Below are positions 1-64,000 of a stretch of 64,000 nucleotides of DNA, piece by piece; position 1 is the stretch's first letter; each line of letters opens with the position of its first letter. A model generated the notes under the pieces. The model did no database searches. It saw nothing but the letters and a program-made list of their open reading frames with translations, and was not told the origin of the DNA. The position numbers and the translations under genes were made by a program. The stretch is from a virus. The stretch lies in the IMG/VR virus record IMGVR_UViG_3300045988_167906, one strand, 5' to 3'.

Positions 1-365
1 AGAGGTATAAGAGCGGCTATCAGGTAGCTACTAATGGCGTCGAGGTCATCAGTCCTGAAATGGCAATACAGGCGGTTCGAGAGTTTAAGGGCACATGCGG
101 CATTTGGCTTGAAAATGGCAGATACTACATTGACATTTCCAAACGAGTTTCCACAAAACGCGAGGCGGTTGAAATTGGCAAGAAATGTAATCAGCTTTCG
201 ATTTACAGATGGCGTGGTAATCCGGCTTGCCTTTACATTTAATTCCATATGGGGCTGGAAATCAGCCCCATTTTTCTATCTTTTGGAAATGAATATTTAT
301 ACATTTCAAAATGAATATTCATTTTCTTTAATTCATTATCACTTTAATCAAATGAATTGCCTCGC

Positions 366-413
366 CGGGGCGTGGCGAAATTGCTATATCCACAGCAGGC
401 TCGCCACGCCCCG
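366..413 (+). terminator. GC-rich hairpin (13-bp stem cggggcgtggcga / tcgccacgccccg) in the non-coding leader at the window start
   Basis: Perfect inverted repeat seen in the sequence, followed by a T-rich stretch. Same style as the intergenic hairpins at 2149, 4324, 5465 and 9549. Confidence 0.4.
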
Positions 414-577
414 CATTTTCCATTTAATACCAATTCCGAATATTTCCAGTCAAATTTTACCATATCTGACATTATGTTCCATTTCCCATATCCTACCAGC
501 TTATAACATATAATTCCATACCATTTATTTCCAGAATCTTTGTGCATATTGACGAATAAAAAAATTTGACTTTCCTA

Positions 578-606
578 TTGACATTTGCCATAGGGTGTGC
601 TAATAT
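578..606 (+). promoter_or_regulatory. sigma70-like promoter (TTGACA-17-TAATAT) followed by conserved leader AATTGTTCCAAGGG
   Basis: Canonical -35/-10 hexamers with 17-nt spacing upstream of the first gene. Confidence 0.55.
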
Positions 607-654
607 ATAATTGTTCCAAGGGAACAGATAAAAAATGAAATGGAGATACAAAAA

Positions 655-816
655 ATGACTACTGAAAGAATCGCTGAACTGCTGAACGAATGGATTGATA
701 ATGACCATGATTTCAGTGCGGAATCCATCAATGACTTCTGCAACACATATGCCCGCAACTACGACGAGTATATGGGTCTGTGGTACACAGTCTGCGGTTG
801 CATCGAGGAGGACTAA
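655..816 (+). CDS. hypothetical early protein (53 aa)
   Basis: ATG preceded by GGAGA RBS. Ends TAA. Below the 60-aa cutoff of the six-frame track. Confidence 0.45.
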   Translation: MTTERIAELLNEWIDNDHDFSAESINDFCNTYARNYDEYMGLWYTVCGCIEED

Positions 817-820
817 CATC

Positions 821-961
821 ATGTTTGAATTTGAAATGTACAACGTCAACACGGGTGAAACGGAAACTGCATATGGCTACTCCCTAGCAGACGCTAGGGA
901 GAGAAGCCCAAAGTATGAGAGCCGCGAATGGGTTTGTCTAATGTCTACTTATATTGATTAA
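821..961 (+). CDS. hypothetical early protein (46 aa)
   Basis: ATG immediately after the preceding stop. Listed ORF 695-961 is a frame-fused over-extension. Confidence 0.4.
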   Translation: MFEFEMYNVNTGETETAYGYSLADARERSPKYESREWVCLMSTYID

Positions 962-968
962 GGGGGAA

Positions 969-1163
969 ATGAAAATGAAAATGTCTGAATTTGCAAACAA
1001 CATTCTTGATAAGAAAATGCTGATTGAACTTATTAAACACCTTCCTTCTTGTGAAGCCTGTCCTTTTCAGAAGGCTTGTGAGAAAGCGGTTATTGATAAT
1101 CCGGATGAATCTTGCGAACAGTTCCTTAACCGTTGGATTGAAGATGATAGGAATGAGGGCTAA
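969..1163 (+). CDS. hypothetical early protein
   Basis: AAGGGGG RBS then ATG. Confidence 0.45.
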   Translation: MKMKMSEFANNILDKKMLIELIKHLPSCEACPFQKACEKAVIDNPDESCEQFLNRWIEDDRNEG

Positions 1164-1193
1164 AAAGCCCTCTTCCAAAAGGAGGAAATTAAA

Positions 1194-1517
1194 ATGGATA
1201 TTACAAAATTGCAAGTCAGTCAGCATATCAAGGAAGACCGGCTAGACAGATATGTTGAAATTCAAATGAATACCGGACTTGGCGAACCTGTTGCAAAATT
1301 CAAATATGAGGACAAATGGCAGATTATTACAAGCACAGGAGTGATTTTGATTACAGATAGCCGGATGGAATTTCTAATCACATTATATTATGTCAACATG
1401 GACAAAGCAACTGCAATTTTCAGACGAAACGGGCAGATGAAAATGCCGAAAGTGGTATATGAAGCAATTCAGAAGAACATGGCAAAAAAGCTAATTAAAC
1501 ATAGAAAGGAAAAATAA
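1194..1517 (+). CDS. hypothetical early protein (107 aa)
   Basis: AAGGAGG RBS. Confidence 0.5.
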   Translation: MDITKLQVSQHIKEDRLDRYVEIQMNTGLGEPVAKFKYEDKWQIITSTGVILITDSRMEFLITLYYVNMDKATAIFRRNGQMKMPKVVYEAIQKNMAKKLIKHRKEK

Positions 1518-1519
1518 AA

Positions 1520-1750
1520 ATGAAAATCGAATTTGCACAGAAAAAAGAATTTAGACATTTCGCTTCCTTGGAAGTTGGAACTGTTTTCCGCGACCCAAGG
1601 ACAGACACAATTCATATGAAAACAGAATGTATTGACAATGAGGGCGATGAAATTAACGCAATTGATTTAGCTACCGGAGAATTTGACTGTTTCCCTGATG
1701 ATGCAAAAGTCTACGCCGTAGAAGCTACACTGAATATTAAGGAGTGGTAA
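1520..1750 (+). CDS. hypothetical early protein (76 aa)
   Basis: Tightly packed after the previous stop. Confidence 0.45.
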   Translation: MKIEFAQKKEFRHFASLEVGTVFRDPRTDTIHMKTECIDNEGDEINAIDLATGEFDCFPDDAKVYAVEATLNIKEW

Positions 1751-1962
1751 AAATGGAAGGAGATAAGACGTGGAAATATCTGGTAATTAACTTCTTCCCC
1801 ACAAAAGACTGGCCGCGTCTGTTTTTTGTAGATGCCTCGTGCCGTTCAGAAGCTGAATCCCATATTCAGAAGCACTGTGGAAAAGACTATATGTTAGTCG
1901 AAAATGATGAACCTATCGCAAGAGTTCTTGACGCTTCCGAAATTCCGCATTATAAATTCTAA
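1744..1962 (+). CDS. hypothetical early protein (start may be ATG 1753)
   Basis: Overlapping start typical of phage operons. Confidence 0.4.
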   Translation: MVKMEGDKTWKYLVINFFPTKDWPRLFFVDASCRSEAESHIQKHCGKDYMLVENDEPIARVLDASEIPHYKF

Positions 1963-2148
1963 AATCAATTTGAGTTTCCTCCCATATTTTGGGAGGAAAT
2001 TCTTATTTGAAAATTATAGAAAAAAATAATATAATTTTTTATATAAAAAAAATAATTTTTATTTCTGTTTCAATTCTATAATTTTCCAGTCGAAAAATCA
2101 AATGCGGAAAATTTTGGCAATCCCATAATTTGGGAATTCATTTGAGCC

Positions 2149-2170
2149 AGCCGCGATCCAACGCCGCGGC
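2149..2170 (+). terminator. intergenic hairpin ccagccgcg-atccaacg-ccgcggctgg, one of a conserved family
   Basis: Family members at 4324, 5465, 7762 and 9549 all carry a CCAACG/CCACG loop and are followed by an AT-rich spacer plus a promoter. Confidence 0.5.
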
Positions 2171-2291
2171 TGGAATTTCGCGAATTAAAGTGCTAACGTA
2201 AAAAAGTTTTCCAAATCCTTCCAGCCCAGCCCTTGGAAATTTTTCCCAAAATCTTTGTGTAATTTGACGAAAGTATTTTCCATTTTATGTC

Positions 2292-2320
2292 TTGACATTT
2301 GGCTTGCCCTGTGCTATACT
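2292..2320 (+). promoter_or_regulatory. sigma70-like promoter TTGACA-17-TATACT
   Basis: Hexamers seen in sequence. Confidence 0.55.
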
Positions 2321-2353
2321 ATAAACAATCCAAGAGGAAAGGAACTGATTAAA

Positions 2354-2521
2354 ATGACTGACCGCGAAGCCCTCGACCAAATTCTGGAACATCTGAATGG
2401 GAACTTGCAATCTATTGTTGCTGATGAATCAACATATGTCGAAATTGAGAACGCCTGTTTAGGCGAAGACATTATGTTTGAATTTGACAAAAATGGAAAT
2501 ATTTTGTCAATCGGTTCTTGA
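2354..2521 (+). CDS. hypothetical protein (55 aa)
   Basis: AAGAGGAAAGGA RBS. Confidence 0.4.
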   Translation: MTDREALDQILEHLNGNLQSIVADESTYVEIENACLGEDIMFEFDKNGNILSIGS

Positions 2522-2535
2522 AAGGAGAATCTGAT

Positions 2536-2919
2536 ATGAAAGTCTATATGGCTGGTGCGTTCTTCCGTCCTGAAACAAAATCAAGAATTGATTCATATGC
2601 GGCTGGTTTCCGGCGGCTTGGGTATGATGTATTTGTGCCACAAGAACATACAGTCCCGAACGCTTGGGAGATGTCGCAAGAGGATTGGGCAAGGGAAGTT
2701 TTCAAAATGGATATTGCCGCCATTCAAGAATGTGACATGGTGTTTGTTGTATATGATGGTCTGTATTCTGATTCTGGAACAGCTTGGGAAATCGGATATG
2801 CTTATGCTCTTGGGAAAAATATCCAAATGAGTGTAAATAATGGTGTAAAAGATATGTCTATTATGCCATTTGCAAGTGCTTGGGCTATTGAAAACTATAA
2901 AAATATTAAATTAGTTTGA
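2536..2919 (+). CDS. nucleoside 2-deoxyribosyltransferase-like protein (PF05014-like)
   Basis: MAGAFFRPE ... DSGTAWEIGYAYALGK matches the conserved deoxyribosyltransferase/Rcl core motif. Assignment is from family knowledge. Confidence 0.6.
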   Translation: MKVYMAGAFFRPETKSRIDSYAAGFRRLGYDVFVPQEHTVPNAWEMSQEDWAREVFKMDIAAIQECDMVFVVYDGLYSDSGTAWEIGYAYALGKNIQMSVNNGVKDMSIMPFASAWAIENYKNIKLV

Positions 2920-2928
2920 AAAAAACAC

Positions 2929-2957
2929 TTGACAAATTTGGTTGAACCTGTTATAAT
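2929..2957 (+). promoter_or_regulatory. sigma70-like promoter TTGACA-17-TATAAT
   Basis: Hexamers seen in sequence. Confidence 0.55.
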
Positions 2958-2990
2958 AAAGATACTCCAAAAGAGAAAGGAAATGATAAA

Positions 2991-3464
2991 ATGATTAAGG
3001 AATTATGTTTCGATCTTGATGGAACTCTGGTTGACCTCTATGGTGTGGAAGATTGGCTTGATAAAATTCGAGCCTATGACCCTACACCCTATCAGACCGC
3101 CGAACCGCTGGTTGATATGGCAGAACTTGCTTGTCTGCTCCGTAGCTTGCAGAACTGCGGTATCAATGTCGCAGTTATCACTTGGCTGTCAAAAGAGCCG
3201 AACAAGCAGTATGATGATGAAGTCAGAAAAGCAAAACGAGCTTGGCTGAAAGAATATGGTTTTCCATTTGACAGTCTGCGATGTGTAGCTTATGGAACGC
3301 CGAAGCATAAGGTTGAAGCCGCAAGACTTGCTGATGATGAAGAAGCCCTGATTTTTGATGATGATGCAAGAGTCCGCAGGGATTGGGACTTGGGCGGAGC
3401 AATCGACCCGACTAAGGTTGACATTCTGGAAGTATTGAAAGAAATTTTGAATGGGCTGGAATAA
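2991..3464 (+). CDS. HAD-superfamily hydrolase, 5'(3')-deoxyribonucleotidase-like
   Basis: N-terminal DLDGTL (HAD motif I) and later acidic motifs. Confidence 0.55.
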   Translation: MIKELCFDLDGTLVDLYGVEDWLDKIRAYDPTPYQTAEPLVDMAELACLLRSLQNCGINVAVITWLSKEPNKQYDDEVRKAKRAWLKEYGFPFDSLRCVAYGTPKHKVEAARLADDEEALIFDDDARVRRDWDLGGAIDPTKVDILEVLKEILNGLE

Positions 3465-3488
3465 TCCAGCCCATAAGGGGAAAATGAA

Positions 3489-3707
3489 ATGAATGATATT
3501 CTTAAAGAGCTTACAGACTTGGCAAACCAGATTGGAAAATTAGCTGGAAAAATTTACTGTGAAAAAAAGAATATCTCAAATCCTTATGATTTTACAAACG
3601 CACAAGAATTAAGTGATAAACTGTTTGAAATTCATTCTGATTTACAAAATGACTGTTATACTTTGGCTGTTGCCATTTGGGGAGACGATGAAGATGATGA
3701 TTCCTAA
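3489..3707 (+). CDS. hypothetical protein (72 aa)
   Basis: RBS GGGGAAAATGAAATG. Confidence 0.45.
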   Translation: MNDILKELTDLANQIGKLAGKIYCEKKNISNPYDFTNAQELSDKLFEIHSDLQNDCYTLAVAIWGDDEDDDS

Positions 3708-3882
3708 AAAAATTACTGTCAAATATTCAGGCTATGATGAAAAAAGAGTATATTATAACAATGAATTAGATTTTCGCACAGAACGTGATGCCGATTCATT
3801 TATTTTAGACATGAAAAGACTTATGTTCGGAGTAAAGACCTACACAAAAATTATTACTTGGGGAGAAGAATCAAATGAATGA
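3697..3882 (+). CDS. hypothetical protein (~61 aa)
   Basis: Overlapping start ATGATGA. Confidence 0.4.
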   Translation: MIPKKITVKYSGYDEKRVYYNNELDFRTERDADSFILDMKRLMFGVKTYTKIITWGEESNE

Positions 3883-3960
3883 CGAACAGCTTGACATTTT
3901 GCTTGAAGAAGCAACGGACATTAAAATTTTAATTGCCTTGGGCTGAAAGGATGGATAAAA

Positions 3961-4248
3961 ATGGAAACAAAATTTATTTGGGTAGTTCATTTTGAAGAAG
4001 CAGATTTCAACGACTTGGACTGTGCATTCGACAGTTTTGAAATGGCGAAAGAAGCAGTCCAGACAATTTTTGACAAAGTTTCCGCAGTAAATCCTGCTTG
4101 GCAGAATCTGATGCTGGATGATGAAGATATCGAAGATGAATGGGCTGTTTTCAGTTTTGATTATATCGGAGAAGATGCCAAATTCTTGCTGAAACCAAAT
4201 GTTGGTATTACAGTTTTTCCTTGTCCTCTCAATTCACTTCCTATTTGA
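3961..4248 (+). CDS. hypothetical acidic protein (95 aa)
   Basis: RBS AAGGATGG. Confidence 0.45.
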   Translation: METKFIWVVHFEEADFNDLDCAFDSFEMAKEAVQTIFDKVSAVNPAWQNLMLDDEDIEDEWAVFSFDYIGEDAKFLLKPNVGITVFPCPLNSLPI

Positions 4249-4410
4249 AAAATTTGGGAATCCAGATTTTGGATTCCCATTTTCTTACTTGTCTATTGGA
4301 ATTAAATGGAAATTCTATTTGAGCCTGCCGCGAACCAACGCCGCGGCAGGCATTTTAGATTTTCAGCATTTTCACCAATTTTTCGCCCGGAAATTTGTGC
4401 AAAATGACAG

Positions 4411-4439
4411 TTGACTTTTCTCCCGATACCTGTTATACT
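4411..4439 (+). promoter_or_regulatory. sigma70-like promoter TTGACT-17-TATACT plus AATTGTTCCAAGAG leader
   Basis: Hexamers seen in sequence. Confidence 0.55.
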
Positions 4440-4478
4440 ATAATTGTTCCAAGAGATAATAAGTAAGGAGAATAAACT

Positions 4479-4892
4479 ATGAAAAATCTGTATTGGAAAC
4501 GCATTTACATGAAAATGAATGATGGTCAAGAGTCTATTCTGAATTGGGACCCGCAACTTGTCTATCGCCCCGAACCGCCTGAAAATGAAGTATTGACAAT
4601 TAAAAACACAACAGACCTTGCTGTAGCTATTTGCAGTAATTATGTTAATGGTTTTATCAAGCGTGGAACTTTTGACAGAAGAATCAAAAAATTCCATATC
4701 GAGAATATGAGATACTGGAAAGGCGAAGAATACAAGCCCGAAAAAATCAGTTTCCCTGTTTCACGTGAAACAATTTATAAGCCAGTTGATTATGACATGA
4801 GTTTCAAGAAGTTGTCGGGAGAATTGTCCGCAGAAGATTTTATTCGTTGGATGAAAGACAATGGAATGAACACTTGCCCGATTATGAAATAA
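4479..4892 (+). CDS. hypothetical protein (137 aa)
   Basis: RBS AAGGAG. Confidence 0.5.
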   Translation: MKNLYWKRIYMKMNDGQESILNWDPQLVYRPEPPENEVLTIKNTTDLAVAICSNYVNGFIKRGTFDRRIKKFHIENMRYWKGEEYKPEKISFPVSRETIYKPVDYDMSFKKLSGELSAEDFIRWMKDNGMNTCPIMK

Positions 4893-4899
4893 ATTAGGG

Positions 4900-4928
4900 G
4901 TTGACAAACAACCCCTAATGTGATACAA
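4900..4928 (+). promoter_or_regulatory. sigma70-like promoter TTGACA-17-TACAAT inside the terminator hairpin aggggttg/caacccct
   Basis: Hexamers seen in sequence. Confidence 0.5.
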
Positions 4929-4959
4929 TAGATTTATCAAAAGAAAGGAATTGATAAAA

Positions 4960-5412
4960 ATGAAAGCAACTGGCATTATTCGCAGAATTGATGACCTTGG
5001 ACGTGTTGTTATTCCGAAAGAAATCCGCCGTAACTTGAAGATTCGCGAGGGAGACCCTCTTGAAATCTTTATTGAAGATGATAACTGCGTTTGCTTTAAG
5101 AGGTATTCGGTGCTTGGTTCGCTGACCGAAGATGCTATGCGAATTGCTATTAAAATGGCGTCGAATTCCGGTCTGCGTCCCATCGCAATCTATGATACTA
5201 CCGTGAAACTGCAGGGCATGGAAAACTTTCCAGCTTATGTTCCAACCCAGTGGGAATTTAAAAGAAAGCCGTTTGTTTTCAATAACACTTATGGCGTTTA
5301 CCCGATTTGTGCGGACGGCGAGCTTGTGGGTTATACAGTTTGCGACCGGCAGGACATGGGTTGCGAAATGGACATGATTGCCCGCTACCTCAACCTTATG
5401 TCTGAATGTTAA
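4960..5412 (+). CDS. AbrB/SpoVT-family transcriptional regulator (N-terminal swapped-hairpin domain) with a ~100-aa C-terminal extension
   Basis: MKATGIIRRIDDLGRVVIPKEIRRNLKIREGDPLEIFIED closely matches the AbrB N-domain (MKSTGIVRKVDELGRVVIPIELRRTLGI...). This family is Firmicutes-typical. Confidence 0.75.
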   Translation: MKATGIIRRIDDLGRVVIPKEIRRNLKIREGDPLEIFIEDDNCVCFKRYSVLGSLTEDAMRIAIKMASNSGLRPIAIYDTTVKLQGMENFPAYVPTQWEFKRKPFVFNNTYGVYPICADGELVGYTVCDRQDMGCEMDMIARYLNLMSEC

Positions 5413-5414
5413 AA

Positions 5415-5453
5415 AAATAATACAAGAGGCTTGACAAAATAAGCCTCTTGTAT
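5415..5453 (+). terminator. 14-bp-stem hairpin aatacaagaggctt/aagcctcttgtatt followed by a T run
   Basis: Perfect inverted repeat then TTTTTTGAG. Confidence 0.6.
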
Positions 5454-5551
5454 TATTTTTTGAGCCTCGCGGCCACGGTCCAGCCGCGAGGATTTTTAGA
5501 TTTTTGGCACATTGCACAATTTTTTACTCACAAATTTGGTTATTCTGCCAA

Positions 5552-5580
5552 TAGACAAAAATCCTGAAATCGTGTATAAT
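5552..5580 (+). promoter_or_regulatory. sigma70-like promoter (TAGACA-17-TATAAT) plus GAAAGGAATTGATA initiation motif
   Basis: Hexamers seen in sequence. Confidence 0.5.
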
Positions 5581-5612
5581 TAAGATACAAATTAAGAAAG
5601 GAATTGATAAAA

Positions 5613-5924
5613 ATGATTATGAACGCCGCTATTGTTAAAGCAATGAATTTGCAGGACTTGAACGACTACATAAATAACAAGAAGCCGGAAGAATTACAGA
5701 CCTTAATTGCATTAGCCAAGGAAAGAATTAACCAGTTAGACCAAGAGAAAGAAGCAAAATACATGGCCGCAATCATCAAGTCTGTTCAGGATTATCTGGA
5801 TAATGTTGGAGATTTGACATTCCATGTTGAGTATGAAGACGAAGATGGCCAGGACGCGGCTACTGACATCACCGTAGACAATCTGAATCCGCCTGCTGGT
5901 GGCAATGGAATCATTTATATTTAA
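5613..5924 (+). CDS. hypothetical protein (104 aa)
   Basis: Conserved GAAAGGAATTGATAAAAATG initiation context. Confidence 0.5.
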   Translation: MIMNAAIVKAMNLQDLNDYINNKKPEELQTLIALAKERINQLDQEKEAKYMAAIIKSVQDYLDNVGDLTFHVEYEDEDGQDAATDITVDNLNPPAGGNGIIYI

Positions 5925-5936
5925 GGAGTGATACAA

Positions 5937-6251
5937 ATGCTTACAAATCCGGGTTTTTATTTTGCTTGGTTAGTTTTAACCATTCTTCCTTTAATGATCG
6001 CCATTGTTGCCCCTGAAACTTGGCATGGTAGAGTTGTTGCTGTTCTGATTGCGATTGCTATTGGTTTTGGCGTTGCAACTCTATTGTACAAAGAACAAGA
6101 AAGCAATCATGACCGCTGGAATAATGGTTATTGTGAATGTGGCGGTCAGTATCAATTTTCAAGTGCTACAAATTATCGCGGTTCAAAAGATTATTACTAT
6201 ACTTGCGATAGTTGTGGACACACAGAAGAATTTTCTTCAATCATGAAATAA
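5937..6251 (+). CDS. small membrane protein with C-terminal Cys4 zinc ribbon
   Basis: Two hydrophobic segments, then CECGG...CDSCGH. Confidence 0.5.
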   Translation: MLTNPGFYFAWLVLTILPLMIAIVAPETWHGRVVAVLIAIAIGFGVATLLYKEQESNHDRWNNGYCECGGQYQFSSATNYRGSKDYYYTCDSCGHTEEFSSIMK

Positions 6252-6255
6252 AAAA

Positions 6256-6300
6256 TGCCGGTTGGGAAAAAAATTATAAAAAAAAATTCCCAACCGGCTT
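6256..6300 (+). terminator. hairpin gccggttgggaa...ttcccaaccggc (12-bp stem)
   Basis: Perfect inverted repeat after the stop. Confidence 0.55.
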
Positions 6301-6357
6301 GACAAATTAAAAAAAATTTGATATAATAATAGTACCAAAAGGAAAGGAATTGATACT

Positions 6358-6519
6358 ATGATAGCATTGATGAAATACGAATGTGGGTTAAGATTCACAG
6401 GACTTGTTTTTGAAGATGAAGAAACAGCGGAAAAATACATGAAAGAGCATTGGATAAATCCAAAAGAAGTAAAGTTAGTACCAGCAACTGGATATTTCAA
6501 AAATGGTGAAATTAAGTGA
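6358..6519 (+). CDS. hypothetical protein (53 aa)
   Basis: GGAAAGGAATTGATACTATG context. Confidence 0.4.
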   Translation: MIALMKYECGLRFTGLVFEDEETAEKYMKEHWINPKEVKLVPATGYFKNGEIK

Positions 6520-6534
6520 AAGGAATTGATAAAC

Positions 6535-6945
6535 ATGACTGAAATTACAACCTATGAGTGCGACTTCTGCGGGCAGGTGTTCAACGATGAAGAAGAATGT
6601 ATTCATCACGAATGGAAATGCAGATACGAAGATTTATGTAAATCTGAAAATTGCGAGCCGTTGACGCTGTTCGACCTTGAAGGCAAGGAAATTGAGGGAT
6701 TTAATTATCCTAAATGTGATGAAATTGGGGCGGTGGAAATTCATTCTTATGCCCAAGCACAATTCATCAATGATTATTTTGATGAAATGGGCTATGAAGT
6801 TCCCATTAAAATTGTCATGGGACTGATTGACTACTATGGTCTGTGGTATTATGACCCTGAATACCATTATGGCGAGTGGCGGTCTTATGAAGAAGTTCTT
6901 GAAGATATTCAGGAAATTGGCAAGAAATTTAATCAAGGGGCTTGA
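6535..6945 (+). CDS. hypothetical protein with N-terminal CxxC...HHxxxC zinc-finger-like motif
   Basis: TYECDFCGQVFNDEEECIHHEWKC. Confidence 0.5.
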   Translation: MTEITTYECDFCGQVFNDEEECIHHEWKCRYEDLCKSENCEPLTLFDLEGKEIEGFNYPKCDEIGAVEIHSYAQAQFINDYFDEMGYEVPIKIVMGLIDYYGLWYYDPEYHYGEWRSYEEVLEDIQEIGKKFNQGA

Positions 6946-7000
6946 CAAGCCCCTTGACCTGTGATATAATTGATTTATCAAAAGGAAAGGAAATGATACA

Positions 7001-7276
7001 ATGAATTATCAGGTTATTTTCATGGACAATGAAGGAACTGTTCAAACGGGTATCTGGAATCAGGACAGAGATGAAATTATCTGCGGCTGTTGTGGTGCAA
7101 CAATCGAATCGGGCGATTTTGTCCTGCTTCACATCTATGATGAATGGTTGAACATCACCGATGAAATCTGCGGGGATGACGGAGAAATTCTCAATGAGAT
7201 TGAAGAAAAGGTCGATAGACTAACTACCTCTGAAATTGAGGCAATTCTTGATGGAAAGAAGGATTTTAACGAATGA
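7001..7276 (+). CDS. hypothetical protein (91 aa)
   Basis: GGAAAGGAAATGATACAATG context. Confidence 0.45.
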   Translation: MNYQVIFMDNEGTVQTGIWNQDRDEIICGCCGATIESGDFVLLHIYDEWLNITDEICGDDGEILNEIEEKVDRLTTSEIEAILDGKKDFNE

Positions 7277-7422
7277 GAGGAAAGAGATTTAACAAGGGCG
7301 GTTATACCGCCCAAGTCATCCAGTGGGATGATACAGACGCCTTGTGGATTTGCCAATACTCTTGGGGCGAATACTTCTATGAAGATGATGAATTTATCAG
7401 GGAAAATCTGGTGGAGGATTGA
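7273..7422 (+). CDS. hypothetical protein (49 aa)
   Basis: ATGA overlap with the upstream gene. Below track cutoff. Confidence 0.35.
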   Translation: MRGKRFNKGGYTAQVIQWDDTDALWICQYSWGEYFYEDDEFIRENLVED

Positions 7423-7424
7423 AA

Positions 7425-7745
7425 ATGGCTTTTTTTATTAAGGTTATTATGGCTTGGTTTAGAAGAAATGAAATGCCAGTTGTAATTTATGGTGCAGATG
7501 GTCTTCCCGTTACAAGTTATAATACCACGGTAAAAGATTACTGGTTTCCAAAAAATTTAGGAGAAGCATCAAAAATTGAAAATGGCTGGTATTGTTATCC
7601 ATTGAATGCCAATGGTGAATACTGTGGTTGTATTTGCTGGGAATGGTGGGAAGATGATGATGATTTTGAACAGCCAGACATTTATGATGTTTTGAACATC
7701 TGTAATCTTCTGGAAATTGCTTGCGGTTTGGATGAAAATTCCTAA
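7425..7745 (+). CDS. hypothetical protein (Cys/Trp-rich C-terminus)
   Basis: RBS GGAGGATTGAAAATG. Confidence 0.45.
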   Translation: MAFFIKVIMAWFRRNEMPVVIYGADGLPVTSYNTTVKDYWFPKNLGEASKIENGWYCYPLNANGEYCGCICWEWWEDDDDFEQPDIYDVLNICNLLEIACGLDENS

Positions 7746-7895
7746 AAAAAATGGGCGGTTCGTTTGAGCCGCCCAATTACCAACGCAATTGGGCGGCATT
7801 TTAATTTTTAAGCATTTTGCACAATTTTTTCATGCAAATTTTGTGCAATTTGCCAATAGACAAGAATCCTGAAACATGGTATAATTCATAATGTC

Positions 7896-7995
7896 AAGAG
7901 GGAACAGCAACTAAAAGTGCTTGGCATCATTAGCCGGGCTACACAACTTCCGCGGTTCGTGTGTAAAAAAAATAAAATTCCCTCTTGACAATCCC
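7896..7995 (+). ncRNA. candidate small structured RNA between two promoters (long-range 11-bp inverted repeat tcaagagggaa ... ttccctcttga)
   Basis: Promoter 7857-7885 fires into a ~100-nt region with no ORF or RBS. The ends pair, there is an internal CCGCGG element, and an A-run closes the stem. Confidence 0.3.
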
Positions 7996-8013
7996 CACCT
8001 GATGTGCTATAAT
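7985..8013 (+). promoter_or_regulatory. sigma70-like promoter TTGACA-17-TATAAT
   Basis: Hexamers seen in sequence. Confidence 0.55.
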
Positions 8014-8063
8014 TAAGTCAACAAGTGAAGGAAACACTTAAAAACCAGAAAGGAATTGATACC

Positions 8064-8450
8064 ATGGAAAAGATTAAAGCCCCCACCCGCAAGGAAATGT
8101 TCACCCGCGTTTCTGATTTCCTCGCAGAACATGAAGCAGATACTGCCCTGATTGATTTTGTCAATCACCAGATTGAGCTTCTGGACAGCAAGAAGGAAAA
8201 CAAGAAGCAGGCCAAAGAGCAGGAAGAAAACGCCGCCTACTCTGATGCAATCTATGAGCAGATGGCATTCGAGCGTAAGTACAGCGTCGCAGAGCTGATG
8301 AAGGAGCTTCCGGCTGTCAGCGATTGGAACGCCAACCATGAAACCGAGCTGTCGGTTCAGAAGCTCGCAAGTCTGTTGAAGCCGCTTGTCGATGGTGGCA
8401 AGGTCATTAAGACCACGGAGAAGCGTCGCGTGTTCTACACCAAGGCGTGA
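8064..8450 (+). CDS. paralog family A member 1 (C-terminal DGGKVIKTTEKRRVFYTKA)
   Basis: Paralogous to 10903-11280 and 39816-40211, sharing the conserved C-terminal motif. Confidence 0.55.
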   Translation: MEKIKAPTRKEMFTRVSDFLAEHEADTALIDFVNHQIELLDSKKENKKQAKEQEENAAYSDAIYEQMAFERKYSVAELMKELPAVSDWNANHETELSVQKLASLLKPLVDGGKVIKTTEKRRVFYTKA

Positions 8451-8458
8451 TAAACCAA

Positions 8459-8484
8459 GGGGGGGCGGAGAAATCCGCCCCACT
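8459..8484 (+). terminator. hairpin ggggcgga-gaaa-tccgcccc
   Basis: Inverted repeat. Confidence 0.5.
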
Positions 8485-8499
8485 AATTAAGGAGAGCCT

Positions 8500-8898
8500 A
8501 TGAGAGAATTGACTGAAAAGGAATGGGCAAAAGTCGATAATCTTGTTGACAAGCTGGAATGTTCGATTGATGAAGCAGTTGACATTCTGGACGCCGACAA
8601 AGCTATTGACCGTAATCAAAAGGTTGATTTTGATTTAAGTCCAGAAGAACATAAGCAAGCAATGAAACTTGCTAATGTCAAAGAGCATACGGTCAAGAAA
8701 AGCAATGTGTACCGCCCGCGTAAGCCTAATGAAATTAAAGGTGCGATTATCGCCGGTTTGTCAAAATATTTGGCAGAAATGGCAGATTTTGAAGTGTTGG
8801 ATGAAGAAATCACCAACAAAGAGCGGACGATAATGTTTACAAGTGGCGGCGAACGGTTTGAATTGACCCTTATCCAGAAAAGAAAGCCGAAAAGTTAA
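8500..8898 (+). CDS. paralog family B member 1 (basic C-terminus ...ERFELTLIQKRKPKS)
   Basis: Paralogous to 11373-11735. Confidence 0.5.
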   Translation: MRELTEKEWAKVDNLVDKLECSIDEAVDILDADKAIDRNQKVDFDLSPEEHKQAMKLANVKEHTVKKSNVYRPRKPNEIKGAIIAGLSKYLAEMADFEVLDEEITNKERTIMFTSGGERFELTLIQKRKPKS

Positions 8899-8954
8899 AG
8901 AAAATGGGGATTTTTCCCCATTTTCTTCCAAAAAAATTGAAAAAGGTGATAAAA

Positions 8955-9521
8955 ATGGCAAAAAATCCCACGTATTCTGATTATGTTTCGTCCAACGATT
9001 TTGAGGGTGCAAAGGAAAGATTTGACAATGCAAACAAGCGTTGGAAATCTCATTGGTTTGAAGCTTGCGAAGAAATTTTCAACGCTTGCAAAGATTGGGC
9101 AAAAAAGTATATTCTGGACAAGGTAAATCAAGCAATCCTTATCATTGGTGAGTTTGTTACCAAGAGACGGCCAAAAGAAGAAGGAACAAGTAACACCTAC
9201 CTAATCAAAATGTTTGATGAAGCAGGCAAATGGGTTTTTACAAAAATTGGTAAGGCTAATATAATTGCAAAGAGGATGCAAGGGCTTCTTAAACGTGAAT
9301 ACAAAAGAGGCGGCAGGGTAAAGATTTCTAACATTGAAATTGTAAAGTCTTACCAGTTGCCGAATGATGACCTTGCCCAAGTTCTGGAAAACCTGATGAG
9401 AGCTTATTTCAGAAAAACTCGGAAATTTATTCCAAACGATAGGTTCGAGGCGTTTGAACCGACTGCCGAAGATTTACAAGTTTTTGAAAATAATTACAAT
9501 TTGGTAATGGCGAACGCATAG
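8955..9521 (+). CDS. hypothetical protein (~188 aa)
   Basis: RBS AAAAGGTGATAAAAATG. Confidence 0.5.
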   Translation: MAKNPTYSDYVSSNDFEGAKERFDNANKRWKSHWFEACEEIFNACKDWAKKYILDKVNQAILIIGEFVTKRRPKEEGTSNTYLIKMFDEAGKWVFTKIGKANIIAKRMQGLLKREYKRGGRVKISNIEIVKSYQLPNDDLAQVLENLMRAYFRKTRKFIPNDRFEAFEPTAEDLQVFENNYNLVMANA

Positions 9522-9725
9522 GGGCAGAAATGCCCCTTTTTATTTTGAGCTGCCCGGCCACGACCTAGCCGGGCAGAATTTCCAATATTTACCAGTTTTA
9601 CCAATTTTTTTACCAAAACCCTGCTTCATTTGATTAAAGTATTAAATCCTTAAAGTGCCGCACTTTACCACATTAAAGTGTTAAAGCGTGCATAAATATT
9701 CATTGAAAATGAATAAATATTCTTC

Positions 9726-9754
9726 TTGACATTTTGGGCAAGGTGTGATAATAT
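9726..9754 (+). promoter_or_regulatory. sigma70-like promoter TTGACA / TAATAT
   Basis: Hexamers seen in sequence. Confidence 0.5.
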
Positions 9755-9816
9755 ATAAGAGCAATGAGGGAGCGATGGCAAACCCTGATTGACATTATTA
9801 AAAGGATGGAAACCCT

Positions 9817-10674
9817 ATGACTAAACTTGATAAGCGTCGAAAGTATTACCTGATTCTGGATTGTGAGACGGCTACCTTGCCGTATGCCGCAAAGTTTCCC
9901 GCAGATATGAAGAAGAATGTAGCAATCGCCAAGCCGCTGATTTATGATTTGGGATGGCAGATTGTGGATATTCGGGGCAAGGTCTACAAGCGTGCGTCCT
10001 ATCTCATTTCTGAGATTTTCAGTGTTCCCGCCGTTTTCAATACTGCATATTATGCAAGCAAGCGTCCGATTTATCTTGACCGTCTAAAAGCCGGAGAAAT
10101 CAAGCTGACGGACTGGAATACGGCTGTCGCAGAACTGATTGAAGATTTGGACGCTGTTGTAGCTGTTGGAGCATATAACAGTATGTTCGACTTTAAGAAG
10201 GCTATTCCATTCACTGACCTGTATGTTTCCAAGCTGTACTCGCCTGATTTCTTTGAATGGGAATCTTATCAGAATGAACGATGTGAAGCAATCGCCCATG
10301 GAAGCAAGCCCCATTTGCAGAAAGAGTTTGAACCTGATATTTTCCGCTTCCATGGCAAGGCGTATCCGCTGTTTGACCTGTGGGGCTTGTCTTGTGAACA
10401 TCTGTTGAATAATCCTGACTATAAGCAGATGTGCTATGATAATGAGTGGAGAACGGCAAGCGGCAAATATTATCCGACTAACGCGGAAAAGGCATTTGCC
10501 TATTGTTTCCAGCAGGAAGATTTTGAAGAAGCACATACTGCAATCGAGGACGCAATCATTGAATCCATGCTGTTTGCCCTCATTGGAGAAAAGACCAAGC
10601 ACAAGTTTGAGATGGGTATTGAATATTTCCCCTACAAAAAGTTGGGAAGATTTGACAGTGATTGGGAGCTGTAA
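9817..10674 (+). CDS. DEDD-family (DnaQ-like) 3'-5' exonuclease
   Basis: YLILDCETA (Exo I D-x-E) and HTAIEDA (Exo III H-x-A-x-x-D). Confidence 0.65.
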   Translation: MTKLDKRRKYYLILDCETATLPYAAKFPADMKKNVAIAKPLIYDLGWQIVDIRGKVYKRASYLISEIFSVPAVFNTAYYASKRPIYLDRLKAGEIKLTDWNTAVAELIEDLDAVVAVGAYNSMFDFKKAIPFTDLYVSKLYSPDFFEWESYQNERCEAIAHGSKPHLQKEFEPDIFRFHGKAYPLFDLWGLSCEHLLNNPDYKQMCYDNEWRTASGKYYPTNAEKAFAYCFQQEDFEEAHTAIEDAIIESMLFALIGEKTKHKFEMGIEYFPYKKLGRFDSDWEL

Positions 10675-10802
10675 AAGGCTCCCATCCCTCCCAAAATTTT
10701 CATAGCTACGGTATTGAAATTGCCATTCTGACAAATACTTCCAGCGTTCTGCGATACTTCATTCAAGTCGAAAAAAAATCGTGGAAAATTCAAAATAAGG
10801 TA

Positions 10803-10831
10803 TTGACAAATCAATAGGTTTGTGATACAAT
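10803..10831 (+). promoter_or_regulatory. sigma70-like promoter TTGACA-17-TACAAT plus AATTGTTCCAAGAG leader
   Basis: Hexamers seen in sequence. Confidence 0.55.
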
Positions 10832-10902
10832 ATAATTGTTCCAAGAGAGGAACACAAAACAAATAAGGGTTGCGACCTACCGCTAGAAAGGAATTGATAA
10901 TT

Positions 10903-11280
10903 ATGGAAAAGAAGATTACCTATGCTCAGGCTCTGAACACCGTTCTGAACAATGAGAACATCATCCTTGCATCTGATGTGCGGGAGAAGCTGGAAGCTCT
11001 GCTTGCTTCTGTCTCCAAGAAGTCCGGCGAGAGAAAGGAAACTGCACAGCAGGTGGAGAACGCCGAGATGGTGGAGCGGATTTATCAGGAGATGGAAGCC
11101 AACCGCACCTACTCTATTGCCGAACTGATTAAGGAACTGCCGGTTGTGGCTGACTTCAATGCCAACCATGAGAATGATATGTCCACGCAGAGAATGGCGA
11201 ATCTGCTCAGAACCCTCGTGGAAGATGGCAAGGTTATCAAGACTACTGAAAAGCGGCGTGTCTATTACACCAAGGCATAA
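10903..11280 (+). CDS. paralog family A member 2 (...DGKVIKTTEKRRVYYTKA)
   Basis: Same C-terminal motif as 8064-8450. Confidence 0.55.
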   Translation: MEKKITYAQALNTVLNNENIILASDVREKLEALLASVSKKSGERKETAQQVENAEMVERIYQEMEANRTYSIAELIKELPVVADFNANHENDMSTQRMANLLRTLVEDGKVIKTTEKRRVYYTKA

Positions 11281-11372
11281 GTGAAAAAGAAGTAAGGGGA
11301 GTTTTCTCCCCTTACTTCTCCCAGCTAATTCCAGATAGTTCCCAGCAAAGAAAATTCTAATAGGACGGTAAA

Positions 11373-11735
11373 ATGTCAATGACCGCTGAAAAGTTGGCAA
11401 ATTCGCTTAAAATTTCCATTGAAGAAGCTAACCAAGTTTTGGAAATGGATAAGCGAATTGATAGGGGCGAAAAGTTGTTTGAGTTGCCGCCGGAGTTTGA
11501 AGCAGGAGCGAAAAAGGCAAGACGTGCTGACCGGAAGAAAGTGGAAAATGTAAAACGGGAACGCAAACCTGATGAAGATAAAAGGGAGCTAATCCAGTAT
11601 TTGGAAAGTTCCTTGGAAGATGCCTACCCTGATTTAGATTTGGGTAATATTACCATTACAAATCCAGAACGAGAAATGGAATTTATTTACAATGGAATTA
11701 AATACCGGTTGACCCTGATGCGTCCAAGGAAATAA
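11373..11735 (+). CDS. paralog family B member 2 (...KYRLTLMRPRK)
   Basis: Paralog of 8500-8898. Confidence 0.5.
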   Translation: MSMTAEKLANSLKISIEEANQVLEMDKRIDRGEKLFELPPEFEAGAKKARRADRKKVENVKRERKPDEDKRELIQYLESSLEDAYPDLDLGNITITNPEREMEFIYNGIKYRLTLMRPRK

Positions 11736-12033
11736 TTGGAATGGGATTTTCTCCCATTCCAATTTTTGGAATTATAATTGGAAAATTTTTCCAAGGAAAA
11801 TATTGGAACAGATGGTAATTTCAGCCGGTCGTCACTGGCAGTGATGACCGGAATTCTAGAAAAACTTACCATATGGCAATTTTTTGCTCAATCTAGCGGC
11901 CTCTCATATGCCGCATGTTTTTCCCGAAACTGGTTCGCTTCGCTCACTATATTTGCAATTTTTAAAAAAATATTTTATAATATATATACAGAATAAAGAG
12001 TTCTGAAAATCTTTATAAAGAGGTAATATACAT

Positions 12034-12429
12034 ATGTATGATTTTTATGATCGTCTGATGAAGGGTGAATCCGCAGAGGATATTGCCAAGAGCATCACTG
12101 ATGAACTGAACAAGGCACAGGCCAAGAGAACAGAAGAGTTGAAGGCTCAGGCTGAAAAGTCCAAGAGAGATCAGACAATGGCCGCGGATGCAGAGGCTAT
12201 CTGCACTGGCTTGGCGAAGTTTGCAAAGGATTATTATGGTTATGACATTGAGGTTAAGCCGGAAGACCTGATGAAGGTTTTTGATATGGCTGATAAGATT
12301 GGTCGTGCCATTGAGGACCTTGGTAAGACGGTTGAGAAGCCTGCTGAAAAAGTAAAGGCCAAGGTATACAAGGTCAATGGCTCTGCTGATGAAGTCATTG
12401 ATAAGTTCCTTGATATGATGGGGTGGTGA
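12034..12429 (+). CDS. hypothetical protein (131 aa), last gene of the early block
   Basis: Followed by terminator hairpin aaaagggc/gcccttttc. Confidence 0.5.
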   Translation: MYDFYDRLMKGESAEDIAKSITDELNKAQAKRTEELKAQAEKSKRDQTMAADAEAICTGLAKFAKDYYGYDIEVKPEDLMKVFDMADKIGRAIEDLGKTVEKPAEKVKAKVYKVNGSADEVIDKFLDMMGW

Positions 12430-12814
12430 GGAAAAGGGCTTATGCCCTTTTCTTTTTAGCCTAAAATGGAAATTTTTGGAAAGTCAAATTTGACTTTTAT
12501 AAAAAAATATGATATAATATTAAAAAAAGATATAATTGCATTAGGGTAGAGATTATTTGTTGTCGGTCGATATAGCAATAATAGGGGTGCCACTGGTGCA
12601 GTAGGGCCACACCCACTTCCTCATTTTAATATAATTTTAATATAATTTAGCTTAATTTGGCATTATTTTAATACAATTTAATACTATTTTTAGTAATTTA
12701 ATTCAATTCTTTAAATAATTTAATCTTTAATAATTGACCTTCAATTTTCTGCATAACCAATTTCTTTAACTTTATATTTAATTTTCATTTTCTTTACACT
12801 CTCTACCCTATCTT

Positions 12815-12848
12815 TTTTACCCAGATATTATTTTTATCTGGGTTTTTT
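12815..12848. terminator. bidirectional terminator hairpin acccagatatt...atctgggt with T-run on + and A-run on -
   Basis: Perfect 8-bp stem flanked by oligo-T/oligo-A. It sits exactly at the end of the minus-strand GIY-YIG gene. Confidence 0.55.
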
Positions 12849-13191
12849 ATGTTTCATGATACCTATACGGCTATAATCTACCAGCTATATTTCCAATAGG
12901 CTAATACAATGTAATGAGTGCAAGCTCCATATCCTCTATATCTCTACGTTCTAACTATCTCTCTACTTTTACATCTTTAGTTTTAATCAATGGCTTATAT
13001 TCAACTACATCGCCTTTCTAAATAAGCTTATACACATATAATTCTTTACTATTTGTTCTCAATTTAATCTAATGTTCCTTAAACCGCTTCTCAAAATCCT
13101 ATGTACTACCTATATAATATAAACGCCCATTGACATAAATACCATATACTCCACCTTCAGTCATTTTCTTTAATGCTTTCTTACCCATCAT
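12847..13191 (-). CDS. GIY-YIG nuclease-domain protein (114 aa) containing six in-frame TAG codons
   Basis: Minus-strand translation gives MMGKKALKKMTEGGVYGIYVNGRLYYIGST(Q)DFEKRFKEH(Q)IKL.... This is a clean GIY-YIG motif only when TAG is read as an amino acid. The ORF ends TAA at the terminator. Confidence 0.7.
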
Positions 13192-13284
13192 CTATTCATA
13201 CTCTTCCTATGTGCATACCATATCAAATACCTTATTCTTAAATTCCCAGAATGGTTTATTTAATTTATCCTAATGCGGTCTAAT

Positions 13285-13437
13285 TATCTACATATAGTTA
13301 TTCTATACTACCCATACTCTCTTAAACCCTTTAGCAGAAGGATAATTCTTAATAGGCCCATCTAACTTCTCTATAATCTGTACTAATTCATCGTAATTCT
13401 TTATATTAGCACTAAATCCAAACTTATCAATTTTCAT
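13285..13437 (-). CDS. hypothetical small protein with one in-frame TAG
   Basis: ATG after an RBS. Low confidence. Confidence 0.25.
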
Positions 13438-13529
13438 TTCGTTTTTTCCTTTCAATTTTTGATTTCATTTTTCAATTCATTTCTTTACTGCCACAAGGTC
13501 AATACTGCCATTCAGGAACACACCCCGTT

Positions 13530-13790
13530 ATGTCCTATTTTCCCCGAAGGGGTAAATGGGACATTTTGTCTGTCCCAATGAGACATTTTGATAAAAATGG
13601 GACATTGGGACGGGACATCTTCTTTACTTCGCTTATGTCCCATATGTCCCAATGTCCCATTTTACTTAAAATTTTAAATAAAACATCCAGTGCTTATGTC
13701 CTAATGTCCCATTTTATCTATGATATTCCATTTAAAATGGGACATTTTTCATGTCCCATTTTTTTGAGACATTTATTTGCTTGTGTCTCA
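13530..13790. repeat. iteron-like cluster: at least 10 copies of ATGGGACAT / ATGTCCCAT (plus degenerate variants) in both orientations within ~260 bp
   Basis: Directly counted in sequence. Non-coding, between minus-strand genes. Confidence 0.7.
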
Positions 13791-14288
13791 AAAATTAAAC
13801 TCATCTTTCTAATTAACGAATGTTCCTTTTAACACTTTATCACTAATTTTCTTTATGCCTTCAGCATCCCCTATACCTTCACGACGACTTAATGTTTTTC
13901 TATTAACTGTTATATTATATAACTCCTAACACATATTTATTACATCATTCTACGTAGGTTTTTTATTCTTCTTTTTAGTTGCTTCAACTACAGCATTTAA
14001 CATCTACCCATCAGTAATTTTTTCTTTTTCTCCGCCTTTAGCCCCTGAAGCAGCCTTTTGTTCACTAACCTCTTTAGATTTATCAATAGTAAGTTTCATA
14101 GACTATAACAACATCATAATAACTCCATAGTCTTTATCATTCTCATCAGGTTCAATACCATACAATCCATAGTTAGTTAATGCACTATATAATTTATATT
14201 TTAATTCTACATCTTCATTCTATTCAATAGTTTCTCTCATATTAGCCCAGAAGGTAAATTTATCTTTATTCGGCTTTTCAACTGCCAT
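13788..14288 (-). CDS. hypothetical protein (166 aa) with six in-frame TAG codons, ends TGA
   Basis: A 501-nt minus-strand frame free of TAA/TGA in AT-rich DNA. RBS AAGGAGG precedes the ATG. Translation MAVEKPNKDKFTFWANMRETIE(Q)NEDVELKYKLYSALTNYGLYGIEPDEN... Confidence 0.55.
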
Positions 14289-14294
14289 AAATAA

Positions 14295-14453
14295 TTACCT
14301 CCTTTGAGCTTCAACAAAATCCCTCATAAAATCATCATCAACCTTAAATATCCAACAATTATACTCCGGGTATTTAGGATTGGGCATAGTCTATATAGGG
14401 AAATGACCATTCTCCACCAGCTTTTCCATAACAGCTAATGAATAAATAATCAT
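14295..14453 (-). CDS. hypothetical small protein (52 aa) with one in-frame TAG
   Basis: TAG read-through makes the ORF end at TAA just where the next gene's RBS (AAGGAGG) begins. Confidence 0.45.
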
Positions 14454-14483
14454 ATTTTTATTTTGTTCTTTGTTCACTTTGTA

Positions 14484-14636
14484 TTACTTCTCCTTATCCA
14501 TATATTCTTTAATGGCTTTTCTAATCAATTGCGAAACACTCATATCATTTTCTTTACAGAATTCATCAATACGTGCCTTCTCTTCATCCTTAACACGAGT
14601 TGCAATATTATGATAGCCTTCACGTTTACTTGGCAT
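14484..14636 (-). CDS. ribbon-helix-helix (CopG/Arc-like) DNA-binding protein (50 aa)
   Basis: MPSKREGYHNIATRVKDEEKARIDEFCKENDMSVSQLIRKAIKEYMDKEK is an RHH pattern. RBS GAAAAGGAGAA. Confidence 0.6.
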   Translation of the reverse strand: MPSKREGYHNIATRVKDEEKARIDEFCKENDMSVSQLIRKAIKEYMDKEK

Positions 14637-14788
14637 ATATATTCTCCTTTTCTTTTATTAATCTACTATATATAAAAATATAAATAATATCTTTAACCGC
14701 GGTGGCCCAAAAAATTTTAAGTAATTTATAACAAGTTTAATTGATATAAGTTGAAATAAAAATATACCTATTGGTTTTATAAATAGTG

Positions 14789-14825
14789 GAAAAATATAAA
14801 AAAATTTGATAAAATATATATAAGA
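14789..14825 (+). promoter_or_regulatory. conserved phage middle/late promoter motif (AAAATATAAAAAAATTTGATAAAATATATATAAG)
   Basis: One of about 20 occurrences of TTTTATAAAAAAATATTATAAAATATATATA-like elements ~25-40 nt upstream of gene starts. Confidence 0.5.
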
Positions 14826-14851
14826 TAAAAGATAAGAAAGGAAAATCTTAA

Positions 14852-15319
14852 ATGCCAAATTATCGTGAACAGAATGGCGAAGTTGGTAGCTACAACAACT
14901 TAAAAGTCTGGGTCCTTAATGGTAATGAGTTCCAAAAGAAGCTACTCACCAAGGGCGGACTTAATGCTACTACTATCTACTGCCTTAAAGAATATGATCC
15001 CTATCACAAGCTGCTGCCCGACTGCATGTACGCCTATATGATTAACCCTAATGACCGCGACAACCTCTACTGCCTTGGCACTATGGGCAATTATGGAAAA
15101 GTGAATTTCAAGAAAAATATTGCCGCGTGCGAAAAATTCTCACTTGCCCCTAAGCCTACTCCTAAAACCACATTTGAAGTAGATACTACTAATTATGGTA
15201 ACGCCCCTACTCTTGCAACCATCAATGATATCCTTGCCGATATTCAAAAATGGAATACACAAATTAATTATGCCGACTATACTAAAACAGTAGATAAATA
15301 TTTGGAGGCTCTTACATGA
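14852..15319 (+). CDS. hypothetical protein (155 aa)
   Basis: RBS GAAAGGAAAATCTTAAATG. Confidence 0.5.
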   Translation: MPNYREQNGEVGSYNNLKVWVLNGNEFQKKLLTKGGLNATTIYCLKEYDPYHKLLPDCMYAYMINPNDRDNLYCLGTMGNYGKVNFKKNIAACEKFSLAPKPTPKTTFEVDTTNYGNAPTLATINDILADIQKWNTQINYADYTKTVDKYLEALT

Positions 15320-15525
15320 AAAAGTTTATGTAGTTTGTCCTAGGCGATAATAATATATTTTTCTATGCCGTTAATGATATTGTAAACGTAAAATTCTATA
15401 CTCAAAATGAATTAAATAATGAATTAACTATGGAACTTACAACTAAATCTAACGGCATTGAAACATTTACATTTGATAACATAAGAGACTATCAAGACGC
15501 TATAGACGCATTTAATGACCTATGA
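15316..15525 (+). CDS. hypothetical protein (69 aa) with in-frame TAG at codon 6
   Basis: GGAGG RBS, ATGA overlap with the upstream gene. Open only if TAG is sense. Confidence 0.45.
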
Positions 15526-15818
15526 TTAATCCATATTTCACATTTACAACAGATAATAAAAATTTCTGCTGTTATAAAACATCAGCCATCCTCTATATTA
15601 GTTTTTACACTGACTCAAATGAAAAATATAGAATGCAAATCCAAACAACAGAAAATACTGCATTAGATACTATTGCCCCTTATACATTTAAAAGCAAAAA
15701 ATATTGGGATGCTGCACAAGATAAATGGATGGACATTATGCGGGCCGCACGCAATGAAGCAGCAAATAATACCAATATGAAATATTATGGTAACTATGGA
15801 GATGTTGACCCATGGTAA
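15522..15818 (+). CDS. hypothetical protein (98 aa)
   Basis: ATGA overlap. Confidence 0.45.
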   Translation: MINPYFTFTTDNKNFCCYKTSAILYISFYTDSNEKYRMQIQTTENTALDTIAPYTFKSKKYWDAAQDKWMDIMRAARNEAANNTNMKYYGNYGDVDPW

Positions 15819-16012
15819 AAATCTACACAGGCCTGCAACGCCAAAAGCATGTCAAGACGACAAACATTCGCACAATCCGTTTCTACCCTACTGAACGCAC
15901 CATTAATCTCTACTATTGGAATAATCAAAAAGAAACTATCAAATTTGATGATGAAGATTACTGCCGTGCCGCATATAAAAAACTACACGAATATATTGCT
16001 TATCCGTTTTAA
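15812..16012 (+). CDS. hypothetical protein (66 aa)
   Basis: Overlapping start. Confidence 0.4.
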   Translation: MVKIYTGLQRQKHVKTTNIRTIRFYPTERTINLYYWNNQKETIKFDDEDYCRAAYKKLHEYIAYPF

Positions 16013-16067
16013 TTGAAAAATAAATAAAAATATTATAAAATATATATATAAATGATAGGAGAAAAAA

Positions 16068-16358
16068 ATGGATAAAAATTTATTCGCTAAATTAACTACT
16101 CTTACATCAGAAGCAGAAGTCAATAAAGAGCGTCGGGCAACTGAAAAGGCAGAACAAATCATCGCAAATAACACACCGGCCATGCTGCAAGCGGCAACAA
16201 ATGGTGCTTATGCTTATACCATTGTCATTTCTCCCGATGATACTCCCTCGTCGAACAATTATACCGTTAAGAAACTTCAAGAAATTCTTAATTCTAATAA
16301 CTTTACAACTCAATATTTCCAAGATAATACAATGATTGTTAGGTGGCGTGACGCATGA
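16068..16358 (+). CDS. hypothetical protein (96 aa)
   Basis: Late promoter at 16018-16052 plus RBS AGGAGAAAAAAATG. Confidence 0.5.
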   Translation: MDKNLFAKLTTLTSEAEVNKERRATEKAEQIIANNTPAMLQAATNGAYAYTIVISPDDTPSSNNYTVKKLQEILNSNNFTTQYFQDNTMIVRWRDA

Positions 16359-16630
16359 ACCTTGATGAATACCTTGATCGTGCAACTGAAATGCGAAACG
16401 AGATTGCCGCATATGATGAGAAGATAGTACGCCTTTTGGACGAAAGAGTTCAATTGGCAAAAAACTTGGTAGAACTTAAAAAAGAACATTCTCGTCCGGC
16501 ATATACACCAATAGTAGAAGAAAAGAAGATAGAATATTTAAGCACTCTAACTTCTTATCCAGATTTGATTAAGATGTTATGGCCTATGATTATGGGTTAT
16601 AGCCGCATCCCCTATAACGAAAGGATTTAA
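16355..16630 (+). CDS. chorismate mutase (AroQ, type II)-like protein (91 aa)
   Basis: EMRNEIAAYDEKIVRLLDERVQLAKNLVELKKE...PIVEEKKIEYL follows the AroQ R/D/LL/ER/K...P-x-x-E pattern. Confidence 0.5.
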   Translation: MNLDEYLDRATEMRNEIAAYDEKIVRLLDERVQLAKNLVELKKEHSRPAYTPIVEEKKIEYLSTLTSYPDLIKMLWPMIMGYSRIPYNERI

Positions 16631-16631
16631 T

Positions 16632-16787
16632 TATGAAAATGAAAAACAATGTCTCCGGTAAGACTTACACGATCGCACAAATCTTCCGAGACGATAGCGG
16701 ATATTTCCGTGTCCTTTACTTTGATCCCGAAGCAAATAGATGGCTAACCGAAAGCCTCAACTTCTTTACTCCAGTAGAAAACTAACT
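16632..16787 (+). CDS. hypothetical protein (51 aa)
   Basis: Tightly coupled. Confidence 0.35.
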
Positions 16788-16812
16788 AAAATTAAGAAAG
16801 GAATAGACGTAA

Positions 16813-18222
16813 ATGTATAATGTATATGTTTGTAAAGTAAAAAACATTAGACCTGCGGAGAATGCTAATCGTCTGAATGCCTGTGAAGTATTTGGTATTA
16901 CTACCATTGTTGATAAATCCGTGAATGAAAATGACCTCTACGTCTATTTCCCCACGGATGGTCAAATTAGTGAAGAGTTTGGTAAGGCAAATGACCTCTT
17001 CCGCCGCAAGGATGAGAATGGTAATCCGGCGGGCGGTTTCATTGACCCTGTGAAGCGTAATATTGGTGCAATTCGTCTTCGCGGTAATAAGTCCGAAGGT
17101 CTTATCCTTCCACTTACTTGCCTTACACCTTTTGGTGACATCAGTAATCTGGCCGAAGGTGATATTGTATCTACCTTCAATGGTCATGTAATCGCCGAGA
17201 AGTATGTGCCGATGCATAAGCCCAGAGTTTCAGAGTCTACTGCACGCGGCGAACACAACCATAAGTCTGCAAAGAAATGCCGCATTAAGTATCCATTCTT
17301 CGCAGAACATATTGATACTCCCCAGCTTCGTTTTAATATGGATATGTTTAAGCCGGGCGACATTATCTGCTTGACCGAGAAGGTCCATGGTACCAGTTCT
17401 CGAAACGCATATCAGACTGCAATTGTTGGCGAAAACGGTTTCTTCCTTACCAAGCTTATTGCACATAGCAACTGGCTGCCGAAGAAGTGGCGTATGTCCG
17501 CACAGTCTCACCTTACCCCTAAAACTGAAATGCGTTATCTGATTGGTACTCGCCGCACTGTCCTTACTAACAATAGCACCGGCGGCTTTTATGACAATGA
17601 TGACTTCCGTAAGGCTTGGGGCGAGCGTTTCAAGGGTAAGCTTCTGCCTAATGAGGAATGCTTCGGTGAAATTGCAGGCTTCTACAAAGATAATTATGGC
17701 GGTGCAGTTCCTATCATGTCTCGTGGAGATAATACTAAAACAAAAGATAAGCAATTTATTAAGCAGTATGGTAAGACTACCACTTTCTCTTATGGATGTA
17801 CTGAAACTGGTTATTACACTTATGGTGATGGTACTCATGAAGAAAGACCGCTTAACCGCTATTTTGTTTACCGTATGACTTATACTACTCCTGAAGGTGT
17901 AGTAATTGAATATCCTTGGGACCTTGTTAAGCAGCGTGCAGAACAGATGGGTTTTGAAACTGTGCCTGAACTGGAACGTTTCATCTACACCACTGAAGAG
18001 GATTTCCTCGCACGGATTGCCAAGTATGAGGATATTCCTTCTACGATTGATTCTTCTCATGTAATTGAAGGTGTAGTTATTCGCAAGATGAATGGTACAC
18101 GTTTCGACGTTGCAAAAGATAAATCTTATAATTTTAAGGTACTTGAGAATCTAATTAAGGTTGATGCCGAAGTGCCGGACATGGAAGAAATTGAAGAAGA
18201 AATGACTCTGGAGGATAATTAA
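16813..18222 (+). CDS. ATP-dependent RNA ligase (Rnl2-like nucleotidyltransferase)
   Basis: Motif I LTEKVHGTS (KxHG) as in T4 Rnl2 EKIHGTN, and a large C-terminal domain. No in-frame TAG. Confidence 0.6.
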   Translation: MYNVYVCKVKNIRPAENANRLNACEVFGITTIVDKSVNENDLYVYFPTDGQISEEFGKANDLFRRKDENGNPAGGFIDPVKRNIGAIRLRGNKSEGLILPLTCLTPFGDISNLAEGDIVSTFNGHVIAEKYVPMHKPRVSESTARGEHNHKSAKKCRIKYPFFAEHIDTPQLRFNMDMFKPGDIICLTEKVHGTSSRNAYQTAIVGENGFFLTKLIAHSNWLPKKWRMSAQSHLTPKTEMRYLIGTRRTVLTNNSTGGFYDNDDFRKAWGERFKGKLLPNEECFGEIAGFYKDNYGGAVPIMSRGDNTKTKDKQFIKQYGKTTTFSYGCTETGYYTYGDGTHEERPLNRYFVYRMTYTTPEGVVIEYPWDLVKQRAEQMGFETVPELERFIYTTEEDFLARIAKYEDIPSTIDSSHVIEGVVIRKMNGTRFDVAKDKSYNFKVLENLIKVDAEVPDMEEIEEEMTLEDN

Positions 18223-18445
18223 TGATTATTGGAATGATTTGCGTCTTAATTGGTGCAATTGTAGGAATTGTATTAGCGAGGGCTACTGATTAATGGGACT
18301 ATTTTTCTTAACCATTTTTATTTGTCTTATCTTTTATGCTCTTGGCAGTTTATATAATGATTAAAATACTTATTTTTGGTTTTATAATCATTGCATTCGT
18401 AATGTATTTATTTTGTAAAACAAACGATTTATAAGGAGAATTAAT

Positions 18446-18748
18446 ATGAGAAGTAGAAGTGGTAGTGTCGCAGTAATTCTTGTTGTAATTATTCTTGTAC
18501 TTGGCCTTTTGGTTCTTACTTTCAGTGGTGCGAATTTCCAACGTACCATCAAGAGTTGGAGAAGTAATTACACGGGCGGCCTTTATCGTATTGTGTCTGT
18601 CTATGATTACAATGGTAATCTCTTGCGGGAATATGGTCCGGCAATGATTGACATTAGCGAGTCAGAAAATGAAACATTCTTTGATTATAATGGTAATCGT
18701 ATTGTAATTCATAACGCTATTGTAATCGTTGAAGAAGTAAATAAATAA
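18446..18748 (+). CDS. membrane-anchored hypothetical protein
   Basis: N-terminal TM helix. Confidence 0.45.
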   Translation: MRSRSGSVAVILVVIILVLGLLVLTFSGANFQRTIKSWRSNYTGGLYRIVSVYDYNGNLLREYGPAMIDISESENETFFDYNGNRIVIHNAIVIVEEVNK

Positions 18749-18835
18749 TCAAAGAGCCAGAGCAAATCTGGCTCTTTTATTTTTATAAAAAAATTTGTTA
18801 AAATATATATATAAAAATGAGGGAGAAAATAAATT

Positions 18836-19168
18836 ATGAAGTATGTTGCTTATGATTATTTTGATAATTTCTATCCTGGCATTCTTGGTATTTGCAATAC
18901 CGAAGCTGATGTGCAGGAACTGATTCTTGCCGCCGCCGAAGAAGAAGCATATAGGGCATTCCTTGATGATTATTATTATGATGAAACTGGATTTACAGTA
19001 GAACCTGGTGAAAACCCTATGGAAGTTTATCTCAATGATAAAATTCTTGACTGGAAAGAGTATAATAAATTTAGATTTCCATTTGATGATAAAAATATTT
19101 CTTTCTATGGTTGGACTCTTCTTATGGCTAGTGAATATTATAACTATTCTATCGGAGAGGAGTATTAA
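18836..19168 (+). CDS. tandem paralog 1 of 3 (MKY... acidic small proteins)
   Basis: Shares N-terminal MKY(x)...C(N/D)T(E/R)AD(x)EELILA with the next two genes. Confidence 0.5.
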   Translation: MKYVAYDYFDNFYPGILGICNTEADVQELILAAAEEEAYRAFLDDYYYDETGFTVEPGENPMEVYLNDKILDWKEYNKFRFPFDDKNISFYGWTLLMASEYYNYSIGEEY

Positions 19169-19444
19169 ATGAAATATTTAATTTCTGAAATTGATGATGA
19201 TGCTTGTTGCGAAATCCCTCGATATATTTGCAACACTCGGGCAGACGCCGAAGAACTTATTCTTGCAATAACTGAAGAAGATGTATATAATCAAGCAATG
19301 TACGATGGCGTAGATGATTTCTTTACTTATAGTTTTGCTTTCAGAAGATCCCGCCATCCAGAAGTGAAATGTAAAACTCATTATGGCACAGCTCTTTGGT
19401 TTATGAGTGGTCGATTTATTATTGAAGAATTAGGAGAATATTAA
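19169..19444 (+). CDS. tandem paralog 2 of 3
   Basis: As for 18836-19168. Confidence 0.5.
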   Translation: MKYLISEIDDDACCEIPRYICNTRADAEELILAITEEDVYNQAMYDGVDDFFTYSFAFRRSRHPEVKCKTHYGTALWFMSGRFIIEELGEY

Positions 19445-19720
19445 ATGAAATATATTGTTTGGAATAGCTGTAATGATGATTTAATTTGCTGTGATAACCG
19501 AATTTCTGCCGAAGAACTTGTTCTATCTATCGCCGAGGAAGAAGCATTTATCGAATATAATTATGGCATTAACAAACTTGATGATGCCGATACTCTTGAA
19601 GAATATACAGATACATTACGTGATTGGTGGAAGAAATATCAATGTAGTAATGAATGCATTGCTCTTTTCTTTGGCGGAATTAATTACTACATTAGAGCTA
19701 TTCCAAGTTTGGAGGATTAA
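19445..19720 (+). CDS. tandem paralog 3 of 3
   Basis: As for 18836-19168. Confidence 0.5.
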   Translation: MKYIVWNSCNDDLICCDNRISAEELVLSIAEEEAFIEYNYGINKLDDADTLEEYTDTLRDWWKKYQCSNECIALFFGGINYYIRAIPSLED

Positions 19721-19722
19721 AT

Positions 19723-19953
19723 ATGTATTTTAGATATAAAGTAAACTGGAATTTTGATGACAAGTCAAAAGATGAGACAGGACTTGTGTATTCTGATAAT
19801 GACGTTGATGAAGGATATACTGATGCTATGGAAAAGATCTGTCAGTATTTTGATAGCATCAATAAAGTAGAGCTTGAAGCATTCGCTCCTGATGATTGTC
19901 TTGAAGTAAGTGCCGAAGCACTTGATGCAATTCAGGAGAATGTGCTGTGGTAA
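19723..19953 (+). CDS. hypothetical protein (76 aa)
   Basis: RBS GGAGGATTAAATATG. Confidence 0.45.
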   Translation: MYFRYKVNWNFDDKSKDETGLVYSDNDVDEGYTDAMEKICQYFDSINKVELEAFAPDDCLEVSAEALDAIQENVLW

Positions 19954-20162
19954 ATTTGCGTCGATGCGGCAGATGCGGCTATCGTGTTCAAGGCCAATGC
20001 CGCATCGTCTCTGGCTTACGTGTCGATGATGAAGACCCAGGCTGCAAATTCTTCTGCTCTAACCCGCCGCATTGTACCAGGTGCGGCACTATCCTTCAAA
20101 ATAATCAAGTCCTTATTGTGGATGACAAAATCTATTGTAAAAATTGTGGGAGTAATATATGA
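19947..20162 (+). CDS. zinc-ribbon protein (two CxxC pairs at each end)
   Basis: CGRCGYRV...CTRCG...CKNCG. Confidence 0.5.
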   Translation: MVNLRRCGRCGYRVQGQCRIVSGLRVDDEDPGCKFFCSNPPHCTRCGTILQNNQVLIVDDKIYCKNCGSNI

Positions 20163-20365
20163 TTTATAAAATTAAAGCTGAAGGATATCCATATCCTATT
20201 CATGTTAATACTGCTGTTATTCCTATTATGTATATCATTAAAATTGAAAAAAATTTGTACGAATTAACAATGGTTGAATCTTTATCAAAAAGGTATAAAC
20301 TTACTATTAATGCTCTCGAAAACCGCGATTTTATTGAATTTATGGGAGGAAAAGTAGAAAAATGA
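20159..20365 (+). CDS. hypothetical protein (68 aa)
   Basis: ATGA overlap. Confidence 0.4.
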   Translation: MIYKIKAEGYPYPIHVNTAVIPIMYIIKIEKNLYELTMVESLSKRYKLTINALENRDFIEFMGGKVEK

Positions 20366-20859
20366 TTTTTTTCTTGATCGCCATAGCTATCACTATTGTT
20401 TATAGTATTCAGCAGTATATTAAATATTATAATTTTTCAAAAATTTGGAAGTGGTTTAAGTCCGAATTTCTATGGGCAGCCGTTTGTACTTGTATGGTCG
20501 CTATCGCTATCAGTGGACTATTAGCTGTTATTTATTGTGATAGTCCCAGTGGCAAAGAACATTCAGTAACTAAAATAGAAAATTATCATGAACTTAAGCC
20601 TATGTCAGAAGGTACTTATATCCAATGGGGTAGCGACAATTCCGCAATTGTTCTTTTAGATAATGGTTATTATCAGACATATAAGCTTGATAATAGTTCA
20701 GTATTTATTAAGACCTGTGCCGATGGCGAAGTACCTAATGTAAAAACAATTAATTATACAAAATATAATGATTATCGTCAATGGCTCTGTCTCTGGAATG
20801 CCCTTAGTAATGAAACATTTATTACACTTCCTCCTGGAGTTTATAAACCTATTACATAA
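20362..20859 (+). CDS. membrane protein (2 N-terminal TM helices)
   Basis: Hydrophobic N-terminus. Confidence 0.5.
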   Translation: MIFFLIAIAITIVYSIQQYIKYYNFSKIWKWFKSEFLWAAVCTCMVAIAISGLLAVIYCDSPSGKEHSVTKIENYHELKPMSEGTYIQWGSDNSAIVLLDNGYYQTYKLDNSSVFIKTCADGEVPNVKTINYTKYNDYRQWLCLWNALSNETFITLPPGVYKPIT

Positions 20860-20952
20860 GCCGATTGGTTAACGCCATTCGGCTTCTTTTATTTTTATAA
20901 AAAAATATTGTAAAATATATATAAAGAAATGAGAAATAAAAAAATTAACAAG

Positions 20953-21318
20953 GAGGCATATATCATGAGTGTTGAATATGAAGCGTTTGTCGGTCGTGGT
21001 TTTATGTTTGGTGAAGACGGAACTCCTACTTTCAGAGAATATTGCGAACGAGTAAAGATTGACCCGAATGAAGCATTTGAAATTCTTCAAGAAGATGACC
21101 TTGTAATTTCTGATTGCTATGGCTATGATTGGCTGGATCATATCTTTTTTGGTTATCGTCTTTTTAGTATTGACCTTGATTCATCATTCAATTATAATCG
21201 TCTTAACCATTTTGAAATTGATGTAAATAAAGAACATGAAATGGAAAAAAAGTTTAATGAAGTATTTGGTGAATATCCGCCAATTTTTAGTAGCTATATT
21301 GTAGAGAGGGCATATTAA
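20953..21318 (+). CDS. hypothetical protein
   Basis: Late promoter 20889-20925, RBS AAGGAGG. Confidence 0.5.
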   Translation, partial: EAYIMSVEYEAFVGRGFMFGEDGTPTFREYCERVKIDPNEAFEILQEDDLVISDCYGYDWLDHIFFGYRLFSIDLDSSFNYNRLNHFEIDVNKEHEMEKKFNEVFGEYPPIFSSYIVERAY

Positions 21319-21650
21319 TGGATGGCTTAATTATTATTAATCATTTGCCGCTTGATGAAGGCAATTATGATTTTATGGATACATATAATTTTATTGCCTT
21401 AACGCCTCAGCTTACTTGGCAAGAAACATTCCAAGAGATTGAAGAAGTGCGGCGGACGGTTGTGGAGGATGTAGCAGATGACCTTATCTATTATATCCAG
21501 AAGCAAATCTATGAAACAAGTCTTGAAGCGGCAGAACAGTGGTTCCTATACGAAACGTCTTGCCTGCTTGGGCAAGGTAAATTGGCATTTATGTCTTATG
21601 TAGACAAATTTATTGAATTTATTTATGTGGAGGGTGTGAAACAATGGTAA
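21318..21650 (+). CDS. hypothetical protein (110 aa)
   Basis: Stop/start overlap. Confidence 0.45.
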   Translation: MDGLIIINHLPLDEGNYDFMDTYNFIALTPQLTWQETFQEIEEVRRTVVEDVADDLIYYIQKQIYETSLEAAEQWFLYETSCLLGQGKLAFMSYVDKFIEFIYVEGVKQW

Positions 21651-21979
21651 TAACTGACGAGGATAAATTGATTATTGAAGGGGTAATTGGTCCCAAAGAT
21701 AGTGCGAGTAGAGTTATTTATAAGGCATTGAAATCTATTCCTGATAGTGCTATGATGGTACAGGCAAATCTGACTAATACTCATAGTATTTGGATTGTAC
21801 GTGAAGGTATGGTACAAACAATTAAAATTGCACTTGATAGATGCAGCTGTCATAAGGATATTGATTATACTGTTATTGATAATCCGCCTTATTACGATGC
21901 AATTTTTGTTGTAATTAAAGACCCAGTAGATTATTCTAAGGGTATGTATCAGTATAGAATTAAGGAGTGGAAAAAGTAA
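21644..21979 (+). CDS. hypothetical protein (111 aa)
   Basis: Overlap. Confidence 0.45.
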   Translation: MVITDEDKLIIEGVIGPKDSASRVIYKALKSIPDSAMMVQANLTNTHSIWIVREGMVQTIKIALDRCSCHKDIDYTVIDNPPYYDAIFVVIKDPVDYSKGMYQYRIKEWKK

Positions 21980-22320
21980 TGGATAAGAATTGTAAATATT
22001 GGAATAGTTCTCATAGCTCCAACAGTAAGAACAATCTGAAACGTAAGATTATTCATCGTATCAAGAAGATGAATAAGAATTTGCACGATGATCCTCTGTG
22101 GCAGGGCAGATTTGAAATCCGTTGTGACGATATTTTTCATGCAACTTATGAAGATGGCAGCGGCAATTATGCCATTGTATATCTAACTATTTGGGATAAA
22201 GAAAAGAAACTACTTGGCAGTAAAAGATTTGATGACCTTGATTTTACTATGTTCAATGGGTATCATTTCTGGGAATGGGTAAATCAATTCGTTTGTGATT
22301 GCAATATGGAGGATAAATAA
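21979..22320 (+). CDS. hypothetical protein
   Basis: RBS AAGGAG. Confidence 0.45.
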   Translation: MDKNCKYWNSSHSSNSKNNLKRKIIHRIKKMNKNLHDDPLWQGRFEIRCDDIFHATYEDGSGNYAIVYLTIWDKEKKLLGSKRFDDLDFTMFNGYHFWEWVNQFVCDCNMEDK

Positions 22321-22782
22321 ATGACTATTGTGGCTTTTGTTATTGGCATTATTCTTATTATTGTTGGTGTCATGCTTAATTTAAGATATGGCTCTTATGA
22401 AGAAAAAGGCGTAGGCTGGGTAGTAGTTGGCGGCATCCTTGCATTTTTTGCAGCTGTTGGCATTATCGTTTGTGCTCTATCAATTAGTAAAGTGCCTGAA
22501 TACAATAAGAAAATTGAAGTATATGAAACTGAAATGCAAACCATCCAAGTGACAATTAATGATGTAGTCGCTAATTATCTTGACCACGAAAAAGATACAT
22601 ATGCTGCATTGACTCCTGAAAATGCTATTATCTTCGCATCTATTTATCCTGAATTGTCCAGTAGTGAATTAGTTAAACGGCAGTTGGAAATTTACAATAA
22701 TTATCTAGTGAGCATTAAGAATTGTAAACTTGCCCTTGCAGAAGTATCTACGGCAAAGTGGTGGTTGTATTTTGGTCATTAA
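22321..22782 (+). CDS. membrane protein
   Basis: Two TM helices. Confidence 0.5.
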   Translation: MTIVAFVIGIILIIVGVMLNLRYGSYEEKGVGWVVVGGILAFFAAVGIIVCALSISKVPEYNKKIEVYETEMQTIQVTINDVVANYLDHEKDTYAALTPENAIIFASIYPELSSSELVKRQLEIYNNYLVSIKNCKLALAEVSTAKWWLYFGH

Positions 22783-22973
22783 ATTAATGTTGGCAATTAT
22801 CCATTCTACAATAGACCCGCTATGGTTTCTCATTCCGGGTCTAATTCTATTAGGAGTAGCTATTTATTTACGTTTACATTTAGAAGATTAAATTTTATAT
22901 AGAACTATTTTCTAAATATATTATACAAAAAAATTTTAATTATGTCAAACCATTTTGGGCAAAGGAGGACAAT

Positions 22974-23414
22974 ATGTCATAGGACTATTTATATGAATTT
23001 TGGTCGCCAGAAGGCGATTATAAGAAAGTGTGTGCAACACCTGCCGAAGCACGAAGATATGATATCACTGGCAGCATGTTAATGGATGTAGCTTGTGATT
23101 GCTATGAGAAACATTCAGATAAGTATCGCGATGTAGCTGATGTATTGAGTCAGTGTTATTATACTAAAACTTTAATTACAGATGAAGCTTGTTATAAAAA
23201 GGATAAAGATTGTTTTAGACTTACAGGTTATACTCCTTATGGAGAATATAGCACTTGGCTTATTGCTAATGGTTCTAATAGTGTAGAGCAATTTGAGCAT
23301 TGGATGAAAGAAGAACTAACAGCTGATTGGTGGCCGGAGCATCGTGATGAATACGATGATAAGGAAGATTTCTATAACGCTTGTTATTGTGTAATAGAAA
23401 AAATTGAAAAATAA
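22974..23414 (+). CDS. hypothetical Cys-rich protein (146 aa) with in-frame TAG at codon 3
   Basis: AGGAGG RBS precedes ATG 22974, and TAG at 22980 is in frame with listed ORF 23028-23414. Confidence 0.45.
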
Positions 23415-23460
23415 AAAATAATATTATATAATATTTATATAATAAAGGAGGAAATATTAT

Positions 23461-25584
23461 ATGAGTTATTTATTTACCAGTGAAAGCGTTTTTGCCGGTC
23501 ATCCTGATAAGGTTTGTGATTAGGTAAGTGATGCTATTCTGGATTATGTCCTCCAGCTTGATCCTGATGCACGAGTAGCTTGTGAATGTACTATTAGCCC
23601 AGGCATCTTCCATATTATGGGAGAGATCACAGCTAAAACAGAACAATCTATTCCTTATCAGGAAATTGCAAGAGAGACTTTAAGATTTATTGGTTATGAC
23701 AATGATGAAGCAGGATTTAACTGCGACACTTGTTCATATATTATTAATGTAGTAAATCAATCCCCTGACATCGCTGCGGGTGTTGATAGGGATGGTGCTG
23801 GCGACCAAGGCATGATGTTTGGTTATGCAACCAATGAAACAGAAAATTATATGCCTATCGCTCAGCAACTTGCTAACAATATCTCGGTCATTATGTTTAG
23901 TAAGTATAAAAATGATTTGCTACCTTGGGCATTACCTGACGGCAAATGCCAGATAACTGTCCAATACGATGATGATGGCAACTTTGAAGGGGTAGATACA
24001 ATTGTCGTATCGGCCCAACACAAAGACAAGTATAGTATTAAGGAAATAACGCCCGATATTACGAACATTTGTAATATTGCCCTTCAAGGTTATGCCATTA
24101 AAAAAGATTGTAAATTTTATATTAACCCAACAGGTAAGTTTGTGAAGGGCGGTCCCCAGGCTGATACTGGATTAACAGGACGTAAAATCGTTGTAGATAC
24201 ATATGGTGGCTACGCTCCGCATGGTGGTGGATGCGTAAATGGAGATACAGAATTTTTAACCCTTAATGGGTGGAAAAAAATCTCTGAATTTTCTTCAGAT
24301 GATAAAGTAGCTCAATGGGATGATGGCAAGATTTCATTTGTTAATGGTGAATTTGTAAGGCTACCTAAAACTAAAATGTATCATATTGCTACTAATAAAT
24401 CATTGGATATGATATTATCTGATAATCATAATGTTCTCTATAAAACATCTAAAGGAAATTATCAGAAGAAAACTTGTCAAGAAATTTTAGACTATTATTA
24501 TAAAAATAATGGGTTTAGAAGTATTCAAATCCCTATTTATTTTACTTATGATTTTAAGGATAATCCTGGCCTTGATTTAACTGATGATGAAATTAGACTT
24601 CAAGTAGCATTTTGTGCAGATGGTACTATTCTAAAAGAGAATTCAGGATGGACTGGAAGAATTAGAGTTAAAAAGAAATATAAAAAAGAGGCATTAAGAA
24701 AACTATTCGCTTCAACAGGACTTGATTATAAGGAAACCCCAGATAATGATTGTAGTATTTTTTGGTATAAGCCTTCCTTCGTAAATAAAAAAATGAATGA
24801 ATGTTTATCTAAATGCAATTTGCATCAAGCTCAAATAATTGCTGATGAAGTAATTAAATGGGATGGAGATAGAGATTGTGTTTTTAGAACCACACATAAA
24901 GATGAAGCCGATTTTATTCAATTTATTTTTATGGCAGTTTATGGCACATCTTCTCATTTTTCTATTGATGATAGAATAGGTGAAACATTCAGTGAAAATT
25001 ATACTCGTAGAAGTATTTGTTATGAAGTAAGACAAGGTAAATATAAATATTCTACTCCATTCAGAACTTCAGGTTCTTCAATTGCCAATCTAACTATTGA
25101 AGATTATGAAGATAATGATCCTTGGATGTATTGTATTAATGTACCTTCTCATAATCTTGTATTAAGATATAATAATCGAGTTTTTATTACAGGCAATTGT
25201 TTTAGCGGCAAAGACCCCAGTAAGGTAGACCGTAGTGGTGCATATATGGCACGCTATGTAGCTAAAAATCTTGTAGCTTCTGGCGTTTGTGATAAATGTA
25301 TGATTCAAGTTGCTTATATCATTGGACAGACAGAACCTGCATCTATTGATATTAATTGTTTTGGCACAGAAAAGAAACCTATTGCTGAAATTCTTGATGC
25401 AGTTAATCAGACATTTGATTTTGCACCGCGTAGTATTATTCATAAATTTGATTTAAAGCATACTCGCTATTTACCCTATGCTTGTTTTGGTCATTTTGGT
25501 CGTATTGAATGCAATAGTCCTTGGGAACAACTTGATAAAGTAGACGAATTAAAAACAATTTTTGATTTTGAAAAGGAGAACTAA
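23461..25584 (+). CDS. metK: S-adenosylmethionine synthetase (MetK) interrupted by a 322-aa intein; TAG codon at the conserved Gln
   Basis: MSYLFTSESVFAGHPDKVCD(TAG)VSDAILD aligns with E. coli MetK [34 protein letters not shown] and (after the intein) CFSGKDPSKVDRSGAYMARYVAKN are the other MetK signature motifs. Confidence 0.85.
24232..25197 (+). mobile_element. intein inserted in the MetK HGGG|AFSGKD P-loop (starts Cys, ends Asn, +1 Cys)
   Basis: MetK homology is continuous across the deletion of 24232-25197. The insert begins CVNGDTEFLTLNGW and ends ...RVFITGN followed by CFSGKD. Confidence 0.7.
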
Positions 25585-25673
25585 TATGGACCCCGTAATT
25601 ATTCTTGTTATTGCTATTGGCATCATTGGTGGATTGTATTTTTATAACTATAAGAAAGGAACCAAGTATTAAT

Positions 25674-25907
25674 ATGATTTATTGCCTTGTTCCAAAAGAT
25701 GAACTAAAAGATTTGCTCTATGATAGTTTGAAGCTTCAAGCATTAGAGGTTTCAGGAGTGGACAACTGGACTTGGTACGGAGATTCTATTAGAGATTTTA
25801 TTGATGCTGCCAAGGCAGACTATAATGTTCCAGAAGATGATGATGATTTCGACATTGGCGATATGGCTGATGTAGATGTTGAAGGTTATAGAACAGTGGA
25901 GGAATAA
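25674..25907 (+). CDS. hypothetical acidic protein
   Basis: ATG 25674. A 28-aa TM micro-ORF (25586-25672) precedes it. Confidence 0.4.
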   Translation: MIYCLVPKDELKDLLYDSLKLQALEVSGVDNWTWYGDSIRDFIDAAKADYNVPEDDDDFDIGDMADVDVEGYRTVEE

Positions 25908-25909
25908 TT

Positions 25910-26320
25910 ATGTTATTGTATTTGTTGGCTATTGTTGTTTGCGTAGTTTGTTTTATCATTGGAAAAATTTTAAGTGATAATTTTAGTGATTGGAGTGTTC
26001 TTCCATTCACAGTAGGTTTTATGACGGCTCTTGTAGTATTTATTAGCACTATTGTTTTTATCAGTCAAGGAGTCAGAGAACCTATTGACCGTGCAAATAT
26101 TGAAGCCGAACGTGATGTTATTGTTTATCAGGTAGAACATCATGATAGTTTTCTTGAGACTTCAAGAGTTGGTGTAAATGAATTGTATTATACTCAAGTA
26201 AAAGAGTTTAATGAGAAAGTACGTTTTCACCAGTTTTATAGGAGTAATCCTTGGACAAGCTGGTATGAGCAGCCATTTTGGTCAGAAATTGAATTGATTG
26301 ATTATACAGAGGAGTCTTGA
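25910..26320 (+). CDS. membrane protein
   Basis: Two TM helices. Confidence 0.5.
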   Translation: MLLYLLAIVVCVVCFIIGKILSDNFSDWSVLPFTVGFMTALVVFISTIVFISQGVREPIDRANIEAERDVIVYQVEHHDSFLETSRVGVNELYYTQVKEFNEKVRFHQFYRSNPWTSWYEQPFWSEIELIDYTEES

Positions 26321-26413
26321 TAAGAGACTCCTCTTTTATTTTTATAAAAAAATATTATAAAATATATATATAAAGAAATGAGAGATATAAAGAATTTTAA
26401 AGGAGACGATACT

Positions 26414-26572
26414 ATGGACAAGATTAGAAACGAAGAAGTTGTCAATGCTTATAATAAGGTCGTTGATCTCTGTGTAAGTAATTATGAGTATATTGACAAT
26501 GATGAAGCGGAAGAAATTGACATGGCTCTTGATATTCTTTATAAGCAGCTTTTTGAGGAGGGTGACAGATAA
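26414..26572 (+). CDS. hypothetical protein (52 aa)
   Basis: Late promoter 26338-26375, RBS AAAGGAG. Confidence 0.4.
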   Translation: MDKIRNEEVVNAYNKVVDLCVSNYEYIDNDEAEEIDMALDILYKQLFEEGDR

Positions 26573-27282
26573 TGGCTCTTGTTGCTAAGTCTTATCAGGA
26601 TTTGGAAATTGTTCGTGATACTTATATTGAAAATGGCAAGCGTTATTGTGATGTGCGGACCAAGGATGGCAAGATTAAGAAGGTTAAGAGCTACACCCAG
26701 TCAGAGTATGACCGCTATTATCCTCCTGTGAAAGTTATTAAACCTGGCAATCGTAAGCATATTCTTGGTTTTGATAATGGTTATATTACTCTATTTAAGG
26801 GTAATACTTATGAAAATCTTGAATGGTTTGAACGCTCTAATGCTCGTTTCCACACTATGTTTAAGTGGTATGTTGTTTCTACAGAAGAAGTTCCTGCCGA
26901 TGTGCCGGAAGGTATTACGCCAGTGCAGCTGCCTTGGGAGCTCGTAGGTAATGACGACGGCACTCTGAAAGATGCAGTAGTTATTAATAAGGTAGTTGAA
27001 AACCTTATTTATGATGAAGGCAATAGCCGCTATCAGGGTGAAGTTGGGGACAAGATTGAGCGTGATGTAAAAGTAATTAAAAACATTGAAGCAGAAAATT
27101 ATTATGGTGTTAACCATATTATGACATTCATTGATGCCAATGAGAATCTGTACTGTTGGAGTACAGCTGCCAAGAATTGGGAAATTGGTAAGGAACTTAC
27201 CATTAAGGGAACTATTAAGTCTCTTGGAACTTACCAGAAGCAGAAAATTACTTATTTGACGAGGTGTAGTGAAGTTGGATAA
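26572..27282 (+). CDS. hypothetical protein (236 aa)
   Basis: ATGG overlap. Confidence 0.5.
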   Translation: MALVAKSYQDLEIVRDTYIENGKRYCDVRTKDGKIKKVKSYTQSEYDRYYPPVKVIKPGNRKHILGFDNGYITLFKGNTYENLEWFERSNARFHTMFKWYVVSTEEVPADVPEGITPVQLPWELVGNDDGTLKDAVVINKVVENLIYDEGNSRYQGEVGDKIERDVKVIKNIEAENYYGVNHIMTFIDANENLYCWSTAAKNWEIGKELTIKGTIKSLGTYQKQKITYLTRCSEVG

Positions 27283-27550
27283 TTGGATGGACGTATTTGA
27301 TGCATATGCTGAAGAAGTTTATCAGCATATGATTGTTGAAAAGCATTCTAATGCTCTTAAATATGGTAAGATTGCTATTGATTTACAGAGTGAAGAGAAT
27401 GGAAACTATTATCGTTTGCGTATAATCCTTTGGGATGATATAGTTTATGCAGATTGGATGCGTAATGGAATAGTTATTTTTTGTGAGCCGATTTCTGACA
27501 AGAAAAGTTATAATGAAAGGATTGAAATGAGTAATTGGAATTTGACATGA
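27269..27550 (+). CDS. hypothetical protein
   Basis: Overlap. Confidence 0.4.
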   Translation: MKLDNWMDVFDAYAEEVYQHMIVEKHSNALKYGKIAIDLQSEENGNYYRLRIILWDDIVYADWMRNGIVIFCEPISDKKSYNERIEMSNWNLT

Positions 27551-27963
27551 GCAAGGTAATGTCTGGTCCAGGCAATCCTTTTGTATTTAATCAGATGGAT
27601 TTTTTAATGGGTCGTATTAAGAAAGAAGACACATTAAATAAATACCATATGCTTCTTAAATCAGGCAGAGTTATTCTTGAAGACTATTGGTGTTGGCATG
27701 GTCATGAATGGTATAAAGCATTAGTTAAATGTCTTAATGATTTTTATATTGTAATTATATCAGAAATAGATGTAATTAGTATAGAAAGAATAGAAAATCC
27801 AACAGTAGATTCTATCTATATGGAATATATATTGGCAAGCAGAATGAGAGGAGATGAAGTTGATGGCGACTCTATATATGATGTGCGGCTTGAGTGCAAA
27901 TGGAAAGACTACATTCGCGAAATCCTTCGCAAAGATGAATCACATCCGGTATGTAAACCCTGA
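27535..27963 (+). CDS. hypothetical protein
   Basis: Overlap. Confidence 0.4.
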   Translation: MEFDMSKVMSGPGNPFVFNQMDFLMGRIKKEDTLNKYHMLLKSGRVILEDYWCWHGHEWYKALVKCLNDFYIVIISEIDVISIERIENPTVDSIYMEYILASRMRGDEVDGDSIYDVRLECKWKDYIREILRKDESHPVCKP

Positions 27964-28399
27964 TGAATTGTATGCTGTCTTTAATGGTGATGAATGCAAC
28001 CGTAGTCATAAGTTCGAAGTTTGGCAGACATTGTATCAGATTGTACATTGTGCAGAACTGGACAATGCAGATATTATCATTGATACTAACTGTTTGACTC
28101 TTGGACAGAGAGAAGAAATCAGAAGCCGTTTCCCCCATTTCGATAACTATCAGCTTATGGTTATTATTGCTAGCGTAGAAAATTCAAAGGAATGGAACTC
28201 CCAGAGACATAGAGTAGTGCCGCAGCAGGAGCTTGAACGGCAGGCACGTATTGTAGACTGGCCTAATTTGACTGACCATTATAATGGTTGGAATAATATT
28301 AGATATTATTATAATGATGGCTCTCTGTTTACTAAATATCGTGAAATTTATGATGGTGAAGACCATGACTTGCGGCAGGAGAAGGAGGATAATAAGTAA
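27854..28399 (+). CDS. P-loop kinase (polynucleotide-kinase-like NTPase domain)
   Basis: Walker A GLSANGKTT, Walker-B-like IIIDTN. RBS GAGAGGAG. Confidence 0.5.
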   Translation: MKLMATLYMMCGLSANGKTTFAKSFAKMNHIRYVNPDELYAVFNGDECNRSHKFEVWQTLYQIVHCAELDNADIIIDTNCLTLGQREEIRSRFPHFDNYQLMVIIASVENSKEWNSQRHRVVPQQELERQARIVDWPNLTDHYNGWNNIRYYYNDGSLFTKYREIYDGEDHDLRQEKEDNK

Positions 28400-28998
28400 T
28401 GTTTTTAATTGTTTTAGGTATTTTTATTGTATTTGCTATTATCTGTTTTACAGTATTTAGTTATTTCAAAGACTGGGAAAATTATAAGGGTTTTAAAGAA
28501 GGAGCTATTAAATGGCATGAAAAAACTGTTGAGCTTACCTTCGATGAAGTAATGAAATACTCTGCTATTAAACCTGATAAATGGTGTGTTACTGGTAATA
28601 GCATTTCTTATAAGACTGGTAAGCGTACTCGTAATGGTGGCGAAAATAATTTTTATGTGTATTTTAGTTCTTATAAGGAATATCGTAAATTTATCCAATG
28701 GTGGGAAAATAAAAAGATTAAAGCAAAACAAGAAGACGAATTGCTTAAAGGTCTTGAATTCTGCGATCTTATGAAAAAAGATTGTCAAGCCCTTAAAGAA
28801 GAAAGCCAAGAGGCAATTCGTAAGGCGGCGATTAATAGTGCCAAGCTTATTAAGCAAACGGTTGAAAATGATGCTGAACTTAAACATATTTATAAGTGTG
28901 TAGTTAATGAAGATGGCACTGTTGAACTTGTTAAATATGATTATACTGCAACTGCACAATTGAGTAAACAGCCGGAAGGTTCTATTACTTGTTCATAA
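28399..28998 (+). CDS. hypothetical membrane-anchored protein
   Basis: N-terminal TM. Confidence 0.45.
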   Translation: MFLIVLGIFIVFAIICFTVFSYFKDWENYKGFKEGAIKWHEKTVELTFDEVMKYSAIKPDKWCVTGNSISYKTGKRTRNGGENNFYVYFSSYKEYRKFIQWWENKKIKAKQEDELLKGLEFCDLMKKDCQALKEESQEAIRKAAINSAKLIKQTVENDAELKHIYKCVVNEDGTVELVKYDYTATAQLSKQPEGSITCS

Positions 28999-29058
28999 AT
29001 TTGAAAAAAATAAAAAAATATTATATAATATTTATATAAAAGATAAGGAGTAATTAAT

Positions 29059-29283
29059 ATGTTTGGTTTTGATGATAGCTATTTTTTGTTCATGAATGAA
29101 GCAGAGGGTACTGGAATGGTAAACACTCGTACTGGATGTATTAATACTCTGGTACGTAAGATGCAAGAAAGTCCTCGATGGTATGTTGAGGAAAATTTTA
29201 ATATTATGTGTGAAGAGTGCGGGATTGAGGATATTACACCTGCCGAAGAAGATATGGTATGGGAGATGTATAGCCGAGGATGA
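29059..29283 (+). CDS. hypothetical protein
   Basis: RBS AAGGAG. Confidence 0.45.
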   Translation: MFGFDDSYFLFMNEAEGTGMVNTRTGCINTLVRKMQESPRWYVEENFNIMCEECGIEDITPAEEDMVWEMYSRG

Positions 29284-30860
29284 AAGTTTATTTAAAAGAC
29301 ATATGGCCGATGGACAAGAAAAGAACTTATAGTCCAGTTTATGATGCTAAGGTTTATGATAAAGAAGCTTGGGAAAAACTATTAGAAGATTTTAACGAGA
29401 ATGTTAAAGTAGGAACTTATAGCAAATTACCTTATGCTGATTGGAGAGTTCTTCATCTGATGGATGGAGATTACAAGGTAGTCTGGTTTGAAATTGATAA
29501 TGTATATCTGGCTCCTACGGTAGCTCATATTCAGGAATTTAAATATTTAAAAGATTCAGATAATTTTAGAATGGTAGGTACTGATAAGAAGTATGATACT
29601 TCTGAGGCTTATTCATTTGGTGCATATTTGGCTGATATGCTATTCTATGATTATTTTGATTGTATGGAAACTACTGGAAAGACAGATGATTATAGATTAT
29701 TTGGCTTGAATAATTTAGGAGCATATGGTTCAGAGGATAGTATCGGTTGGCGTGCTATTAATTGGGCACTTAATCCCGCGGTGGAGGGTACAACTGGTCA
29801 AGTGATTTTTAGTGATGTAAAAAAAGATATAAAGAAACTCAATTGCGAGTTTAATAAAACTACTGAAATTATTAATAATTGTTATAATAAAATTAACGAA
29901 AATACTGAATGGCTTAATAAAGTATATGAAGATGTAGATAGAGTAAAAAATACCGCATTTTCTGATACGGCAACTATTAATGTTAGCCCTATTGATCCAG
30001 CTAAACTGGATACTAAAGATGCAACAGCTTCTACTGCTTCTGTTAGTATAGATTGGGGATATCGTCCAACCGCTTCTACAGCTAGTTCTATTATTGGTGG
30101 AGGCGTTGCGGAAAATACTATTAAAATTGGCAATGATGGTTCATATGCAACAACTATTTCAATTGATAGTGGTTTAACTAGCCGTCTTGATACAATGGAA
30201 GAAAGAATTAATAAACTTGAAACAAACAATGATGATGTGAAAGGTAAAGGAAATAATATGAAGATGTTTAATTTTGATTTTGGTCCGATTAAGGATAATG
30301 ATGCTGTCCGTATGTCGCCGTATGGTCTGGCTGTTAAGAATGTTAATGGCACTTATCAGGCATATGATAAGAAGAACGGCGAAATTATGGATGTTGATAT
30401 TTTCAACTTTAAAGCTGATAATATGTTCTTCAAGATGCCTGTTGGTATTGACGCTATTGAAGCTGGCGATGTAATTATTTTCAACAGACGTCCGTGCTTT
30501 GTCTTTGGTTTCTCTGAGCAGGGTGATGTAATTGCAATTGATATTGCAATGGGTGAGAAGAAGACTATTATGCCGACACGTAGTCCTTTCGGTTTTAATT
30601 TCATTACGAAGGTTGTGTCTCTGGCTGATGGCATGCTTGGCGGTACTCCTTCTGCTGAAAATCCCTTCGGTAATATGTGGATGTTTGCAATGATGGATGA
30701 TAAGTCCTCTATGAAAGATATGCTGCCGATGATGATGCTGATGAATGGCAATGCCGGCGGCACAATGGACCCGATGATGCTGTACTTCATGATGAAGGAC
30801 GGCAAGGGTGATGATGAAAGTATGCTTCCTCTTCTTCTTATGATGAATATGAAGAAGTAA
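29280..30860 (+). CDS. large hypothetical protein with Met-rich C-terminus (possible virion protein)
   Basis: 526 aa, no TAG. Confidence 0.5.
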   Translation: MKVYLKDIWPMDKKRTYSPVYDAKVYDKEAWEKLLEDFNENVKVGTYSKLPYADWRVLHLMDGDYKVVWFEIDNVYLAPTVAHIQEFKYLKDSDNFRMVGTDKKYDTSEAYSFGAYLADMLFYDYFDCMETTGKTDDYRLFGLNNLGAYGSEDSIGWRAINWALNPAVEGTTGQVIFSDVKKDIKKLNCEFNKTTEIINNCYNKINENTEWLNKVYEDVDRVKNTAFSDTATINVSPIDPAKLDTKDATASTASVSIDWGYRPTASTASSIIGGGVAENTIKIGNDGSYATTISIDSGLTSRLDTMEERINKLETNNDDVKGKGNNMKMFNFDFGPIKDNDAVRMSPYGLAVKNVNGTYQAYDKKNGEIMDVDIFNFKADNMFFKMPVGIDAIEAGDVIIFNRRPCFVFGFSEQGDVIAIDIAMGEKKTIMPTRSPFGFNFITKVVSLADGMLGGTPSAENPFGNMWMFAMMDDKSSMKDMLPMMMLMNGNAGGTMDPMMLYFMMKDGKGDDESMLPLLLMMNMKK

Positions 30861-31006
30861 GGTTAGTATAGATATTTCTAAATATTTGCCAGTTTAGAAA
30901 ATCACTTCCTTTACGAAATAGACCTCGGTTATCCGGGGTCTATTTTATTTTTATAAAAAAATATAATAAAATATATATATAAATTAAAAGGAAAAGGTGA
31001 ATTAAA

Positions 31007-32671
31007 ATGACAGATTTGAGGACTCTTATTCCAGAAGAAGAAAAGAACCTGCTGCACGATTATATTAAAGAGTACCTTCATTCTGATAATTACTGTACAG
31101 TAGATGAAATTAATCATCTTCTGCGGTTTTGGGCTGTCGAAAAGCCCGACCTGTATAAGCTGTTGGGCAACAACCTGATGGTTAAAGACCATATTGCTTA
31201 TCAGGCATCTGAAGAGGATTTGATGGATAAGTTCAGTGAAATGTATGAAGAAATTTATAATAATCCTGAATTAGCAAACGTTAAAAAATTCATTGACTCT
31301 TACGAGCAGATTACTAATATTTATTATTCTTGGATGGATGCCACTCTTGATAAGGATGAACGTGTTAATTGTTGTAGCATGATTGAGCATTGCCTTGATA
31401 GTGAATCTCTCGTAGCCAATAAAAATGTGTATATGTTTGATTGGGGTCGCAAATCTGTTACTATTCGCCGTGGTCCGCATGCAGATACTTCAAAGCCGCT
31501 TGAACTGAAGAGTGATATGAAGTTGATGCGAATGATGGCTAAAATTGTCGATTGGTTTGAGCTGGACAAAGAAGCATTTGAACAGTTCCGTATTCTTCAT
31601 TCGCGTGTTTTGAATGATCGTATGATTAATGCTAATATTACATTGTCTATTCATCCGCTTGACTATCTTACTATGAGTGACAATGCTTGTGATTGGGAGA
31701 GCTGTATGAACTGGTATCAGGGTGGCGATTATCGTCTTGGTACTGTTGAAATGATGAACTCCCCTGTTATCCTTGAAGCATATGTTGAGTCTGAGCATCC
31801 TTATTGTCCTATTGATCGTGATAATAGAACTTGGAGCAATAAGCGTTGGCGGTGTCTTTATATTGTTAATAAGGATATTATCACTGAAATCAAACAGTAT
31901 CCTTATAATAACATTTATCTGCGTGACTATGTGCTGAATAAGATTAAGCAGTTGGCTGAACAGAATATGGGCTGGCATTATGATGATAAAATGTATGAGG
32001 TTTGGCAGAACCAGAATAATGATACTGATTTTGGTCAGGTTTATATCCGCATGAGGACCGGAGCTATGTATAATGATTATTATGATAATCATTATGCTTA
32101 TATCAATCCAGAAGTCAAAGAAGTAGAAGTTTGTTATTCTGGTGTAGCTGAATGTATGTGTTGCGGCAAAGGCTACGAAGCTGACCCGAGTGGAAATGTA
32201 GATGCATTTGTAGAATGTGATAAAGTCGTATGTGCAACCTGCGAAGGCAAAGTCCAGTGCGATGATTGCGGTGCTTGGATTGATAGTGAAGATGCTTGGT
32301 TTTGTAGTGAAGATGGTGCAACTTATTGTAGTTGGTGTGCAGAGGGCCGCACCCAGGTTTGTAGCTGCTGCGGAGAAACTAAATGGCTTGATTATGATTT
32401 CAAGAAGCAGGCTCTTCCATATATGTTTGAAGTAAAAACTCCTAATGGTAAGCATCGTCGAGATATTGGAAATCCGATTGATGTCTGTGATGATTGCTAT
32501 GAAGATTATTGTTTCGATGATGTACCAAAGGAACCAGACTTGTGGGGAGATTTTCAATATATTGATGTTGACAAGGTAGATAAGAAGGTATGGGAGCCAT
32601 TTCTGTCCCTTGAAAGAATTGCTGATGCCAAGGTGCGGCTAAAGGCAACTTACCCTGATGATTATGTTTAG
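31007..32671 (+). CDS. paralog family C member 1 (HPLDYLTMSDN...WESCMNW...YR.GT.EMMNSP core plus C-terminal multi-CxxC zinc-ribbon array)
   Basis: Paralogous to 38101-39744 and 42339-43664. Ends at a TAG, so the true end may be 32725. Confidence 0.55.
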   Translation: MTDLRTLIPEEEKNLLHDYIKEYLHSDNYCTVDEINHLLRFWAVEKPDLYKLLGNNLMVKDHIAYQASEEDLMDKFSEMYEEIYNNPELANVKKFIDSYEQITNIYYSWMDATLDKDERVNCCSMIEHCLDSESLVANKNVYMFDWGRKSVTIRRGPHADTSKPLELKSDMKLMRMMAKIVDWFELDKEAFEQFRILHSRVLNDRMINANITLSIHPLDYLTMSDNACDWESCMNWYQGGDYRLGTVEMMNSPVILEAYVESEHPYCPIDRDNRTWSNKRWRCLYIVNKDIITEIKQYPYNNIYLRDYVLNKIKQLAEQNMGWHYDDKMYEVWQNQNNDTDFGQVYIRMRTGAMYNDYYDNHYAYINPEVKEVEVCYSGVAECMCCGKGYEADPSGNVDAFVECDKVVCATCEGKVQCDDCGAWIDSEDAWFCSEDGATYCSWCAEGRTQVCSCCGETKWLDYDFKKQALPYMFEVKTPNGKHRRDIGNPIDVCDDCYEDYCFDDVPKEPDLWGDFQYIDVDKVDKKVWEPFLSLERIADAKVRLKATYPDDYV

Positions 32672-32750
32672 TTTAAATTCTTGCCAAAATTGAATACTCG
32701 AAAATTTATAAAAAATTTGATATAATATATATAGAAAGGATGGGAGAGAT

Positions 32751-33194
32751 ATGGAACGCATTTATAAATTGACTTATGGTTCTGACTATGAAGAACAGAA
32801 ACTTGGTTATCTTACAGAAGATAAGCTGAATGATTATCTTGAAGAGTTGTTTCATTCAACTCTGATGAAAGATAGTATTCATAGTCATTTTGAAACTCTC
32901 CGAGCAGAAAAGATTAGATATGCAACCAAGCGTTATAATGCTATTCAGGATATGAATAAATATCTTCCCATCCTTCAGGAAGGCAAAGCAAGTCCTGAAT
33001 ATAGGAATGCCAAGAAAGAATATAAGAAATATGAACGCATTATCATTGATTGTAAATGGCAAATGAAGAAAGCGGATATGCTGCTTGAGGAATGCAAGAA
33101 ATGGACGGCAGTTGATTGGCTTCATTGGGCTGATTATAATTGGGAGCCGATTGAACTTAATGTAATCAGACAAGTTAATGAGGAGGATTGCTAA
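32751..33194 (+). CDS. hypothetical protein, tandem paralog of the next gene
   Basis: Shared YK(L/V)...YLTEDKL..YL...NWEPI pattern. Confidence 0.45.
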   Translation: MERIYKLTYGSDYEEQKLGYLTEDKLNDYLEELFHSTLMKDSIHSHFETLRAEKIRYATKRYNAIQDMNKYLPILQEGKASPEYRNAKKEYKKYERIIIDCKWQMKKADMLLEECKKWTAVDWLHWADYNWEPIELNVIRQVNEEDC

Positions 33195-33652
33195 TGACAA
33201 TTTATAAGGTAAGCCGCGGCAATGCTTGGGATGAATATGACATTGCTTATCTTACAGAAGATAAGTTGGAAGAATATCTCAATGCTGTTTACAATAGCTC
33301 TTGGATGGAACAGCATAAGCATAATCATCTTGATGGTATCAATGAGACAGAGAAAGATTACAAAGAAAGTTTTGATAGATATATTCAAAGCTGTAATTTC
33401 TATCTTCATGCTCCAAAACATGGACAGTTAAGTAAAGAAGCTTCTAAAAATAATTTCAATCAGTGTGAACGAAAAATTATAGAAACACGCAATAGACTTC
33501 AGCAAATCCAAGAGATTAAAGAAGAAGTAGTCAATTGGAGCAAGGAAGATTGGCTGCATCACGCACATTATAATTGGGAACCTATCCGAATTAATGATAT
33601 GGAAAATCTTGAAAGACCTGATGATGACAGAACAAGTGAGGATTGGATGTAA
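33188..33652 (+). CDS. hypothetical protein, tandem paralog of the previous gene
   Basis: As for 32751-33194. Confidence 0.45.
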   Translation: MLMTIYKVSRGNAWDEYDIAYLTEDKLEEYLNAVYNSSWMEQHKHNHLDGINETEKDYKESFDRYIQSCNFYLHAPKHGQLSKEASKNNFNQCERKIIETRNRLQQIQEIKEEVVNWSKEDWLHHAHYNWEPIRINDMENLERPDDDRTSEDWM

Positions 33653-33885
33653 TGGAAAAGAAAAAGATTGTAATTAAAGTTTTGAGTGAGTGCGGTACTC
33701 TGACCGCAAAACAGATTTCTGCATTTGCTAAACGTAAGTATGATTTTGACATTACACCACAGGGTGCCTCGGGTGTAATGCGTGGTCTCATTGGTCAAGG
33801 CTTGGCTGGTAGTTCTAAGGATGAAAATAACCATACAAGATATTGGCTTAATACTTGCTCTTGGAAGGATATGTCAGATGTTTAA
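33643..33885 (+). CDS. hypothetical protein
   Basis: Overlap. Confidence 0.4.
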   Translation: MDVMEKKKIVIKVLSECGTLTAKQISAFAKRKYDFDITPQGASGVMRGLIGQGLAGSSKDENNHTRYWLNTCSWKDMSDV

Positions 33886-34108
33886 AAAATGTATTGTAAC
33901 TATTCTATTAGTTGTAACTGTTGGATTACTTCTTATTTCGTCTTGGAAATATACTTCTAATAAAATTCGTATTTTTCCTAATACCTTTGGTTCTCAGGGT
34001 GTTGAAATTCAGAAACGTGATGGTTATAAAATTAATACAATGCATCCTTATGAAATGATTGAAACAGAAGATGGATATGATTTAATTATTCATTTTATTA
34101 AGGAGTAA
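33878..34108 (+). CDS. membrane-anchored small protein
   Basis: N-terminal TM. Confidence 0.4.
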   Translation: MFKKCIVTILLVVTVGLLLISSWKYTSNKIRIFPNTFGSQGVEIQKRDGYKINTMHPYEMIETEDGYDLIIHFIKE

Positions 34109-34109
34109 T

Positions 34110-34280
34110 ATGGCTGAATGTAAATATTTTAGTTATGAAGATACGACTCCTTGGCACGGTGATGTGTTTGATCATCCTGATTATAAGTATTATTGTTTAA
34201 AGAATGAAAAGAAAAAAGAAATTTTTTCTTGGACTTGTTCAAAATGCCCTTATTATAAGGAGAAGAAAAATGATTCATAA
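34110..34280 (+). CDS. small Cys-rich protein (56 aa)
   Basis: RBS AGGAG. Confidence 0.35.
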   Translation: MAECKYFSYEDTTPWHGDVFDHPDYKYYCLKNEKKKEIFSWTCSKCPYYKEKKNDS

Positions 34281-34542
34281 AATGATTGCATGCTCAGAAG
34301 AATGTCTCCGCTTGGCCTGTTGTAATGTTTGTAAATATGTTATTCTAGATTATTTTTTTGAGAAAGATAAAGATGGAAATATGCAGATTGTAAATGGTGG
34401 ACCATATGGTTGTTCTCTCCATAAAGATAGTGACCATCAAATGATTGCTGAAAGTTATGGCTATTGTCCAGATTTCCATTGCAGAAATGCTACTGAGGAA
34501 AATGAATACAAATGGGTTGTAAAGGAGACTATTGATGACTGA
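34270..34542 (+). CDS. Cys-rich hypothetical protein
   Basis: In frame with listed ORF 34204. Confidence 0.4.
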   Translation: MIHKMIACSEECLRLACCNVCKYVILDYFFEKDKDGNMQIVNGGPYGCSLHKDSDHQMIAESYGYCPDFHCRNATEENEYKWVVKETIDD

Positions 34543-34783
34543 ATATAAATGTAAAGTATATCTGGTTCCGCCGCAGATAGGTTGGCATGGATTTAGTCTA
34601 GTTGCTGCCCTTGATGCTGAATATGCTAATCAAATTATTCGGAAAGCCGCTGGAGAGAGTAGATATTATTGGGGCTATTCACACGTGCGAGAGTATGATG
34701 CTATTGATAATGTTTATTCTGATACTATTGGATTTGTATATGAAGGGATTTTTGAAGACGATGAATATAGCAGAATTGATTAA
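34532..34783 (+). CDS. hypothetical protein
   Basis: Overlap. Confidence 0.4.
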   Translation: MMTEYKCKVYLVPPQIGWHGFSLVAALDAEYANQIIRKAAGESRYYWGYSHVREYDAIDNVYSDTIGFVYEGIFEDDEYSRID

Positions 34784-35000
34784 ACTGGTTGAAAAAACTG
34801 ATTGGAATAAATATCAGAAAGAAGATATTCTTGATTCGGTTAAAGAGCATCCTGAACTTCTGGATATGACACCTGTTCAGCTTCGTACCAGAGCCAGAGA
34901 TTTGGATTGGGATGCTGATGGATATATGAATAAGGTTAATAGCCTTGAAAATGAAGCGGCTTTGACCAGAGATTTAATTGAAATTATGTATGGAGAGTGA
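34761..35000 (+). CDS. hypothetical protein
   Basis: ATG 34761. Confidence 0.4.
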   Translation: MNIAELIKLVEKTDWNKYQKEDILDSVKEHPELLDMTPVQLRTRARDLDWDADGYMNKVNSLENEAALTRDLIEIMYGE

Positions 35001-35005
35001 TAATT

Positions 35006-35812
35006 ATGAATTACCATTCAGATAAATGGGTTATGGATAAGGTAGAAACTCATTTAGAAGCAGCTAATATTAGAAGCGAAAATTGGGTTAGTTTAATGGC
35101 TTATGGTAGCCAGAATTATGGTCTTGATACTCAAAATTCTGATGTAGATACCCGCCTTATTGTTCTTCCTTCATTTGAAGATATTGTATTGAATAAGAAG
35201 CCGGTATCTTATACCAAGATTCTTTCTAATGATGAACACATTGATTTTAAAGATATTCGTTTGTTCATTGATTGTTTGAAGAAACAGAATATGGCTTATC
35301 TTGAATGTATCTTCACGCCTTATAAAATGGCATCAAGTACGTATTGGAATGAGTGGCAGGCACTGCTTAATGAGCGTGAAGCTATTGCACGCTATAATCC
35401 TTACAAGGCAGTTAAGACAATGAAGGGTATTGCTATGGAAAAATACCATGCAATGGAACATAGATATCCTACTAAGGCCCATCTGATTGATACATATGGT
35501 TATGATAGCAAGCAGCTTATGCATCTGCTTCGTATTGAAAGATACCTTGGACGTTATATTGATGGTGTTAAATATGCAGATTGTCTTCAAGCCCCAATGG
35601 GTGATTATCTTCTTGATGTAAAAAATTATCATTATAATCTTGAAACTGCACGAATTGTAGCCAATACTGCTATTAGTAATATTACAAGAGTAGCTGATGA
35701 TTATTGTTCTAAGACCAAGGATGAAGGTAATGAAGAGCTTGAAGATTTTATGAATAAGATTGTTTATCTTATTATGAAAAAAAGAATTGTAAAGGAAATG
35801 TTAAATGTCTGA
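35006..35812 (+). CDS. nucleotidyltransferase (Pol-beta superfamily minimal NTase fold)
   Basis: YGSQNYGLDTQNSDVDTRL matches the G[GS]-x9-13-D-x-D motif. Confidence 0.5.
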   Translation: MNYHSDKWVMDKVETHLEAANIRSENWVSLMAYGSQNYGLDTQNSDVDTRLIVLPSFEDIVLNKKPVSYTKILSNDEHIDFKDIRLFIDCLKKQNMAYLECIFTPYKMASSTYWNEWQALLNEREAIARYNPYKAVKTMKGIAMEKYHAMEHRYPTKAHLIDTYGYDSKQLMHLLRIERYLGRYIDGVKYADCLQAPMGDYLLDVKNYHYNLETARIVANTAISNITRVADDYCSKTKDEGNEELEDFMNKIVYLIMKKRIVKEMLNV

Positions 35813-35996
35813 AGATAATATGACTATTGAAATTGATAGTCGAGATATTGAAGAAATTGAAAATAATTTTGATGATCTTGGTAAATGGCTGACTGAACAT
35901 TTTACCAGATTTGGTGCTCAAGCTGTTGTGCTTAGTGCAGTTATAGAAAAAGTAGAAGAATTAAAGGAAGAGTTGGCTAAAGAAGAAAATACGTAA
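35805..35996 (+). CDS. hypothetical acidic protein
   Basis: Overlap. Confidence 0.4.
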   Translation: MSEDNMTIEIDSRDIEEIENNFDDLGKWLTEHFTRFGAQAVVLSAVIEKVEELKEELAKEENT

Positions 35997-36009
35997 GGAG
36001 GGAACTTCA

Positions 36010-36789
36010 ATGTTCAAGGACTGGGTTGTCCGAGGCGATTGTCATGGCGATTTTACATGGCTTAACGCAAGAATGTTTAGAATTTTAAATCCAAAAGACT
36101 ACGCAATTATTATCCTTGGTGACGTAGGTTTCAATAGTGGCAATACATTCCGGGATGATATGAAGAAAAAGTATGCAAGCCAGTTTGGATATTCTATCTA
36201 TTGCGTGCGTGGTAACCATGAGGTACGTCCTGAGAATGTTGAAGGTATGGAACGCATTTGGGATAGTAATGTTCAAGCTAACGTATGGTATGAGCCGGCC
36301 TACCCTTTGATTAAATATTTTGATAATTATGGGGTTTATTATCTTAAAACAGAAGATAGAGAATATCGCACGTTGGTCATCTGCGGGGCTTACTCTGTTG
36401 ATAAATATTACCGTCTTAAAAATAATCTGCTCTGGTGGGAAGATGAGCAGTTGACTGATGCAGAGAAGTCAGAAGTAGAGAGACTTATTCGGCAGACTAA
36501 CAAGCATTTTGACCTTGTGCTCTCGCACACTTGCCCTTATTCTCTTAGGCCAGTTGATAAATTTCTTTCAGTAGTAGACCAATCTACTGTAGATACATCT
36601 ATGGAAGAGTGGCTTGAAACTATTAAGAATATGATTACATATGATGTATGGCTTAGTGGGCATTATCATGTTGACCGATTTATCAATAAGCATAATATTC
36701 TCTATTTTAATTGCATTGACTCATTAGAGGATATTTTTCTCTGGCATGATAAAATGGATGATACTGTAAATAACATTGACCGCATCTAA
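36010..36789 (+). CDS. calcineurin-like metallophosphoesterase (lambda-phosphatase family)
   Basis: GDCHGD, GDVGFN and RGNHE motifs. Confidence 0.65.
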   Translation: MFKDWVVRGDCHGDFTWLNARMFRILNPKDYAIIILGDVGFNSGNTFRDDMKKKYASQFGYSIYCVRGNHEVRPENVEGMERIWDSNVQANVWYEPAYPLIKYFDNYGVYYLKTEDREYRTLVICGAYSVDKYYRLKNNLLWWEDEQLTDAEKSEVERLIRQTNKHFDLVLSHTCPYSLRPVDKFLSVVDQSTVDTSMEEWLETIKNMITYDVWLSGHYHVDRFINKHNILYFNCIDSLEDIFLWHDKMDDTVNNIDRI

Positions 36790-36882
36790 ACGGTCAATTC
36801 TTTTTAGCTATTAAATTTGACTTTTCATATAAAATATAGTATTATTTACTAGCTATTTATTTTATATTAAAGGAGAATTAAT

Positions 36883-37470
36883 ATGCGAAAATTCTTAAAT
36901 GTCATTCTTGTAATCGCTATGGTTGCTTTAATGATGATGCCAGTAAATGCTTTTAACGTAATAAGTTATAGTGTTGATGGCGGAAGCAGGTCAGAAATCG
37001 AATACGGTCCTACAGAATATTGTAATTGCGGAATCGACCATACTAATAAACCCTTTGAATGGTGGACTGATATTACATCTACTGATAGTCCTCAATGGGA
37101 TTTAATTCATAATTATTTAACTATTTAGGAGAACGGCACATTAGCTACTGATGATGGCTATACTGCTTGTGCTCTTGGAAGGTACTTCGGTAAGATTGGT
37201 TCAAAATGGATTTTTATTTGTGAAGATGGTTCAGAAATTAAGGTAGTTAAAGCTGATGAAAAGCAAGACCGCCATACAAAAAATTGGGATTTAATTCACG
37301 GTATTATTTGTGATGAATTAATTGAGCTTGTTGTAGATAGTAAGATTAGTCAAACTTGCCCAACTGGCAATTTCAAAGACCTTGAAGGTTTTGAAGGTAA
37401 TATAATTGGGTGGAAAGAAGTTCTTAATAATGAATTACCTGATTTGTTAAAAGGAACAATTTATAAATAA
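36883..37470 (+). CDS. secreted hypothetical protein (signal peptide) extended through an in-frame TAG at 37126
   Basis: N-terminal MRKFLNVILVIAMVALMMMPVNA. The frame stays open through TAG until TAA 37468. The motif WDLIH recurs before and after the TAG. Confidence 0.5.
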
Positions 37471-37496
37471 AATAATATTAAATGAGGTAATATAAA

Positions 37497-37997
37497 ATGA
37501 GCGTAGTTGCCGCAAAGGTATATGATAATAATATTCAAATGTCTGCGGACAGTATTTTAACTAATGGATGGGAAAAAGACCCTAACACTAACTTTACTAA
37601 AATTATTTCTTTAAATGATATGATTGTCGGTAGCGTTGGTAATGCGGATGAATGTAGTCTTATGTGGCTGTATATGGAAAATCATCAACCACTTAATGCT
37701 ACAGAAAGAGAAATTCTTAATTATTTTACTGAATTTGGTAAATGGAAAGGCGAGATTTCTAATACTCGTGAGATTAGGAATAGTTATTTAATGGCTTTTG
37801 GAGGTCATCTTTTTCAGATTTGTGGATACTTAGTTAGAGAAATTAAAGATTATTATGCTATCGGTGCTGGCGCTCCTTATGCTTTGACAGCACTTCATCT
37901 TGGACATGATTCAGAAGAAGCTGTTAAAGTTTCTTGTGCTATGTGTTGCTTCGTTTGTGAACCTATTGTGACATATAATCAGAAAAAAGATAATTAA
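37497..37997 (+). CDS. HslV / proteasome-beta-like Ntn-hydrolase peptidase
   Basis: ...AIGAGAPYALTALHLG matches HslV IAIGSGGPYAQAAARAL, and the N-terminal small-residue nucleophile region matches too. Confidence 0.45.
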   Translation: MSVVAAKVYDNNIQMSADSILTNGWEKDPNTNFTKIISLNDMIVGSVGNADECSLMWLYMENHQPLNATEREILNYFTEFGKWKGEISNTREIRNSYLMAFGGHLFQICGYLVREIKDYYAIGAGAPYALTALHLGHDSEEAVKVSCAMCCFVCEPIVTYNQKKDN

Positions 37998-38100
37998 ACA
38001 TAGATAAAAAGGGATAAAGATTTGATTCTTTATCCCTTTTTTATTTTTATAAAAAAATATTATAAAATATTTATAGAAAAAATAAAGGGAGTAAATAATC

Positions 38101-39744
38101 ATGACACCTTATGAAGCATTGACTGCACAAGATAAGGAATATATTACTGAATATATTGAAACATGGGGTGGCGTTAATTCCCCAATTAAACTCAAAGCAT
38201 CTCTTGATTATATCCTTCGAGAATGGAATAAGAGTAAACAAACTCTATTTAATATTTTTGGCGAAAAGTTAATGTTGGAGAAGGAAATCCAGGTTGAAGA
38301 TGGAGATAACAAAAAAGTAAGAGAAGTTAATGAGTATCTCTATAGCACTAATCCTGGTATCAATTTTATTACAAATCTTTGTAGATTATTTGAATCTGAT
38401 ACTACTTATTTTGAAAATACTTATGCAACAAGGCATGCGATATATAATTTAACTCAAGCTTATCAACTTTTTACTAATAGAGTTGTTAAAGGATTTACTT
38501 ATCACAATAAAGATGGTAAAGTAGTTAAAGTTCCAGAAGGAGCTAAGGTAATGAAAGTTCTTCAGAAAATGGCTAAAGAATTTGATTTGCCTGATTTTGA
38601 AATTTTTCGCAATCATGTTTCACGTATTACTGAAGTACGTAAATCTAAAATTAAATTTACTTTATCTATTCATCCCTTGGATTATATGACTATGAGCGAT
38701 AATATAAATGGTTGGGAAAGTTGTATGAACTGGACTCAAGGGCCAGGCTCTTACCGTGCAGGCACTATTGAAATGATGAATAGTCCATTAGTTGTTGTAG
38801 CATATATTACTACTAAACCTTATTATCCAGCAAATACTTCAATTGAGTGGACTTCCAAAAGTTGGAGAGAATTGATTATTGTTCATCCAAAAGCTATTTG
38901 TTCTGTAAAATCTTATCCTTATTACAATATTGCATTTGATAAAGCTCTTGTTAATTGGCTTGCTAATTTGGTTGAAGAAAAAACTGAATGGCGTTATAAC
39001 AGAAAAAAGCCACAAGAAAGTTTAGATAGTTGTTCCTATATCGAAGCTTGGCAAGATAAAGAAGATAAGGATAATCGTTTCCTGTTGGATTTTGAAACAA
39101 ATGAAATGTATAATGATTTTGGTAATACAGAAAATTATGGAATTTTTTCAATTAATCCACCAGACAATAAATATCGTACATTCGCAATTAATTATTCTGG
39201 TTTAATGACTTGTATGTGTTGTGGCGAAAATGGTTATTGGTCTGATGACACTGAAATGGTGGTTTGTGAAGATTGTGATCCACCCACTTATTGTTATTGC
39301 TGTGGTGAACGAGTTAACGTAAATGATGCAATTGAAGTAGATGGTGAATGGATTTGTGAAGATTGTTATCATGATTTACATAGATGCTTATGTTGCGAGG
39401 ACGTTCATTTTGATGAAGATTTCACTCCCGTATTCATTGGACATATTGACAATCAAACTATTAATATTGATTATGATGAGCATTATATTTGTAATGAATG
39501 TCTTGCCAATAAAGAATATTTAAAGTATCTAGGAGATACTGATATTAGAGCTGAAACAATTCGATTGGATGGCGGTCCTTATTATGGTATGGTGGCTCTC
39601 TTAATTGAAGAAGATGATTTAAATGTAGAGGCTAAAAAGATAATTTCTAATGATCCTTATTCTACTATAATTACTGATTATACTTATGCTATTCGTCGTT
39701 ATCCTGAGCGTTTTTATAGTTACAATAAGTCAATTGCGATTTAA
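38101..39744 (+). CDS. paralog family C member 2
   Basis: SIHPLDYMTMSDN...WESCMNWTQG...YRAGTIEMMNSP plus CMCCGENGY...CEDCD zinc ribbons. Confidence 0.55.
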   Translation: MTPYEALTAQDKEYITEYIETWGGVNSPIKLKASLDYILREWNKSKQTLFNIFGEKLMLEKEIQVEDGDNKKVREVNEYLYSTNPGINFITNLCRLFESDTTYFENTYATRHAIYNLTQAYQLFTNRVVKGFTYHNKDGKVVKVPEGAKVMKVLQKMAKEFDLPDFEIFRNHVSRITEVRKSKIKFTLSIHPLDYMTMSDNINGWESCMNWTQGPGSYRAGTIEMMNSPLVVVAYITTKPYYPANTSIEWTSKSWRELIIVHPKAICSVKSYPYYNIAFDKALVNWLANLVEEKTEWRYNRKKPQESLDSCSYIEAWQDKEDKDNRFLLDFETNEMYNDFGNTENYGIFSINPPDNKYRTFAINYSGLMTCMCCGENGYWSDDTEMVVCEDCDPPTYCYCCGERVNVNDAIEVDGEWICEDCYHDLHRCLCCEDVHFDEDFTPVFIGHIDNQTINIDYDEHYICNECLANKEYLKYLGDTDIRAETIRLDGGPYYGMVALLIEEDDLNVEAKKIISNDPYSTIITDYTYAIRRYPERFYSYNKSIAI

Positions 39745-39815
39745 TTGAAATTTTTAAAATAAAATAATATAATATATACATAAAATAAAGGAAAAATAAA
39801 AGGAGTTATTAAATT

Positions 39816-40211
39816 ATGGAAAAGAAGTTTACAAAGCGTGAGCTGTATGATGCTCTGATTGGCAAGCTGTGTGGTGAAGAGGTCGAAGTTGATGCACAGA
39901 CTCTGGTCGATTTTTGTCAGGCAGAGATTGATCGTATTGATCAGCGTAACGCCAAGGACCGTGAGAAGCGTGAAGCTAAGAAGGCAGAGCCTGATGTTGC
40001 ACGCGAGAAGGTGTTTGCCGCAGTTGATGAGCAGTTCCGTACTGCCGATGTGATTCATGATACTATTGATGATGAAGAGATTACCCTTGGCAAGGTTCGT
40101 CATCGTCTGGCAGGTCTTGTCCGCGATGGTCTGGTGAAGAAGCAGGAGATGAAGGTCCCCGGCGGCGAGGGTGAGAAGACGCGGCACGCCATGTGCTACG
40201 CGAGAGCTTAA
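39816..40211 (+). CDS. paralog family A member 3 (divergent C-terminus)
   Basis: Begins MEKKFTKRELYDAL like the other A members. Confidence 0.5.
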   Translation: MEKKFTKRELYDALIGKLCGEEVEVDAQTLVDFCQAEIDRIDQRNAKDREKREAKKAEPDVAREKVFAAVDEQFRTADVIHDTIDDEEITLGKVRHRLAGLVRDGLVKKQEMKVPGGEGEKTRHAMCYARA

Positions 40212-40377
40212 TAAATGAAGGGTCGGGAAACCGACCCTTTTGTTTTGCCATTTTAAGGTGCTGCTCCGGCCAAGGTCAGGCGTCTATACCGAACATCCAA
40301 ATTGAAAGGCGTTTTAAGAATTTTTTTGACTAAATGCTAATAATATGGTAAAATAATATAAAAAGGAGTAGATAAAA

Positions 40378-41205
40378 ATGAAAGTTTGTTTAAGACATAA
40401 TCAAGAAGAACAGTATCTCCAAAAGGCAGATTAGATTGAAGTTAAATGGGCATATATTGATCAACTTCTTGATTTGGTAGAGAAATATCCTGATAAAGAT
40501 TTTATTATAGATGCTCCAAAAGGCAAACCAATGGATTGGAAAAGTATAGCCGCATGCAAGGCCGGCCTGCATTAGGGTCATACCTTCTATATTCGGCTGC
40601 ATGATCTAAATCCTTTGCTTACATTACGCTGGATGGAGAAATACGATTTTAAATTTTTTTATAGTGAACCGGCAAAAACATATTATGAGCTGTATAATCT
40701 AAAAAAATTAGGTGTATCATATGCTTATATTGATGCTCCCATTTTCTTTGATTTAAATGAAGTAAAAAAAATAGATATTCCATTAAGACTTGTGCCAAAT
40801 CGGGCATATATTCAAGGGCATATTCCACAACTGAGTGGCTTACATGGCACTTGGGTCCGTCCGGAAAAACTTGATATTTATGAACCATATTTTGATGTTT
40901 GTGAATTTGAAAATGATGGACCTACGCAAGAACGAGCCTTTTACCGCATTTATTTTGAAGATAAGTCTTGGCCGAATGACATGAATTCATTAATTTTTGG
41001 TCTTAATACTAATATTGATGATAGATTAGTATATGAAGGTCTTGATGAAATGCGTCTTAATTGTAAACAAGTATGTGAAACACCTAAGCCCTATTGTCAA
41101 ATGTGTGATAAAGTATTATATTTCGAACGGGCCGGACGTCAATGGGCCAAGGAGTACATTGCTGAACATGAGGGAGAAGACCAAGAACAGATAAGCCCTA
41201 ATTGA
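40378..41205 (+). CDS. hypothetical protein (275 aa) containing two in-frame TAGs
   Basis: AAAAGGAG RBS precedes ATG 40378. TAGs at 40432 and 40573 are in frame with listed ORF 40615-41205. Confidence 0.5.
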
Positions 41206-41259
41206 TTATTTAATAAAATTATTATATAATATTTATATAATAATAGAAGGGAATAAGAA

Positions 41260-42258
41260 ATGGGTAAAAAAGTTTTAGTTCCTGATTTTACTGAAAATTG
41301 TAGAGGGCTTTTGGAAGGGCTATTCAAGATTAGTGAAGTAGGTCTTTTAAAAGCTCTTGGTGATTTTGTATCTAATAAATATTCTAATGTAGAAATTACA
41401 GAAGATTATGTATACGCTGAAGGCAATATTCCTGTAATGCTTATCGCACACGTAGATACTGTATTTAGACAGCCAATTCGTCAATTTACTTATAATGAGA
41501 AAAGAGCTGTTTATAAAGGCAAGGAAGGTCTTGGAGCAGACGATAGAGCAGGTGTTTTTGCGATTATTCAAATTTTGCGTAAGAAGTATAGACCTTATGT
41601 CCTTTTTACAACAGATGAAGAAATGGGCGGTTATGGTGCCCATATGTTCATTGAAGCACATCCAGTAGCCCCAGATATTAAATATATGATTGAGCTGGAT
41701 AGAGCTGGTGAAAAAGATTGTGTTTTCTATGAATGTGAAAATTTTACATTTGTAGATTATGTTGAAAGTTTTGGTTTTAGGCAAGCAATTGGATCATTTA
41801 CAGATATTAGTATTATTATGCCTGAATGGGAAATTGCCGGAGTAAATTTATCAGTTGGCTATCATCATGAACATACTCAAAATGAAGATTTACATATTAG
41901 AACATTGTATAATACAATTAATAAAGTATGTAAAATGCTTGATGATATCGAAAATGCAGATAAATATAAGTTTATTCCTAGTAAGGAATATCTTCAGTGG
42001 ATTACATTAACTAATAAATATCATATGCCTTATGATTTTGATGATGATAAACTTCTTAATTGTAGTTTTTGTAATCAGTTGTATTATGAGTGGGAAGATT
42101 TTCCTCTTGATATTGATGGAGTAAAAGTTCATGTATGTCCTGAATGTTTGGCCCTTGATCCTAATATTCATCAATGTGAAAAGTGCTATAATTTATTTTA
42201 TTCAAATAATATGAGAGAAAGAGTATGTGATAAATGTCGAGTCCCTGTTGTAATTTAA
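41260..42258 (+). CDS. M20/M28-family zinc metallopeptidase-like protein with C-terminal zinc-ribbon tail
   Basis: IAHVDTV, GADDRAGV, TTDEEMGG resemble M20 (ArgE/DapE/PepT) metal-binding motifs. C-terminal CxxC x4. Confidence 0.5.
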   Translation: MGKKVLVPDFTENCRGLLEGLFKISEVGLLKALGDFVSNKYSNVEITEDYVYAEGNIPVMLIAHVDTVFRQPIRQFTYNEKRAVYKGKEGLGADDRAGVFAIIQILRKKYRPYVLFTTDEEMGGYGAHMFIEAHPVAPDIKYMIELDRAGEKDCVFYECENFTFVDYVESFGFRQAIGSFTDISIIMPEWEIAGVNLSVGYHHEHTQNEDLHIRTLYNTINKVCKMLDDIENADKYKFIPSKEYLQWITLTNKYHMPYDFDDDKLLNCSFCNQLYYEWEDFPLDIDGVKVHVCPECLALDPNIHQCEKCYNLFYSNNMRERVCDKCRVPVVI

Positions 42259-42338
42259 ATGAAATTAAAGAACAAGTAAAGAAGGTTATTGCCTATTCAT
42301 AGGGGCTGGACATTAACCTTTTAAATATTGATAAATTA

Positions 42339-43664
42339 ATGAATGATTGGGAAGAGAATAAATGCAAATTTTATAGTAGGCTTCCTGGTAATAAATTAAT
42401 TTATCAAAGCCATACACCTATTACAATGTCTATTTCAGAAGATGATAAAAAAGCTGAATTAGATTGTTTTATTGATAATATTCGTTGGCGTTATGGCTTA
42501 TTTGAATTAAGAGATTTTGTTGAAAATAATAGAAAAAATTTTTATAATAATATTTTAAATGAAGATTATTCAATGAATAATGGAACTGTTATTCCAAAAG
42601 GAATGAAAATAATTAAAGCATTTAAATATTTTGTAGAAGATAAGGAAATTCTTACTGAAATACAAGATAAAGCTAGTATGCTTATTCAAAATACAAAAAT
42701 TAGTGGATATTTTTGTATGTCAGTTCATCCATTGGATTATCTTAGTTTGAGTGAAAATACACATAATTGGCGGTCATGCCATGCCCTTGATGGAGAATAC
42801 CGTGCTGGTAATTTATCTTATATGGCAGATAATTGTACAATTATATGCTATATTAAGAGTGAACATGATGCGGTTTTACCTAGATTCCCAGATGATGTAC
42901 CATGGGCAGATAAGAAGTGGCGTATGCTTCTTCATGTATCTGATGATGACACTATGGTTATTTCAGGTCGGCATTATCCTTATGAAAGTAAAGGATTGCA
43001 AGATTTTGCTCTTGAGTTATATGAAACATTTTTCGGGCAAGGATACCGTTTTACTGATTGGTGTCATGAAAAATATAATACATTTACAATAAATGATAAA
43101 ATCTTTTCTAATGATAGCCGTTTATTGCCTACTGGATATGTAATGACTCCAGATATTAAGGTTATTGTTGACCCAAAAAATCCTTTACATTACAATGACC
43201 CTCTTCATTCTACTGTATATGACTATTGGTTCAGTATTGCTTATAGTGAACCTTATTGGCATGAAGAAGGTATTCCGCAAGATAAATTAATTCTTCCAAG
43301 AACTCGTACCACTACTAAAGTTAATATAGGACATGATGTAAAATGCTGTATTTGTGGTAAAAATGATTGTGTTTTAACAGATACGATGCTTTGTATTGAT
43401 TGTGAACTTAAATATGGTACAGAAGAAACAGAAGATTTTACTTTCTGTAGAGAGTGCGGTAGACGTATTTATATTCCTGAAGCAATATCATTAGATGATG
43501 ATGATGGTTATGTATGTCGCAATTGCGGAGATAATTATTAGATATGTGATAATTGTAATATGTATTATGATAAAAAAGATTTAATTTATGATGAAGAAAA
43601 CAATGCTTACTACTGTGAAGCTTGTTATGATGAAATTTTATTTGATAGGGAGAATAATGAATAA
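42339..43664 (+). CDS. paralog family C member 3, extended through TAG 43539
   Basis: VHPLDYLSLSEN...W.SC...YRAG core. Read-through adds CDNCNMYY...CEACYDE, another CxxC pair like its paralogs. Confidence 0.55.
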
Positions 43665-43972
43665 TGGCAAAAGGTAGTATTGCTAAAGATGCTGTTGTAG
43701 AAAAAATTGCAGAAGCATTTGGCGAAGATTTCCTCGGATCTTATGATAAAAAGTATTATGTGCGAGCTAAAGAAAATGGACAATATATTCAGATTGCAAT
43801 TAGTCTGACTTGTCCAAAAACTCCAGTTGAATCTTTTGGTTCTATGGATTTTGGTAATAATGAACTTAATTTTGAAGATGGAGCAACAATTCAGCCTGCG
43901 AAAAAGGCTACAGAAATTAGTCCAGAAGAAGAAGAAAATTTAAAAGCTTTAATTGAAAAGCTTGGTTTGTAA
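43664..43972 (+). CDS. hypothetical protein (102 aa)
   Basis: Followed by terminator gagaaagtca/tgactttctc. Confidence 0.45.
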   Translation: MAKGSIAKDAVVEKIAEAFGEDFLGSYDKKYYVRAKENGQYIQIAISLTCPKTPVESFGSMDFGNNELNFEDGATIQPAKKATEISPEEEENLKALIEKLGL

Positions 43973-44079
43973 GAGAAAGTCAAATTGACTTTCTCTTATT
44001 TTTATGTTATAATTATTTATATAGGGCATATTATATTAATTAAATAATTAAATTTCTTATATAAGAAAGGAATAAAAAT

Positions 44080-44361
44080 ATGAAGAAGATTATAATTCCT
44101 CAAGAAGAAGTAAATTATCTTTAGAAATTAAATTATGAAATTGAAGCTAGAAAAAATTTATGTCAATTTTTAATTAGACAAAATATTAGAAATAAAGCTT
44201 TTGATGATTATCATAATGAGTATATAGAATTATTTGCTGAATATGAATTAGCTAAATTAGAATTAGAAAATAATTATATTAAACCAGTAATTGGAAATCA
44301 AACTTGTAATTGGAATTTAGATTTTTAGACAAACGAGGTAAATATTGATGTTATTTCCTAA
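44080..44361 (+). CDS. small protein (93 aa, two in-frame TAGs) preceding the radical-SAM gene
   Basis: RBS AAAGGAATAAAAATATG. Open to TAA only with TAG as sense. Confidence 0.4.
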
Positions 44362-45688
44362 GATAGTTAATATTCCTGAAGAATTTTCTGATTTTATAAG
44401 TCGTTTATATTCTAATGATTGCTTAAATTCTTAGGCTGTATTTACATTAACTTTTTAGGTTACAGATGATTGTTGTCTAAATTGTGTTTATTGTTATCAA
44501 GGACATAAAGGAAAACATAAATTATCCTTTAATACAGCTAAATAGATGATTGATTAGATACTAACAAGAGACAGTAAAGTTATTAATTATATTGACTCTT
44601 ATAAAATACCAGGAGTAGTAATAGAATTTATAGGTGGAGAGCCATTTTTAGAAATTGAATTAATTGATTAGATTACTGATTATTTTATTAATAAAATGAT
44701 TGAATTGCGGCATCCTTGGGCCACTAAATATAAAATTTCAATTAGTTCTAATGGTATTTTATATTTTGAACCAAAAGTACAAGAGTATATTAAAAAAAAT
44801 AATGAAAATTTAAGTTTATCAATTTCTATTGATGGAAATAAAAAATTACATGATGCTTGTAGAGTTTTCCCTGATGGTAGTGGTAGTTATGATAAAGCAT
44901 TGTCCGCCGCATTACATTATAGCCATAATTATAACAAATGGATCGGGAGTAAAATGACTATCTCTCCATTTAATATAGATTATTTATATGACGCTGTTTT
45001 AGAAATGATAAACAATGGTTATAGTCAAATCAATCTAAATTGTGTGTATGAAAAAGGTTGGGAACTTAACCATGCCACTACATTATATTATTAGTTAAAA
45101 AAAATTGCTGATTATTTATTAAATAATGATTTGTGGGATAAAGTTTATTTATCTATTTTTTATATTAATGATGGAAGTAAAAATTTATCTAATGATAATT
45201 GGTGCGGCGGGAATGGTCGTATGTTAGCCTTAAATTGGAAAGGTAAATATTATCCCTGTTTACGTTATATGGAAGATAGCATAAGTAATCAGCCAGAATA
45301 TTATATTGGAGATATTTATTAGGGAATAGGCCAAGATAATTTAACCATCAATAGATTAAAAGATTTATCTGAAATAACAGTTATTAGTCAATCTCCTCAA
45401 AAATGTTTAGATTGTGAAATTTCTGGAGGATGCTCTTGGTGTACAGCTTATAATTATCAAGAAACAGGTAATGTTAATAAAAGAGTTACTTATATTTGTG
45501 ATATGCATTATGCTATAGTTCTAGCTTCTTTATATTATTTAAATTCTATTTTAAAAAAAATAAACTCGAATAAACGATTTAAATTTAATGGAGATATGGA
45601 AAAAGCATTAAAAATTATCTCTTAGGATGAATATAATATAATAAAGGAGGCAATGACAAATGAAAATAGGCACGACAATAACTTCTGA
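44348..45688 (+). CDS. radical SAM / SPASM-domain peptide-modifying enzyme (anSME/sactisynthase-like) containing eight in-frame TAG codons
   Basis: DDCCLNCVYCYQ (CxxxCxxC), FIGGEPFL (GGE SAM motif), C-terminal CGGNGRMLALNWKGKYYPC...CLDCEISGGCSWC (SPASM). Listed ORFs 44696-45094 and 45131-45322 are two fragments of this single frame. Confidence 0.8.
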
Positions 45689-46310
45689 TAGATTCAATGA
45701 ATTAAAGAAAAAAATAAAGGCTGAATGTTTACGTCGTAAATATATAGGTAGTGTAAGTTCATATGGAGGGACTTCTTATGATTATACTACTTAGCCTAAT
45801 AATGGAAAAGTTATTTCAAAAGAACATATAACAAAACTGGTAGAACCTATGGCGGCAATAAATATTGAAAATCAGAATGAAAATATAAATGTTATTAAAG
45901 ATGATGATTTAAGTACATTAGAGGCAAAAATTACAGCTTATCAAGCTATGGGATTAACTGATTCGAATACTGGATGTTCAGCTTATTGCACTGGATTATG
46001 TTCTACTAGTTGTAGTGAAAGTTGTGGAGTACAATGTCAGGGAACTTGTTTAGGCAGTTGTAAGAATACTTGCCAAGGAGGCTGCCAAAACACTTGCAGA
46101 GGCGGATGTCGAAGCAGTTGTAGTGGCAGTTGTGATGGATGCAGTGGTTCTTGCTCAGGTGGATGCCAGACTGGGTGTAGCGGATGCAGCGGTAGCTGTA
46201 CAAGACATTGTGCTAACGATTGTACTGGATTGTGTGGAGGAAGTTGTTCTGGATTATGCACAAGTTGTACTGGCACATGTAGTGGAACTGGTAGGAATGA
46301 ACCATTATAA
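45660..46310 (+). CDS. RiPP-like precursor: ~105-aa leader plus ~110-aa core of 35 cysteines in (C-x3)/(C-x2) repeats; one in-frame TAG
   Basis: AGGAGG RBS then ATG 45660, in frame (through TAG 45792) with listed ORF 45849-46310. Core is CSAYCTGLCSTSCSESCGVQCQGTCLGSCKNTC..., ends TAA. Confidence 0.65.
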
Positions 46311-46428
46311 TTTAAAAACATTTATTGAAAATATATATAATTGTAAAATATATTATATGTATCTTATACAAAATAATATTTTATTTTGTATAAGTGATTA
46401 TAAAAATATAAACTTTCAAAAATATGAT

Positions 46429-46998
46429 ATGGATATTTAGATTTTATCTATTTATGAATATTTATTTCAAAAGTATATTTTACATAAAGATATATTAAAA
46501 CAATATAAAGGTATAGAATTATATAAAATTATGGAAATTCAAGATAAAATTTTTATTAATAGATATAAATTATTATTGTAGATTATTAATAATAATTATA
46601 ATTTTGATAATTAGTTAATATACACTGATTTTAATAATTTTAATTTTGAACAAAATATTAGTTATATAAATTATTGTTTAAAATTACTATTTAATAATTT
46701 TAAAAAAATAGATAAACAATTTTGGAAAATTTTAGATTAGATTTATTTTTTAATTAATGGTAAAACTAATTTATTTTTATTGTTGGGAAATTTTTATTTG
46801 AATAAAAGTAATTTATAGCAATTTACTGAAGAAATAAAAAAAATTCCTGGAATTAAAGAATAGCTCTCTTTTAGTTATACAGCTTTAAATTTAGCTATTG
46901 AAATTGATAAAGTTGCAGAAAATAAAAATTATCTTAATGAATTAATTGAAATTATTGATAATCATTCACAAGAAAAAATTTATAAATTTGATATTTAA
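46429..46998 (+). CDS. hypothetical protein (189 aa) with six in-frame TAGs in extremely AT-rich DNA
   Basis: A 570-nt frame free of TAA/TGA despite ~85 percent AT. Ends TAA. Confidence 0.45.
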
Positions 46999-47267
46999 TA
47001 AAAATTAATATATAATATATATACAAAATAAAGAAAATAAAGACTTTAACAGCAAAGAAATGGACAGTAAATCCGTCGCGAATGCTACGCAGGTTCGAAT
47101 CCTGCCCTCCCCACCACTATATGGCGGAGGTAGGGAAGCGGTTAAACCCAGCGGAACCAAACCAAATAAGTCTTGTTTGAATAAAATAATTATTTGATTT
47201 TTAATAAAAAATATTATATAATATTTATATGAAAAGAGAAAGGCTTTTACAGCAACTTAAACTTTTT

Positions 47268-47342
47268 TCCGTGGTCGAATAACTGGATAATTCATCAGAG
47301 TTAATTCTGAAAATAAGGATTCAAATTCCTTCCTTGGAGCCA
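47268..47342 (+). tRNA. tRNA-like gene with non-canonical 6-8 nt anticodon loop centred on TTAA; CCA encoded
   Basis: Acceptor tccgtgg/ccttgga (6 of 7), D stem gaat/attc, anticodon stem tcaga/tctga with loop gttaat, T arm aagga-ttcaaat-tcctt, discriminator G plus CCA. Late promoter directly upstream. Confidence 0.4.
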
Positions 47343-47433
47343 AGTATAAAAAGTCTTGGGTAAATTTCTTAATTTGAAAAAATTAAAAAAATATAATATA
47401 ATATATAAGTAATCAATAAGAAATTAAATAAAT

Positions 47434-47582
47434 GCTCTCGTAGCTCAATTGGTCAGAGCCGGCGACTTATCCAAAATTAGTTTAAATGGTAAAATAGTTT
47501 ATGCGCAAGAAAGATGTAAGTTCAAATCTAACATTTTGGGCCAAATCGCCAGATGTGGGTTCAAATCCCGACGGGAGCACCA
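47434..47582 (+). tRNA. tRNA interrupted by a ~78-nt insertion after the anticodon loop; the insertion itself has tRNA-like ends (ccaaaat...attttgg-g-cca, 47471-47543)
   Basis: Outer acceptor gctctcg/cgggagc plus A plus CCA, D arm gctc-aattggtca-gagc, anticodon stem ggcga/tcgcc split by the insert, T arm with ttcaaat. Confidence 0.4.
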
Positions 47583-47608
47583 TATTCCAATAGAAAGGAA
47601 TTAAAATA

Positions 47609-47848
47609 ATGAAGTTGACAAATATTAAGCAGGTTGAAGATTTTATTTCAGCAGTTAATCGTGCTCATAGTAATGTATGGCTGGTTAGTCCGCAGGGCGA
47701 TAGATACAATATGAAATCTGCACTTTCACAGTATATTGCACTTGGTGCATTACTTGGTCAGCATGGCGATGAACTGGAACTTTTTTGTGATAGTAAGCAA
47801 GATGAAGGTTTATTTATTGAATTTTTTGTTCGTCATTCTGAAGTTTAA
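47609..47848 (+). CDS. hypothetical protein (79 aa)
   Basis: GAAAGGAATTAAAATAATG initiation motif. Confidence 0.45.
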   Translation: MKLTNIKQVEDFISAVNRAHSNVWLVSPQGDRYNMKSALSQYIALGALLGQHGDELELFCDSKQDEGLFIEFFVRHSEV

Positions 47849-47903
47849 TAAATTTGATTTTTAATAAAAATATTATTATATTATATAGAGAGTGAGGGAA
47901 AGA

Positions 47904-48863
47904 ATGACTATTATTGAATTATTTGCGGGAATTGGGACATAGATTTCAGCTTTGGTTAAAATTGATCCAAATATTAGATCAATAGGTATTAGCGAAATTG
48001 ATGAACGACCATTGAAAGCATATAAAGTTTTGAATGGTGAATATAATAATTTTGGTGATATCACAAAAATTGATATTTTACCCTATGCAGATATTTGGAC
48101 TTATTCTTTCCCTTGTACTGATTTATCTATTGCAGGGAAGCAAGAAGGTTTTCAAGGAAAAAATTCTTCATTAATTTATGAGGTATATCGTCTCTTGCTT
48201 TCTTCTCCAAAGCCAAAAATTCTTTTAATGGAAAATGTGGCCAATATTTGTAATAATACTTTTATGCCAAAATTTCAAGAGTGGATTAATAGTTTAGCTG
48301 AATTAGGTTATGTATCTAGCTGGAAGAAAATAAAAGCTTATGAATATGGCGGAGCAACTATTAGAGATCGTGTATTCATGGTTTCAGTAATTTCTCCTTT
48401 AAAAAAGTTTATTTTCCCTTTAGCTGAAAATGTTAAAACTACTTTAAAAGATTTTTTAGAGCCAATTAACGAAGAATATTTCATTGATAGTTATGATGGC
48501 CCAAGTGATATTACTACACCATATTATAATGGAGCTAAAAAACTCTGTGATTATAAAAATGGTGGTCAAGGAAATCGAATTTATTCTATATTTGGGCAAG
48601 GAGTTACATTAACTGCTTCTGGTGGAGGAAAAGCCGGATCAAGCGGTGGTTTGTATCTTCGTAATAATAGTATTTATAAACTTACTCCAATTGAGATTTG
48701 TAAAATAATGGGTTGGACTAAAGCAGAAGCAGAAAAGATTTGTTCTGTTTTAACCCCTAGAGAAGTGGGTTTTTGCTTGGGCAATGCCATTGATAGAAAT
48801 GTGTTAATTCATATTTTTAAAGGGATAAAGGAACAATATTATGATGAATTGGGAGAAAAGTGA
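47904..48863 (+). CDS. DNA (cytosine-5)-methyltransferase; TAG at codon 13
   Basis: Motif I ELFAGIGT (upstream of the TAG), motif IV FPCTDLSIAGKQEG (PC motif), motif VI LMENV. Confidence 0.75.
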
Positions 48864-49467
48864 AAAGAAAGCATTTGAATGGTTTAAAAATAACTATGAT
48901 AATGATGCGATTTATCAAGGACGTAATGATTCTACTATTTCAGATATTTATTCTCCTTTATATAATTGCTATATTGAAGTAAAAGATATTACTAATGGTG
49001 CTCGATGCGGGCAATTTACTAAAAGTACCATCAGTAATAACCCATATGCTGAAGCTATTTATTTGGGTAAAAATGATGAAGAAACTTGTATAAATTTTGT
49101 AAAAGAGCATTATAGAGCTAAACGAGTAGGAGCTTTTATCATTATTAATAATAATAATATTTCTCTTGTGGCTTTTGATGATTTTTTTAATAATTATACT
49201 TTTGAAATTCAAAAACCTTATTGCAAAAGAAGCGGCACTTCATCGGCTCCAATTAAAGATAAAGAAACTCTTTTAAAATTTAATACAGCATTTTATCAAG
49301 AAAATAATAAAGTTTTTTGTTCTGATCAAAATTTATTTGGTACTTATTGTTCAATATTTAATCCTTTTGATTATTTTATCAGTAAAACAACTGGTGAATT
49401 AAGAAAAAGAAGTAATACTAATAATATGACTTGGCATATTGTAATTAAAGAAAAATTGAAAAATTGA
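48841..49467 (+). CDS. hypothetical protein overlapping the MTase stop (candidate cognate endonuclease or Vsr-like partner)
   Basis: ATGATGA overlap with the MTase. No recognisable motif. Confidence 0.4.
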   Translation: MMNWEKSEKKAFEWFKNNYDNDAIYQGRNDSTISDIYSPLYNCYIEVKDITNGARCGQFTKSTISNNPYAEAIYLGKNDEETCINFVKEHYRAKRVGAFIIINNNNISLVAFDDFFNNYTFEIQKPYCKRSGTSSAPIKDKETLLKFNTAFYQENNKVFCSDQNLFGTYCSIFNPFDYFISKTTGELRKRSNTNNMTWHIVIKEKLKN

Positions 49468-49529
49468 AAAATTGAAAAATTAAAAAAAATATTATAAAAT
49501 ATATATACAAAATAAATGAGAAATAAATT

Positions 49530-49606
49530 CTCATTTGTATGGGACAGTAGCTTACGAGGTCGGAGCATTGGTCTGAAAAACCAAAGGATGGAGGCTCGAT
49601 ACCTCC
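49530..49606 (+). tRNA. tRNA-Phe (GAA)
   Basis: Acceptor gggacag/ctgtccc, anticodon loop ctGAAaa, CCA encoded. Late promoter motif at 49480-49515. Confidence 0.8.
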
Positions 49607-49616
49607 CTGTCCCACC

Positions 49617-49690
49617 AATTGGTCTTACACATGGGGTTTCCGATTTGAACTAGGCAGATTAGTCACCTGCCGTTGGCAATAGACCAATTA
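49617..49690 (+). ncRNA. structured RNA candidate bounded by an 8-bp inverted repeat (attggtct / agaccaat) with internal hairpin ggcag-attagtcac-ctgcc
   Basis: No ORF. Co-transcribed position inside the tRNA array. Confidence 0.25.
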
Positions 49691-49835
49691 AAAATAAACT
49701 GAGGCAAAGGGAAATCGGGTAGTTATGATGAACTTCATAATGAAATCCTCTTGTAATCAAGCTAATTGGGAGAGAGGTAGCACGGGAACGGGGAGAAGCG
49801 TGCTATAAAAGGTGAAATACTTCTTTCCACCATAA

Positions 49836-49900
49836 GCCGGTGTAGCCGAATGGCATAGGCGAATGGAATTGAACTGAAAATTTTTTGGTTCAATTCCATT
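49836..49900 (+). pseudogene. 5' part of a tRNA gene (acceptor gccggtg, D arm gcc-gaatggcata-ggc, then a 13-bp perfect hairpin) whose 3' part lies at 50773-50800
   Basis: gccggtg pairs with caccggt of the downstream T-arm/acceptor/CCA fragment. The HNH ORF lies between them. Confidence 0.35.
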
Positions 49901-49947
49901 AATGAATAATTTTTAATTTCTAATATATTATGAAAGGAGAGATTGTT

Positions 49948-50760
49948 ATGGCTCGTTCAGATATTTTAGAAAAAGAAAAAGAAATTCGTTAGTGGATAAA
50001 CGAAGAAAAATCTAAACGTTATATATGTGAATAGTTGCATTGTAAACCTGAAACTTTAAATTCTTATTTGGAGAAAATGAATATTGAATATAAGGGATAG
50101 CCTTATAAAAAAGGATAGAATAAAAATCCTCGATGTTATAAGCCAGCTATTTATTATATTGATAATCATAAGTATATTAGCTCTTCTGTTTTAAGACAAA
50201 AATTAGTAAAAGATGGATTGAAAAAAGACAAATGTGAAATTTGTGGTATTTCTATGTGGCAAGGAATTAAATTACCTTTAGAATTACATCATAAAAATGG
50301 AAACCATTTTGATAATGATTTAAATAATCTACAAATTTTATGTCCTAATTGTCATTCAATTCAAAATGGAAATAGTGGAGCAAATATCGGTAAATACGCG
50401 GGATTGCTGGAATAGGTAGACAACTCATCTTTAGACGGTGAGGCCGACAGGTGTGAGGGTCCGAGTCCCTCATCCCGCACCAATCATATTCAAAAGAAAA
50501 ATTATTGTTGTGATTGTGGAAAAGAGATATGTTTAAAAGCTATTAGATGTAAATCTTGTGCATCTAAATTTAGACAAAATTCTAAATCTCCAGATAGAGA
50601 AATTTTAAAAGAATTAATTAGAACTACACCATTTGTAACTATAGGGAAAATGTATGAAGTTTCTGATAATGCTGTCAGAAAATGGTGTAAAAATTATGAT
50701 TTACCTTATTAGTCATTAAAAATTAAAAAAATTTCTGATGAAGATTGGAAAAATATTTAA
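49948..50760 (+). CDS. HNH homing endonuclease with N- and C-terminal HTH-like domains; six in-frame TAGs
   Basis: CEICG...ELHHKNGNHFDNDLNNLQILCPNCH is an HNH motif. A single 813-nt frame runs from the AAAGGAG RBS through six TAGs to TAA. Listed ORF 50218-50415 is an internal fragment. Confidence 0.65.
50398..50482 (+). other. tRNA-like element (gcgggat...atcccgc-A-CCA, T arm gaggg-tccgagt-ccctc) embedded in frame inside the HNH ORF
   Basis: A 7-bp perfect acceptor pairing, T arm and CCA are all present. D and anticodon arms do not fold. Confidence 0.3.
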
Positions 50761-50772
50761 TATATAAGGTGT

Positions 50773-50800
50773 GAAGGTTCGAATCCTTTCACCGGTACCA
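50773..50800 (+). pseudogene. 3' tRNA fragment (T arm gaagg-ttcgaat-ccttt, acceptor caccggt, A, CCA) immediately after the HNH gene
   Basis: See 49836-49900. Confidence 0.4.
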
Positions 50801-51293
50801 ACAGTGAAGTAGTAGCTATACTCATTATAATCAAGGCTCGGTGGTTGGTGGCTCCATCGTTATGTAAATAAGCCATATGTATATTACTTCTTGGTGTAAT
50901 GGAAGCATACTGCCTGAAAGAGGCGGAGGTATTGGTTCGATCCCGATAGAAGGAGTAATTAAAGCTAGGAAATGATAATCGCCTAAATAAATAAAGGATT
51001 ATTATTAAAGGTTATTTAGATTAAGGAAGCGGTTGAAGTTATTACTTACTTGATTATAAAATAACATGACCGCAAGACGAGTGTTTGAAGCTTGTCTATA
51101 AACAAATTCTTCATATGTTGTCTTTTTATACTTTCTCTTTGGTTGTTTCTTGACATATAAGTAAAAACGGAAAGGGAGTTAAAGGTTTAGCTATAAAACC
51201 GGTTTGTTTTTAATAAGATTTTTAAAATTAGGTGACAAAATCTTATTTGAGTGACGCTGCTCAGGAGGGTCCGGAACCTCTGAAATGCGATAT

Positions 51294-51370
51294 GCGGTTG
51301 TAGCTCAGTTGGTAGCAGCATTTGCCTTTTAAGCAAAGGGTCGGGAGTTCGAGCCTCCCCAACCGCACCA
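51294..51370 (+). tRNA. tRNA-Lys (TTT)
   Basis: Acceptor gcggttg/caaccgc, anticodon loop ctTTTaa, T arm gggag-ttcgagc-ctccc, CCA encoded. Confidence 0.8.
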
Positions 51371-51740
51371 GGTCAAGTTTGAGAAATTTCATAAAGCATC
51401 GCTGACGTTAAATGGCACTTATATGAAAACGCGTAAGTAATATAAGATAGCAAAATTCTCGTAGTTCATCCTATTAGAGAATCTTAAAGAGTAATGGCAA
51501 GGTCATATCGCGGGAGACCGTGCGTATGAGATACCAATAAAGGTAGCACATCTTGTGTTGAACAAGATAAAAGATGGAAAGGATACCTGCCATACTTGGA
51601 CGGTAAAAGAAGGCGTTGAATGTAATCGAAAAATATTCCGTTGGTTCTTAGGGGAGCGACGTAACAGTGAAACCCGAGGTTTGAGTTACCTTGTCCAAAC
51701 GCTATGTATAGTCAAAGTCTAGGCAACAAGGTTTTAATTT

Positions 51741-51817
51741 GCGGGATTAGCTCAGCTGGTTAGAGCGTTTGGTTTACACCCAAGAGGTCATTGGTTCAAA
51801 TCCAATATTCCGCACCA
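51741..51817 (+). tRNA. tRNA-Val (TAC) copy 1
   Basis: gcgggat/attccgc, loop ttTACac, T arm attgg-ttcaaat-ccaat, CCA encoded. Confidence 0.85.
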
Positions 51818-51820
51818 TAA

Positions 51821-51858
51821 GCAGGGCAACGCGGGTTCGATCCCCGCCTGGCGCACCA
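51821..51858 (+). other. tRNA 3'-half-like element (T arm gcggg-ttcgatc-cccgc, acceptor ctggcgc, A, CCA) with no matching 5' half
   Basis: Directly abuts tRNA-Val copy 1. Confidence 0.4.
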
Positions 51859-52064
51859 TTTGAGTTAAAAAGTATAAATCTTATAAACTCCCTGTAAAAT
51901 CAGGCGGACAGATGGACCGATAGTACCATTATTGTGGAAGTCAGGCAGGTCCATTTTACTGGGCTTACTGTAAAAGCCAGTTTAATACACCCTCCATACC
52001 CAATGAGGAATTTTTATAAAGGTCTATTTAATTTTTCTTGGTAGTTTAGTTAAATAGACTGTAT

Positions 52065-52141
52065 GCGGGATTAGCTCAGTTGGTTAGAGCGTTTGGTTTA
52101 CACCCAAGAGGTCATTGGTTCGAATCCAATATCCTGCACCA
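52065..52141 (+). tRNA. tRNA-Val (TAC) copy 2
   Basis: Near-identical to copy 1 (three substitutions). Confidence 0.85.
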
Positions 52142-52206
52142 ATAAATTTGAAAATTTAAAAAAAATATTATATAATATATATATAATAATAAAGGAGATA
52201 TTTGAA

Positions 52207-52374
52207 ATGGCAACTACTAAGAAACCTGCAATTAAAATGGACAGCACAGAGTTGAACGAGTATCTTCTGTTCCGCCGTCGTAGATCAATTGTGCCTGCCA
52301 AGAAAGGTAAGGGCATGGAATATGATAGAGCGAAGGAAAAAGAAAAATCTGAAAAAATGATTTCTGATGAATAA
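52207..52374 (+). CDS. small basic protein (55 aa)
   Basis: Late promoter 52150-52190, RBS AAGGAG. Confidence 0.4.
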   Translation: MATTKKPAIKMDSTELNEYLLFRRRRSIVPAKKGKGMEYDRAKEKEKSEKMISDE

Positions 52375-52378
52375 ATAT

Positions 52379-52451
52379 GCTCCCATCGACAAGTGGTCTA
52401 AGTCACCAGCCTTTCACGCTGGAGTCGCCGGTTCAAATCCGGCTGGGAGTA
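52379..52451 (+). tRNA. tRNA-Glu (TTC)
   Basis: gctccca/tgggagt, 3-bp D stem, loop ctTTCac, T arm gccgg-ttcaaat-ccggc. No encoded CCA. Confidence 0.7.
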
Positions 52452-52535
52452 GAGATACAAATTCTACAACCTTCACGCGGTGTATCTTGTTTTAACTAAT
52501 GTAGAATAAAGTAAATAAAAAGGAGCTGTTTAATT

Positions 52536-53159
52536 ATGGCATACATTTATTAGATTATTAATGATATAAATTAGAAAATTTATGTTGGTAAAACTGAATT
52601 TTCTATTGAAAAACGTTTTAAAGAACATTGTAAAGATGCTTTTAGAGAGCGCAATGAAAAACGTCCATTATATTCAGCAATGCGAAAATATGGAGTAGAA
52701 CATTTTCATATTGAACTAATTGAAGAAACTGATGATGCTAATAATCGAGAAACTTATTGGATTGAAAAATTAGGTTCTTTTAAATGGGGATATAATGCTA
52801 CAATAGGCGGAGATGGTAAAAAGTATCTTGATTATGATTTAATTATTGCTTCTTATCAAGAAATTAAAAATATTGAAGAAACTGCTCGTAAATTAGGAAT
52901 TTCTTCTGATAGTGTAGAAAGAATTCTTAAAGAAAAAAAAGAAAAAATTTATTCTCAACAAGAAGTTAATTTAGTTAAATCAGGTAAAAAAGTTGCTCAA
53001 TGTGATAAAAAAACTGGAAAAATTTTAAATATATTTCCATCTATTGGAAGTGCAGGTAGAGCTATTAATAAACCTGATATTACTCATATAAGCGCTGTAT
53101 GTTTAGGTAAAAGACAAAGTGCTTATGGTTATAAATGGAAATTTATTGAAAATAATTAA
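52536..53159 (+). CDS. GIY-YIG homing endonuclease (I-TevI/Seg-like) with two in-frame TAGs
   Basis: MAYIY(TAG)IINDIN(TAG)KIYVGKTEFSIEKRFKEH matches the I-TevI N-terminus GIYQIKNTLNNKVYVGSA...KRWKRH, with the first TAG falling on the Q of GIYQI. C-terminal ...AYGYKWKF tail. Confidence 0.75.
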
Positions 53160-53173
53160 AATTATTCTTATAT

Positions 53174-53250
53174 GGTGCTATAGTTCAGTTGGCTAGAATG
53201 TCGGACTGTCTCTCCGAAGGTCAGGGGTTCGAGTCCCCTTAGCATCGCCA
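53174..53250 (+). tRNA. tRNA-Asp (GTC)
   Basis: D arm tagttcagttggctagaat as in bacterial tRNA-Asp, loop ctGTCtc, T arm agggg-ttcgagt-cccct, CCA encoded. Confidence 0.75.
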
Positions 53251-53282
53251 TTCGTTTTCTCGATATAAGCGATTTTGTTACA

Positions 53283-53345
53283 TAGAACTTGATAGAGCGT
53301 TCTATTAATCTGGTTAGATTAAGTTTTATAACTATCATATTTGGG
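53283..53345 (+). repeat. ~65-bp double-hairpin element (tagaac...gttcta; ttaatct...agattaa), repeated at 54432-54510
   Basis: Two near-identical copies, each immediately upstream of a tRNA. Confidence 0.5.
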
Positions 53346-53418
53346 GCACGGGACTGCATGGAGTGGTCGTCTCCCTTGCAAGGAGAAAAGCAGATGAGTT
53401 CGATTCTCATGTGTTCCA
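53343..53418 (+). tRNA. tRNA-Ala (TGC), with G3:U70
   Basis: ggggcac/gtgttcc gives a G3:U70 pair, anticodon arm tctcc-ctTGCaa-ggaga, T arm atgag-ttcgatt-ctcat. No CCA. Confidence 0.55.
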
Positions 53419-53557
53419 GTCATCTAAGATCCACAACCGCCACGAGGTAGATGATGGGTAATGCTAATAGTGGACAAAAATAAAAATCGGGCAAAGTTAA
53501 TTAAACTCCTCAAAAATTTTGCTAAATATAATAGAAGGAAAAAAGGAGTTGAATTAA

Positions 53558-54190
53558 ATGCCTAGAAAATTAACTCAAGAAGAATTTGAACAAAGAGTTT
53601 ATAAATGTGTAGGGGATAAATATTTTGTTATAAGTGAATATAAAGGAAAATCTAAACCAATAGATTTAAAATGCAATATTCATGATATTGTTTTTCAAGC
53701 ATCCGCAGAATGTTTTATGCGAGGTCCAAAAGAAGTAAGATGCTCTTGCCCTAAATGTTCAGAAGAAAAGAAAAATGAAAAATTTTCTGCAAATAGAACT
53801 GAATTAGAATGTGCTTATTGTGGAAAGAAATTTATTCGTCCAAATTCTAAATTGAATAATTCAAAAAGTGGAATATATTTTTGCTGTAGAGAACATAAAG
53901 ATTTAGCTCAACGGATAGAGTTTGGTTTGAAAGAAATTCAACCAAATCATTATGGAAATAATATTGAAAGTATATATACTTATCGTAAAAATGCTTTTAA
54001 ATATTATCCTCATAAATGTGCTATCTGTGGTTGGGATGAAGATAAAGATATTTTAGAAGTTCATCATATTAATGAAAATAGAGAACACAATGAATTAGAG
54101 AATTTAATCATATTATGTCCTATTTGTCATAAAAAATTAACTTCTCATAAATATAAATTAATTAATAGGGAAAAAATTATTTCTTATTAA
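53558..54190 (+). CDS. HNH homing endonuclease
   Basis: C-terminal CAICGWDEDKDILEVHHINENREHNELENLIILCPICH. Confidence 0.7.
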   Translation: MPRKLTQEEFEQRVYKCVGDKYFVISEYKGKSKPIDLKCNIHDIVFQASAECFMRGPKEVRCSCPKCSEEKKNEKFSANRTELECAYCGKKFIRPNSKLNNSKSGIYFCCREHKDLAQRIEFGLKEIQPNHYGNNIESIYTYRKNAFKYYPHKCAICGWDEDKDILEVHHINENREHNELENLIILCPICHKKLTSHKYKLINREKIISY

Positions 54191-54213
54191 TTTATGAAAA
54201 ATTTATAATATTT

Positions 54214-54256
54214 GGAGCTTGAGGCAAAGCGAGTTCGACTCTCGCAAGTTCCACCA
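54214..54256 (+). other. tRNA minihelix (acceptor ggagctt/aagttcc, T arm gcgag-ttcgact-ctcgc, A, CCA) lacking D and anticodon arms
   Basis: 43 nt. Folds as an acceptor/T coaxial stack only. Confidence 0.4.
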
Positions 54257-54328
54257 TTAAGTGTGATATATTCCAAACACGTAGGGTGGTAAGCACACGG
54301 GTTTTCTAGAAGCCTTCCCTATGAATAT

Positions 54329-54404
54329 GGATGCATAGCTCAGTTGGTAGAGCAATTGACTGTTAATCAATGGGTCGGAGGATCATACCCTTCTGCATCC
54401 GCCA
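54329..54404 (+). tRNA. tRNA-Asn (GTT)
   Basis: ggatgca/tgcatcc, loop ctGTTaa, CCA encoded. Confidence 0.8.
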
Positions 54405-54508
54405 CCGCACTCGCGGAAAACATACAACTCAACTGGTGCATAGAACTTGATGGAGCGTTCTATTAGTCTGATGCCTGCATTAGATTAAGTTTTATAACCA
54501 TCATATTT

Positions 54509-54582
54509 GGGGACATAGTTTATGGTAGGAAAACGTTGAATTTAATTCAAAGTCGAGGGTGCGATTCCCTCTGGCTCCACCA
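54509..54582 (+). tRNA. type-I tRNA with anticodon loop aT-TTA-At (anticodon UUA); nonsense-suppressor candidate
   Basis: Acceptor ggggaca/tggctcc (6 of 7), D arm gttt-atggtagga-aaac, anticodon stem tga(a)/(t)tca, T arm gaggg-tgcgatt-ccctc, discriminator A, CCA encoded. Confidence 0.5.
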
Positions 54583-54716
54583 TTTATGAAAGACAATACA
54601 GCAATTATAAATTTGCTTTGGGAGCCGTGTGTTGTAGGTTCGAGTCCTACTGTCTGGTTGAAGATCGGATATAGCGTAATTGGTAGCGCAACGTATAAAA
54701 ATTGTCTTGTTAATAT

Positions 54717-54792
54717 TGCGGGATCGTCAAGTGGTTAAGACACCAGCCTCATAAACTGGTTATCGTGGGTTCGAATCCCACTCCCGCAACCA
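54717..54792 (+). tRNA. tRNA-Met/fMet/Ile2 (CAT)
   Basis: tgcggga/tcccgca, anticodon loop ctCATaa, T arm gtggg-ttcgaat-cccac, CCA encoded. Preceded by a degenerate 5' tRNA half at 54665-54716. Confidence 0.65.
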
Positions 54793-54916
54793 TATGAAAA
54801 GCCCACACAGCAATTTTTAATAAGGTTAAATAAGAAATTCTGCAAAAATTTTTTAGAGTTGGTTCAAATCCAGCAAATGATTTTAGGGCTTTGTTAAAAT
54901 TGTTAAGGAGAAAATA

Positions 54917-55102
54917 ATGAAGTTCAATCCAGGAGATAAGGTCTGGTGTAAGAAGTATGGCAAGGGTAAGTGCCGCAAGACTGATGATAAGGACAATTTC
55001 ATGACTTATCTTTTCAGATTTTATGATGGTACTCTGATTTGGATGCCAAAACGTCAGGCTGAACATTTTGTAAGAGTTCGTTCCACCGAGGCCACGGTGT
55101 GA
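54917..55102 (+). CDS. hypothetical small protein (61 aa)
   Basis: RBS AAGGAG. Confidence 0.4.
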   Translation: MKFNPGDKVWCKKYGKGKCRKTDDKDNFMTYLFRFYDGTLIWMPKRQAEHFVRVRSTEATV

Positions 55103-55261
55103 ATATAAAGTCCGGTTATAGGAAATCCTGTCATTAGGCGGCAGGCTACCGGTAATCCTTTCTTATATATTTAAATATGTAAGGAACAAAAACTATACAA
55201 TAGATAGAGTTTTTACGCCTTGGCGCAATGCTTGTTTTTTACTATCTATTTTTTTATATTC

Positions 55262-55348
55262 GGAGTCGTGGGATAATGGTATTCCAATGGATTGCTAATC
55301 CATCCTACCTCTTGGGTAGTCCGCGTTCGAGTCGCGGCGATTCCGCCA
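55262..55348 (+). tRNA. tRNA-Ser (GCT), type II
   Basis: ggagtcg/cgattcc, 3-bp D stem, loop ttGCTaa, long variable arm ctacc-tctt-gggtag, T arm ccgcg-ttcgagt-cgcgg, CCA encoded. Confidence 0.8.
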
Positions 55349-55354
55349 TTATAT

Positions 55355-55442
55355 GTAGGAGTGCCAGAGTGGTCGATTGGGTTAGTCTCCAAAACTAATT
55401 GTAGCTGCACATCCAGGGTTCGAATCCCTTGCTCCTATGCCA
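55355..55442 (+). tRNA. type-II tRNA (Ser/Leu-like architecture) with apparent anticodon CCA
   Basis: Acceptor pairing, 3-bp D stem, anticodon arm ttagt-ctCCAaa-actaa, ~15-nt variable arm, T arm with ttcgaat, CCA present. Confidence 0.5.
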
Positions 55443-55715
55443 TACGTATTAAGACTCATTTTCAGCAAACTTTTGCCTGTAAAGGCTCTACAATACTTAT
55501 TTATTACTAATAGATGAAAAAGTATAATAAAGAAAATAAAGTATATTTTGAAAAGTTTTTTCTTTTTAGCTAGTTTAGTAAACTAAATTTCGCATTTTTT
55601 CTTCTGGCTTTTCAATGAGTCTTGTTTATTAAAATAATTGGTATCGCTAAGCTTTATGGTAATTGTGGTGTATTTAAATCATAGATAGTTAAGGGTCTAT
55701 AGCCAATTATGGTAT

Positions 55716-55804
55716 GCGGAATTAACTTGCCCGGCGGTAAGCCTTGTCTTGAAAACAAGTGGTCCTGTGACAGGGATGGGGATCGACACCTCAGTTCCGC
55801 GCCA
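55716..55804 (+). tRNA. tRNA-Ser (TGA)-like, type II; D arm degenerate
   Basis: gcggaat/gttccgc, anticodon arm cttgt-ctTGAaa-acaag, long variable arm, T arm tgggg-atcgaca-cctca, G plus CCA. Confidence 0.45.
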
Positions 55805-55850
55805 CTCGTTTCAAATTCGTTCATTGCATTTCATCCTTTCTATAAAGATG

Positions 55851-55888
55851 GACTGATTAGATTAATCAGTCCATCTTTTTTTTTATAT
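55851..55888 (+). terminator. strong rho-independent terminator (13-bp stem gatggactgatta/taatcagtccatc plus T9) closing the tRNA array
   Basis: Perfect hairpin plus TTTTTTTTT. Confidence 0.8.
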
Positions 55889-56167
55889 ATTTTAAAGACA
55901 GTAGGTTATAAGTTGCTCTGGCCGGCTTGGACCATTAAAACCAAATGCTTAAATTAAAATTCCATTTAAGAAATTTTCGGTCCAACAGGTATAGAGCAAT
56001 ATAAAATAATTTTAAATATGAAAGGAGAAGGACAATATGAAAATGTTTATTCTTTCATATAAGGGCGGCAAAGATGGCGGCGATATTGACAAAGAAGATA
56101 CTTCCAAGTCAACAGGCGGCTGGGATGGCGGCTCTATAGATGATGATTAAAGAAAGGAGAACACGAG

Positions 56168-57229
56168 ATGGCTGAAATTATTAAGTTAAGACGCGGTAAA
56201 TCAACTAGTTGGTCTAAAAAGAATATAGTCCTGGCAGCTGGTGAAATCGGCGTAGAACTTAATACACATTAGATTAAAGTCGGCGATGGTTCAACCCCTT
56301 GGAATGAACTATCTTATGTAGGCGGAACTAAAGTTGTTAATGTTCAAGAATACACTGATAATCCAGCAGTTGTAGATGGCGTGCCTTATCAATCTATTGA
56401 TGTAGCATTTATGAAGGCTCCAGCAGGAAGTACAATTCGTCTTAATGCTAACTTTGATAACAGTGTTTCTATTGATAAAGCATTGACTATTGAATTAAAT
56501 GGTAATGATATTATTAATAATGAAAAAACTCCAATAGATATCAAAGCAAACGGCGATTTAACTATTAAGGGCCAAGGTACTATTGAATGTAATAAGAATG
56601 AAAATGCCGCAGTTTTTAATAATGGTAATATTACTATTAATAATGGTAAATTACAACGTACTACTGATGTATCAGGTAATGGTTATTATACTGCTGTTAA
56701 TCATGGCACTATGACAATCAATGGCGGCATGTTTATGAGTGGTGGCGAATTTTCCAGTATGATTGAAAATGGCTATTGGGATTATCACGCTGGTAATACT
56801 ACTAATGGCTATGTTCAAGGTCAAAATGCTGAAGCACCTACATTAACTATTAATGATGGTACATTTGCTGGCGGTTTATATGCTATAAAAAATGACGATA
56901 ATGCTATTTTAAATATTAATGGCGGCACATTCTATAATACTATTCTTGCTAATGGTAAGTCAATGACTATCACTGATGGGTATTTTGAAAATAGTAAGCC
57001 AAGTCAAGGCGAATATAATTTTTATCTTCGTAAATTAAGTGAAGATTTAAATCCTCAAAATACATATATTAGTGGCGGTACATTTATTACTGCACAAGAT
57101 AAGAATTTCAAGGTTGAGGGCGATCCTCATATTGAAATTAGTGGTGGTCGTTTTAATAGAGAATTAGATCCTTCTTATTTGGCTCCTGGCTATAGACAAA
57201 TACTTGTCAATGGCTTCTATACTGTCTAG
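56168..57229 (+). CDS. tailspike / tail-fibre protein with right-handed beta-helix repeats; TAG at 56279
   Basis: N-terminal anchor MAEIIKLRRGKSTSWSKKN...LNTH(TAG)IKVGDGSTPWNELSYVGG shared with 57245, 57783, 61719 and 63467. Downstream N-x-x-G / INGG repeats. Confidence 0.65.
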
Positions 57230-57244
57230 AAGGAGGAATAATCT

Positions 57245-57760
57245 ATGGCTGATATCATCAAGTTCAAAAGAGGTCGATCAACTACATGGCGCGAAAAAAA
57301 CTTATTACTTAAGGATGGCGAACCTGGATTTGAATTAGATACTCATAAACTGAAAATTGGTGATGGTAAAACCTTATGGAATGATTTACCATATATCGGT
57401 GGCGAAAGTGGTACAATTGATCTTCCTGATAATGTAATGGAATTTTTAGGCACAGTTGATACACTTCCAGCTACTGCTGAAGATGGAGAAATGTGTATTT
57501 ATGATGGTAAATTATATATTTATGATGGTAAATGGACAACTACAGAAACTTCTTCTTCAGCACAAAATTCTTTCAATTCTTTAGTAGATGCAATTAACTA
57601 TATCACTTAGCATAATTGTGTTGGTCAAATTGTATCTATCTTTTAGAATAATAAATGGTTGCCTTATATTGTAGATGTAAATAATGATCTTGTACCTATT
57701 CAATATGGAGAAGATAGTTATAATATTCTCAATGGCGGCGACGCAAATACTCTTAATTAA
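57245..57760 (+). CDS. tail-fibre protein (short), extended through two TAGs
   Basis: MADIIKFKRGRSTTWREKN...LKIGDGKTLWNDLPYIGG. Read-through restores C-terminal ...LNGGDANTLN, matching ...LNGGNASTLI at the end of 59028-61670. Confidence 0.6.
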
Positions 57761-57782
57761 TTTTATAGGAGGAAAATGATTT

Positions 57783-59003
57783 ATGGCTGATAAAACTCTT
57801 AATACTCGTATTCAAGTATTAAATGATACTGCTGAAGCTCTTGAAAAAAAGAGTACTGCCGTCCCTCTTAAAGGCGAAATCGTTTATGACCAAACTAATC
57901 GCAAGATGAAGATTGGTGATGGCACTACTGCCTTGGGCAATTTAAAGTTTGTTGGCGGCGATGAAGCTCAAAATTTTGAAGCTACTCCAAAAAATGAGGA
58001 AACTGATGTTCAGGCTATTACTCGTGTTGTAGCTTCCGCAGAACTTCATAATGGCGATACTGCTATTGTAAAGCGTGCTATTACTGGCGATAAGATTTCT
58101 TATACTGCCTATGTATATGACGGCGAATGGAAGGCCATGGATGGCAACTATCGTGCTGATAATGTTTATTTTGATGATGACATTACTTATACCGTTGCTA
58201 TTGGTACTCTTTCTAAGCCTTCGGGTTCTGCTAAATTCGCGGCAAAAGGCAAGAGTGTTGAATATGTTCTGTCCAAGTTAATGGCACAGGAAGCTAACTC
58301 ATCCAAGACTAATCCTGCTGTTAGTTTCAGCGCACAGGGTGGTTTTGGCACATTTGAGATTGGTACTAAGAAGAATCTGACATATACAGCGGCACTATCT
58401 GCTGGTGGTTATACTTATGGCCCACCTACTGGTATTACGGCTCAGAGTTGGAATGTAAAATGCACTGGTATTGATGAAGCTAAGGCTACTGCAACAGGTA
58501 CTTTTGAAAATGTCATTGCTGAAGCGACACCTAAGAAGATTACTGCTACTGCTACTTATGGCGAAGGTAGTATTCCTGTGACCAATCTTGGTAATCCTTA
58601 TCCTGCTGGTAAGATTACTGCTGGTTCTGCTTCTAAAGATAGTGATAGTTTAGTTGGCGTTCGTCATATGTTCTATGGTGTTGTTAAGTCTGCTGATTTT
58701 GAACTTAACTCTGCTAATATTCGTAGCTTAAAGCATGAAACCGCTGCTAAAAAGACCATTGGCACATTTACTGCTGGTGAAGGCACGGTTAAGGTTATCG
58801 TTGCTTGCCCTGCGGGTCACAATGTGACTAAAGTTACTCTTCCTTCTGCTATGGGTGCTGATGCTACTGCTGACTTCGTAAAGCAGGCTGGCACTGTCGC
58901 TGTTGAAGGCGCTGAGGGCTACACTTCTGCTCCTTACACTGTTTGGGTTTTTGAGCCTGCTTCTATTCCAAGCACTCAGAGCTACAGTATTGTAATTGGT
59001 TAA
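57783..59003 (+). CDS. tail-fibre protein
   Basis: MADKTLNTRIQVLNDT...KIGDGTTALGNLKFVGG N-terminal anchor. Confidence 0.6.
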   Translation: MADKTLNTRIQVLNDTAEALEKKSTAVPLKGEIVYDQTNRKMKIGDGTTALGNLKFVGGDEAQNFEATPKNEETDVQAITRVVASAELHNGDTAIVKRAITGDKISYTAYVYDGEWKAMDGNYRADNVYFDDDITYTVAIGTLSKPSGSAKFAAKGKSVEYVLSKLMAQEANSSKTNPAVSFSAQGGFGTFEIGTKKNLTYTAALSAGGYTYGPPTGITAQSWNVKCTGIDEAKATATGTFENVIAEATPKKITATATYGEGSIPVTNLGNPYPAGKITAGSASKDSDSLVGVRHMFYGVVKSADFELNSANIRSLKHETAAKKTIGTFTAGEGTVKVIVACPAGHNVTKVTLPSAMGADATADFVKQAGTVAVEGAEGYTSAPYTVWVFEPASIPSTQSYSIVIG

Positions 59004-59027
59004 TTTATAAAGGAGGAATAAATTGTT

Positions 59028-61670
59028 ATGGCATTAATTAAAAAAGATGGTAATTTCATGGGCCTCCCCATGAATATTCAACGTGGTAACCCCATTCCTC
59101 TTGACGATAGTTCTGTATATTATGACAGAGCTACGATGGAAACTTATGCTAAATCTGGCGTAACTGCTTATGTTGGTCAGATTATTACATTAGTCGATGA
59201 AACTAATAAATCTTGCGAAGCTTATATGATCAGCAACGAAGCTGGCACTCTTGTTAAGCTTGCTTCTACTACTGCTTCTGGTGATCTTGCTTCTGATGTT
59301 TCTACATTACAAGGTAAAGTTGCTTCTCTTATTGAGAAGGTCGGTGCAGCCAAGGAAGGCGAAACCGCAGCAACTGGCTTATACGCATTAATTGAAGCAG
59401 CTCAAAAGCAAGCAGATAAGGGTGTTACTGATGCAAAGACTGCTGATGGTAAGGCTGTTGCAGCACAGAAAGACGTAGATGCCCTTGAAACTATTGTTGG
59501 TGCTGATGATACTGCTGGTCTTCGTAAACGTATTAAGACTAATGAAGATGCTATTGGTGTTCTAAAGGGCACTGGTGAAGGTTCAGTCGCGAAGGCTGTT
59601 AATGATGCTATTGATGCATTTGCTACCAAGGCTACTGATAATGGTACTATTGATACCTTCAAGGAATTAGTCGATTGGGTCGCAACCCATCCAGAAATTG
59701 TTAATGGTTTAACTGGCGATATTAATAAATTAAAAGCTATTCTTAAAGGATTTGGTACTGCTGAAGGTCAATCTCCTGAAGTAAAGGCTTATATTGATGG
59801 CGCTATTAAGGCTCTTAAGATTGAGGATTATGCTAAGGCTGCTGATTTAACTACTCTTGCCGGACGCGTGAGTGTAGTTGAAAAACTTCCTGCAGCTGGT
59901 ATTACTGCTGAAGATATTGAAAAGTGGAACGCAAAGCAAAATGCTGGTAATTTTGTTGATCAATCTGCTTACGATACTAAAGTAGCAGCTCTTGAAAAAG
60001 CTGATAACGATAATGCAACTGCTATTGCTGCTGTGAAAAAGACGGCTGATGCTGCTGTTGTTGCTAATACCGCAATTACTGGTGCTACGGCTACTAAGAT
60101 TACCTATGATGCTAAAGGTCTTGTAACTAAGGGTGAAAATCTTGCCGTTTCTGACATTCCTGCTCTTGGCATTTCCAAGATTGATGGTCTTCAAGGTGCT
60201 CTTGATGCTAAGCAGAATAATTTAACATTTGAGGGTGCTTATAATGCTGGCACTAACAAAGTTGCTACTGAAAGCACTGTTAATACTGCTGTTGATAATT
60301 TAATTCATACTCTTGGCGGCGAAGATGGTAAGACTGATATTGATACCAAGGATAGCAATACCATCCATGGTACAAAGATGTATGCAGATGAAGTCGGTAA
60401 GACTACTCTTGCTTCTGCTAAAACTTATGCTGATGGTTTAGTTGGCGATACTTCTGCCATTGGTAAGAAAGTTGCCGCTCTTGAAGGTAAGGTTGATGTT
60501 GATAGCGTAAGTGGTGCAATTGATACAGCTAAGACCGAAGCTATTAATACTGCAGGTACTAATGCTGATACTAAAATTGCAACTGCTAAAACCGCTATTC
60601 TTGGTGAAGGACATACTGGCACTGTAAAAGAAGCTTATGAACTTGCTGCTTCTAAGACTACAATGAAAGAAGTCGAAGCCAAGGGTTATGCAGTTAAGAC
60701 TGAAGTTGACACTGCTGTTGCTGATGCAAAGAAAGCTAGCACTAATGCTCAAACTTCTGTTAATGCATTAAGCGATAAAGTTGGTACTGTCCCAGCAGAT
60801 AAGACAATTGTTCAGATGATTGCTGATGCCCAAGCAGCTGCTACTTATGATGATAGCACTGTTAAGGCAAGTATCAAAGCTAATGCTGATGCTATTACTA
60901 AGTTAAATGGCACTGATACTGTTGAAGGCTCTGTGGCTAAAACAGTTAAGGATGCAGTTGCTGCTGAACAGGCACGTGCAGAAGGTAAAGAACAAGCAAA
61001 TGCTACTGCTATTGCTAGTGTCAAATCTCGTGTTGATACCTTCCTTGCCGATGCAGATCTTACTACTAATGCTGTTGACACCTTAAAAGAATTACAAGAT
61101 TATATTACAAATCATGGTACTGAAGCTGCGGGCTGGACTGCTAAGATTAGTGCGAATGAAGCAGCTATTAAAACTGAAGAAACTCGTGCCAAGGGTGAAG
61201 AAACAAAGCTTAATACTGCAATTACCGATGAAGCTGCTCGTGCAAAGGGTATTGAAAGTGGCTTAGCTACTCGTCTTACTACTCTTGAAGGTGCTGATAC
61301 TGTTGAAGGCTCTGTAGCTAAGACAGTTAAGGATGCAGTCGATGCTCTCGATATCACTCAGTACGCAAAAGATGCTGATGTTGTTAAGAAGGAAACTGGT
61401 AAGAGCTTAATTGCTGATACCAAGATTACTAAACTTGATGGTATTGCTGAAGGTGCTCAAGTTAACGTAATTGAAAAGATTACAGTTAATGGTACAGAAC
61501 AGACTCCTACTAAGAAGACAATAGCTCTTGAAAGCTATAAGGGTGATGGCACTTCTATTGAGAATAATGCTAATCATACTCTTAGCGTAAAGGCAGTTTC
61601 TACTGATCTTCTTGAATAGGGTACACTTACCCTTGTTCTTAATGGTGGTAACGCTAGTACTTTAATTTAA
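59028..61670 (+). CDS. long Ala/Thr/Lys-rich fibrous tail-fibre protein (880 aa) extended through TAG 61617
   Basis: Coiled-coil-like composition. The post-TAG tail GTLTLVLNGGNASTLI matches the C-terminus of 57245-57760. Confidence 0.6.
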
Positions 61671-61718
61671 TAAATCATAAGGGGAGAGAAATCTCCCCTT
61701 TCTATTAGGAGGATTGGA

Positions 61719-62060
61719 ATGGCTGATAAAACTTTAAATATTCGTATTAAGTCTAAATACGATACACTTGCTAATTGGACTGCAAACAAATCAAAAGTTT
61801 TACTTGCCGGTGAAGTGGGATTTTGTTATGTACCAGCACTTACATCTGGTACAACAACCACAGCTCCTACTGTATTATTTAAAGTTGGCGATGGTACGAC
61901 CACATGGGAAAACCTACCTTGGGGTGCAGGGCTTGGAGCAGATGTTCCGGCATGGGCTAAGGCACCTACAAAGCCATCCTATACTCTTGATGAAATAGGC
62001 GCTAACCCTGATGCCAACTATGTAATTTTTGATTGCGGTTCTTCAACTGTAAATATATAA
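61719..62060 (+). CDS. tail-fibre N-terminal-anchor paralog (113 aa)
   Basis: MADKTLNIRIKSKYDT...KVGDGTTTWENLPWG. Terminator follows. Confidence 0.55.
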   Translation: MADKTLNIRIKSKYDTLANWTANKSKVLLAGEVGFCYVPALTSGTTTTAPTVLFKVGDGTTTWENLPWGAGLGADVPAWAKAPTKPSYTLDEIGANPDANYVIFDCGSSTVNI

Positions 62061-62178
62061 CAATAAAGACTCCAAAATGGAGTCTTTATTTTTTTTTATC
62101 TGGACTAATTTAAATAATTTAATATTTTTATTTTTTATATAATTTTAGAATAAGAAACATTGAAAGGAGGAACTTTCA

Positions 62179-63321
62179 TTGGCAGATAAACAATTAAAAT
62201 CTTTGAAAATGCCAGGCTTAGAAGATCGATACCTTGTTAAACTAACTGTTAATGAATTATAGGATTTATTAACTCATATAGAATTCAATGGTGGGATAGC
62301 TTATCAAAATGATTTATTTAGTGGCAATTATAAAGATTTAAATAACGCTCCAAAGACTGAAGAAATTGTATTTAGAAATGAATTAAAAAGTGAACTAGCT
62401 AAATTAGAATATGTAACATTAGATGATTTAAAAAATCATACTAAAATGTTAGAAGCAAAATTTAATGGTAATGAAGAAAATGATTTAAGTGAAACCTGGA
62501 TTATTCATAAAGCCCCATCTTTCTATTTTAAAAGTAATATTGAATTTGTTTCTAATGGAATAACTTATTCTTCTATAGAATATAAAAAAAATACTTAGCC
62601 CAAGAAAGATGGTATTATTCTTGAAGATATGTTATATTATGATACCACTTGTGTTGGTCATAATCCTCAAGATAATTCTACTATTAATTACAAAGAAATA
62701 TCTTGGGAAAATTAGGCTTATAATACAATTACATTTACCAAAGAAAAGCCAACAGGTGATTTATTAAGATGGCTACAAGAAGATGGAACAATTAAAGGGC
62801 CTAATACATTTCAAGGACTATTTAATTATGTAAATAATTAGGATAATGAAACTTTAAAAAAGGCTAAAACGTATATAAATGATGTCATGAATAATTATCA
62901 TGCTCCAATAGCTGGTGAAAATACATTAGGTATAGTTATGGGCGGCGGAACTGGTATCGGTATTGATGAAAATGGTAGATTATATGCAACAGGAGAAATT
63001 ATAGCTGATGCAAATATCTTATGGTCTAAGATAGTAGAAAAACCTACTACTTTAGAAGCAATCAGCAAAGATGCAATGTGTCGAGCTATTATAAATAGTT
63101 TACCATCTAGCAGCTAGTCAGGTAATTATGCTGATTTATTAAATAAACCAGATTTATCTAAATATGCTTTAAAAACAGACATATCTGAATACACATTACC
63201 AACTGCCTCAACTTCTACTCTTGGCGGCGTAAAAATAGATAATAGTACAATTGGTATTAGTGATGGATTTATTTATGTAAAAAATACTAATTCAGCCGTT
63301 TGGACTAAATGGACAGGATAA
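62179..63321 (+). CDS. tail-fibre-like protein with five in-frame TAGs (TTG start; alternative ATG at 62209)
   Basis: AAAGGAGG RBS. An 1143-nt frame open only with TAG as sense. C-terminus GGVKIDNSTIGISDGFIYVKN. Confidence 0.5.
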
Positions 63322-63466
63322 GTTTGAAATTGATAACTTATTTATTATAATCTTTACTCTTTTGAAAATAGATGATTGAGAAAGATATTTAATATAGGGA
63401 AATAAATATCTTGAACTATTTTCAAGATATTTATTTCCCTATATTTTTGTTTAAGGAGGAAATATA

Positions 63467-64000
63467 ATGGCAAATAATACATTCCAAGGCCGTATGATTT
63501 AGAAGCATGATACAAAAGCTAATTGGGATAAAGCAACTAATTTTGTCCCCTTAAAAGGCGAAATTATTATATATGATGATTTAAAGAAAATAAAAATAGG
63601 TGATGGAGCTACTAAAGTAGGAAATCTGGTTTTTATTAATGACTTAGATACTATAAATGGAAAATATTTACCTCTTGCTGGCGGTACTATGACTGGTAAT
63701 ATTAATATTAATAATAAAACAATTACTAATTTAAAAACTCCAACAGCCGATACAGAAGCCGCAAATAAAAAATATGTAGATGACTAGGTTGCCGCTAATG
63801 ACCATATAGTAAATAGATTTACATTTACTGCAACAGCAGGTTAGTCTACATTTACTATTCCATTTGATTTTGAAGACAGTAGCGCCCTTACTCTCTATTA
63901 TAATGGTGTAATGATGAAAGAAACAGACAACTACACAGTATCTGGTAAAGTAATTACTCTTGCTGGATTCACAGCCGAAGCTGGTGATTATCTTACTGTA
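63467..64000 (+). CDS. tail-fibre protein, 5' part (continues past window end); three in-frame TAGs
   Basis: ...KIGDGATKVGNLVFIND...LPLAGGTMTGNININNKTITNLKTPTADTEAANKKYVDD is the classic tail-fibre motif. Confidence 0.6.

Follow-up and report, generated by a model that had tools for sequence, protein, structure and literature searches.

Interchangeable hairpin, promoter and ribosome-site blocks around small early genes of a viral genome

Why do the intergenic regions in the first part of this viral DNA repeat each other so closely? For the window (the whole analysed stretch of 64 kb) the initial annotation described a stereotyped module at 2140-9600, composed of a GC hairpin, an AT-rich spacer, a sigma70 promoter, a leader and a start context, and ascribed its conservation to a factor such as a translational repressor or anti-terminator, or to duplication. 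The repeated blocks themselves were partly confirmed by our analysis, and this interpretation was partly supported. Blocks of hairpin, promoter and ribosome site are interchangeable control units, which flank small early genes and are shuffled by relatives. The best reading, with a probability of about 0.55, is that the region consists of modular early expression cassettes of the host-takeover type, run by host machinery in a large gut Firmicutes phage distantly related to Herelleviridae. The closest isolates are ~140-kb Enterococcus phages, which we take to be Herelleviridae, and the early genes are mostly ORFans.

Sigma70 promoters and AT-rich spacers were found as annotated, in the form of TTGACA-17-TATAAT promoters, most of them TG-extended, and of spacers with T-tracts; all features given below lie on the + strand. 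At 2292..2356 a TG-extended promoter TTGACA-17-TATACT is followed by a CCAAGAG leader, the Shine-Dalgarno (SD) site GAAAGGAACTGATT (2337-2350) and ATG 2354, and at 2929..2993 a consensus promoter (12/12) with a short leader precedes GAAAGGAAATGATA (2975-2988) and ATG 2991. The block 4351..4481, belonging to repeat family D2, begins with a 60-nt T-tract, UP-like spacer and continues with promoter TTGACT-17-TATACT (4411-4439), leader AATTGTTCCAAGAG (4442-4455), SD AAGGAG and ATG 4479. A 60-nt spacer is also present at 5492..5615, ahead of promoter TAGACA-17-TATAAT (5552-5580), GAAAGGAATTGATA (5596-5609) and ATG 5613. Two modules are compact: in 4893..4962 the -35 element TTGACA is located in the loop of a hairpin (4893-4919), with a TG-extended -10 element at 4924-4929, a leader of ~25 nt, GAAAGGAATTGATA (4943-4956) and ATG 4960 of an AbrB/MazE-like gene, and in 6933..7003 a hairpin overlaps the -35 element (6942-6947), the -10 element (6965-6970) being followed by GAAAGGAAATGATA (6985-6998) and ATG 7001. 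At 6299..6360 a consensus promoter stands right behind a hairpin and has a short leader with GAAAGGAATTGATA (6342-6355) and ATG 6358, and inside an operon (6518..6537) GAAAGGAATTGATA, AAC and ATG open gene 6535. Promoter TAGACA-17-TATAAT (7857-7885, in 7857..7990) leads into a non-coding stretch of ~100 nt (7892-7990), closed by a 13-bp helix that overlaps the -35 element behind it (dG -35.7, z -4.9). That next promoter is a consensus one (7985-8013, in 7985..8066) and has a full early leader ending at ATG 8064. Further modules are a promoter TTGACA-17-TAATAT with leader (9726..9819) for a 285-aa exonuclease-like gene (ATG 9817), and 10803..10905, where the promoter is followed by a 5'-terminal hairpin TGTTCC-AAGAGA-GGAACA (10837-10854, inside AATTGTTCCAAGAG), GAAAGGAATTGATA (10886-10899) and ATG 10903. 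The same leader type, with hairpin TGTTCC-AAG-GGAACA (612-626), was found behind a promoter at 578..657, upstream of the 2140-9600 range. Thus, two of the three AATTGTTCCAAGAG leaders claimed for this range fall outside it; the copies at 4442 and 10834 are exact and that at 609 has one mismatch.

The hairpins placed upstream of these promoters belong to a conserved family, further designated as H2: a 27-nt hairpin whose stems covary, three of the base pairs being nearly invariant and the flanks being fixed as TTT(G/C)AG and AATTT. All five annotated hairpins are real, and the covariance model registered six in the window, all within its first 12 kb. Copy 1 (2141..2178) comprises TTTGAG, hairpin 2147-2173 (CCAGCCGCG / ATCCAACGC / CGCGGCTGG) and AATTT, matches model R1 at 2137-2183 (45.9 bits) and comes after a small, ordinary terminator-like hairpin recognized by folding (T1, 2121..2135; TCCCATAATTTGGGA + ATTCATTT). 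T1 terminators also precede copy 2 (4318..4355; core 4324-4350, loop AACCAACGC, 49.1 bits) at 4255..4279, copy 3 (5459..5496; core 5465-5491, loop CACGGTCCA, 52.1 bits) at 5412..5461, where the hairpin is long, A/U-flanked and has TTGACA in its loop, and copy 5 (9544..9581; core 9550-9576, loop CACGACCTA, 50.5 bits) at 9520..9537. Copy 4 (7763..7802; hairpin 7768-7797, loop ACCAACGC, 42.8 bits) has an arm in common with an alternative, mutually exclusive hairpin TGGGCGG / CCGCCCA (7752..7775), kept in relatives L121, L122, L123 and L125. Copy 6 (11815..11861; core 11825-11851, 35.6 bits), situated beyond the 2140-9600 range, lies between a terminator (11734-11764) and an AT-rich promoter (11953-11981). 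The stem proposed to be shared by these hairpins in fact differs in sequence and covaries, and the CCAACG/CCACG loop holds for three copies, (A/T)(A/T)CCAACGC or ACCAACGC; the two others have CACG(G/A)(T/C)C(C/T)A, in which "CCACG" straddles the stem-loop junction.

A model search of 1.23 Mb with both strands scanned (E < 0.02) gave 66 H2 matches in 10 of 65 related sources, all 66 on the + strand. In 41 copies the 27-nt core can be aligned without gaps, and eight of its nine pairs change on both sides, although the alignment was built from sequences chosen as hairpins and the covariation figures carry that selection. H2 is not a textbook terminator: its semi-conserved loop nWCGnnCSn has a nominal length of 9 nt, its tail begins with AA and has only 3–4 T per 8 nt, and a good terminator is usually already present close upstream. 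Most copies come after an ordinary terminator, and a stable hairpin ending ≤16 nt upstream precedes 53 of the 66. A terminator consensus scan picked up only one of the five hairpins in 2140-9600, each of which is preceded by TTTGAGC. The 27-nt length, the closing C-G, the internal CG pairs, the loop, the flanks and the 60-nt spacing are all superfluous for termination. The suggested role in anti-termination found no support, the hairpins being situated between a terminator and the promoter that follows it; nut- and put-type sites lie downstream of their own promoter.

H2 is most often separated by 60 nt from a downstream sigma-A promoter of the consensus extended -10 type. A promoter-like site is present within 260 nt of 53 copies, and in 29 of these the -35 element is 59-62 nt away, including relatives with only ~60% protein identity and diverged spacers. 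Such constancy, together with symmetry of the conserved stem positions (outer C/G, inner CG/CG), Watson-Crick pairing in 366 of the 369 core cells, AT-rich flanks and the movement of H2 with the downstream promoter at recombination junctions, would fit a role at the DNA level: a GC-rich palindrome or cruciform at roughly -96 to -122 relative to the start site, forming with phased T-tracts a far-upstream promoter architecture, to which a structure-specific or bending protein may bind. However, we regard this as unlikely, since spacings of 81-82, 94-95, 107-108 and ~149 nt also occur, extrusion of a cruciform is disfavoured by the GC-rich loops, both the flanks and the loop lack symmetry and are strand-specific, and a dimer on duplex DNA does not need arm complementarity at variable positions. 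The frequency of G-U pairs in extended stems (3.0% in H2 vs 5.7% in ordinary terminators) gives no clear separation.

Constraints beyond pairing raise another possibility, a doubtful one, that H2, the early leader or both are RNA signals for a dedicated trans-acting factor of phage or host. In H2 pair 1 is C-G in 41/41 copies, pair 6 C-G in 39/41 and pair 7 G-C in 36/41, the flanks and the 27-nt length are fixed, and TTTGAG is retained at copy 4, where it is not the U-run of a terminator. H2 might then be an endonuclease site and 5' stabiliser, cut in the single-stranded UUU(G/C)AG before the hairpin, so that T1 would cap the RNA upstream of the cut and H2 the RNA downstream of it. This idea resembles the action of RNase Y, which cuts single-stranded RNA just ahead of a stable hairpin. 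Against it, no candidate factor was found: only one protein family co-occurs with H2 (8500-8898 and 11373-11735 in the window), it has no Pfam, PHROG or structural match, and the co-occurrence may reflect phylogeny only.

In the start context, exact GAAAGGAATTGATA occurs six times in the window (4943, 5596, 6342, 6518, 8048, 10886), which together with GAAAGGAAATGATA (2975, 6985) and GAAAGGAACTGATT (2337) gives nine gene starts where at least eight had been claimed, one of them (10886) outside 2140-9600; the gap to ATG is 2 or 3 nt and not a fixed N3. With ≤3 mismatches the 14-mer has 9 matches vs 0.89 expected, a number reached in 0/100 shuffles. Since 12 of the final 15 nt in the standard Firmicutes 16S tail, which may not be that of the host, can pair with GAAAGGAATTGATA, the latter largely represents an SD site of very high strength. 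Its duplex with this tail (8 bp, a 2x2 internal loop and 4 bp) is estimated at -13.6 kcal/mol vs -7 to -12 kcal/mol for other SDs of the region. The exact 14-mer is lineage-specific, being kept only in close relatives (6-10 copies in each, 0-2 elsewhere). Conservation beyond a bare SD is therefore mostly 16S pairing as far as the 14-mer is concerned, and stands for the family-wide leader.

In distant relatives this stereotyped leader is a covarying hairpin with loop AAGGAAAA followed by AAACCAGAAAGG; its 273 model matches precede 47 unrelated gene families, and no Rfam match was obtained. Its only full copy in the window combines hairpin AAGTG / AAGGAAA / CACTT (8023-8039) with AAACCAGAAAGG (8042-8053), which continues inside GAAAGGAATTGATA (8048-8061), and matches model R2 at 8014-8053 (36.5 bits). 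The leader hairpin, like H2, belongs to a conserved family: 98.9% of stem cells are paired, all four pairs change on both sides, and 202 of 222 stems are paired vs 34 with permuted arms. Neither type has a counterpart in the RNA-family or literature sources searched. Invariance reaches 92-98% in the loop AAGGAAAA and in AAACCA, neither of which can pair with the standard Firmicutes 16S tail; CTGGT, the partner that ACCAG would need, follows a 16S gene in only 31 of 185,579 species. Since these invariants go beyond 16S pairing, recognition by a factor is conceivable though unproven, and the leader could act on early mRNAs globally, as a translational operator or as a tag for decay, reminiscent of T4 RegA/RegB. 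A CsrA-type dual GGA site is another likeness: a hairpin of 4-5 bp carries one GGA in its loop and the SD carries another, and their distance of ~22 nt is compatible with CsrA bridging, which spans 10-63 nt (PMC7652899). However, the ACA...GU part of the SELEX consensus is missing, the loop has 8 nt vs 6, no CsrA homologue was found in the window or 64 loci, and most leaders of the window lack the hairpin.

The suspected duplicative origin was supported. The modules recur in dispersed form over lengths of 45-90 nt, longer than consensus elements, and a two-gene cassette is present twice (8064-8898 and 10903-11735). Homology with relatives ends at start codons, stop codons and TTTGAGC, which implies gene swapping cassette by cassette. 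Block ends fall within -25..+5 of a start codon in 35 of 100 cases vs 7.4 expected, the ends coming from five related genomes and being non-independent. Homology blocks begin exactly at TTTGAGC at 9544 (orthologous), where L125 and L121 resume precisely at the start of H2 copy 5, and at 5459 and 4318 (paralogous). Homology also breaks at SD-ATG junctions (2357/2536 and 6355/6518). Genes 2354-2521 and 6358-6519 vary in presence between SD repeats; the latter, with the repeat on both flanks, is missing in L122-L125. L125 has 4479-4892 and 4960-5412 in reversed order. A view that host consensus promoters, terminators and SDs simply recur by chance or convergent selection, without common descent, is already contradicted and hardly credible: promoter hexamers and most of the SD do fit the general Firmicutes consensus, and TTTGAGC by itself is not over-represented (13 vs 11.8 expected), but the repeats reach well past consensus elements, the H2 and leader families are confined to related phages, to one strand and covary, the exact 14-mer is lineage-specific, and gene gain and loss junctions fall on the motifs.

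Under the preferred cassette reading, each unit would open with H2 and its fixed flanks and continue with a T-tract stretch of ~60 nt, resembling an UP element, and a TG-extended sigma-A promoter close to consensus. Next would come a leader that is either very short or capped by a hairpin, an SD able to pair with 12 of the final 15 nt in the standard Firmicutes 16S tail, and one to few small ORFan genes, the unit being closed by T1, an intrinsic terminator of the ordinary kind. The cassettes would be driven by the RNA polymerase and ribosomes of the host, and read-through between neighbours would be blocked by T1 of one and H2 of the next. An SD at most ~10 nt from the 5' end, or behind a 5' hairpin, may provide strong initiation and shielding of this end. 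Since the blocks recur every 0.4-2 kb, they can serve as recombination homology; exchange at them would insert, delete and reorder genes between relatives and probably keeps the blocks homogeneous within a lineage. This organization resembles the PeSL cassettes of T4-like phages, which are located at indel junctions and in which a strong sigma-70 promoter is joined with an AT-rich region upstream, an SD and a stem-loop that terminates incoming transcription (PMC2839356, PMC4122927). H2 would likewise be the "entry" stem-loop of the cassette downstream of it.

The source of the window is a large phage; a 14-tRNA array (49.5–55.4 kb), a SAM synthetase and an RNA ligase are encoded in it. DNA search revealed no close relative of the region among cultured phages. 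The 285-aa protein encoded at 9817–10674 showed 29% identity to an “exodeoxyribonuclease” of ~140-kb Enterococcus phages, which carry its nearest cultured relatives and which we take to be Herelleviridae. With the same protein 64 related IMG/VR loci were retrieved (38–94% identity), spanning only about ±10 kb around this single marker gene and lying on contigs that reach about 190 kb and in many cases measure 100–190 kb; judging by sample accessions, we take these loci to come from metagenomes of gut and rumen. In the first ~12 kb of the window there are ~29 small genes on the + strand, nearly all of them ORFans, and the other products are a nucleoside deoxyribosyltransferase, a HAD-like protein and an AbrB/MazE-like DNA binder. 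By analogy with SPO1 (PMC10531801), this layout corresponds to a host-takeover early region.

Further downstream, at 12000–16000, GC skew goes negative, GC content drops to 0.32 and + strand ORFs are few. Direct repeats of ATGTCCCATTTT were found at 13643–13775, and at least ten relatives have a contig end 2.7–6.8 kb downstream of the exonuclease gene, at approximately the same position. The genome may end here, or there may be an origin or a break in the assembly. In the 655-aa SAM synthetase (23617–25584) the central domain (residues 59–175) and the C-terminal domain (517–638) are separated by ~340 unmatched residues, possibly an inserted domain or an intein. A 406-aa protein (57783–59003) matched Mtd_N (major tropism determinant) at its N-terminus with 26.0 bits, below the cut-off of 26.3, which hints at the target of a diversity-generating retroelement.

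Promoters of the TTGACA-17-TATAAT type, mostly TG-extended and retaining 10–12 of the 12 consensus bases, were registered at 14 early sites, where they fall in repeat families D2, D3, D6, D9 and D12. The nearly invariant Shine–Dalgarno (SD) context that the initial annotation had ascribed to at least eight gene starts was found at nine, six of them with exact GAAAGGAATTGATA and three with close variants, so that its abundance was confirmed and its uniformity only in part. With up to three mismatches GAAAGGAATTGATA has 9 matches in the window versus 0.89 expected, while GAAAGGAAWTGATA-N2-3-ATG occurs at eight sites, or at nine if the GAAAGGAACTGATT variant at 2337 is included. Twelve of 15 positions pair with the standard Firmicutes 16S tail GAUCACCUCCUUUCU, which may differ from that of the actual host, forming 8 bp, a 2 × 2 internal loop and 4 bp with an energy of −13.6 kcal/mol; other SDs nearby are weaker (−7 to −12). 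Most of this repeated 14-mer is, therefore, a very strong SD. The two central bases, and AAACCA upstream in the long, hairpin-bearing form of the leader, do not pair with the standard 16S tail; the suggestion that conservation exceeds that of a bare SD is half right. Exact copies of the 14-mer number 8 in the window (the A/T variant counted), 6–10 in each close relative and 0–2 in more distant ones; its invariance is thus a feature of the lineage rather than a universal requirement.

Five hairpins with a common stem and a CCAACG/CCACG loop had been proposed for the intergenic regions. All five are present (2149, 4324, 5465, 7762 and 9549), each preceded by TTTGAGC. The stem, however, is not common, since it differs from copy to copy with the arms remaining complementary, and the loop is of two types, xxCCAACGC in three copies and CACGRYCYA in two. 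The covariance model added a sixth copy at 11825–11851 (+ strand). This family, denoted H2, recurs at operon boundaries of relatives L121–L125, L130, L134, L136 and L138. Forty-one copies were aligned without gaps as a T-run, [G/C]AG, a 9-bp stem with a 9-nt loop (consensus nWCGnnCSn) and AATTT, the core being 27 nt long. Six stem pairs vary freely, with changes on both sides in 136 cells, and three are nearly invariant: pair 1 (C-G, 41/41), pair 6 (C-G, 39/41) and pair 7 (G-C, 36/41). Complete pairing in this alignment is partly built in, because the aligned sequences were selected as hairpins, and the independent test of the family was the covariance model search. In 1.23 Mb scanned on both strands it gave 66 matches with E < 0.02 (these E-values being rough), every one on the + strand and in 10 of the 65 sources; all six matches of the 64-kb window fall within its first 12 kb.

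The surroundings of H2 are no less regular. In 53 of the 66 matches a stable hairpin ends within 16 nt upstream, usually an ordinary tetraloop terminator (T1), whose U-run leads into GAG. A promoter lies within 260 nt of 53 copies, and in 29 of these 53 the gap to the −35 box is 59–62 nt and consists of a conserved T-tract or UP-like sequence with the consensus aATTTTAgaTTTT..CAATTTTTT..AAaTTTTGTGcA. A longer GC-rich hairpin at 356–423 (CGGGGCGTGGCGA ... TCGCCACGCCCCG followed by CATTTTCC), upstream of the promoter at 578, matched the model weakly (E 0.23) and may be an enlarged relative of H2 that has no TTTGAGC flank. Two hairpins of L137 (4815 and 6196) have a 5′ flank GATACTnCGG in common, a loop ACCTCC(TC), similar to the anti-SD sequence of 16S rRNA, and ATTTTTT behind.

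The median ΔG of H2 is about −18 kcal/mol. A canonical intrinsic terminator has a GC-rich stem, a loop of 3–8 nt and a U-run that begins at the stem; H2 has such a stem, a nominal loop of 9 nt (5–7 nt if inner pairs form) and the tail AAUUU, with 3–4 T in 8 nt. The terminator consensus scan flagged only 7768–7797. In copy 4 an upstream arm (7752–7758), kept in four relatives, competes with H2 for one partner. The possibility of an RNase III site of the kind known from T7 and SP82 early RNA, which needs about 20 bp of double-stranded RNA, was rejected, the H2 stems having 9–11 bp. An N4-type hairpin promoter, an integron attC-like site and a relaxase or Rep nick site were set aside by geometry or position, and a promoter composed of the T-run and GAG was discarded because plausible −35/−10 elements occur at copy 3 only.

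Hairpins read in single-stranded form by their shape plus few bases or flanks are well known: lambda nut (boxA/boxB), HK022 put, REP and the N4 hairpin promoters. An anti-terminator had been suggested for the window as well. Sites of the nut and put type are, however, located downstream of their own promoter and ahead of the terminators to be overridden, with a boxA-like element, whereas H2 follows T1 and precedes the next −35 box by 60–150 nt, and no boxA-like sequence was seen; the lambda-type function thus found no support. REPs, GC-rich palindromes outside genes, also have a conserved 5′ flank, but their stems are conserved in sequence within a genome, unlike those of H2. N4 hairpins have stems of 5–7 bp with 3-nt loops and replace host promoters, while consensus sigma-A promoters are present here.

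A loose pattern, TTTGAGC-N7-13-CCAACGC, had only single chance matches in viral contigs, and Rfam 15 covariance models at both thresholds found only tRNAs in the window, L153, L168 and L180. The content of G-U pairs did not discriminate between RNA and DNA functions. A single protein family, that of the second gene in a duplicated cassette (8500/11373), co-occurs with H2, being present in 10 of 10 H2-bearing sources versus 0 of 55 others. It gave no functional lead: none of its 68 homologues is named or has a Pfam domain, there was no match in PHROG, and its AlphaFold model, though of decent quality (pLDDT 81.8), had no fold match in PDB with E < 0.4.

Comparison of the window with close relatives L121–L125 revealed a mosaic. 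Gene 2354–2521 is absent in L125 and L122, the junctions falling on the two SD-ATG sites (2357 and 2536); gene 6358–6519 is absent in L122–L125 and has the 14-mer on both sides (6342 and 6518); genes 4479–4892 and 4960–5412 stand in reversed order in L125. Homology with L125 and L121 restarts exactly at 9544, the TTTGAGC of copy 5, and matches between paralogous modules likewise start at TTTGAGC (5459 and 4318). H2 therefore moves with the downstream promoter, and the boundary of the cassette lies between T1 and H2. Thirty-five of 100 ends of homology blocks, which are not independent of each other, fall within −25..+5 of a start codon versus 7.4 expected, and many further ends coincide with stop codons. 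The window itself has a two-gene cassette twice, at 8064–8898 and 10903–11735, with proteins ending in ...KVIKTTEKRRVFYTKA and ...KVIKTTEKRRVYYTKA, respectively.

Modular early expression cassettes run by the host RNA polymerase and ribosomes are the best-supported explanation of these data. Such a cassette would be insulated at both ends, with H2 at its entry and T1 at its exit, and would be translated from the maximal SD, while recombination between repeated blocks would shuffle and homogenise the set. This explanation is weakest at H2, which with its 9-nt loop and AAUUU tail makes a poor textbook terminator. Termination does not call for its other constraints either: a constant length, invariant base pairs, flanks that do not vary and a set distance to the promoter.

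The other conserved component is the 5′ leader. In distant relatives the −10 box is followed after about 10–15 nt by a hairpin with a variable stem of 4–5 bp and the loop AAGGAAAA, then after 2–3 nt by AAACCAGAAAGG, and after 7–9 nt by ATG. The 12-mer alone led to 222 distinct leaders, of which 202 show complete pairing of the stem, while permuted arms gave 34 (maximum 50); the loop AAGGAAAA or its variant is likewise present in 202, and 26 different stems were counted. The covariance model of the leader gave 273 matches, and in the best 150 of them (118 distinct rows) pairing holds in 98.9% of cells and each of the four pairs has changes on both sides. Of the leader alignments a register-controlled subset (A5) was used, the MAFFT alignment (A4) being out of structural register and left out. 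Covariation of RNA structure, by which the initial annotation had proposed to check its claim, was found in relatives for the stems of both the leader and H2. In a search anchored on hairpins ACC[AG]GAA followed 129 of 145, and AAACCA is conserved at 92–98%. The leader precedes 230 ORFs from 47 protein families, so it is a generic tag of early genes, and its exact 20-base pattern occurs in at least 120 IMG/VR stretches. The window has one full copy (8023–8053, + strand), ahead of gene 8064; its remaining leaders are of the short form, (U)ACCAAAAG-GAAAGGAAUUGAUA, in which no more than about 10 nt separate the SD from the predicted 5′ end. The leader is missing from Rfam, from cultured phages (blastn) and from searchable literature, where its literal sequence appeared only as primer coincidences, and it would seem to be a clean cis-regulatory RNA motif not described before. 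Pairing of ACCAG with an extended host 16S tail was rejected as a general explanation: the 16S gene would then continue with CTGGT, which it does in only 31 of 185,579 species (two Clostridia).

Alternatively, H2 and the stereotyped leader, with its covarying hairpin, invariant loop AAGGAAAA and subsequent AAACCAGAAAGG, might be address labels for a dedicated putative factor. Either the phage might encode it, or it might be an RNase or RNA-binding protein of the host, for example CsrA or RNase Y. Constraints on H2 and the unpaired AAACCA of the leader are in line with this assumption, but no CsrA was matched among 17,325 six-frame ORFs of the window and related loci, and the sole protein family co-occurring with H2 offers no functional lead; we regard such a factor as rather unlikely. 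Two functions of H2 remain in consideration: an RNA signal, which by analogy with RNase Y might be a cut ahead of the 5′-stabilising hairpin, and an architectural element at the DNA level. If the factor does exist, it would allow a clade of large gut and rumen phages to stabilise, process or shut off all early mRNAs jointly, as a Firmicutes-phage counterpart of T4 RegA/RegB with a new RNA signal, and its reading of the leader would reveal the timing of host-takeover genes.

Promoters of the cassettes bring in further elements. The sequence AATTGTTCCAAGAG, previously assigned to three leaders, lies directly after the −10 box and is exact at 4442 and 10834, the third case (609) having one mismatch. 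In the AATTGTTCC motif it begins a third conserved element, TGTTCC-loop-GGAACA, which occupies 612–626 and 10837–10854 in the window and adjoins the −10 box at 65 + strand sites of 25 related sources. Its stem is conserved in sequence and does not covary, and a 5′-terminal RNA hairpin and a palindromic operator covering the start site for a DNA-binding protein are equally plausible. In L139–L151 a sequence-conserved perfect palindrome, TGGGACGT-N3-ACGTCCCA, lies about 10 nt upstream of many early −35 boxes (for instance L143 5179, 9911 and 11432), often after a GC-rich hairpin, and resembles an operator at which a dimeric DNA-binding protein would act. Terminator-like hairpins at 4893–4919, 5412–5461 and 6933–6959, and at many sites in L130, L134 and L136, carry the −35 TTGACA in the loop or 5′ arm and the extended −10 directly after the 3′ arm, giving a very compact terminator–promoter overlap. 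Behind the promoter 7857–7885 a non-coding stretch of ~100 nt (7892–7990) has a closed fold (ΔG −35.7, z −4.9), and the 13-bp helix that closes it overlaps with the −35 box of the next promoter; after similar promoters of relatives there are stretches resembling a tRNA T-arm (GGTTCAAATCC, L138 near 7136; GGTTCGACTCC, L134 near 1160). A very AT-rich promoter-like repeat, TTGAAAAATATAAAAAAATTTGATAAAATATATATA, is situated mostly beyond 12 kb (2006–2037, 11952–11983, 12489–12520, 14786–14817, 16012–16043 and 18775–18806) and may belong to a different temporal class.

Returning to the cassettes, they extend the idea of PeSLs (promoter-early stem-loops), mobile promoter–terminator units driving gene shuffling in T4-like coliphages, to uncultured, abundant 100–190 kb phages of gut and rumen Firmicutes. 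Models of H2 and the leader, together with the TGTTCC...GGAACA 5′ hairpin, can serve as markers of early regions, transcription units and gene starts when metagenomic genomes of these phages are annotated, and the cassettes are predicted to be ready-made strong expression parts for Gram-positive hosts.

Known stabilisers of mRNA 5′ ends in Firmicutes include 5′-terminal stem-loops, SD-like STAB-SD elements and ribosome binding near the 5′ end. The leader is similar: either a hairpin whose loop carries an SD-like AAGGA stands 3–8 nt from the predicted 5′ end or, in the alternative form, a true SD lies within ~10 nt of the end. The stabilisers are, however, individual cases, whereas here one stereotyped leader with an invariant non-SD AAACCA stands on hundreds of genes. 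It is also known that T4 RegB and RegA control early mRNAs through their ribosome-binding sites. The early genes of the window likewise form a class with a common distinctive context of these sites, which could allow one factor to turn them off jointly, but no homologue of RegB or RegA was found here and the motif differs from that of T4.

In SPO1 the ribosome-binding sites of early genes are unusually strong, and in the related SP82 curved DNA lies upstream of an early promoter. About two dozen small ORFans are clustered in the window in short operons with strong host-type early promoters, as in early regions of Herelleviridae and in the module with which Bacillus phage SPO1 takes over its host (PMC10531801; Kayvirus transcriptome PMC7698491), while the marker protein of the window is only about 29% identical to cultured members. 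Neither an H2-type hairpin nor the AAGGAAAA/AAACCAGAAAGG leader was found described in searchable literature. Targets of CsrA/RsmA resemble the leader in having GGA in the loop of a short (4–5 bp) hairpin and a second GGA in the SD, here about 22 nt off and within the bridging range of 10–63 nt (PMC7652899), and the layout is that of the two-site hag leader of B. subtilis. Half of this resemblance is trivial, because every SD contains GGA. Unlike CsrA/RsmA targets, the leader has a loop of 8 rather than 6 nt and no ACA...GU context like RUACARGGAUGU, its own contexts being GAAGGAAAAC and AGAAAGGAA. Of the three sequence criteria for a dual site of the CsrA type, its geometry agrees with two (PMC7652899).

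The closest parallel is provided by PeSL cassettes of T4-like phages (Arbiol et al. 2010, PMC2839356; Comeau et al. 2014, PMC4122927), for which terminator activity and recombination mini-circles were demonstrated. Both are dispersed intergenic repeats of ~100 nt, concentrated amid small early ORFans, in which a stem-loop and an AT-rich upstream region are combined with a near-consensus host promoter, SD and start codon, and in both the modules lie beside ORFans, at the junctions where close relatives differ by insertion, deletion or replacement. In the compact modules of the window (4893 and 6933) the hairpin overlies the −35 box, as in many PeSLs. Differences are the phage lineage, the host phylum (Firmicutes, sigma-A), two hairpins per junction (T1 and H2), and H2 itself, which keeps to 27 nt, has constant flanks and three nearly invariant pairs and stands 60 nt ahead of the −35 box. 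The sequence features of PeSLs found in the window are, nevertheless, a host-type promoter in the repeat, an AT-rich spacer, a stable stem-loop, a 3′ SD with start codon and location at junctions, and its mosaic behaviour is that described for PeSLs (PMC2839356, PMC4122927).

Follow-up and report, generated by a model that had tools for sequence, protein, structure and literature searches.

The 64-kb window, by which we mean the whole 64,000-nucleotide stretch of phage DNA analysed here, contains a dense array of short GGGACAT-type repeats that we read as an iteron-type replication origin, with the protein encoded at 13788-14288 as its predicted initiator or 'replisome organiser'. We put the probability of this reading, which rests on comparison of sequences, at about 0.6. 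This protein, referred to below as the DUF6291-HTH protein, is found wherever the array is, and its putative DNA-binding domain is swapped along with the array. A replication origin was also among the possibilities named in the original prediction, and it is the best-supported one; its support comes from the comparative context described below and not from the arguments then given.

Approximately 16 GGGACAT-type units, in both orientations, lie between 13530 and 13795. The exact 9-mer ATGGGACAT/ATGTCCCAT occurs seven times in the window, with every copy within 13556-13759, whereas shuffled controls averaged 0.64 copies and never exceeded 4. Four further copies with one mismatch are found in the array (13530, 13578, 13610 and 13644), and nine of the eleven window copies of the heptamer GGGACAT fall inside 13558-13757. 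When sites were scored as GGGACAT with at most one mismatch and an intact GACA core, 14 were detected in the 281 bp of 13520-13800 and 38 in the remaining 63.7 kb (binomial P = 1.5e-21). Two weaker units, TGGGAC (13606) and GTGTCTC (13784), raise the 14 to ~16. The counts, set against the rest of the window and against the shuffles, bear out the dense iteron array of the original prediction; the direct and inverted orientations it described are both present, and its tandem triplet was located in core arm 1.

In the minus-strand direction the array is ordered as a weak pair, a palindromic pair, a direct pair, an A+T block, arm 1, a spacer, arm 2 and a proximal group (Table 1). On the plus strand core arm 1 reads ATGTCCCAT, ATGTCCCAA, ATGTCCCAT, which in gene orientation corresponds to three direct GGGACAT units, and in support of core arm 2, repeat I2 has 27-nt arms that are 89% complementary and 34 nt apart. 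As a single strand the array folds into three hairpins (folding z = -8.8 relative to shuffles), a strong folding that arises because the units are inverted. An Rfam search of the array gave sub-threshold hairpin-type matches only, with no family at threshold. The presence of units in both orientations argues for a role at the DNA level and against an RNA element, and on these two grounds an RNA-element reading was rejected. Scans of the array for intrinsic terminators and promoters revealed none above background, and no stretch of T comes after the small G+C hairpin.

Table 1. Coordinates of the repeat array components and of the surrounding module in the 64-kb window
Feature	Position	Strand	Details
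GIY-YIG protein, 196 aa	12847-13437	minus	11 in-frame TAG; past the array; domain at aa 95-180
Leader between array and GIY-YIG gene	13438-13529	minus	90% identity between repeat types A and B, with both flanks diverging
Proximal group, four units (13530, 13556, 13570, 13578)	13530-13586		Surrounds the small G+C hairpin
Small G+C hairpin CCCCGAAGGGG	13543-13553		
Core arm 2, three oppositely oriented units ATGGGACAT, TTGGGAC, ACGGGACAT	13597-13618	plus	
Spacer between the facing arms, 16 nt	13619-13634	minus	Rich in purines when read with the genes: AAGCGAAGTAAAGAAG
Core arm 1, three tandem units	13635-13660	minus	8-9 bp spacing
A+T-rich block, candidate unwinding element	13660-13683		95% A+T over 13660-13679; adjoins core arm 1
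Direct pair ATGTCCTAATGTCCCAT	13696-13712	minus	
Perfect palindromic pair AAAATGGGACAT, 5 nt, ATGTCCCATTTT	13734-13762		Repeat I19: 12-nt arms, 100% complementary
Weak inverted pair, GAGACA units	13761-13794		Inverted repeat I23; overlaps stop codon 13788-13790 of the DUF6291-HTH gene
DUF6291-HTH protein, 166 aa	13788-14288	minus	6 in-frame TAG; adjoins the array
Small ORF, 52 aa	14295-14453	minus	1 TAG; kept in relatives
RHH protein, 50 aa	14484-14636	minus	First gene of the module, 0 TAG; Pfam RHH_1 29.1 bits (cut-off 20.5)
Divergent intergenic region, RHH gene (-) / ORF 14852-15319 (+)	14637-14851		Presumed module promoter and operator

With standard stop codons the region surrounding the array is without a long ORF, and reading through TAG reveals four co-oriented minus-strand genes. 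The two that border the array (DUF6291-HTH and GIY-YIG) are intact only with TAG readthrough. The proposal that the module is transcribed opposite to its flanks and uses recoded TAG is confirmed; the flanking plus-strand genes contain 0 TAG. Codon 62 of the DUF6291-HTH gene, a TAG, aligns with an invariant Gln of the homologues, and this alignment includes relatives whose gene is without an in-frame TAG, such as L026. This supports the assignment of TAG to Gln in the module. No suppressor tRNA was found among the 14 tRNA genes of the window, and no replication machinery was seen in the 64 kb. The RHH and GIY-YIG genes named in the original prediction both gave Pfam matches above cut-off, the latter at 26.7 bits compared to a cut-off of 22.6 (aa 95-133); a Pfam search with the 52-aa ORF was without a match. 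The GIY-YIG motifs GVYGIY, YIGS, KRF/W..EH, the E in MELALI and GNIAG are kept in 7 relatives, and the protein has a sub-threshold match to a group I intron endonuclease.

The array lies between two minus-strand genes (DUF6291-HTH and GIY-YIG), as had been described. Its placement downstream of the RHH gene stands too, but the two are not adjacent, with the small ORF and the DUF6291-HTH gene intervening. In the leader, the motif ACGGGGTGTGTT at 13518-13529 on the minus strand is found in L031 as well. The divergent intergenic region is 90-100% identical among the 190-kb relatives, with 100% identity over ~14700-14797. GC skew, suggested earlier as a check on an origin at this position, was positive on both sides of the module and dipped only over the inverted genes, with no polarity switch at the array. 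Since the skew tracks gene orientation, it is uninformative on the origin.

The DUF6291-HTH protein consists of an N-terminal DUF6291 domain (PF19808, aa 11-88, 34.5 bits compared to a gathering cut-off of 27.2) and a C-terminal helix-turn-helix domain. The AF2 model used was built on a deeper alignment (pLDDT 90) and replaced a shallow-alignment model (pLDDT 70). In this model the N-domain is a three-helix unit and the C-domain has a TetR/homeodomain-like HTH fold, not that of a Nu1-type winged helix; HTH_7, HTH_23, HTH_29 and Sigma70_r4-type Pfam matches are located at the equivalent position in other family members. The N-domain fold had no informative match in the PDB or BFVD, the BFVD structure search returned other DUF6291 proteins only, and no PDB sequence relatives of the protein were found. 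Neither sequence nor fold comparisons linked the protein to lambda O, G38P, DnaA or plasmid Rep proteins, or to the known initiator families Phage_rep_O, Phage_rep_org_N, DnaA and Rep. No near-identical DNA for the window was found among GenBank phages, and tblastn of the protein against phages was without a match. One DUF6291 query against 72,556 plasmids gave no homologue, a scan of a genome collection gave no relative, and a literature search found no mention of DUF6291.

Phage contigs from gut metagenomes carry the module at the equivalent position; those that are near-complete measure ~185-191 kb. In the close relatives the order of the module is RHH, small ORF, DUF6291 protein, a gap of 280-370 bp and GIY-YIG. 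RNA ligase and chorismate mutase genes are among its neighbours in relatives. Across the close relatives the N-terminal half of the 166-aa protein is nearly invariant, and the C-terminal half occurs as two main types that are 25-35% identical. In a sliding comparison of the window with one such relative (L001), identity is 92% or higher across the flanks and DUF6291 N-domain, falls to 42-55% exactly across the C-terminal domain and array (~14070-13520), and is back at 90% over 13513-13453. A second, independent low-identity block covers the GIY-YIG gene. Compared to a further relative (L016), the array is kept (92-100%) and the GIY-YIG gene is not: there, a type A array is paired with a GIY-YIG gene closer to that of the type B phages. 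Phages with the other C-domain type have GGACAAAT(G/C) units, spaced 9 bp apart, in place of GGGACAT, and they retain the array layout and spacer (AAGCTGAAGAAAGAAAA). The HTH domain and the array are therefore co-exchanged between near-identical genomes. The RHH protein, which is 49/50 identical across both repeat types, is unchanged by this exchange, so the C-domain and the array travel together and the RHH and GIY-YIG proteins do not travel with them. No co-variation with the array was detected for the GIY-YIG N-terminal domain.

The centre of the array is conserved over greater distances. The position of core arm 1 is the same in all relatives, the spacer AAGC(N)AAG..AGAAG is kept at 35-63% protein identity (L001, L018, L021, L024, L026, L031, L033 and L037), and an A+T-rich block of 25-40 bp occupies the same position in relatives. 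An exhaustive profile-free search yielded 44 relatives of the DUF6291-HTH protein, and Pfam DUF6291 is matched by 24 of 36 distant relatives. Members of a subfamily at 30-46% identity share the two-domain build, and their sequences close with a low-complexity tail (GQNRDK, DKTNVP, MSQCP) that leads to a conserved FNF at the terminus. In three relatives at 35-46% identity (L026, L031 and L037), GGGACA(A/T) units start inside the 3' end of the gene and extend past it, and the repeat array itself encodes the low-complexity tail (GQNRDK, DKTNVP) ahead of the terminal FNF. The array likewise starts in the 3' end of the gene in L032 and L035, whose contigs stop within it; we set aside the idea that these ends are physical termini, since assembly breaks at a hypervariable region are the simpler explanation. 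In L033 the array is downstream of the stop codon. The core of the distant relatives comprises 3-4 direct units, a purine-rich spacer and inverted units (for example AAGCGAAGAAAGAAGAG in L026 and TAAGCTAAAGAGAGAAGAATTA in L031), and L031 has a hairpin of different stem sequence at the place equivalent to 13543-13553. No GIY-YIG gene follows the array in L026, L031 or L037. An RHH gene is located upstream in L026, L032 and L037, with differing beta-strand residues although these loci retain the GGGACA core. In L033 the RHH position is occupied by an HTH protein, and in L031 no RHH was found. Since RHH and GIY-YIG vary across relatives, the constant partners are the DUF6291-HTH gene and the array.

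The wider DUF6291 family was examined through its gene neighbourhoods. The broad DUF6291 alignment was too diverse to serve as a locus query, and two sub-alignments were used instead to survey IMG/VR, giving 66 other DUF6291 loci with a called downstream gene. The next gene encodes a helicase loader or DnaB helicase in 33 of these 66, a count that overstates independence since many of the loci are closely related. A G39P-like loader ('loader and inhibitor of G40P'; PF11417, E = 1.9e-14) is next in 17, an IstB/DnaC-like AAA+ protein (PF01695, above cut-off) in 14 and DnaB helicase in 2. In one relative (L027) the next gene is IstB/DnaC-like, and the C-terminal part of the protein matches proteins annotated as 'replication initiation protein', DUF4373 proteins and also a gene adjacent to one for a primase/helicase. 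Another protein (P0042) has DUF6291 fused to a DnaD domain, and the C-terminus of a distant relative (P0039), DDDDIPF, resembles an SSB tail. The DUF6291 gene of Nitratiruptor phage NrS-3 is directly after a CII-like gene, which is the position of lambda O, and that of Riemerella phage PJN03 is immediately before a primase/helicase gene. Many of the surveyed DUF6291 genes, and also that of L027, contain short repeats within the gene; these come right after the DUF6291 domain at 10-11 bp spacing (for example AAGCAAAC, 4-6 copies per gene). Repeats inside the initiator gene are the arrangement of lambda O and ori, and both lambda O-P and SPP1 38-39-40 have the gene order and origin-in-gene layout of the DUF6291 loci. 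In the window and its closer relatives the array is followed by the GIY-YIG gene or a small ORF, with no adjacent loader or helicase. Gene neighbourhoods and domain fusions are the basis on which a function is assigned to DUF6291.

The proposed system resembles lambda O/ori in several respects. The repeats are located in or next to the gene of the predicted initiator, in its linker- or tail-coding part, an A+T-rich block lies beside them, and one domain co-varies with the repeats and would set specificity, the other domain being conserved. A helicase-loader gene follows in many DUF6291 loci, as in lambda O-P, and the NrS-3 gene occupies the O position after cII. In contrast to lambda O, the DNA-binding domain is C-terminal and not N-terminal, the two proteins are without sequence or fold similarity, and no loader gene follows in this window; lambda ori has four 19-bp iterons, compared to ~16 units of 8-9 bp in both orientations here. 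Units of 8-9 bp are shorter than classical iterons, which counts against an origin, as do the lack of a helicase loader or helicase after the array in the window lineage and the missing homology to known initiators. Small upstream regulators are known from plasmid rep modules such as pMV158 copG-repB and IncFII copB-repA-oriR. As in those modules, a small RHH-type regulator gene precedes the gene of the predicted initiator, and the putative origin is just past it, but the replication-regulator matches of the RHH protein (ORF56 copy-control, RepB-RCR_reg and 'replication regulatory protein RepA' models) are all below curated cut-offs, and there is no sign of a plasmid lifestyle. Inverted short units that face a centre, with an A+T tract beside them, are also features of the GAGGC pentamers of SV40 site II and of archaeal ORB elements; the proteins are unrelated and the resemblance is one of layout only. 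Bacillus phage SPP1 has an origin-binding replisome organiser, G38P (gene 38), together with oriL, the G39P loader and the G40P helicase (literature on SPP1: PMC6316719, PMC5737612). An origin within the organiser gene and a G39P-type loader (PF11417) next to it, as in the 17 loci above, are points of likeness, whereas DUF6291 has no match to Phage_rep_org_N or G38P and the window phage is without an adjacent loader or helicase.

The array could instead be a pac- or cosB-like packaging site, with the DUF6291-HTH protein binding the repeats as a small-terminase-like subunit and the cut made in or near the central spacer. This idea merits attention because arrays of the same unit precede a small-terminase-like gene elsewhere, as in a cosB/Nu1 system: an IMG/VR scan for the same 9-mer arrays detected 14 loci (L002-L015, G+C 0.42-0.58) with 5-10 GGGACAT units directly upstream of a small-terminase-like HTH gene. 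The single GenBank relative found was a Serratia phage whose HTH gene is annotated as small terminase, and in L010 the next gene encodes a gpA-type large terminase. The P1 pac site has a similar layout, with short repeats flanking a central region; pac sites are often within terS genes, and TAG-dense genes could be late-expressed. Homology to the terminase HTH domain of L002-L015 was attractive given the shared unit and a 10-residue stretch, VNRKTLSRR, that matches a terminase HTH (BLAST E = 0.03), but the stretch is a common HTH motif, hhalign against that domain gave a probability of 1.8%, and the TetR/homeodomain-like C-domain differs in fold class from the Nu1-type winged helix, so the match was not taken as a sign of homology. 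TerS family searches gave no match for the window protein and one weak sub-threshold match for P0039. The genomic context differs as well, with no terminase or portal gene near the module here or in relatives, a separate annotated terS in NrS-3, and DUF6291 located beside helicase loaders, helicases or primases both in half of the surveyed loci and among cultured phages. The distance of the module from the contig ends differs between two ~190-kb contigs, so nothing points to a fixed terminus at the array. We consider a packaging site unlikely.

In another reading the array is a bank of operators or a centromere, coated by the RHH or HTH protein; its role would be to stop or silence transcription heading into the GIY-YIG gene, to autoregulate the module, or to serve as a partition site. 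The RHH proteins omega (pSM19035) and ParG (TP228) bind short 7-9 bp units packed in direct and inverted orientation, the array is between two co-oriented genes and upstream of the GIY-YIG start, and in the window, L026, L032 and L037 the module begins with an RHH gene. The RHH protein was originally proposed as the reader of the repeats, but it does not co-vary with them, a difference from the omega and ParG arrays: it is unchanged between repeat types A and B, its beta-strand varies widely where the GGGACA core is shared, and it is replaced by an HTH protein in L033. The partition system proposed with it is not supported by the gene content, since no ParA/ParM gene was found among the ORFs of the window or, in relatives, among the genes and Pfam labels assigned to the module and its flanks. 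The lack of co-variation and of a partition ATPase disfavours an RHH operator or centromere; in addition, the array and core spacer persist where no GIY-YIG gene follows, and a simple operator would not be expected to have ~16 sites, a spacer that is deeply conserved although it lies outside the repeats, or a location within the 3' end of the gene for its own binder. With the family context favouring replication, we regard an operator bank as improbable, if marginally less so than a packaging site, and both are weaker than an origin. A homing-endonuclease cassette, with the repeats as target or regulatory site of the GIY-YIG enzyme, is very unlikely. In its favour, the GIY-YIG domain is intact and has a weak resemblance to the group I intron endonuclease family, and variation between phages that are near-identical elsewhere is concentrated in this region. 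Against it, L026, L031 and L037 have the array but no endonuclease gene, and the GIY-YIG variant assorts independently of array type (L016).

The preferred interpretation is that of an iteron-type origin which has its own initiator. Under it, the divergent intergenic region would contain the promoter for an operon of RHH, small ORF and DUF6291-HTH genes, and the RHH protein, probably an operon regulator and not the reader of the array, would autoregulate this operon. The C-terminal three-helix HTH domain would bind the ~16 GGGACAT units, and the DUF6291 N-domain and the C-terminal FNF tail may serve in oligomerisation or partner docking. Protein bound to the two facing triplets would bracket the 16-nt purine/pyrimidine spacer, with duplex opening and helicase loading predicted at the 95% A+T block beside it, and replication would start at this site. 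The HTH domain and the array would evolve and recombine as one specificity cassette, and the downstream GIY-YIG gene looks like a free-standing homing-endonuclease-like insertion, separately mobile and outside the core system. With six in-frame TAG codons, translation of the proposed initiator gene would depend on suppression, which suggests delayed expression. Alternative-code use in replication genes was variable in the preprint of Borges et al., so in-frame TAG codons are compatible with an origin.

To our knowledge, essentially no origin or initiator has been described for gut phages of ~190 kb that are uncultured and stop-codon-recoded. An iteron origin with a cis-encoded initiator is of a known kind; what is new here is the uncharacterised protein family and the unusual, deeply conserved layout of the core. 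We tentatively extend the proposal, at somewhat short of even odds, to DUF6291 as an unrecognised class of phage initiators whose sites are in or after their own tail-coding DNA, which would serve as both coding sequence and origin, with exchangeable HTH-array cassettes setting replicon specificity types among near-identical genomes of these gut phages and the purine-rich spacer as a new initiation core. DUF6291 is present in many phages, and the function proposed for it is that of an origin-binding replisome organiser upstream of G39P- or DnaC-type loaders. A located origin and its reader would anchor work on replication and its timing in such phages and would aid the design of vectors and reporters. 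The co-exchange of HTH domain and repeat type provides a clean natural case of protein-DNA co-evolution, and it may mark replicon specificity, with consequences for competition or incompatibility between co-infecting strains.

In fourteen prophage-like IMG/VR contigs (L002-L015; G+C 0.42-0.58), an HTH gene resembling those of small terminases is immediately preceded by 5-10 GGGACAT units, and the units are adjoined by a conserved stretch, CACGGGCATTGCGCGC. In L010, the genes after the small-terminase-like one encode a gpA-type large terminase and, probably, a portal protein. These units, which share their 7-mer with the array in the window, probably form a recognition array for terminase of the cosB type.

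Two other short motifs, both conserved, adjoin the arrays of the window's module and its distant relatives. The motif TTCGCTTCGCTCA lies just 3' of the arrays in L026, L033 and L037, and ACGGGGTGTGTT lies beside the array in the window group and in L031. Upstream of the RHH gene, the divergent intergenic region is 90-100% identical among the ~190-kb relatives, with a core of 100% identity, and sequence at a distance of only 600 bp is hypervariable. A small protein of 52-69 aa is always encoded between the RHH and DUF6291 genes, with homologues in L026, L032, L033 and L037 that share the pattern (V/I)IYSL..R..L...GF........P....CW.F; a Pfam scan of the window's copy returned no match.

Within the window, TAG density is tied more closely to accessory genes of low G+C than to genes that are obviously late. 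An island at 25-27% G+C carries very TAG-dense ORFs, one of which shows, by eye, a CxxxCxxC motif resembling that of radical-SAM enzymes. None of the 14 clustered tRNA genes has a CTA (TAG-suppressor) anticodon. The tRNA-Leu(tag) call falls within a TAG-readthrough ORF, and one of these two overlapping calls may be wrong. By eye, this ORF resembles an HNH endonuclease. All three Pfam domains of S-adenosylmethionine synthetase were found in the product of its gene, the C-terminal domain as two stretches interrupted by an intein-like insertion of ~320 aa. Three paralogous proteins of ~500 aa have Cys-rich C-terminal regions; the one scanned had no Pfam match.

Coordinates of the arrays, motifs and genes described (window unless another locus is named)
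Feature	Position	Strand	TAG codons
GGGACAT array, L010	588-800		
GGGACAT array, L006	9915-10065		
TTCGCTTCGCTCA, L026	about 5755-5775		
ACGGGGTGTGTT	13518-13529		
Small protein	14295-14453	-	
Divergent intergenic region	14637-14851		
100% identity core	about 14700-14797		
S-adenosylmethionine synthetase	23461-25584	+	
Cys-rich paralogue	31007-32725	+	
Cys-rich paralogue	38101-39744	+	
Cys-rich paralogue	42234-43664	+	
Low-G+C island	43000-48000		
ORF with CxxxCxxC motif	44348-45688		8
ORF	46135-46998		6
tRNA cluster	49541-55442		
TAG-readthrough ORF	49930-50760		
tRNA-Leu(tag) call	50398-50482		

Repeats were also detected inside the coding sequence of many other DUF6291 genes, the gene family of the proposed reader of the window's array. 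Among the 66 loci surveyed (L040-L110), many have an 8-mer, in many cases AAGCAAAC, that is repeated 4-6 times in the region of codons 64-120. The copies are spaced 10-11 bp apart and encode a K-Q-rich linker. These copies are probably in-gene iterons.

What the first reader, a model, noticed from the sequence alone, without database searches (positions are those of the whole stretch)
14789..52190. Conserved phage-specific promoter TTTTATAAAAAAATATTATAAAATATATATA(A)AGAAATGAG upstream of ~20 middle/late units, including small RNAs and the tRNA array
Near-identical ~35-nt AT-rich elements occur at about 12490, 14789, 16018, 18779, 20889, 23405, 26338, 28995, 30948, 32690, 38043, 39745, 41205, 46990, 47200, 47380, 47855, 49480 and 52150.

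Each typically follows a terminator hairpin and lies 25-45 nt before an RBS. Three of them (46990, 47200, 47380) drive tRNA or tRNA-like small RNAs. One (49480) precedes tRNA-Phe.

None occur in the early block, which uses canonical TTGACA-17-TATAAT. This implies a phage-encoded sigma factor or RNAP specificity switch. The copy at 12490 points into a 300-nt ORF-free, A-tract-phased region ending at the 12815 terminator (possible ncRNA).
Basis: seen in the sequence. Interest (0 to 1): 0.5.

Follow-up and report, generated by a model that had tools for sequence, protein, structure and literature searches.

The report
Host-type promoters repeated along a phage
About twenty near-identical AT-rich elements in this uncultivated gut phage are real promoters, but they have the standard layout read by the host's main RNA polymerase, so they are a stereotyped, probably strong, version of an ordinary promoter rather than evidence for a phage-specific polymerase switch.

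Summary
All 19 listed sites exist, plus one more at 11953. All 20 are on the + strand, between genes, and far above chance.

Aligned, they read TTGAww – 17-nt A/T-only spacer (A7 tract, then TATTA/TTTGA) – TATAAT/TAAAAT – ATATATA. This is the sigma-70/sigma-A layout of Gram-positive bacteria, with its -16 element.

- Five copies have TTTATT instead of TTGAnn. In these the T-tract of an abutting terminator hairpin fills the -35 position.
- The same core (TTGA-N7-A7-TATKA-TATAAT) lies upstream of rpmE, rpsD, rplI, lepA, metG, dnaX, mreB and tRNAs in gut Clostridia genomes.
- A cultured relative, Enterococcus phage VRE9_3, uses very similar promoters for its non-late genes and has no annotated RNA polymerase.
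- AT-type promoters also occur in, and at the head of, the early block.

So "phage-specific" and "implies a phage sigma or RNAP" are not supported. Host sigma-A recognition is the best reading (about 0.7).

Caveats:
- The invariant A7 tract and ATATATA discriminator are not general host features.
- A gene labelled "sigma factor" (weak structural support) lies 4–5 kb left of the window, at the head of the late operon.

Seen in passing: TAG read as Gln, a UUA suppressor tRNA, and circularly permuted tRNA genes.

The parts
11953..11988 (+).
   Evidence: 43.2 bits; conserved in L069
12490..12525 (+). AT-type promoter TTGACT-17(TATGA)-TATAAT. It points into the ORF-free structured region 12526-12850. 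A terminator hairpin lies about 35 nt upstream.
14787..14822 (+). AT-type promoter TGGAAA-17(TTTGA)-TAAAAT, upstream of 14852-15319
16013..16048 (+). AT-type promoter TTGAAA-17-TAAAAT, upstream of 16068-16358 and the RNA ligase unit
18776..18811 (+). Terminator-fused promoter: hairpin, then TTTATT-17(TTTGT)-TAAAAT
20888..20923 (+). Terminator-fused promoter: hairpin, then TTTATT-17-TAAAAT
23404..23439 (+). AT-type promoter TTGAAA-17-TATAAT, upstream of the SAM synthetase gene (23461-25584)
26335..26370 (+). Terminator-fused promoter: hairpin, then TTTATT-17-TAAAAT
29001..29036 (+). AT-type promoter TTGAAA-17-TATAAT
30944..30979 (+). Terminator-fused promoter: hairpin, then TTTATT-17-TAAAAT, upstream of 31007-32671
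32698..32733 (+). AT-type promoter TCGAAA-17(TTTGA)-TATAAT
38040..38075 (+). Terminator-fused promoter: hairpin, then TTTATT-17-TAAAAT, upstream of 38101-39744
39745..39780 (+). AT-type promoter TTGAAA-17-TATAAT
41202..41237 (+). AT-type promoter TTGATT-17-TATAAT, upstream of the peptidase gene 41260-42258
46988..47023 (+). AT-type promoter TTGATA-17-TATAAT, driving the circularly permuted tRNA gene at 47040-47180
47194..47229 (+). AT-type promoter TTGATT-17-TATAAT, driving a degenerate tRNA-like RNA (47268-47342)
47374..47409 (+). AT-type promoter TTGAAA-17-TATAAT, driving the tRNA with a 73-nt insert (47434-47582)
47854..47889 (+). Degenerate copy (TTGATT-17-TATATT, 20 bits), upstream of the C5 DNA methylase gene 47904-48863. 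The orthologue in L096 is a clean TTGATT-17-TATAAT.
49472..49507 (+). AT-type promoter TTGAAA-17-TAAAAT, 40 nt upstream of tRNA-Phe (49541) and heading the tRNA array
52148..52183 (+). AT-type promoter TTGAAA-17-TATAAT inside the tRNA array. It is upstream of the part that contains tRNA-Sup(UUA) at 54509-54582.

Best explanation
The elements are about 20 sigma-A (sigma-70-type) promoters read by the host RNA polymerase holoenzyme.

**Anatomy.**
- A -35 element TTGAww.
- A 17-bp spacer made only of A and T. It contains an A7 tract at -24..-18 and the Gram-positive '-16' positions T-17 A-16 T-15 (T/G)-14.
- A -10 element TATAAT or TAAAAT.
- An A/T-only discriminator ATATAT, with a probable A start about 7 nt downstream.
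- An A-rich leader carrying the ribosome-binding site.

**How they are used.** They restart rightward transcription every 2 kb or so across the phage's non-structural region. That region holds auxiliary enzymes, small RNAs and the tRNA array with a stop-codon suppressor.

**The five TTTATT copies.** Here an intrinsic terminator abuts the promoter, so its T-tract doubles as a weakened -35 (TTTATT). This makes compact terminator-promoter units.

**Shown.** The architecture, strand and position; conservation in relatives; the occurrence of the same core upstream of host housekeeping genes.

**Inferred.** Use by host sigma-A, promoter strength, the start site and the timing.
For: **Geometry.**
- T-35 in 19/19, T-34 in 17/19, G-33 in 14/19 and A-32 in 18/19 copies, in a stretch otherwise free of G and C.
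- The spacer is exactly 17 bp in all copies.
- T-17 in 18/19, A-16 in 16/19 and T-15 in 18/19 copies.

**Family-wide.** 373 PWM hits in 962 kb of related phage contigs. The -35 is TTGATT, TTGAAA, TTGATA, TTGACT or TTGACA. The -10 is TATAAT in 344.

**Host genomes.**
- It lies 25-70 nt upstream of asd, metG, rpmE, tsaD, lepA, ruvC, mreB, rpsD, rplI, dnaX and tRNAs.
- Independent promoter-like sites in those genomes show the T-R-T-G -16 element.

**Use at time zero.** AT-type promoters stand at the head of the early block, divergent from the sigma-like gene, in two lineages. Intermediates lie at window 2030 and 6322.

**Cultured relative.** Enterococcus phage VRE9_3 shares synteny. It has more than 25 TTGAAA/TTGACT-(AT spacer, TGA)-TATAAT promoters in its non-late region, none in its 50-kb late operon, and no annotated RNAP.

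**Selection.** Orthologous promoters are conserved base for base while flanks diverge 8-25%.

**The TTTATT class.** A hairpin abuts the promoter in 35/49 TTTATT copies against 54/294 TTGAnn copies.

**Not a translation signal.** Four copies precede RNA genes.
Against: - The invariant A7 tract, T rather than G at -14 (12 T, 4 G) and the ATATATA discriminator are not general features of host promoters. In independent host sites A is only about 0.4 at -24..-18 and G-14 is 0.57.
- The early-block promoters match the host consensus better. The AT-type is therefore a distinct, strongly constrained flavour, which could reflect an extra phage factor.
- The shift from one flavour to the other at about 11.9 kb is sharp. 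It coincides with the first in-frame TAG codons, which suggests a different temporal class.
- A phrog_5767 'sigma factor' gene with a host-consensus promoter lies next to the early block.
- There are no transcription start or expression data.
Confidence: 0.7

Rival explanations
1. These are middle-class promoters that need a phage factor. Host RNA polymerase would be re-targeted by a phage protein to promoters with the A7 spacer and the ATATATA discriminator. The factor could be the sigma-like phrog_5767 protein made from an early promoter, or another small early protein. Early TTGACA/TGTG promoters would be shut off. This resembles SPO1 gp28, T4 MotA/AsiA or Thermus phage P23-45 gp39/gp76.
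For: - There are two sharply separated promoter flavours.
- The AT-type departs from the host consensus at -31/-30 and -14, yet is more strongly conserved than the host positions require.
- TAG-containing genes and the suppressor tRNA lie only in AT-type units. The early block is TAG-free.
- Early promoters carry operator-like palindromes.
Against: - The motif keeps TTGA and TATAAT at 17 bp, which unmodified sigma-A should recognise.
- The same core drives host housekeeping genes.
- AT-type promoters head the early block.
- The sigma-like gene is the first gene of the late packaging operon, in this phage and in the Enterococcus phages. This points to a late role.
- Pfam, PDB sequence search and Foldseek give no sigma signal.
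- Stereotyped flanks are also seen around perfect-consensus early promoters in L009. Stereotypy alone therefore does not call for a special factor.
Confidence: 0.2
2. The repeat is primarily not a promoter. It would be a dispersed recombination or mobility cassette (like the promoter-stem-loop PeSL elements of T4-type phages), or a binding array for a nucleoid or replication protein. Its resemblance to a promoter would be secondary.
For: - Near-identity over about 40 nt, including non-contact positions.
- Some copies are paired with hairpins.
- Gene content differs between close relatives in the same region.
Against: - Strict co-orientation with the genes.
- A fixed 22-53 nt distance to start codons, or 30-40 nt to tRNA 5' ends.
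- The hairpins differ in sequence between copies while the promoter part is conserved.
- The information content peaks exactly at the -35, -16 and -10 positions.
- No indel in relatives was found to be bounded by the copies (not tested systematically).
Confidence: 0.05

Closest known systems
Gram-positive 'extended' sigma-A promoters: -35 TTGACA, -16 TRTG, -10 TATAAT (Graves & Rabinowitz 1986; Helmann 1995; Voskuil & Chambliss 1998; cited from my own knowledge)
   Same: - The -35 and -10 hexamers and the 17-bp spacing.
- T-17, R-16 and T-15 upstream of the -10.
- AT-rich surroundings.
- The same core is found upstream of housekeeping genes in Clostridia.
   Different: - G-14 is mostly T.
- The last two bases of the -35 are A or T instead of CA.
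- An invariant A7 tract in the spacer and an ATATATA discriminator, neither of which is a general host feature.
Early promoters of coliphage T5 (PN25, P25, P26) and of Bacillus phage SPO1: very strong host-sigma promoters with conserved AT-rich flanks (own knowledge)
   Same: - Many near-identical copies in one phage genome.
- Read by the host holoenzyme.
- Conservation extends beyond the hexamers into the spacer and the initially transcribed region.
- They serve early/auxiliary genes and tRNA regions.
   Different: - A different host phylum.
- The particular A7-TATTA spacer.
- Strength and timing have not been measured here.
Non-late-gene promoters of Enterococcus phages VRE9_3, EF1, EF5 and H1 (found here; no published promoter analysis known to me)
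   Same: - Shared synteny: early block; sigma-like gene, YonG-like gene, terminase, portal; the phrog_18912/peptidase cluster; a tRNA array.
- Promoters of the form TTGAAA/TTGACT - AT spacer - TGA - TATAAT - AT-only discriminator - AAGGAG leader.
   Different: - The Enterococcus copies keep the TG of the extended -10.
- Their discriminator is TAATTATAAAG.
- They lack the strict A7 tract (PWM scores 14-29 bits against 37-51 bits here).
T4 MotA/AsiA-dependent middle promoters and SPO1 gp28 promoters (phage-directed specificity switches; own knowledge)
   Same: - A second promoter class placed after a block of consensus early promoters.
- An early-expressed sigma-like gene is present in the genome.
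   Different: - T4 middle promoters replace the -35 by a MotA box at -30.
- SPO1 gp28 promoters (AGGAGA / TTTNTTT) do not resemble the host consensus.
- Here the host -35 and -10 are retained at canonical spacing.

Membership tests
Sigma-70/sigma-A-dependent promoter | A -10 hexamer close to TATAAT | tested here: met
   TATAAT in 11 and TAAAAT in 8 of 19 copies. TATAAT in 344 of 373 family-wide hits. The anchor regex required TAWAAT, but the PWM and hexamer-free checks agree.
Sigma-70/sigma-A-dependent promoter | A -35 hexamer close to TTGACA, 17 +/- 1 bp upstream of the -10 | tested here: met
   TTGA at exactly 17 bp in 12 of 19 copies, with G-33 in 14/19. The 5 exceptions are TTTATT, formed by a terminator T-tract. 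These positions were not used to select the sites.
Sigma-70/sigma-A-dependent promoter | The Gram-positive -16 region (T-R-T-G before the -10) | tested here: inconclusive
   T-17 in 18/19, A-16 in 16/19 and T-15 in 18/19 copies, but G-14 in only 4/19 (T in 12). G-14 is 0.34 family-wide and 0.57 in host sites.
Sigma-70/sigma-A-dependent promoter | Located upstream of, and co-oriented with, transcription units | tested here: met
   20 of 20 on the coding strand and intergenic. They lie 22-53 nt before start codons, or 30-40 nt before tRNA 5' ends.
Sigma-70/sigma-A-dependent promoter | The same sequence type is used by host genes | tested here: met
   The core pattern lies upstream of rpmE, rpsD, rplI, lepA, metG, dnaX, mreB, ruvC, tsaD, asd and tRNAs in gut Clostridia/Bacilli genomes.
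Sigma-70/sigma-A-dependent promoter | Transcription starts 6-9 nt downstream of the -10 and depends on host holoenzyme | not testable with these tools
   No transcriptome or biochemical data are available.
Phage-specific promoter (phage sigma or phage RNAP; for example T7-like, T4 gp55, SPO1 gp28/gp33-34, phiKZ/AR9 nvRNAP, SPbeta YonO) | A consensus distinct from the host sigma-A promoter | tested here: not met
   Canonical -35 / 17 bp / -10.
Phage-specific promoter (phage sigma or phage RNAP; for example T7-like, T4 gp55, SPO1 gp28/gp33-34, phiKZ/AR9 nvRNAP, SPbeta YonO) | Absent from host chromosomes | tested here: not met
   More than 120 loci in bacterial genomes carry the core, many on large chromosomal contigs next to housekeeping genes. 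The ATATATA tail is confined to phage-like copies (22 of 127).
Phage-specific promoter (phage sigma or phage RNAP; for example T7-like, T4 gp55, SPO1 gp28/gp33-34, phiKZ/AR9 nvRNAP, SPbeta YonO) | A cognate sigma or RNAP encoded by the phage | tested here: inconclusive
   - None among about 70 window proteins.
- A 311-aa phrog_5767 'sigma factor' homologue lies 4-5 kb left of the window (E 1.3e-46).
- The rest of the roughly 185-kb genome could not be read.
T4-type MotA/AsiA middle promoter (sigma appropriation) | The -35 is replaced by an activator box centred at -30, with the sigma-70 -10 kept | tested here: not met
   The -35 TTGA is retained in most copies. The TTTATT variant tracks abutting terminators rather than forming a separate box.
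PeSL-type mobile promoter/stem-loop cassette (T4-type phages) | A promoter plus stem-loop that flanks variable gene modules and mediates shuffling | not tested
   Hairpin-promoter units exist (6 of 20). Indel boundaries in relatives were not analysed systematically.

The most novel reading that the evidence does not exclude
The AT-only promoters are a distinct temporal class. They would become dominant only after a phage early protein remodels host RNA polymerase; that protein could be the sigma-like phrog_5767 product or a small host-takeover protein. Because this class drives the suppressor tRNA, the permuted tRNA genes and the first TAG-containing genes, it would be the transcriptional trigger of the phage's switch in genetic code.
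Probability: 0.15. Interest if true: 0.6.

Novelty: new member of a known kind. Interest (0 to 1): 0.27.

Why it matters
**What the finding is worth in itself.** It is ordinary: a large phage that carries many copies of a strong host-type promoter.

**Practical value.**
- It gives a precise promoter model (TTGAww-N5-A7-TATKA-TATAAT-ATATATA) for a very abundant, uncultivated family of 180-190-kb human and animal gut phages of Clostridia.
- It helps define their transcription units.
- It places the suppressor tRNA and the odd tRNA genes under that promoter class.

**What it warns against.** Near-identity of promoters within a phage genome does not by itself indicate a phage-encoded polymerase specificity.

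**What deserves follow-up.** The by-products are more interesting than the promoters:
- The family reads TAG as Gln.
- It carries a UUA suppressor tRNA.
- It encodes circularly permuted tRNA genes next to an RNA-ligase/kinase/phosphatase set. I found no description of permuted tRNA genes in phages.

Tried and rejected
- **Megablast of 14-34 kb against 50,697 phage records:** no match.
- **tblastn of the 547-aa paralogue:** no match. There is therefore no close annotated relative. Distant ones were found only through the RNA ligase and the sigma-like protein.
- **Rfam:** at gathering threshold only tRNAs. At E up to 1, nothing credible for the 12.5-kb transcript or for the RNAs at 47 kb.
- **T4 late (TATAAATA), SPO1 gp28/gp34, phiKZ/AR9 and T7-type promoters:** considered and rejected, because the hexamers and spacing are those of sigma-A.
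- **TTTATT copies as an activator-dependent subclass without a -35:** considered. The association with abutting hairpins (71% against 18%) explains them more simply.
- **Walking along the genome to look for an RNAP (for example YonO-like):** not possible. Look-ups are restricted to window proteins and to returned homologues.
- **Papers on recoded gut phages:** the two consulted contain no promoter analysis.

Full report
**1. The observation**

- A search with an 18-nt core of the motif (up to 3 mismatches) finds 25 matches against 1.47 expected.
- Anchoring on TA[TA]AATAT[AT][TA]A and printing the flanks shows 19 + strand copies that align without gaps.
- A weight matrix built from them scores all 19 at 37-51 bits. 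No minus-strand site reaches 25 bits. Sequence shuffled within 100-nt blocks has a mean maximum of 8.3 bits.
- A twentieth, degenerate copy lies at 47854-47889 (20 bits).
One copy (11953-11988) was missed.
- The copies span 11.95-52.2 kb, about one per 2 kb.

**2. Anatomy**

Counting positions from the -10 hexamer:
- -35 region: T-35 in 19/19, T-34 in 17/19, G-33 in 14/19, A-32 in 18/19 copies.
- Then 17 bp with no G or C in most copies.
- Near-invariant A at -24..-18.
- T-17 (18/19), A-16 (16/19), T-15 (18/19), T/G-14 (12/4) and A-13.
- -10 hexamer TATAAT (11 copies) or TAAAAT (8 copies).
- Then ATWTATA and an A-rich leader with the Shine-Dalgarno sequence.

The -35, spacer and -16 positions were not used to pick the sites. 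This is the sigma-70/sigma-A geometry, with most of the T-R-T-G '-16 region' described for Gram-positive promoters (own knowledge: Graves & Rabinowitz 1986; Helmann 1995; Voskuil & Chambliss 1998).

**3. Two sub-forms**

- Fourteen copies have a TTGA-type -35. Five (18799, 20911, 26358, 30967, 38063) have TTTATT and are immediately preceded by a GC-rich hairpin.
- Across 370 family-wide hits, a hairpin abuts 35 of 49 TTTATT promoters but only 54 of 294 TTGAnn promoters.
- TTTATT is therefore the T-tract of an intrinsic terminator occupying the -35 position. This is a compact terminator-promoter unit, not a separate recognition class.
- The hairpin sequences differ from copy to copy and drift in relatives, while the promoter part is held constant.

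**4. Context in the window**

- Positions 1-11 kb hold small genes behind TTGACA-N12-TGTGn-TATAAT promoters. These have ordinary spacers, a shared leader (AAAGGAAAGGAATTGATA) and, in three cases, a palindrome TTGTTCCAAGRGAACA at the start site.
- From 11.95 kb on, only the AT-type occurs.
- Genes behind AT-type promoters are auxiliary: RNA ligase, SAM synthetase with an intein-like insert, a metallophosphatase, a peptidase, a C5 methylase and a kinase-like AAA_33 protein.
- Four copies precede RNA genes, so the motif is a transcription signal and not a translation signal.
- The tail-fibre block at 56-64 kb has none.
- 'Middle/late' is therefore not supported. 'Not the very earliest block' is all that position suggests.
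- 'None in the early block' is not quite right:
  - Window 2030 (TTGAAA-attatagaaaaaaataa-TATAAT) and 6322 (TTGACA-aattaaaaaaaatttga-TATAAT) are intermediates.
  - The first rightward promoter of the early block, about 3.7 kb left of the window, is AT-type with a perfect TTGACA (34-37 bits).
  - The same holds in a relative whose sigma-like protein is only 52% identical (L009).

**5. The phage and its relatives**

- The phage uses TAG as a sense codon in part of its genes. For example, codon 21 of SAM synthetase falls in GHPDKVCD-TAG-VSD, where MetK proteins have Gln (own knowledge).
- The exact window protein 1194-1517 occurs on 376 blocks of public assemblies, including human-gut contigs of 180-188 kb.
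- In these loci the matrix finds 373 sites, almost all on one strand per locus. The -35 hexamers are TTGATT (125), TTGAAA (78), TTTATT (49), TTGATA (30), TTGACT (21) and TTGACA (20). The -10 is TATAAT in 344.
- When sites in non-close loci are selected on the hexamers alone, the A7 tract, T-17 A-16 T-15 K-14 A-13 and the ATATATA tail still emerge.
- Orthologous promoters in contigs 8-25% divergent are identical or nearly so.

**6. Is it phage-specific?**

These are overwhelmingly gut Clostridia (Eubacteriales, Oscillospiraceae, Ruminococcus, Lachnospiraceae, Clostridium).
- About one sixth of the sites (22 of 127) are phage-like, with the ATATAT tail. These are presumably phage contigs binned into MAGs.
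- The others sit 25-70 nt upstream of host genes.
- Ten of those genes were confirmed with NCBIfam as asd, metG, rpmE, tsaD, lepA, ruvC, mreB, rpsD, rplI and dnaX. Two further sites precede tRNAs.
- The -35 to -10 core is thus an ordinary promoter of the likely host group.
- Caveat: in 116 independent promoter-like sites from the same host loci, the -16 element is clear (T-17 0.62, T-15 0.66, G-14 0.57) but the A tract is weak (A about 0.4).
- The invariant A7 tract, T-14 and the AT-only discriminator are therefore elaborations of the phage family. The early-block promoters are in fact closer to the host consensus.

**7. Search for a phage sigma or RNAP**

- About 70 window proteins show no sigma or RNAP domain. 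The only DNA-binding hit is an AbrB/MazE-type protein at 4960-5412.
- Left of the window, divergent from the early block, the genome encodes in order: a 311-aa protein matching phrog_5767 'sigma factor' (E 1.3e-46), a YonG-like protein, the large terminase, a homing endonuclease and the portal.
- The promoter of this gene is of the host-consensus type (TTGACT-17, TGTGT-TATAAT).
- Homologues (25-59% identity) occur in Enterococcus phages EF1/EF5/H1/VRE9, Brevibacillus Sundance, C. difficile phiCD211 and Geobacillus E3. There they are labelled sigma factor, LuxR or response regulator by automatic annotation.
- Pfam finds nothing. A profile of 30 homologues finds no solved sigma.
- The AlphaFold model has mean pLDDT 66.7, good only for residues 150-300.
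- I regard it as a sigma-region-4-like DNA-binding protein of unproven function.
- Its conserved position as first gene of a roughly 50-kb promoter-poor late operon points to late genes rather than to the AT-type promoters. In SPbeta the homologous late operon is transcribed as one unit from a single start (PMC5467207).

**8. A cultured comparator**

- Enterococcus phage VRE9_3 (137.7 kb) shares several features with the window:
  - the early block, including a phrog_20187 gene like window 9817-10674;
  - the sigma-like/YonG/terminase/portal order;
  - the phrog_18912-peptidase-phrog_18912 cluster (window 38101-43541);
  - a tRNA array with interspersed small ORFs.
- No RNA polymerase is annotated anywhere in its genome.
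- Its early block has TTGACA-17-TATAMT promoters.
- Its replication and nucleotide-metabolism region has more than 25 promoters of the form TTGAAA/TTGACT - AT spacer - aaaaTGA - TATAAT - TAATTATAAAG - AAGGAG. The late operon has none.
- The lineage thus generally uses stereotyped, AT-rich, extended -10 host-type promoters for non-late genes. The window's phage has a more uniform version.
- In L009 even the perfect-consensus early promoters have uniform flanks (AAAAGTTG-TTGACA...TGT-TATAAT-AATAATGTAAGATAAAG). Uniform flanks therefore do not by themselves call for a special factor.

**9. Conclusion**

- **Best explanation (about 0.7):** host sigma-A promoters, probably strong, that restart transcription along the auxiliary-gene and tRNA region. 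Five are fused to terminators.
- **Main rival (about 0.2):** the same sequences form a temporally distinct class favoured after a phage protein remodels RNA polymerase.
- For the rival: the sharp change of flavour at 11.9 kb; the restriction of TAG-containing genes and the suppressor tRNA to AT-type units; the over-conservation of non-consensus positions.
- Against it: the retained -35 and -10; AT-type promoters at the head of the early block; use of the same core by host genes.
- Only 5'-end mapping, in vitro transcription or genetics can decide.

**10. By-products**

- ARAGORN at relaxed threshold and Rfam find a tRNA with anticodon UUA (54509-54582) that standard output omitted.
- The RNA behind promoter 46988 is a circularly permuted tRNA gene.
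  - Its order is: leader, anticodon arm, variable region, T arm, 3' acceptor strand, ACCA, 6-7-nt linker, 5' acceptor strand, D arm, trailer. Leader and trailer are complementary.
  - The same layout, with different and co-varying acceptor stems, recurs behind AT-type promoters in at least seven other phage loci.
  - When the two parts are re-joined in silico, ARAGORN calls full cloverleaves: Tyr-GUA here, Sup-UUA in L060, Pro-UGG in L096.
  - A review of permuted tRNA genes in the library does not mention bacteriophages.
- The window also encodes an RNA ligase, a kinase-like protein, a phosphoesterase and an RlaP-type nucleotidyltransferase.

Noticed in passing
window 47040-47180; also L020, L005:1278, L047:12289, L060:9079(-), L229:1148(-), L058:9768(-), L096:3081: Circularly permuted tRNA genes. 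The order is: leader ..ACAGCAA, anticodon arm, T arm, 3' acceptor strand, NCCA, short linker, 5' acceptor strand, D arm, trailer complementary to the leader. Acceptor stems co-vary between phages. Re-joined in silico, ARAGORN calls complete tRNAs (Tyr-GUA in the window, Sup-UUA in L060, Pro-UGG in L096). I found no description of permuted tRNA genes in phages.
   Followed up: partly
window 54509-54582: A tRNA with anticodon UUA (ochre-type suppressor, able to read UAA and UAG by wobble). Rfam found it, as did ARAGORN at a relaxed threshold. It is absent from the standard tRNA list.
   Followed up: partly
window-wide; for example 12847-14477 (-), 23521-23523, 44080-46310, 49948-50760, 56168-63321: TAG is used as a sense codon in a subset of genes (up to 11 per gene). 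In SAM synthetase it falls at a conserved Gln. The early block (1-12 kb) has none. The phage belongs to the recoded gut phages.
   Followed up: partly
window 47434-47582: A tRNA gene with a 73-nt insert in the anticodon loop. The insert itself looks like a small AT-rich tRNA-like hairpin set. Depending on the splice point the anticodon would be CCA (Trp) or UCA (opal suppressor).
   Followed up: partly
window 12526-12850: An ORF-free transcript-like region behind promoter 12490. It has a closing helix GGGUAGAG.../...CUCUACCC, a GC-rich hairpin, a long AT-rich interior with AATTTAAT-like repeats and a terminator. The fold z-score is -3.4 and there is no Rfam match. It could be an ncRNA or an origin-like region.
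   Followed up: partly
L117:3914-4849 (-), about 4-5 kb left of window position 1: A 311-aa protein of phrog_5767 ('sigma factor') with a C-terminal zinc ribbon. It is the first gene of the leftward YonG-like/terminase/portal operon. It has more than 7,000 homologues in metagenomes. Structural support for a sigma fold is weak.
   Followed up: yes
window 601, 4434, 10826 (and leaders at 2952, 4924, 6322, 6965, 8008): Early promoters share an operator-like palindrome ATAATTGTTCCAAGRGAACA at the start site, and a common leader AAAGGAAAGGAATTGATA before the ATG. A similar leader occurs in Enterococcus phage VRE9_3.
   Followed up: no
window 23461-25584: A SAM synthetase gene interrupted by an insert of about 310 aa that begins with Cys and ends ...HN/C, which is intein-like. 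The Pfam C-terminal domain is split in two stretches.
   Followed up: partly
window 31007-32671, 38101-39744, 42234-43664 with 41260-42258: Three paralogous Cys-rich proteins of about 450-570 aa (phrog_18912; shared motif HPLDY..SDN..WxSC) flank an M28/M42-like peptidase. The cluster is conserved in Enterococcus phage VRE9_3.
   Followed up: no
window 44345-46310: A radical-SAM enzyme with 8 in-frame TAG codons, followed by a 216-aa protein whose C-terminal half is a run of CxxxC/SGSC repeats. This may be an enzyme-substrate pair.
   Followed up: no
window 22897-22925 (-): A perfect TTGACA-17-TGTATAAT promoter on the minus strand, inside the otherwise rightward block. It may drive an antisense or small leftward transcript.
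   Followed up: no
window 16813-18222, 27863-28399, 35006-35812, 36010-36789: An RNA ligase, an AAA_33 kinase-like protein, an RlaP-type nucleotidyltransferase and a metallophosphoesterase. Together they resemble an RNA repair/ligation toolkit and may relate to the unusual tRNA genes.
   Followed up: no
window 63326-63468: TTGAAA-16-TATAAT followed by a long hairpin with a T-tract just before the RBS of the next tail-fibre-like gene. This is a promoter-terminator (attenuator-like) arrangement in the late region.
   Followed up: no
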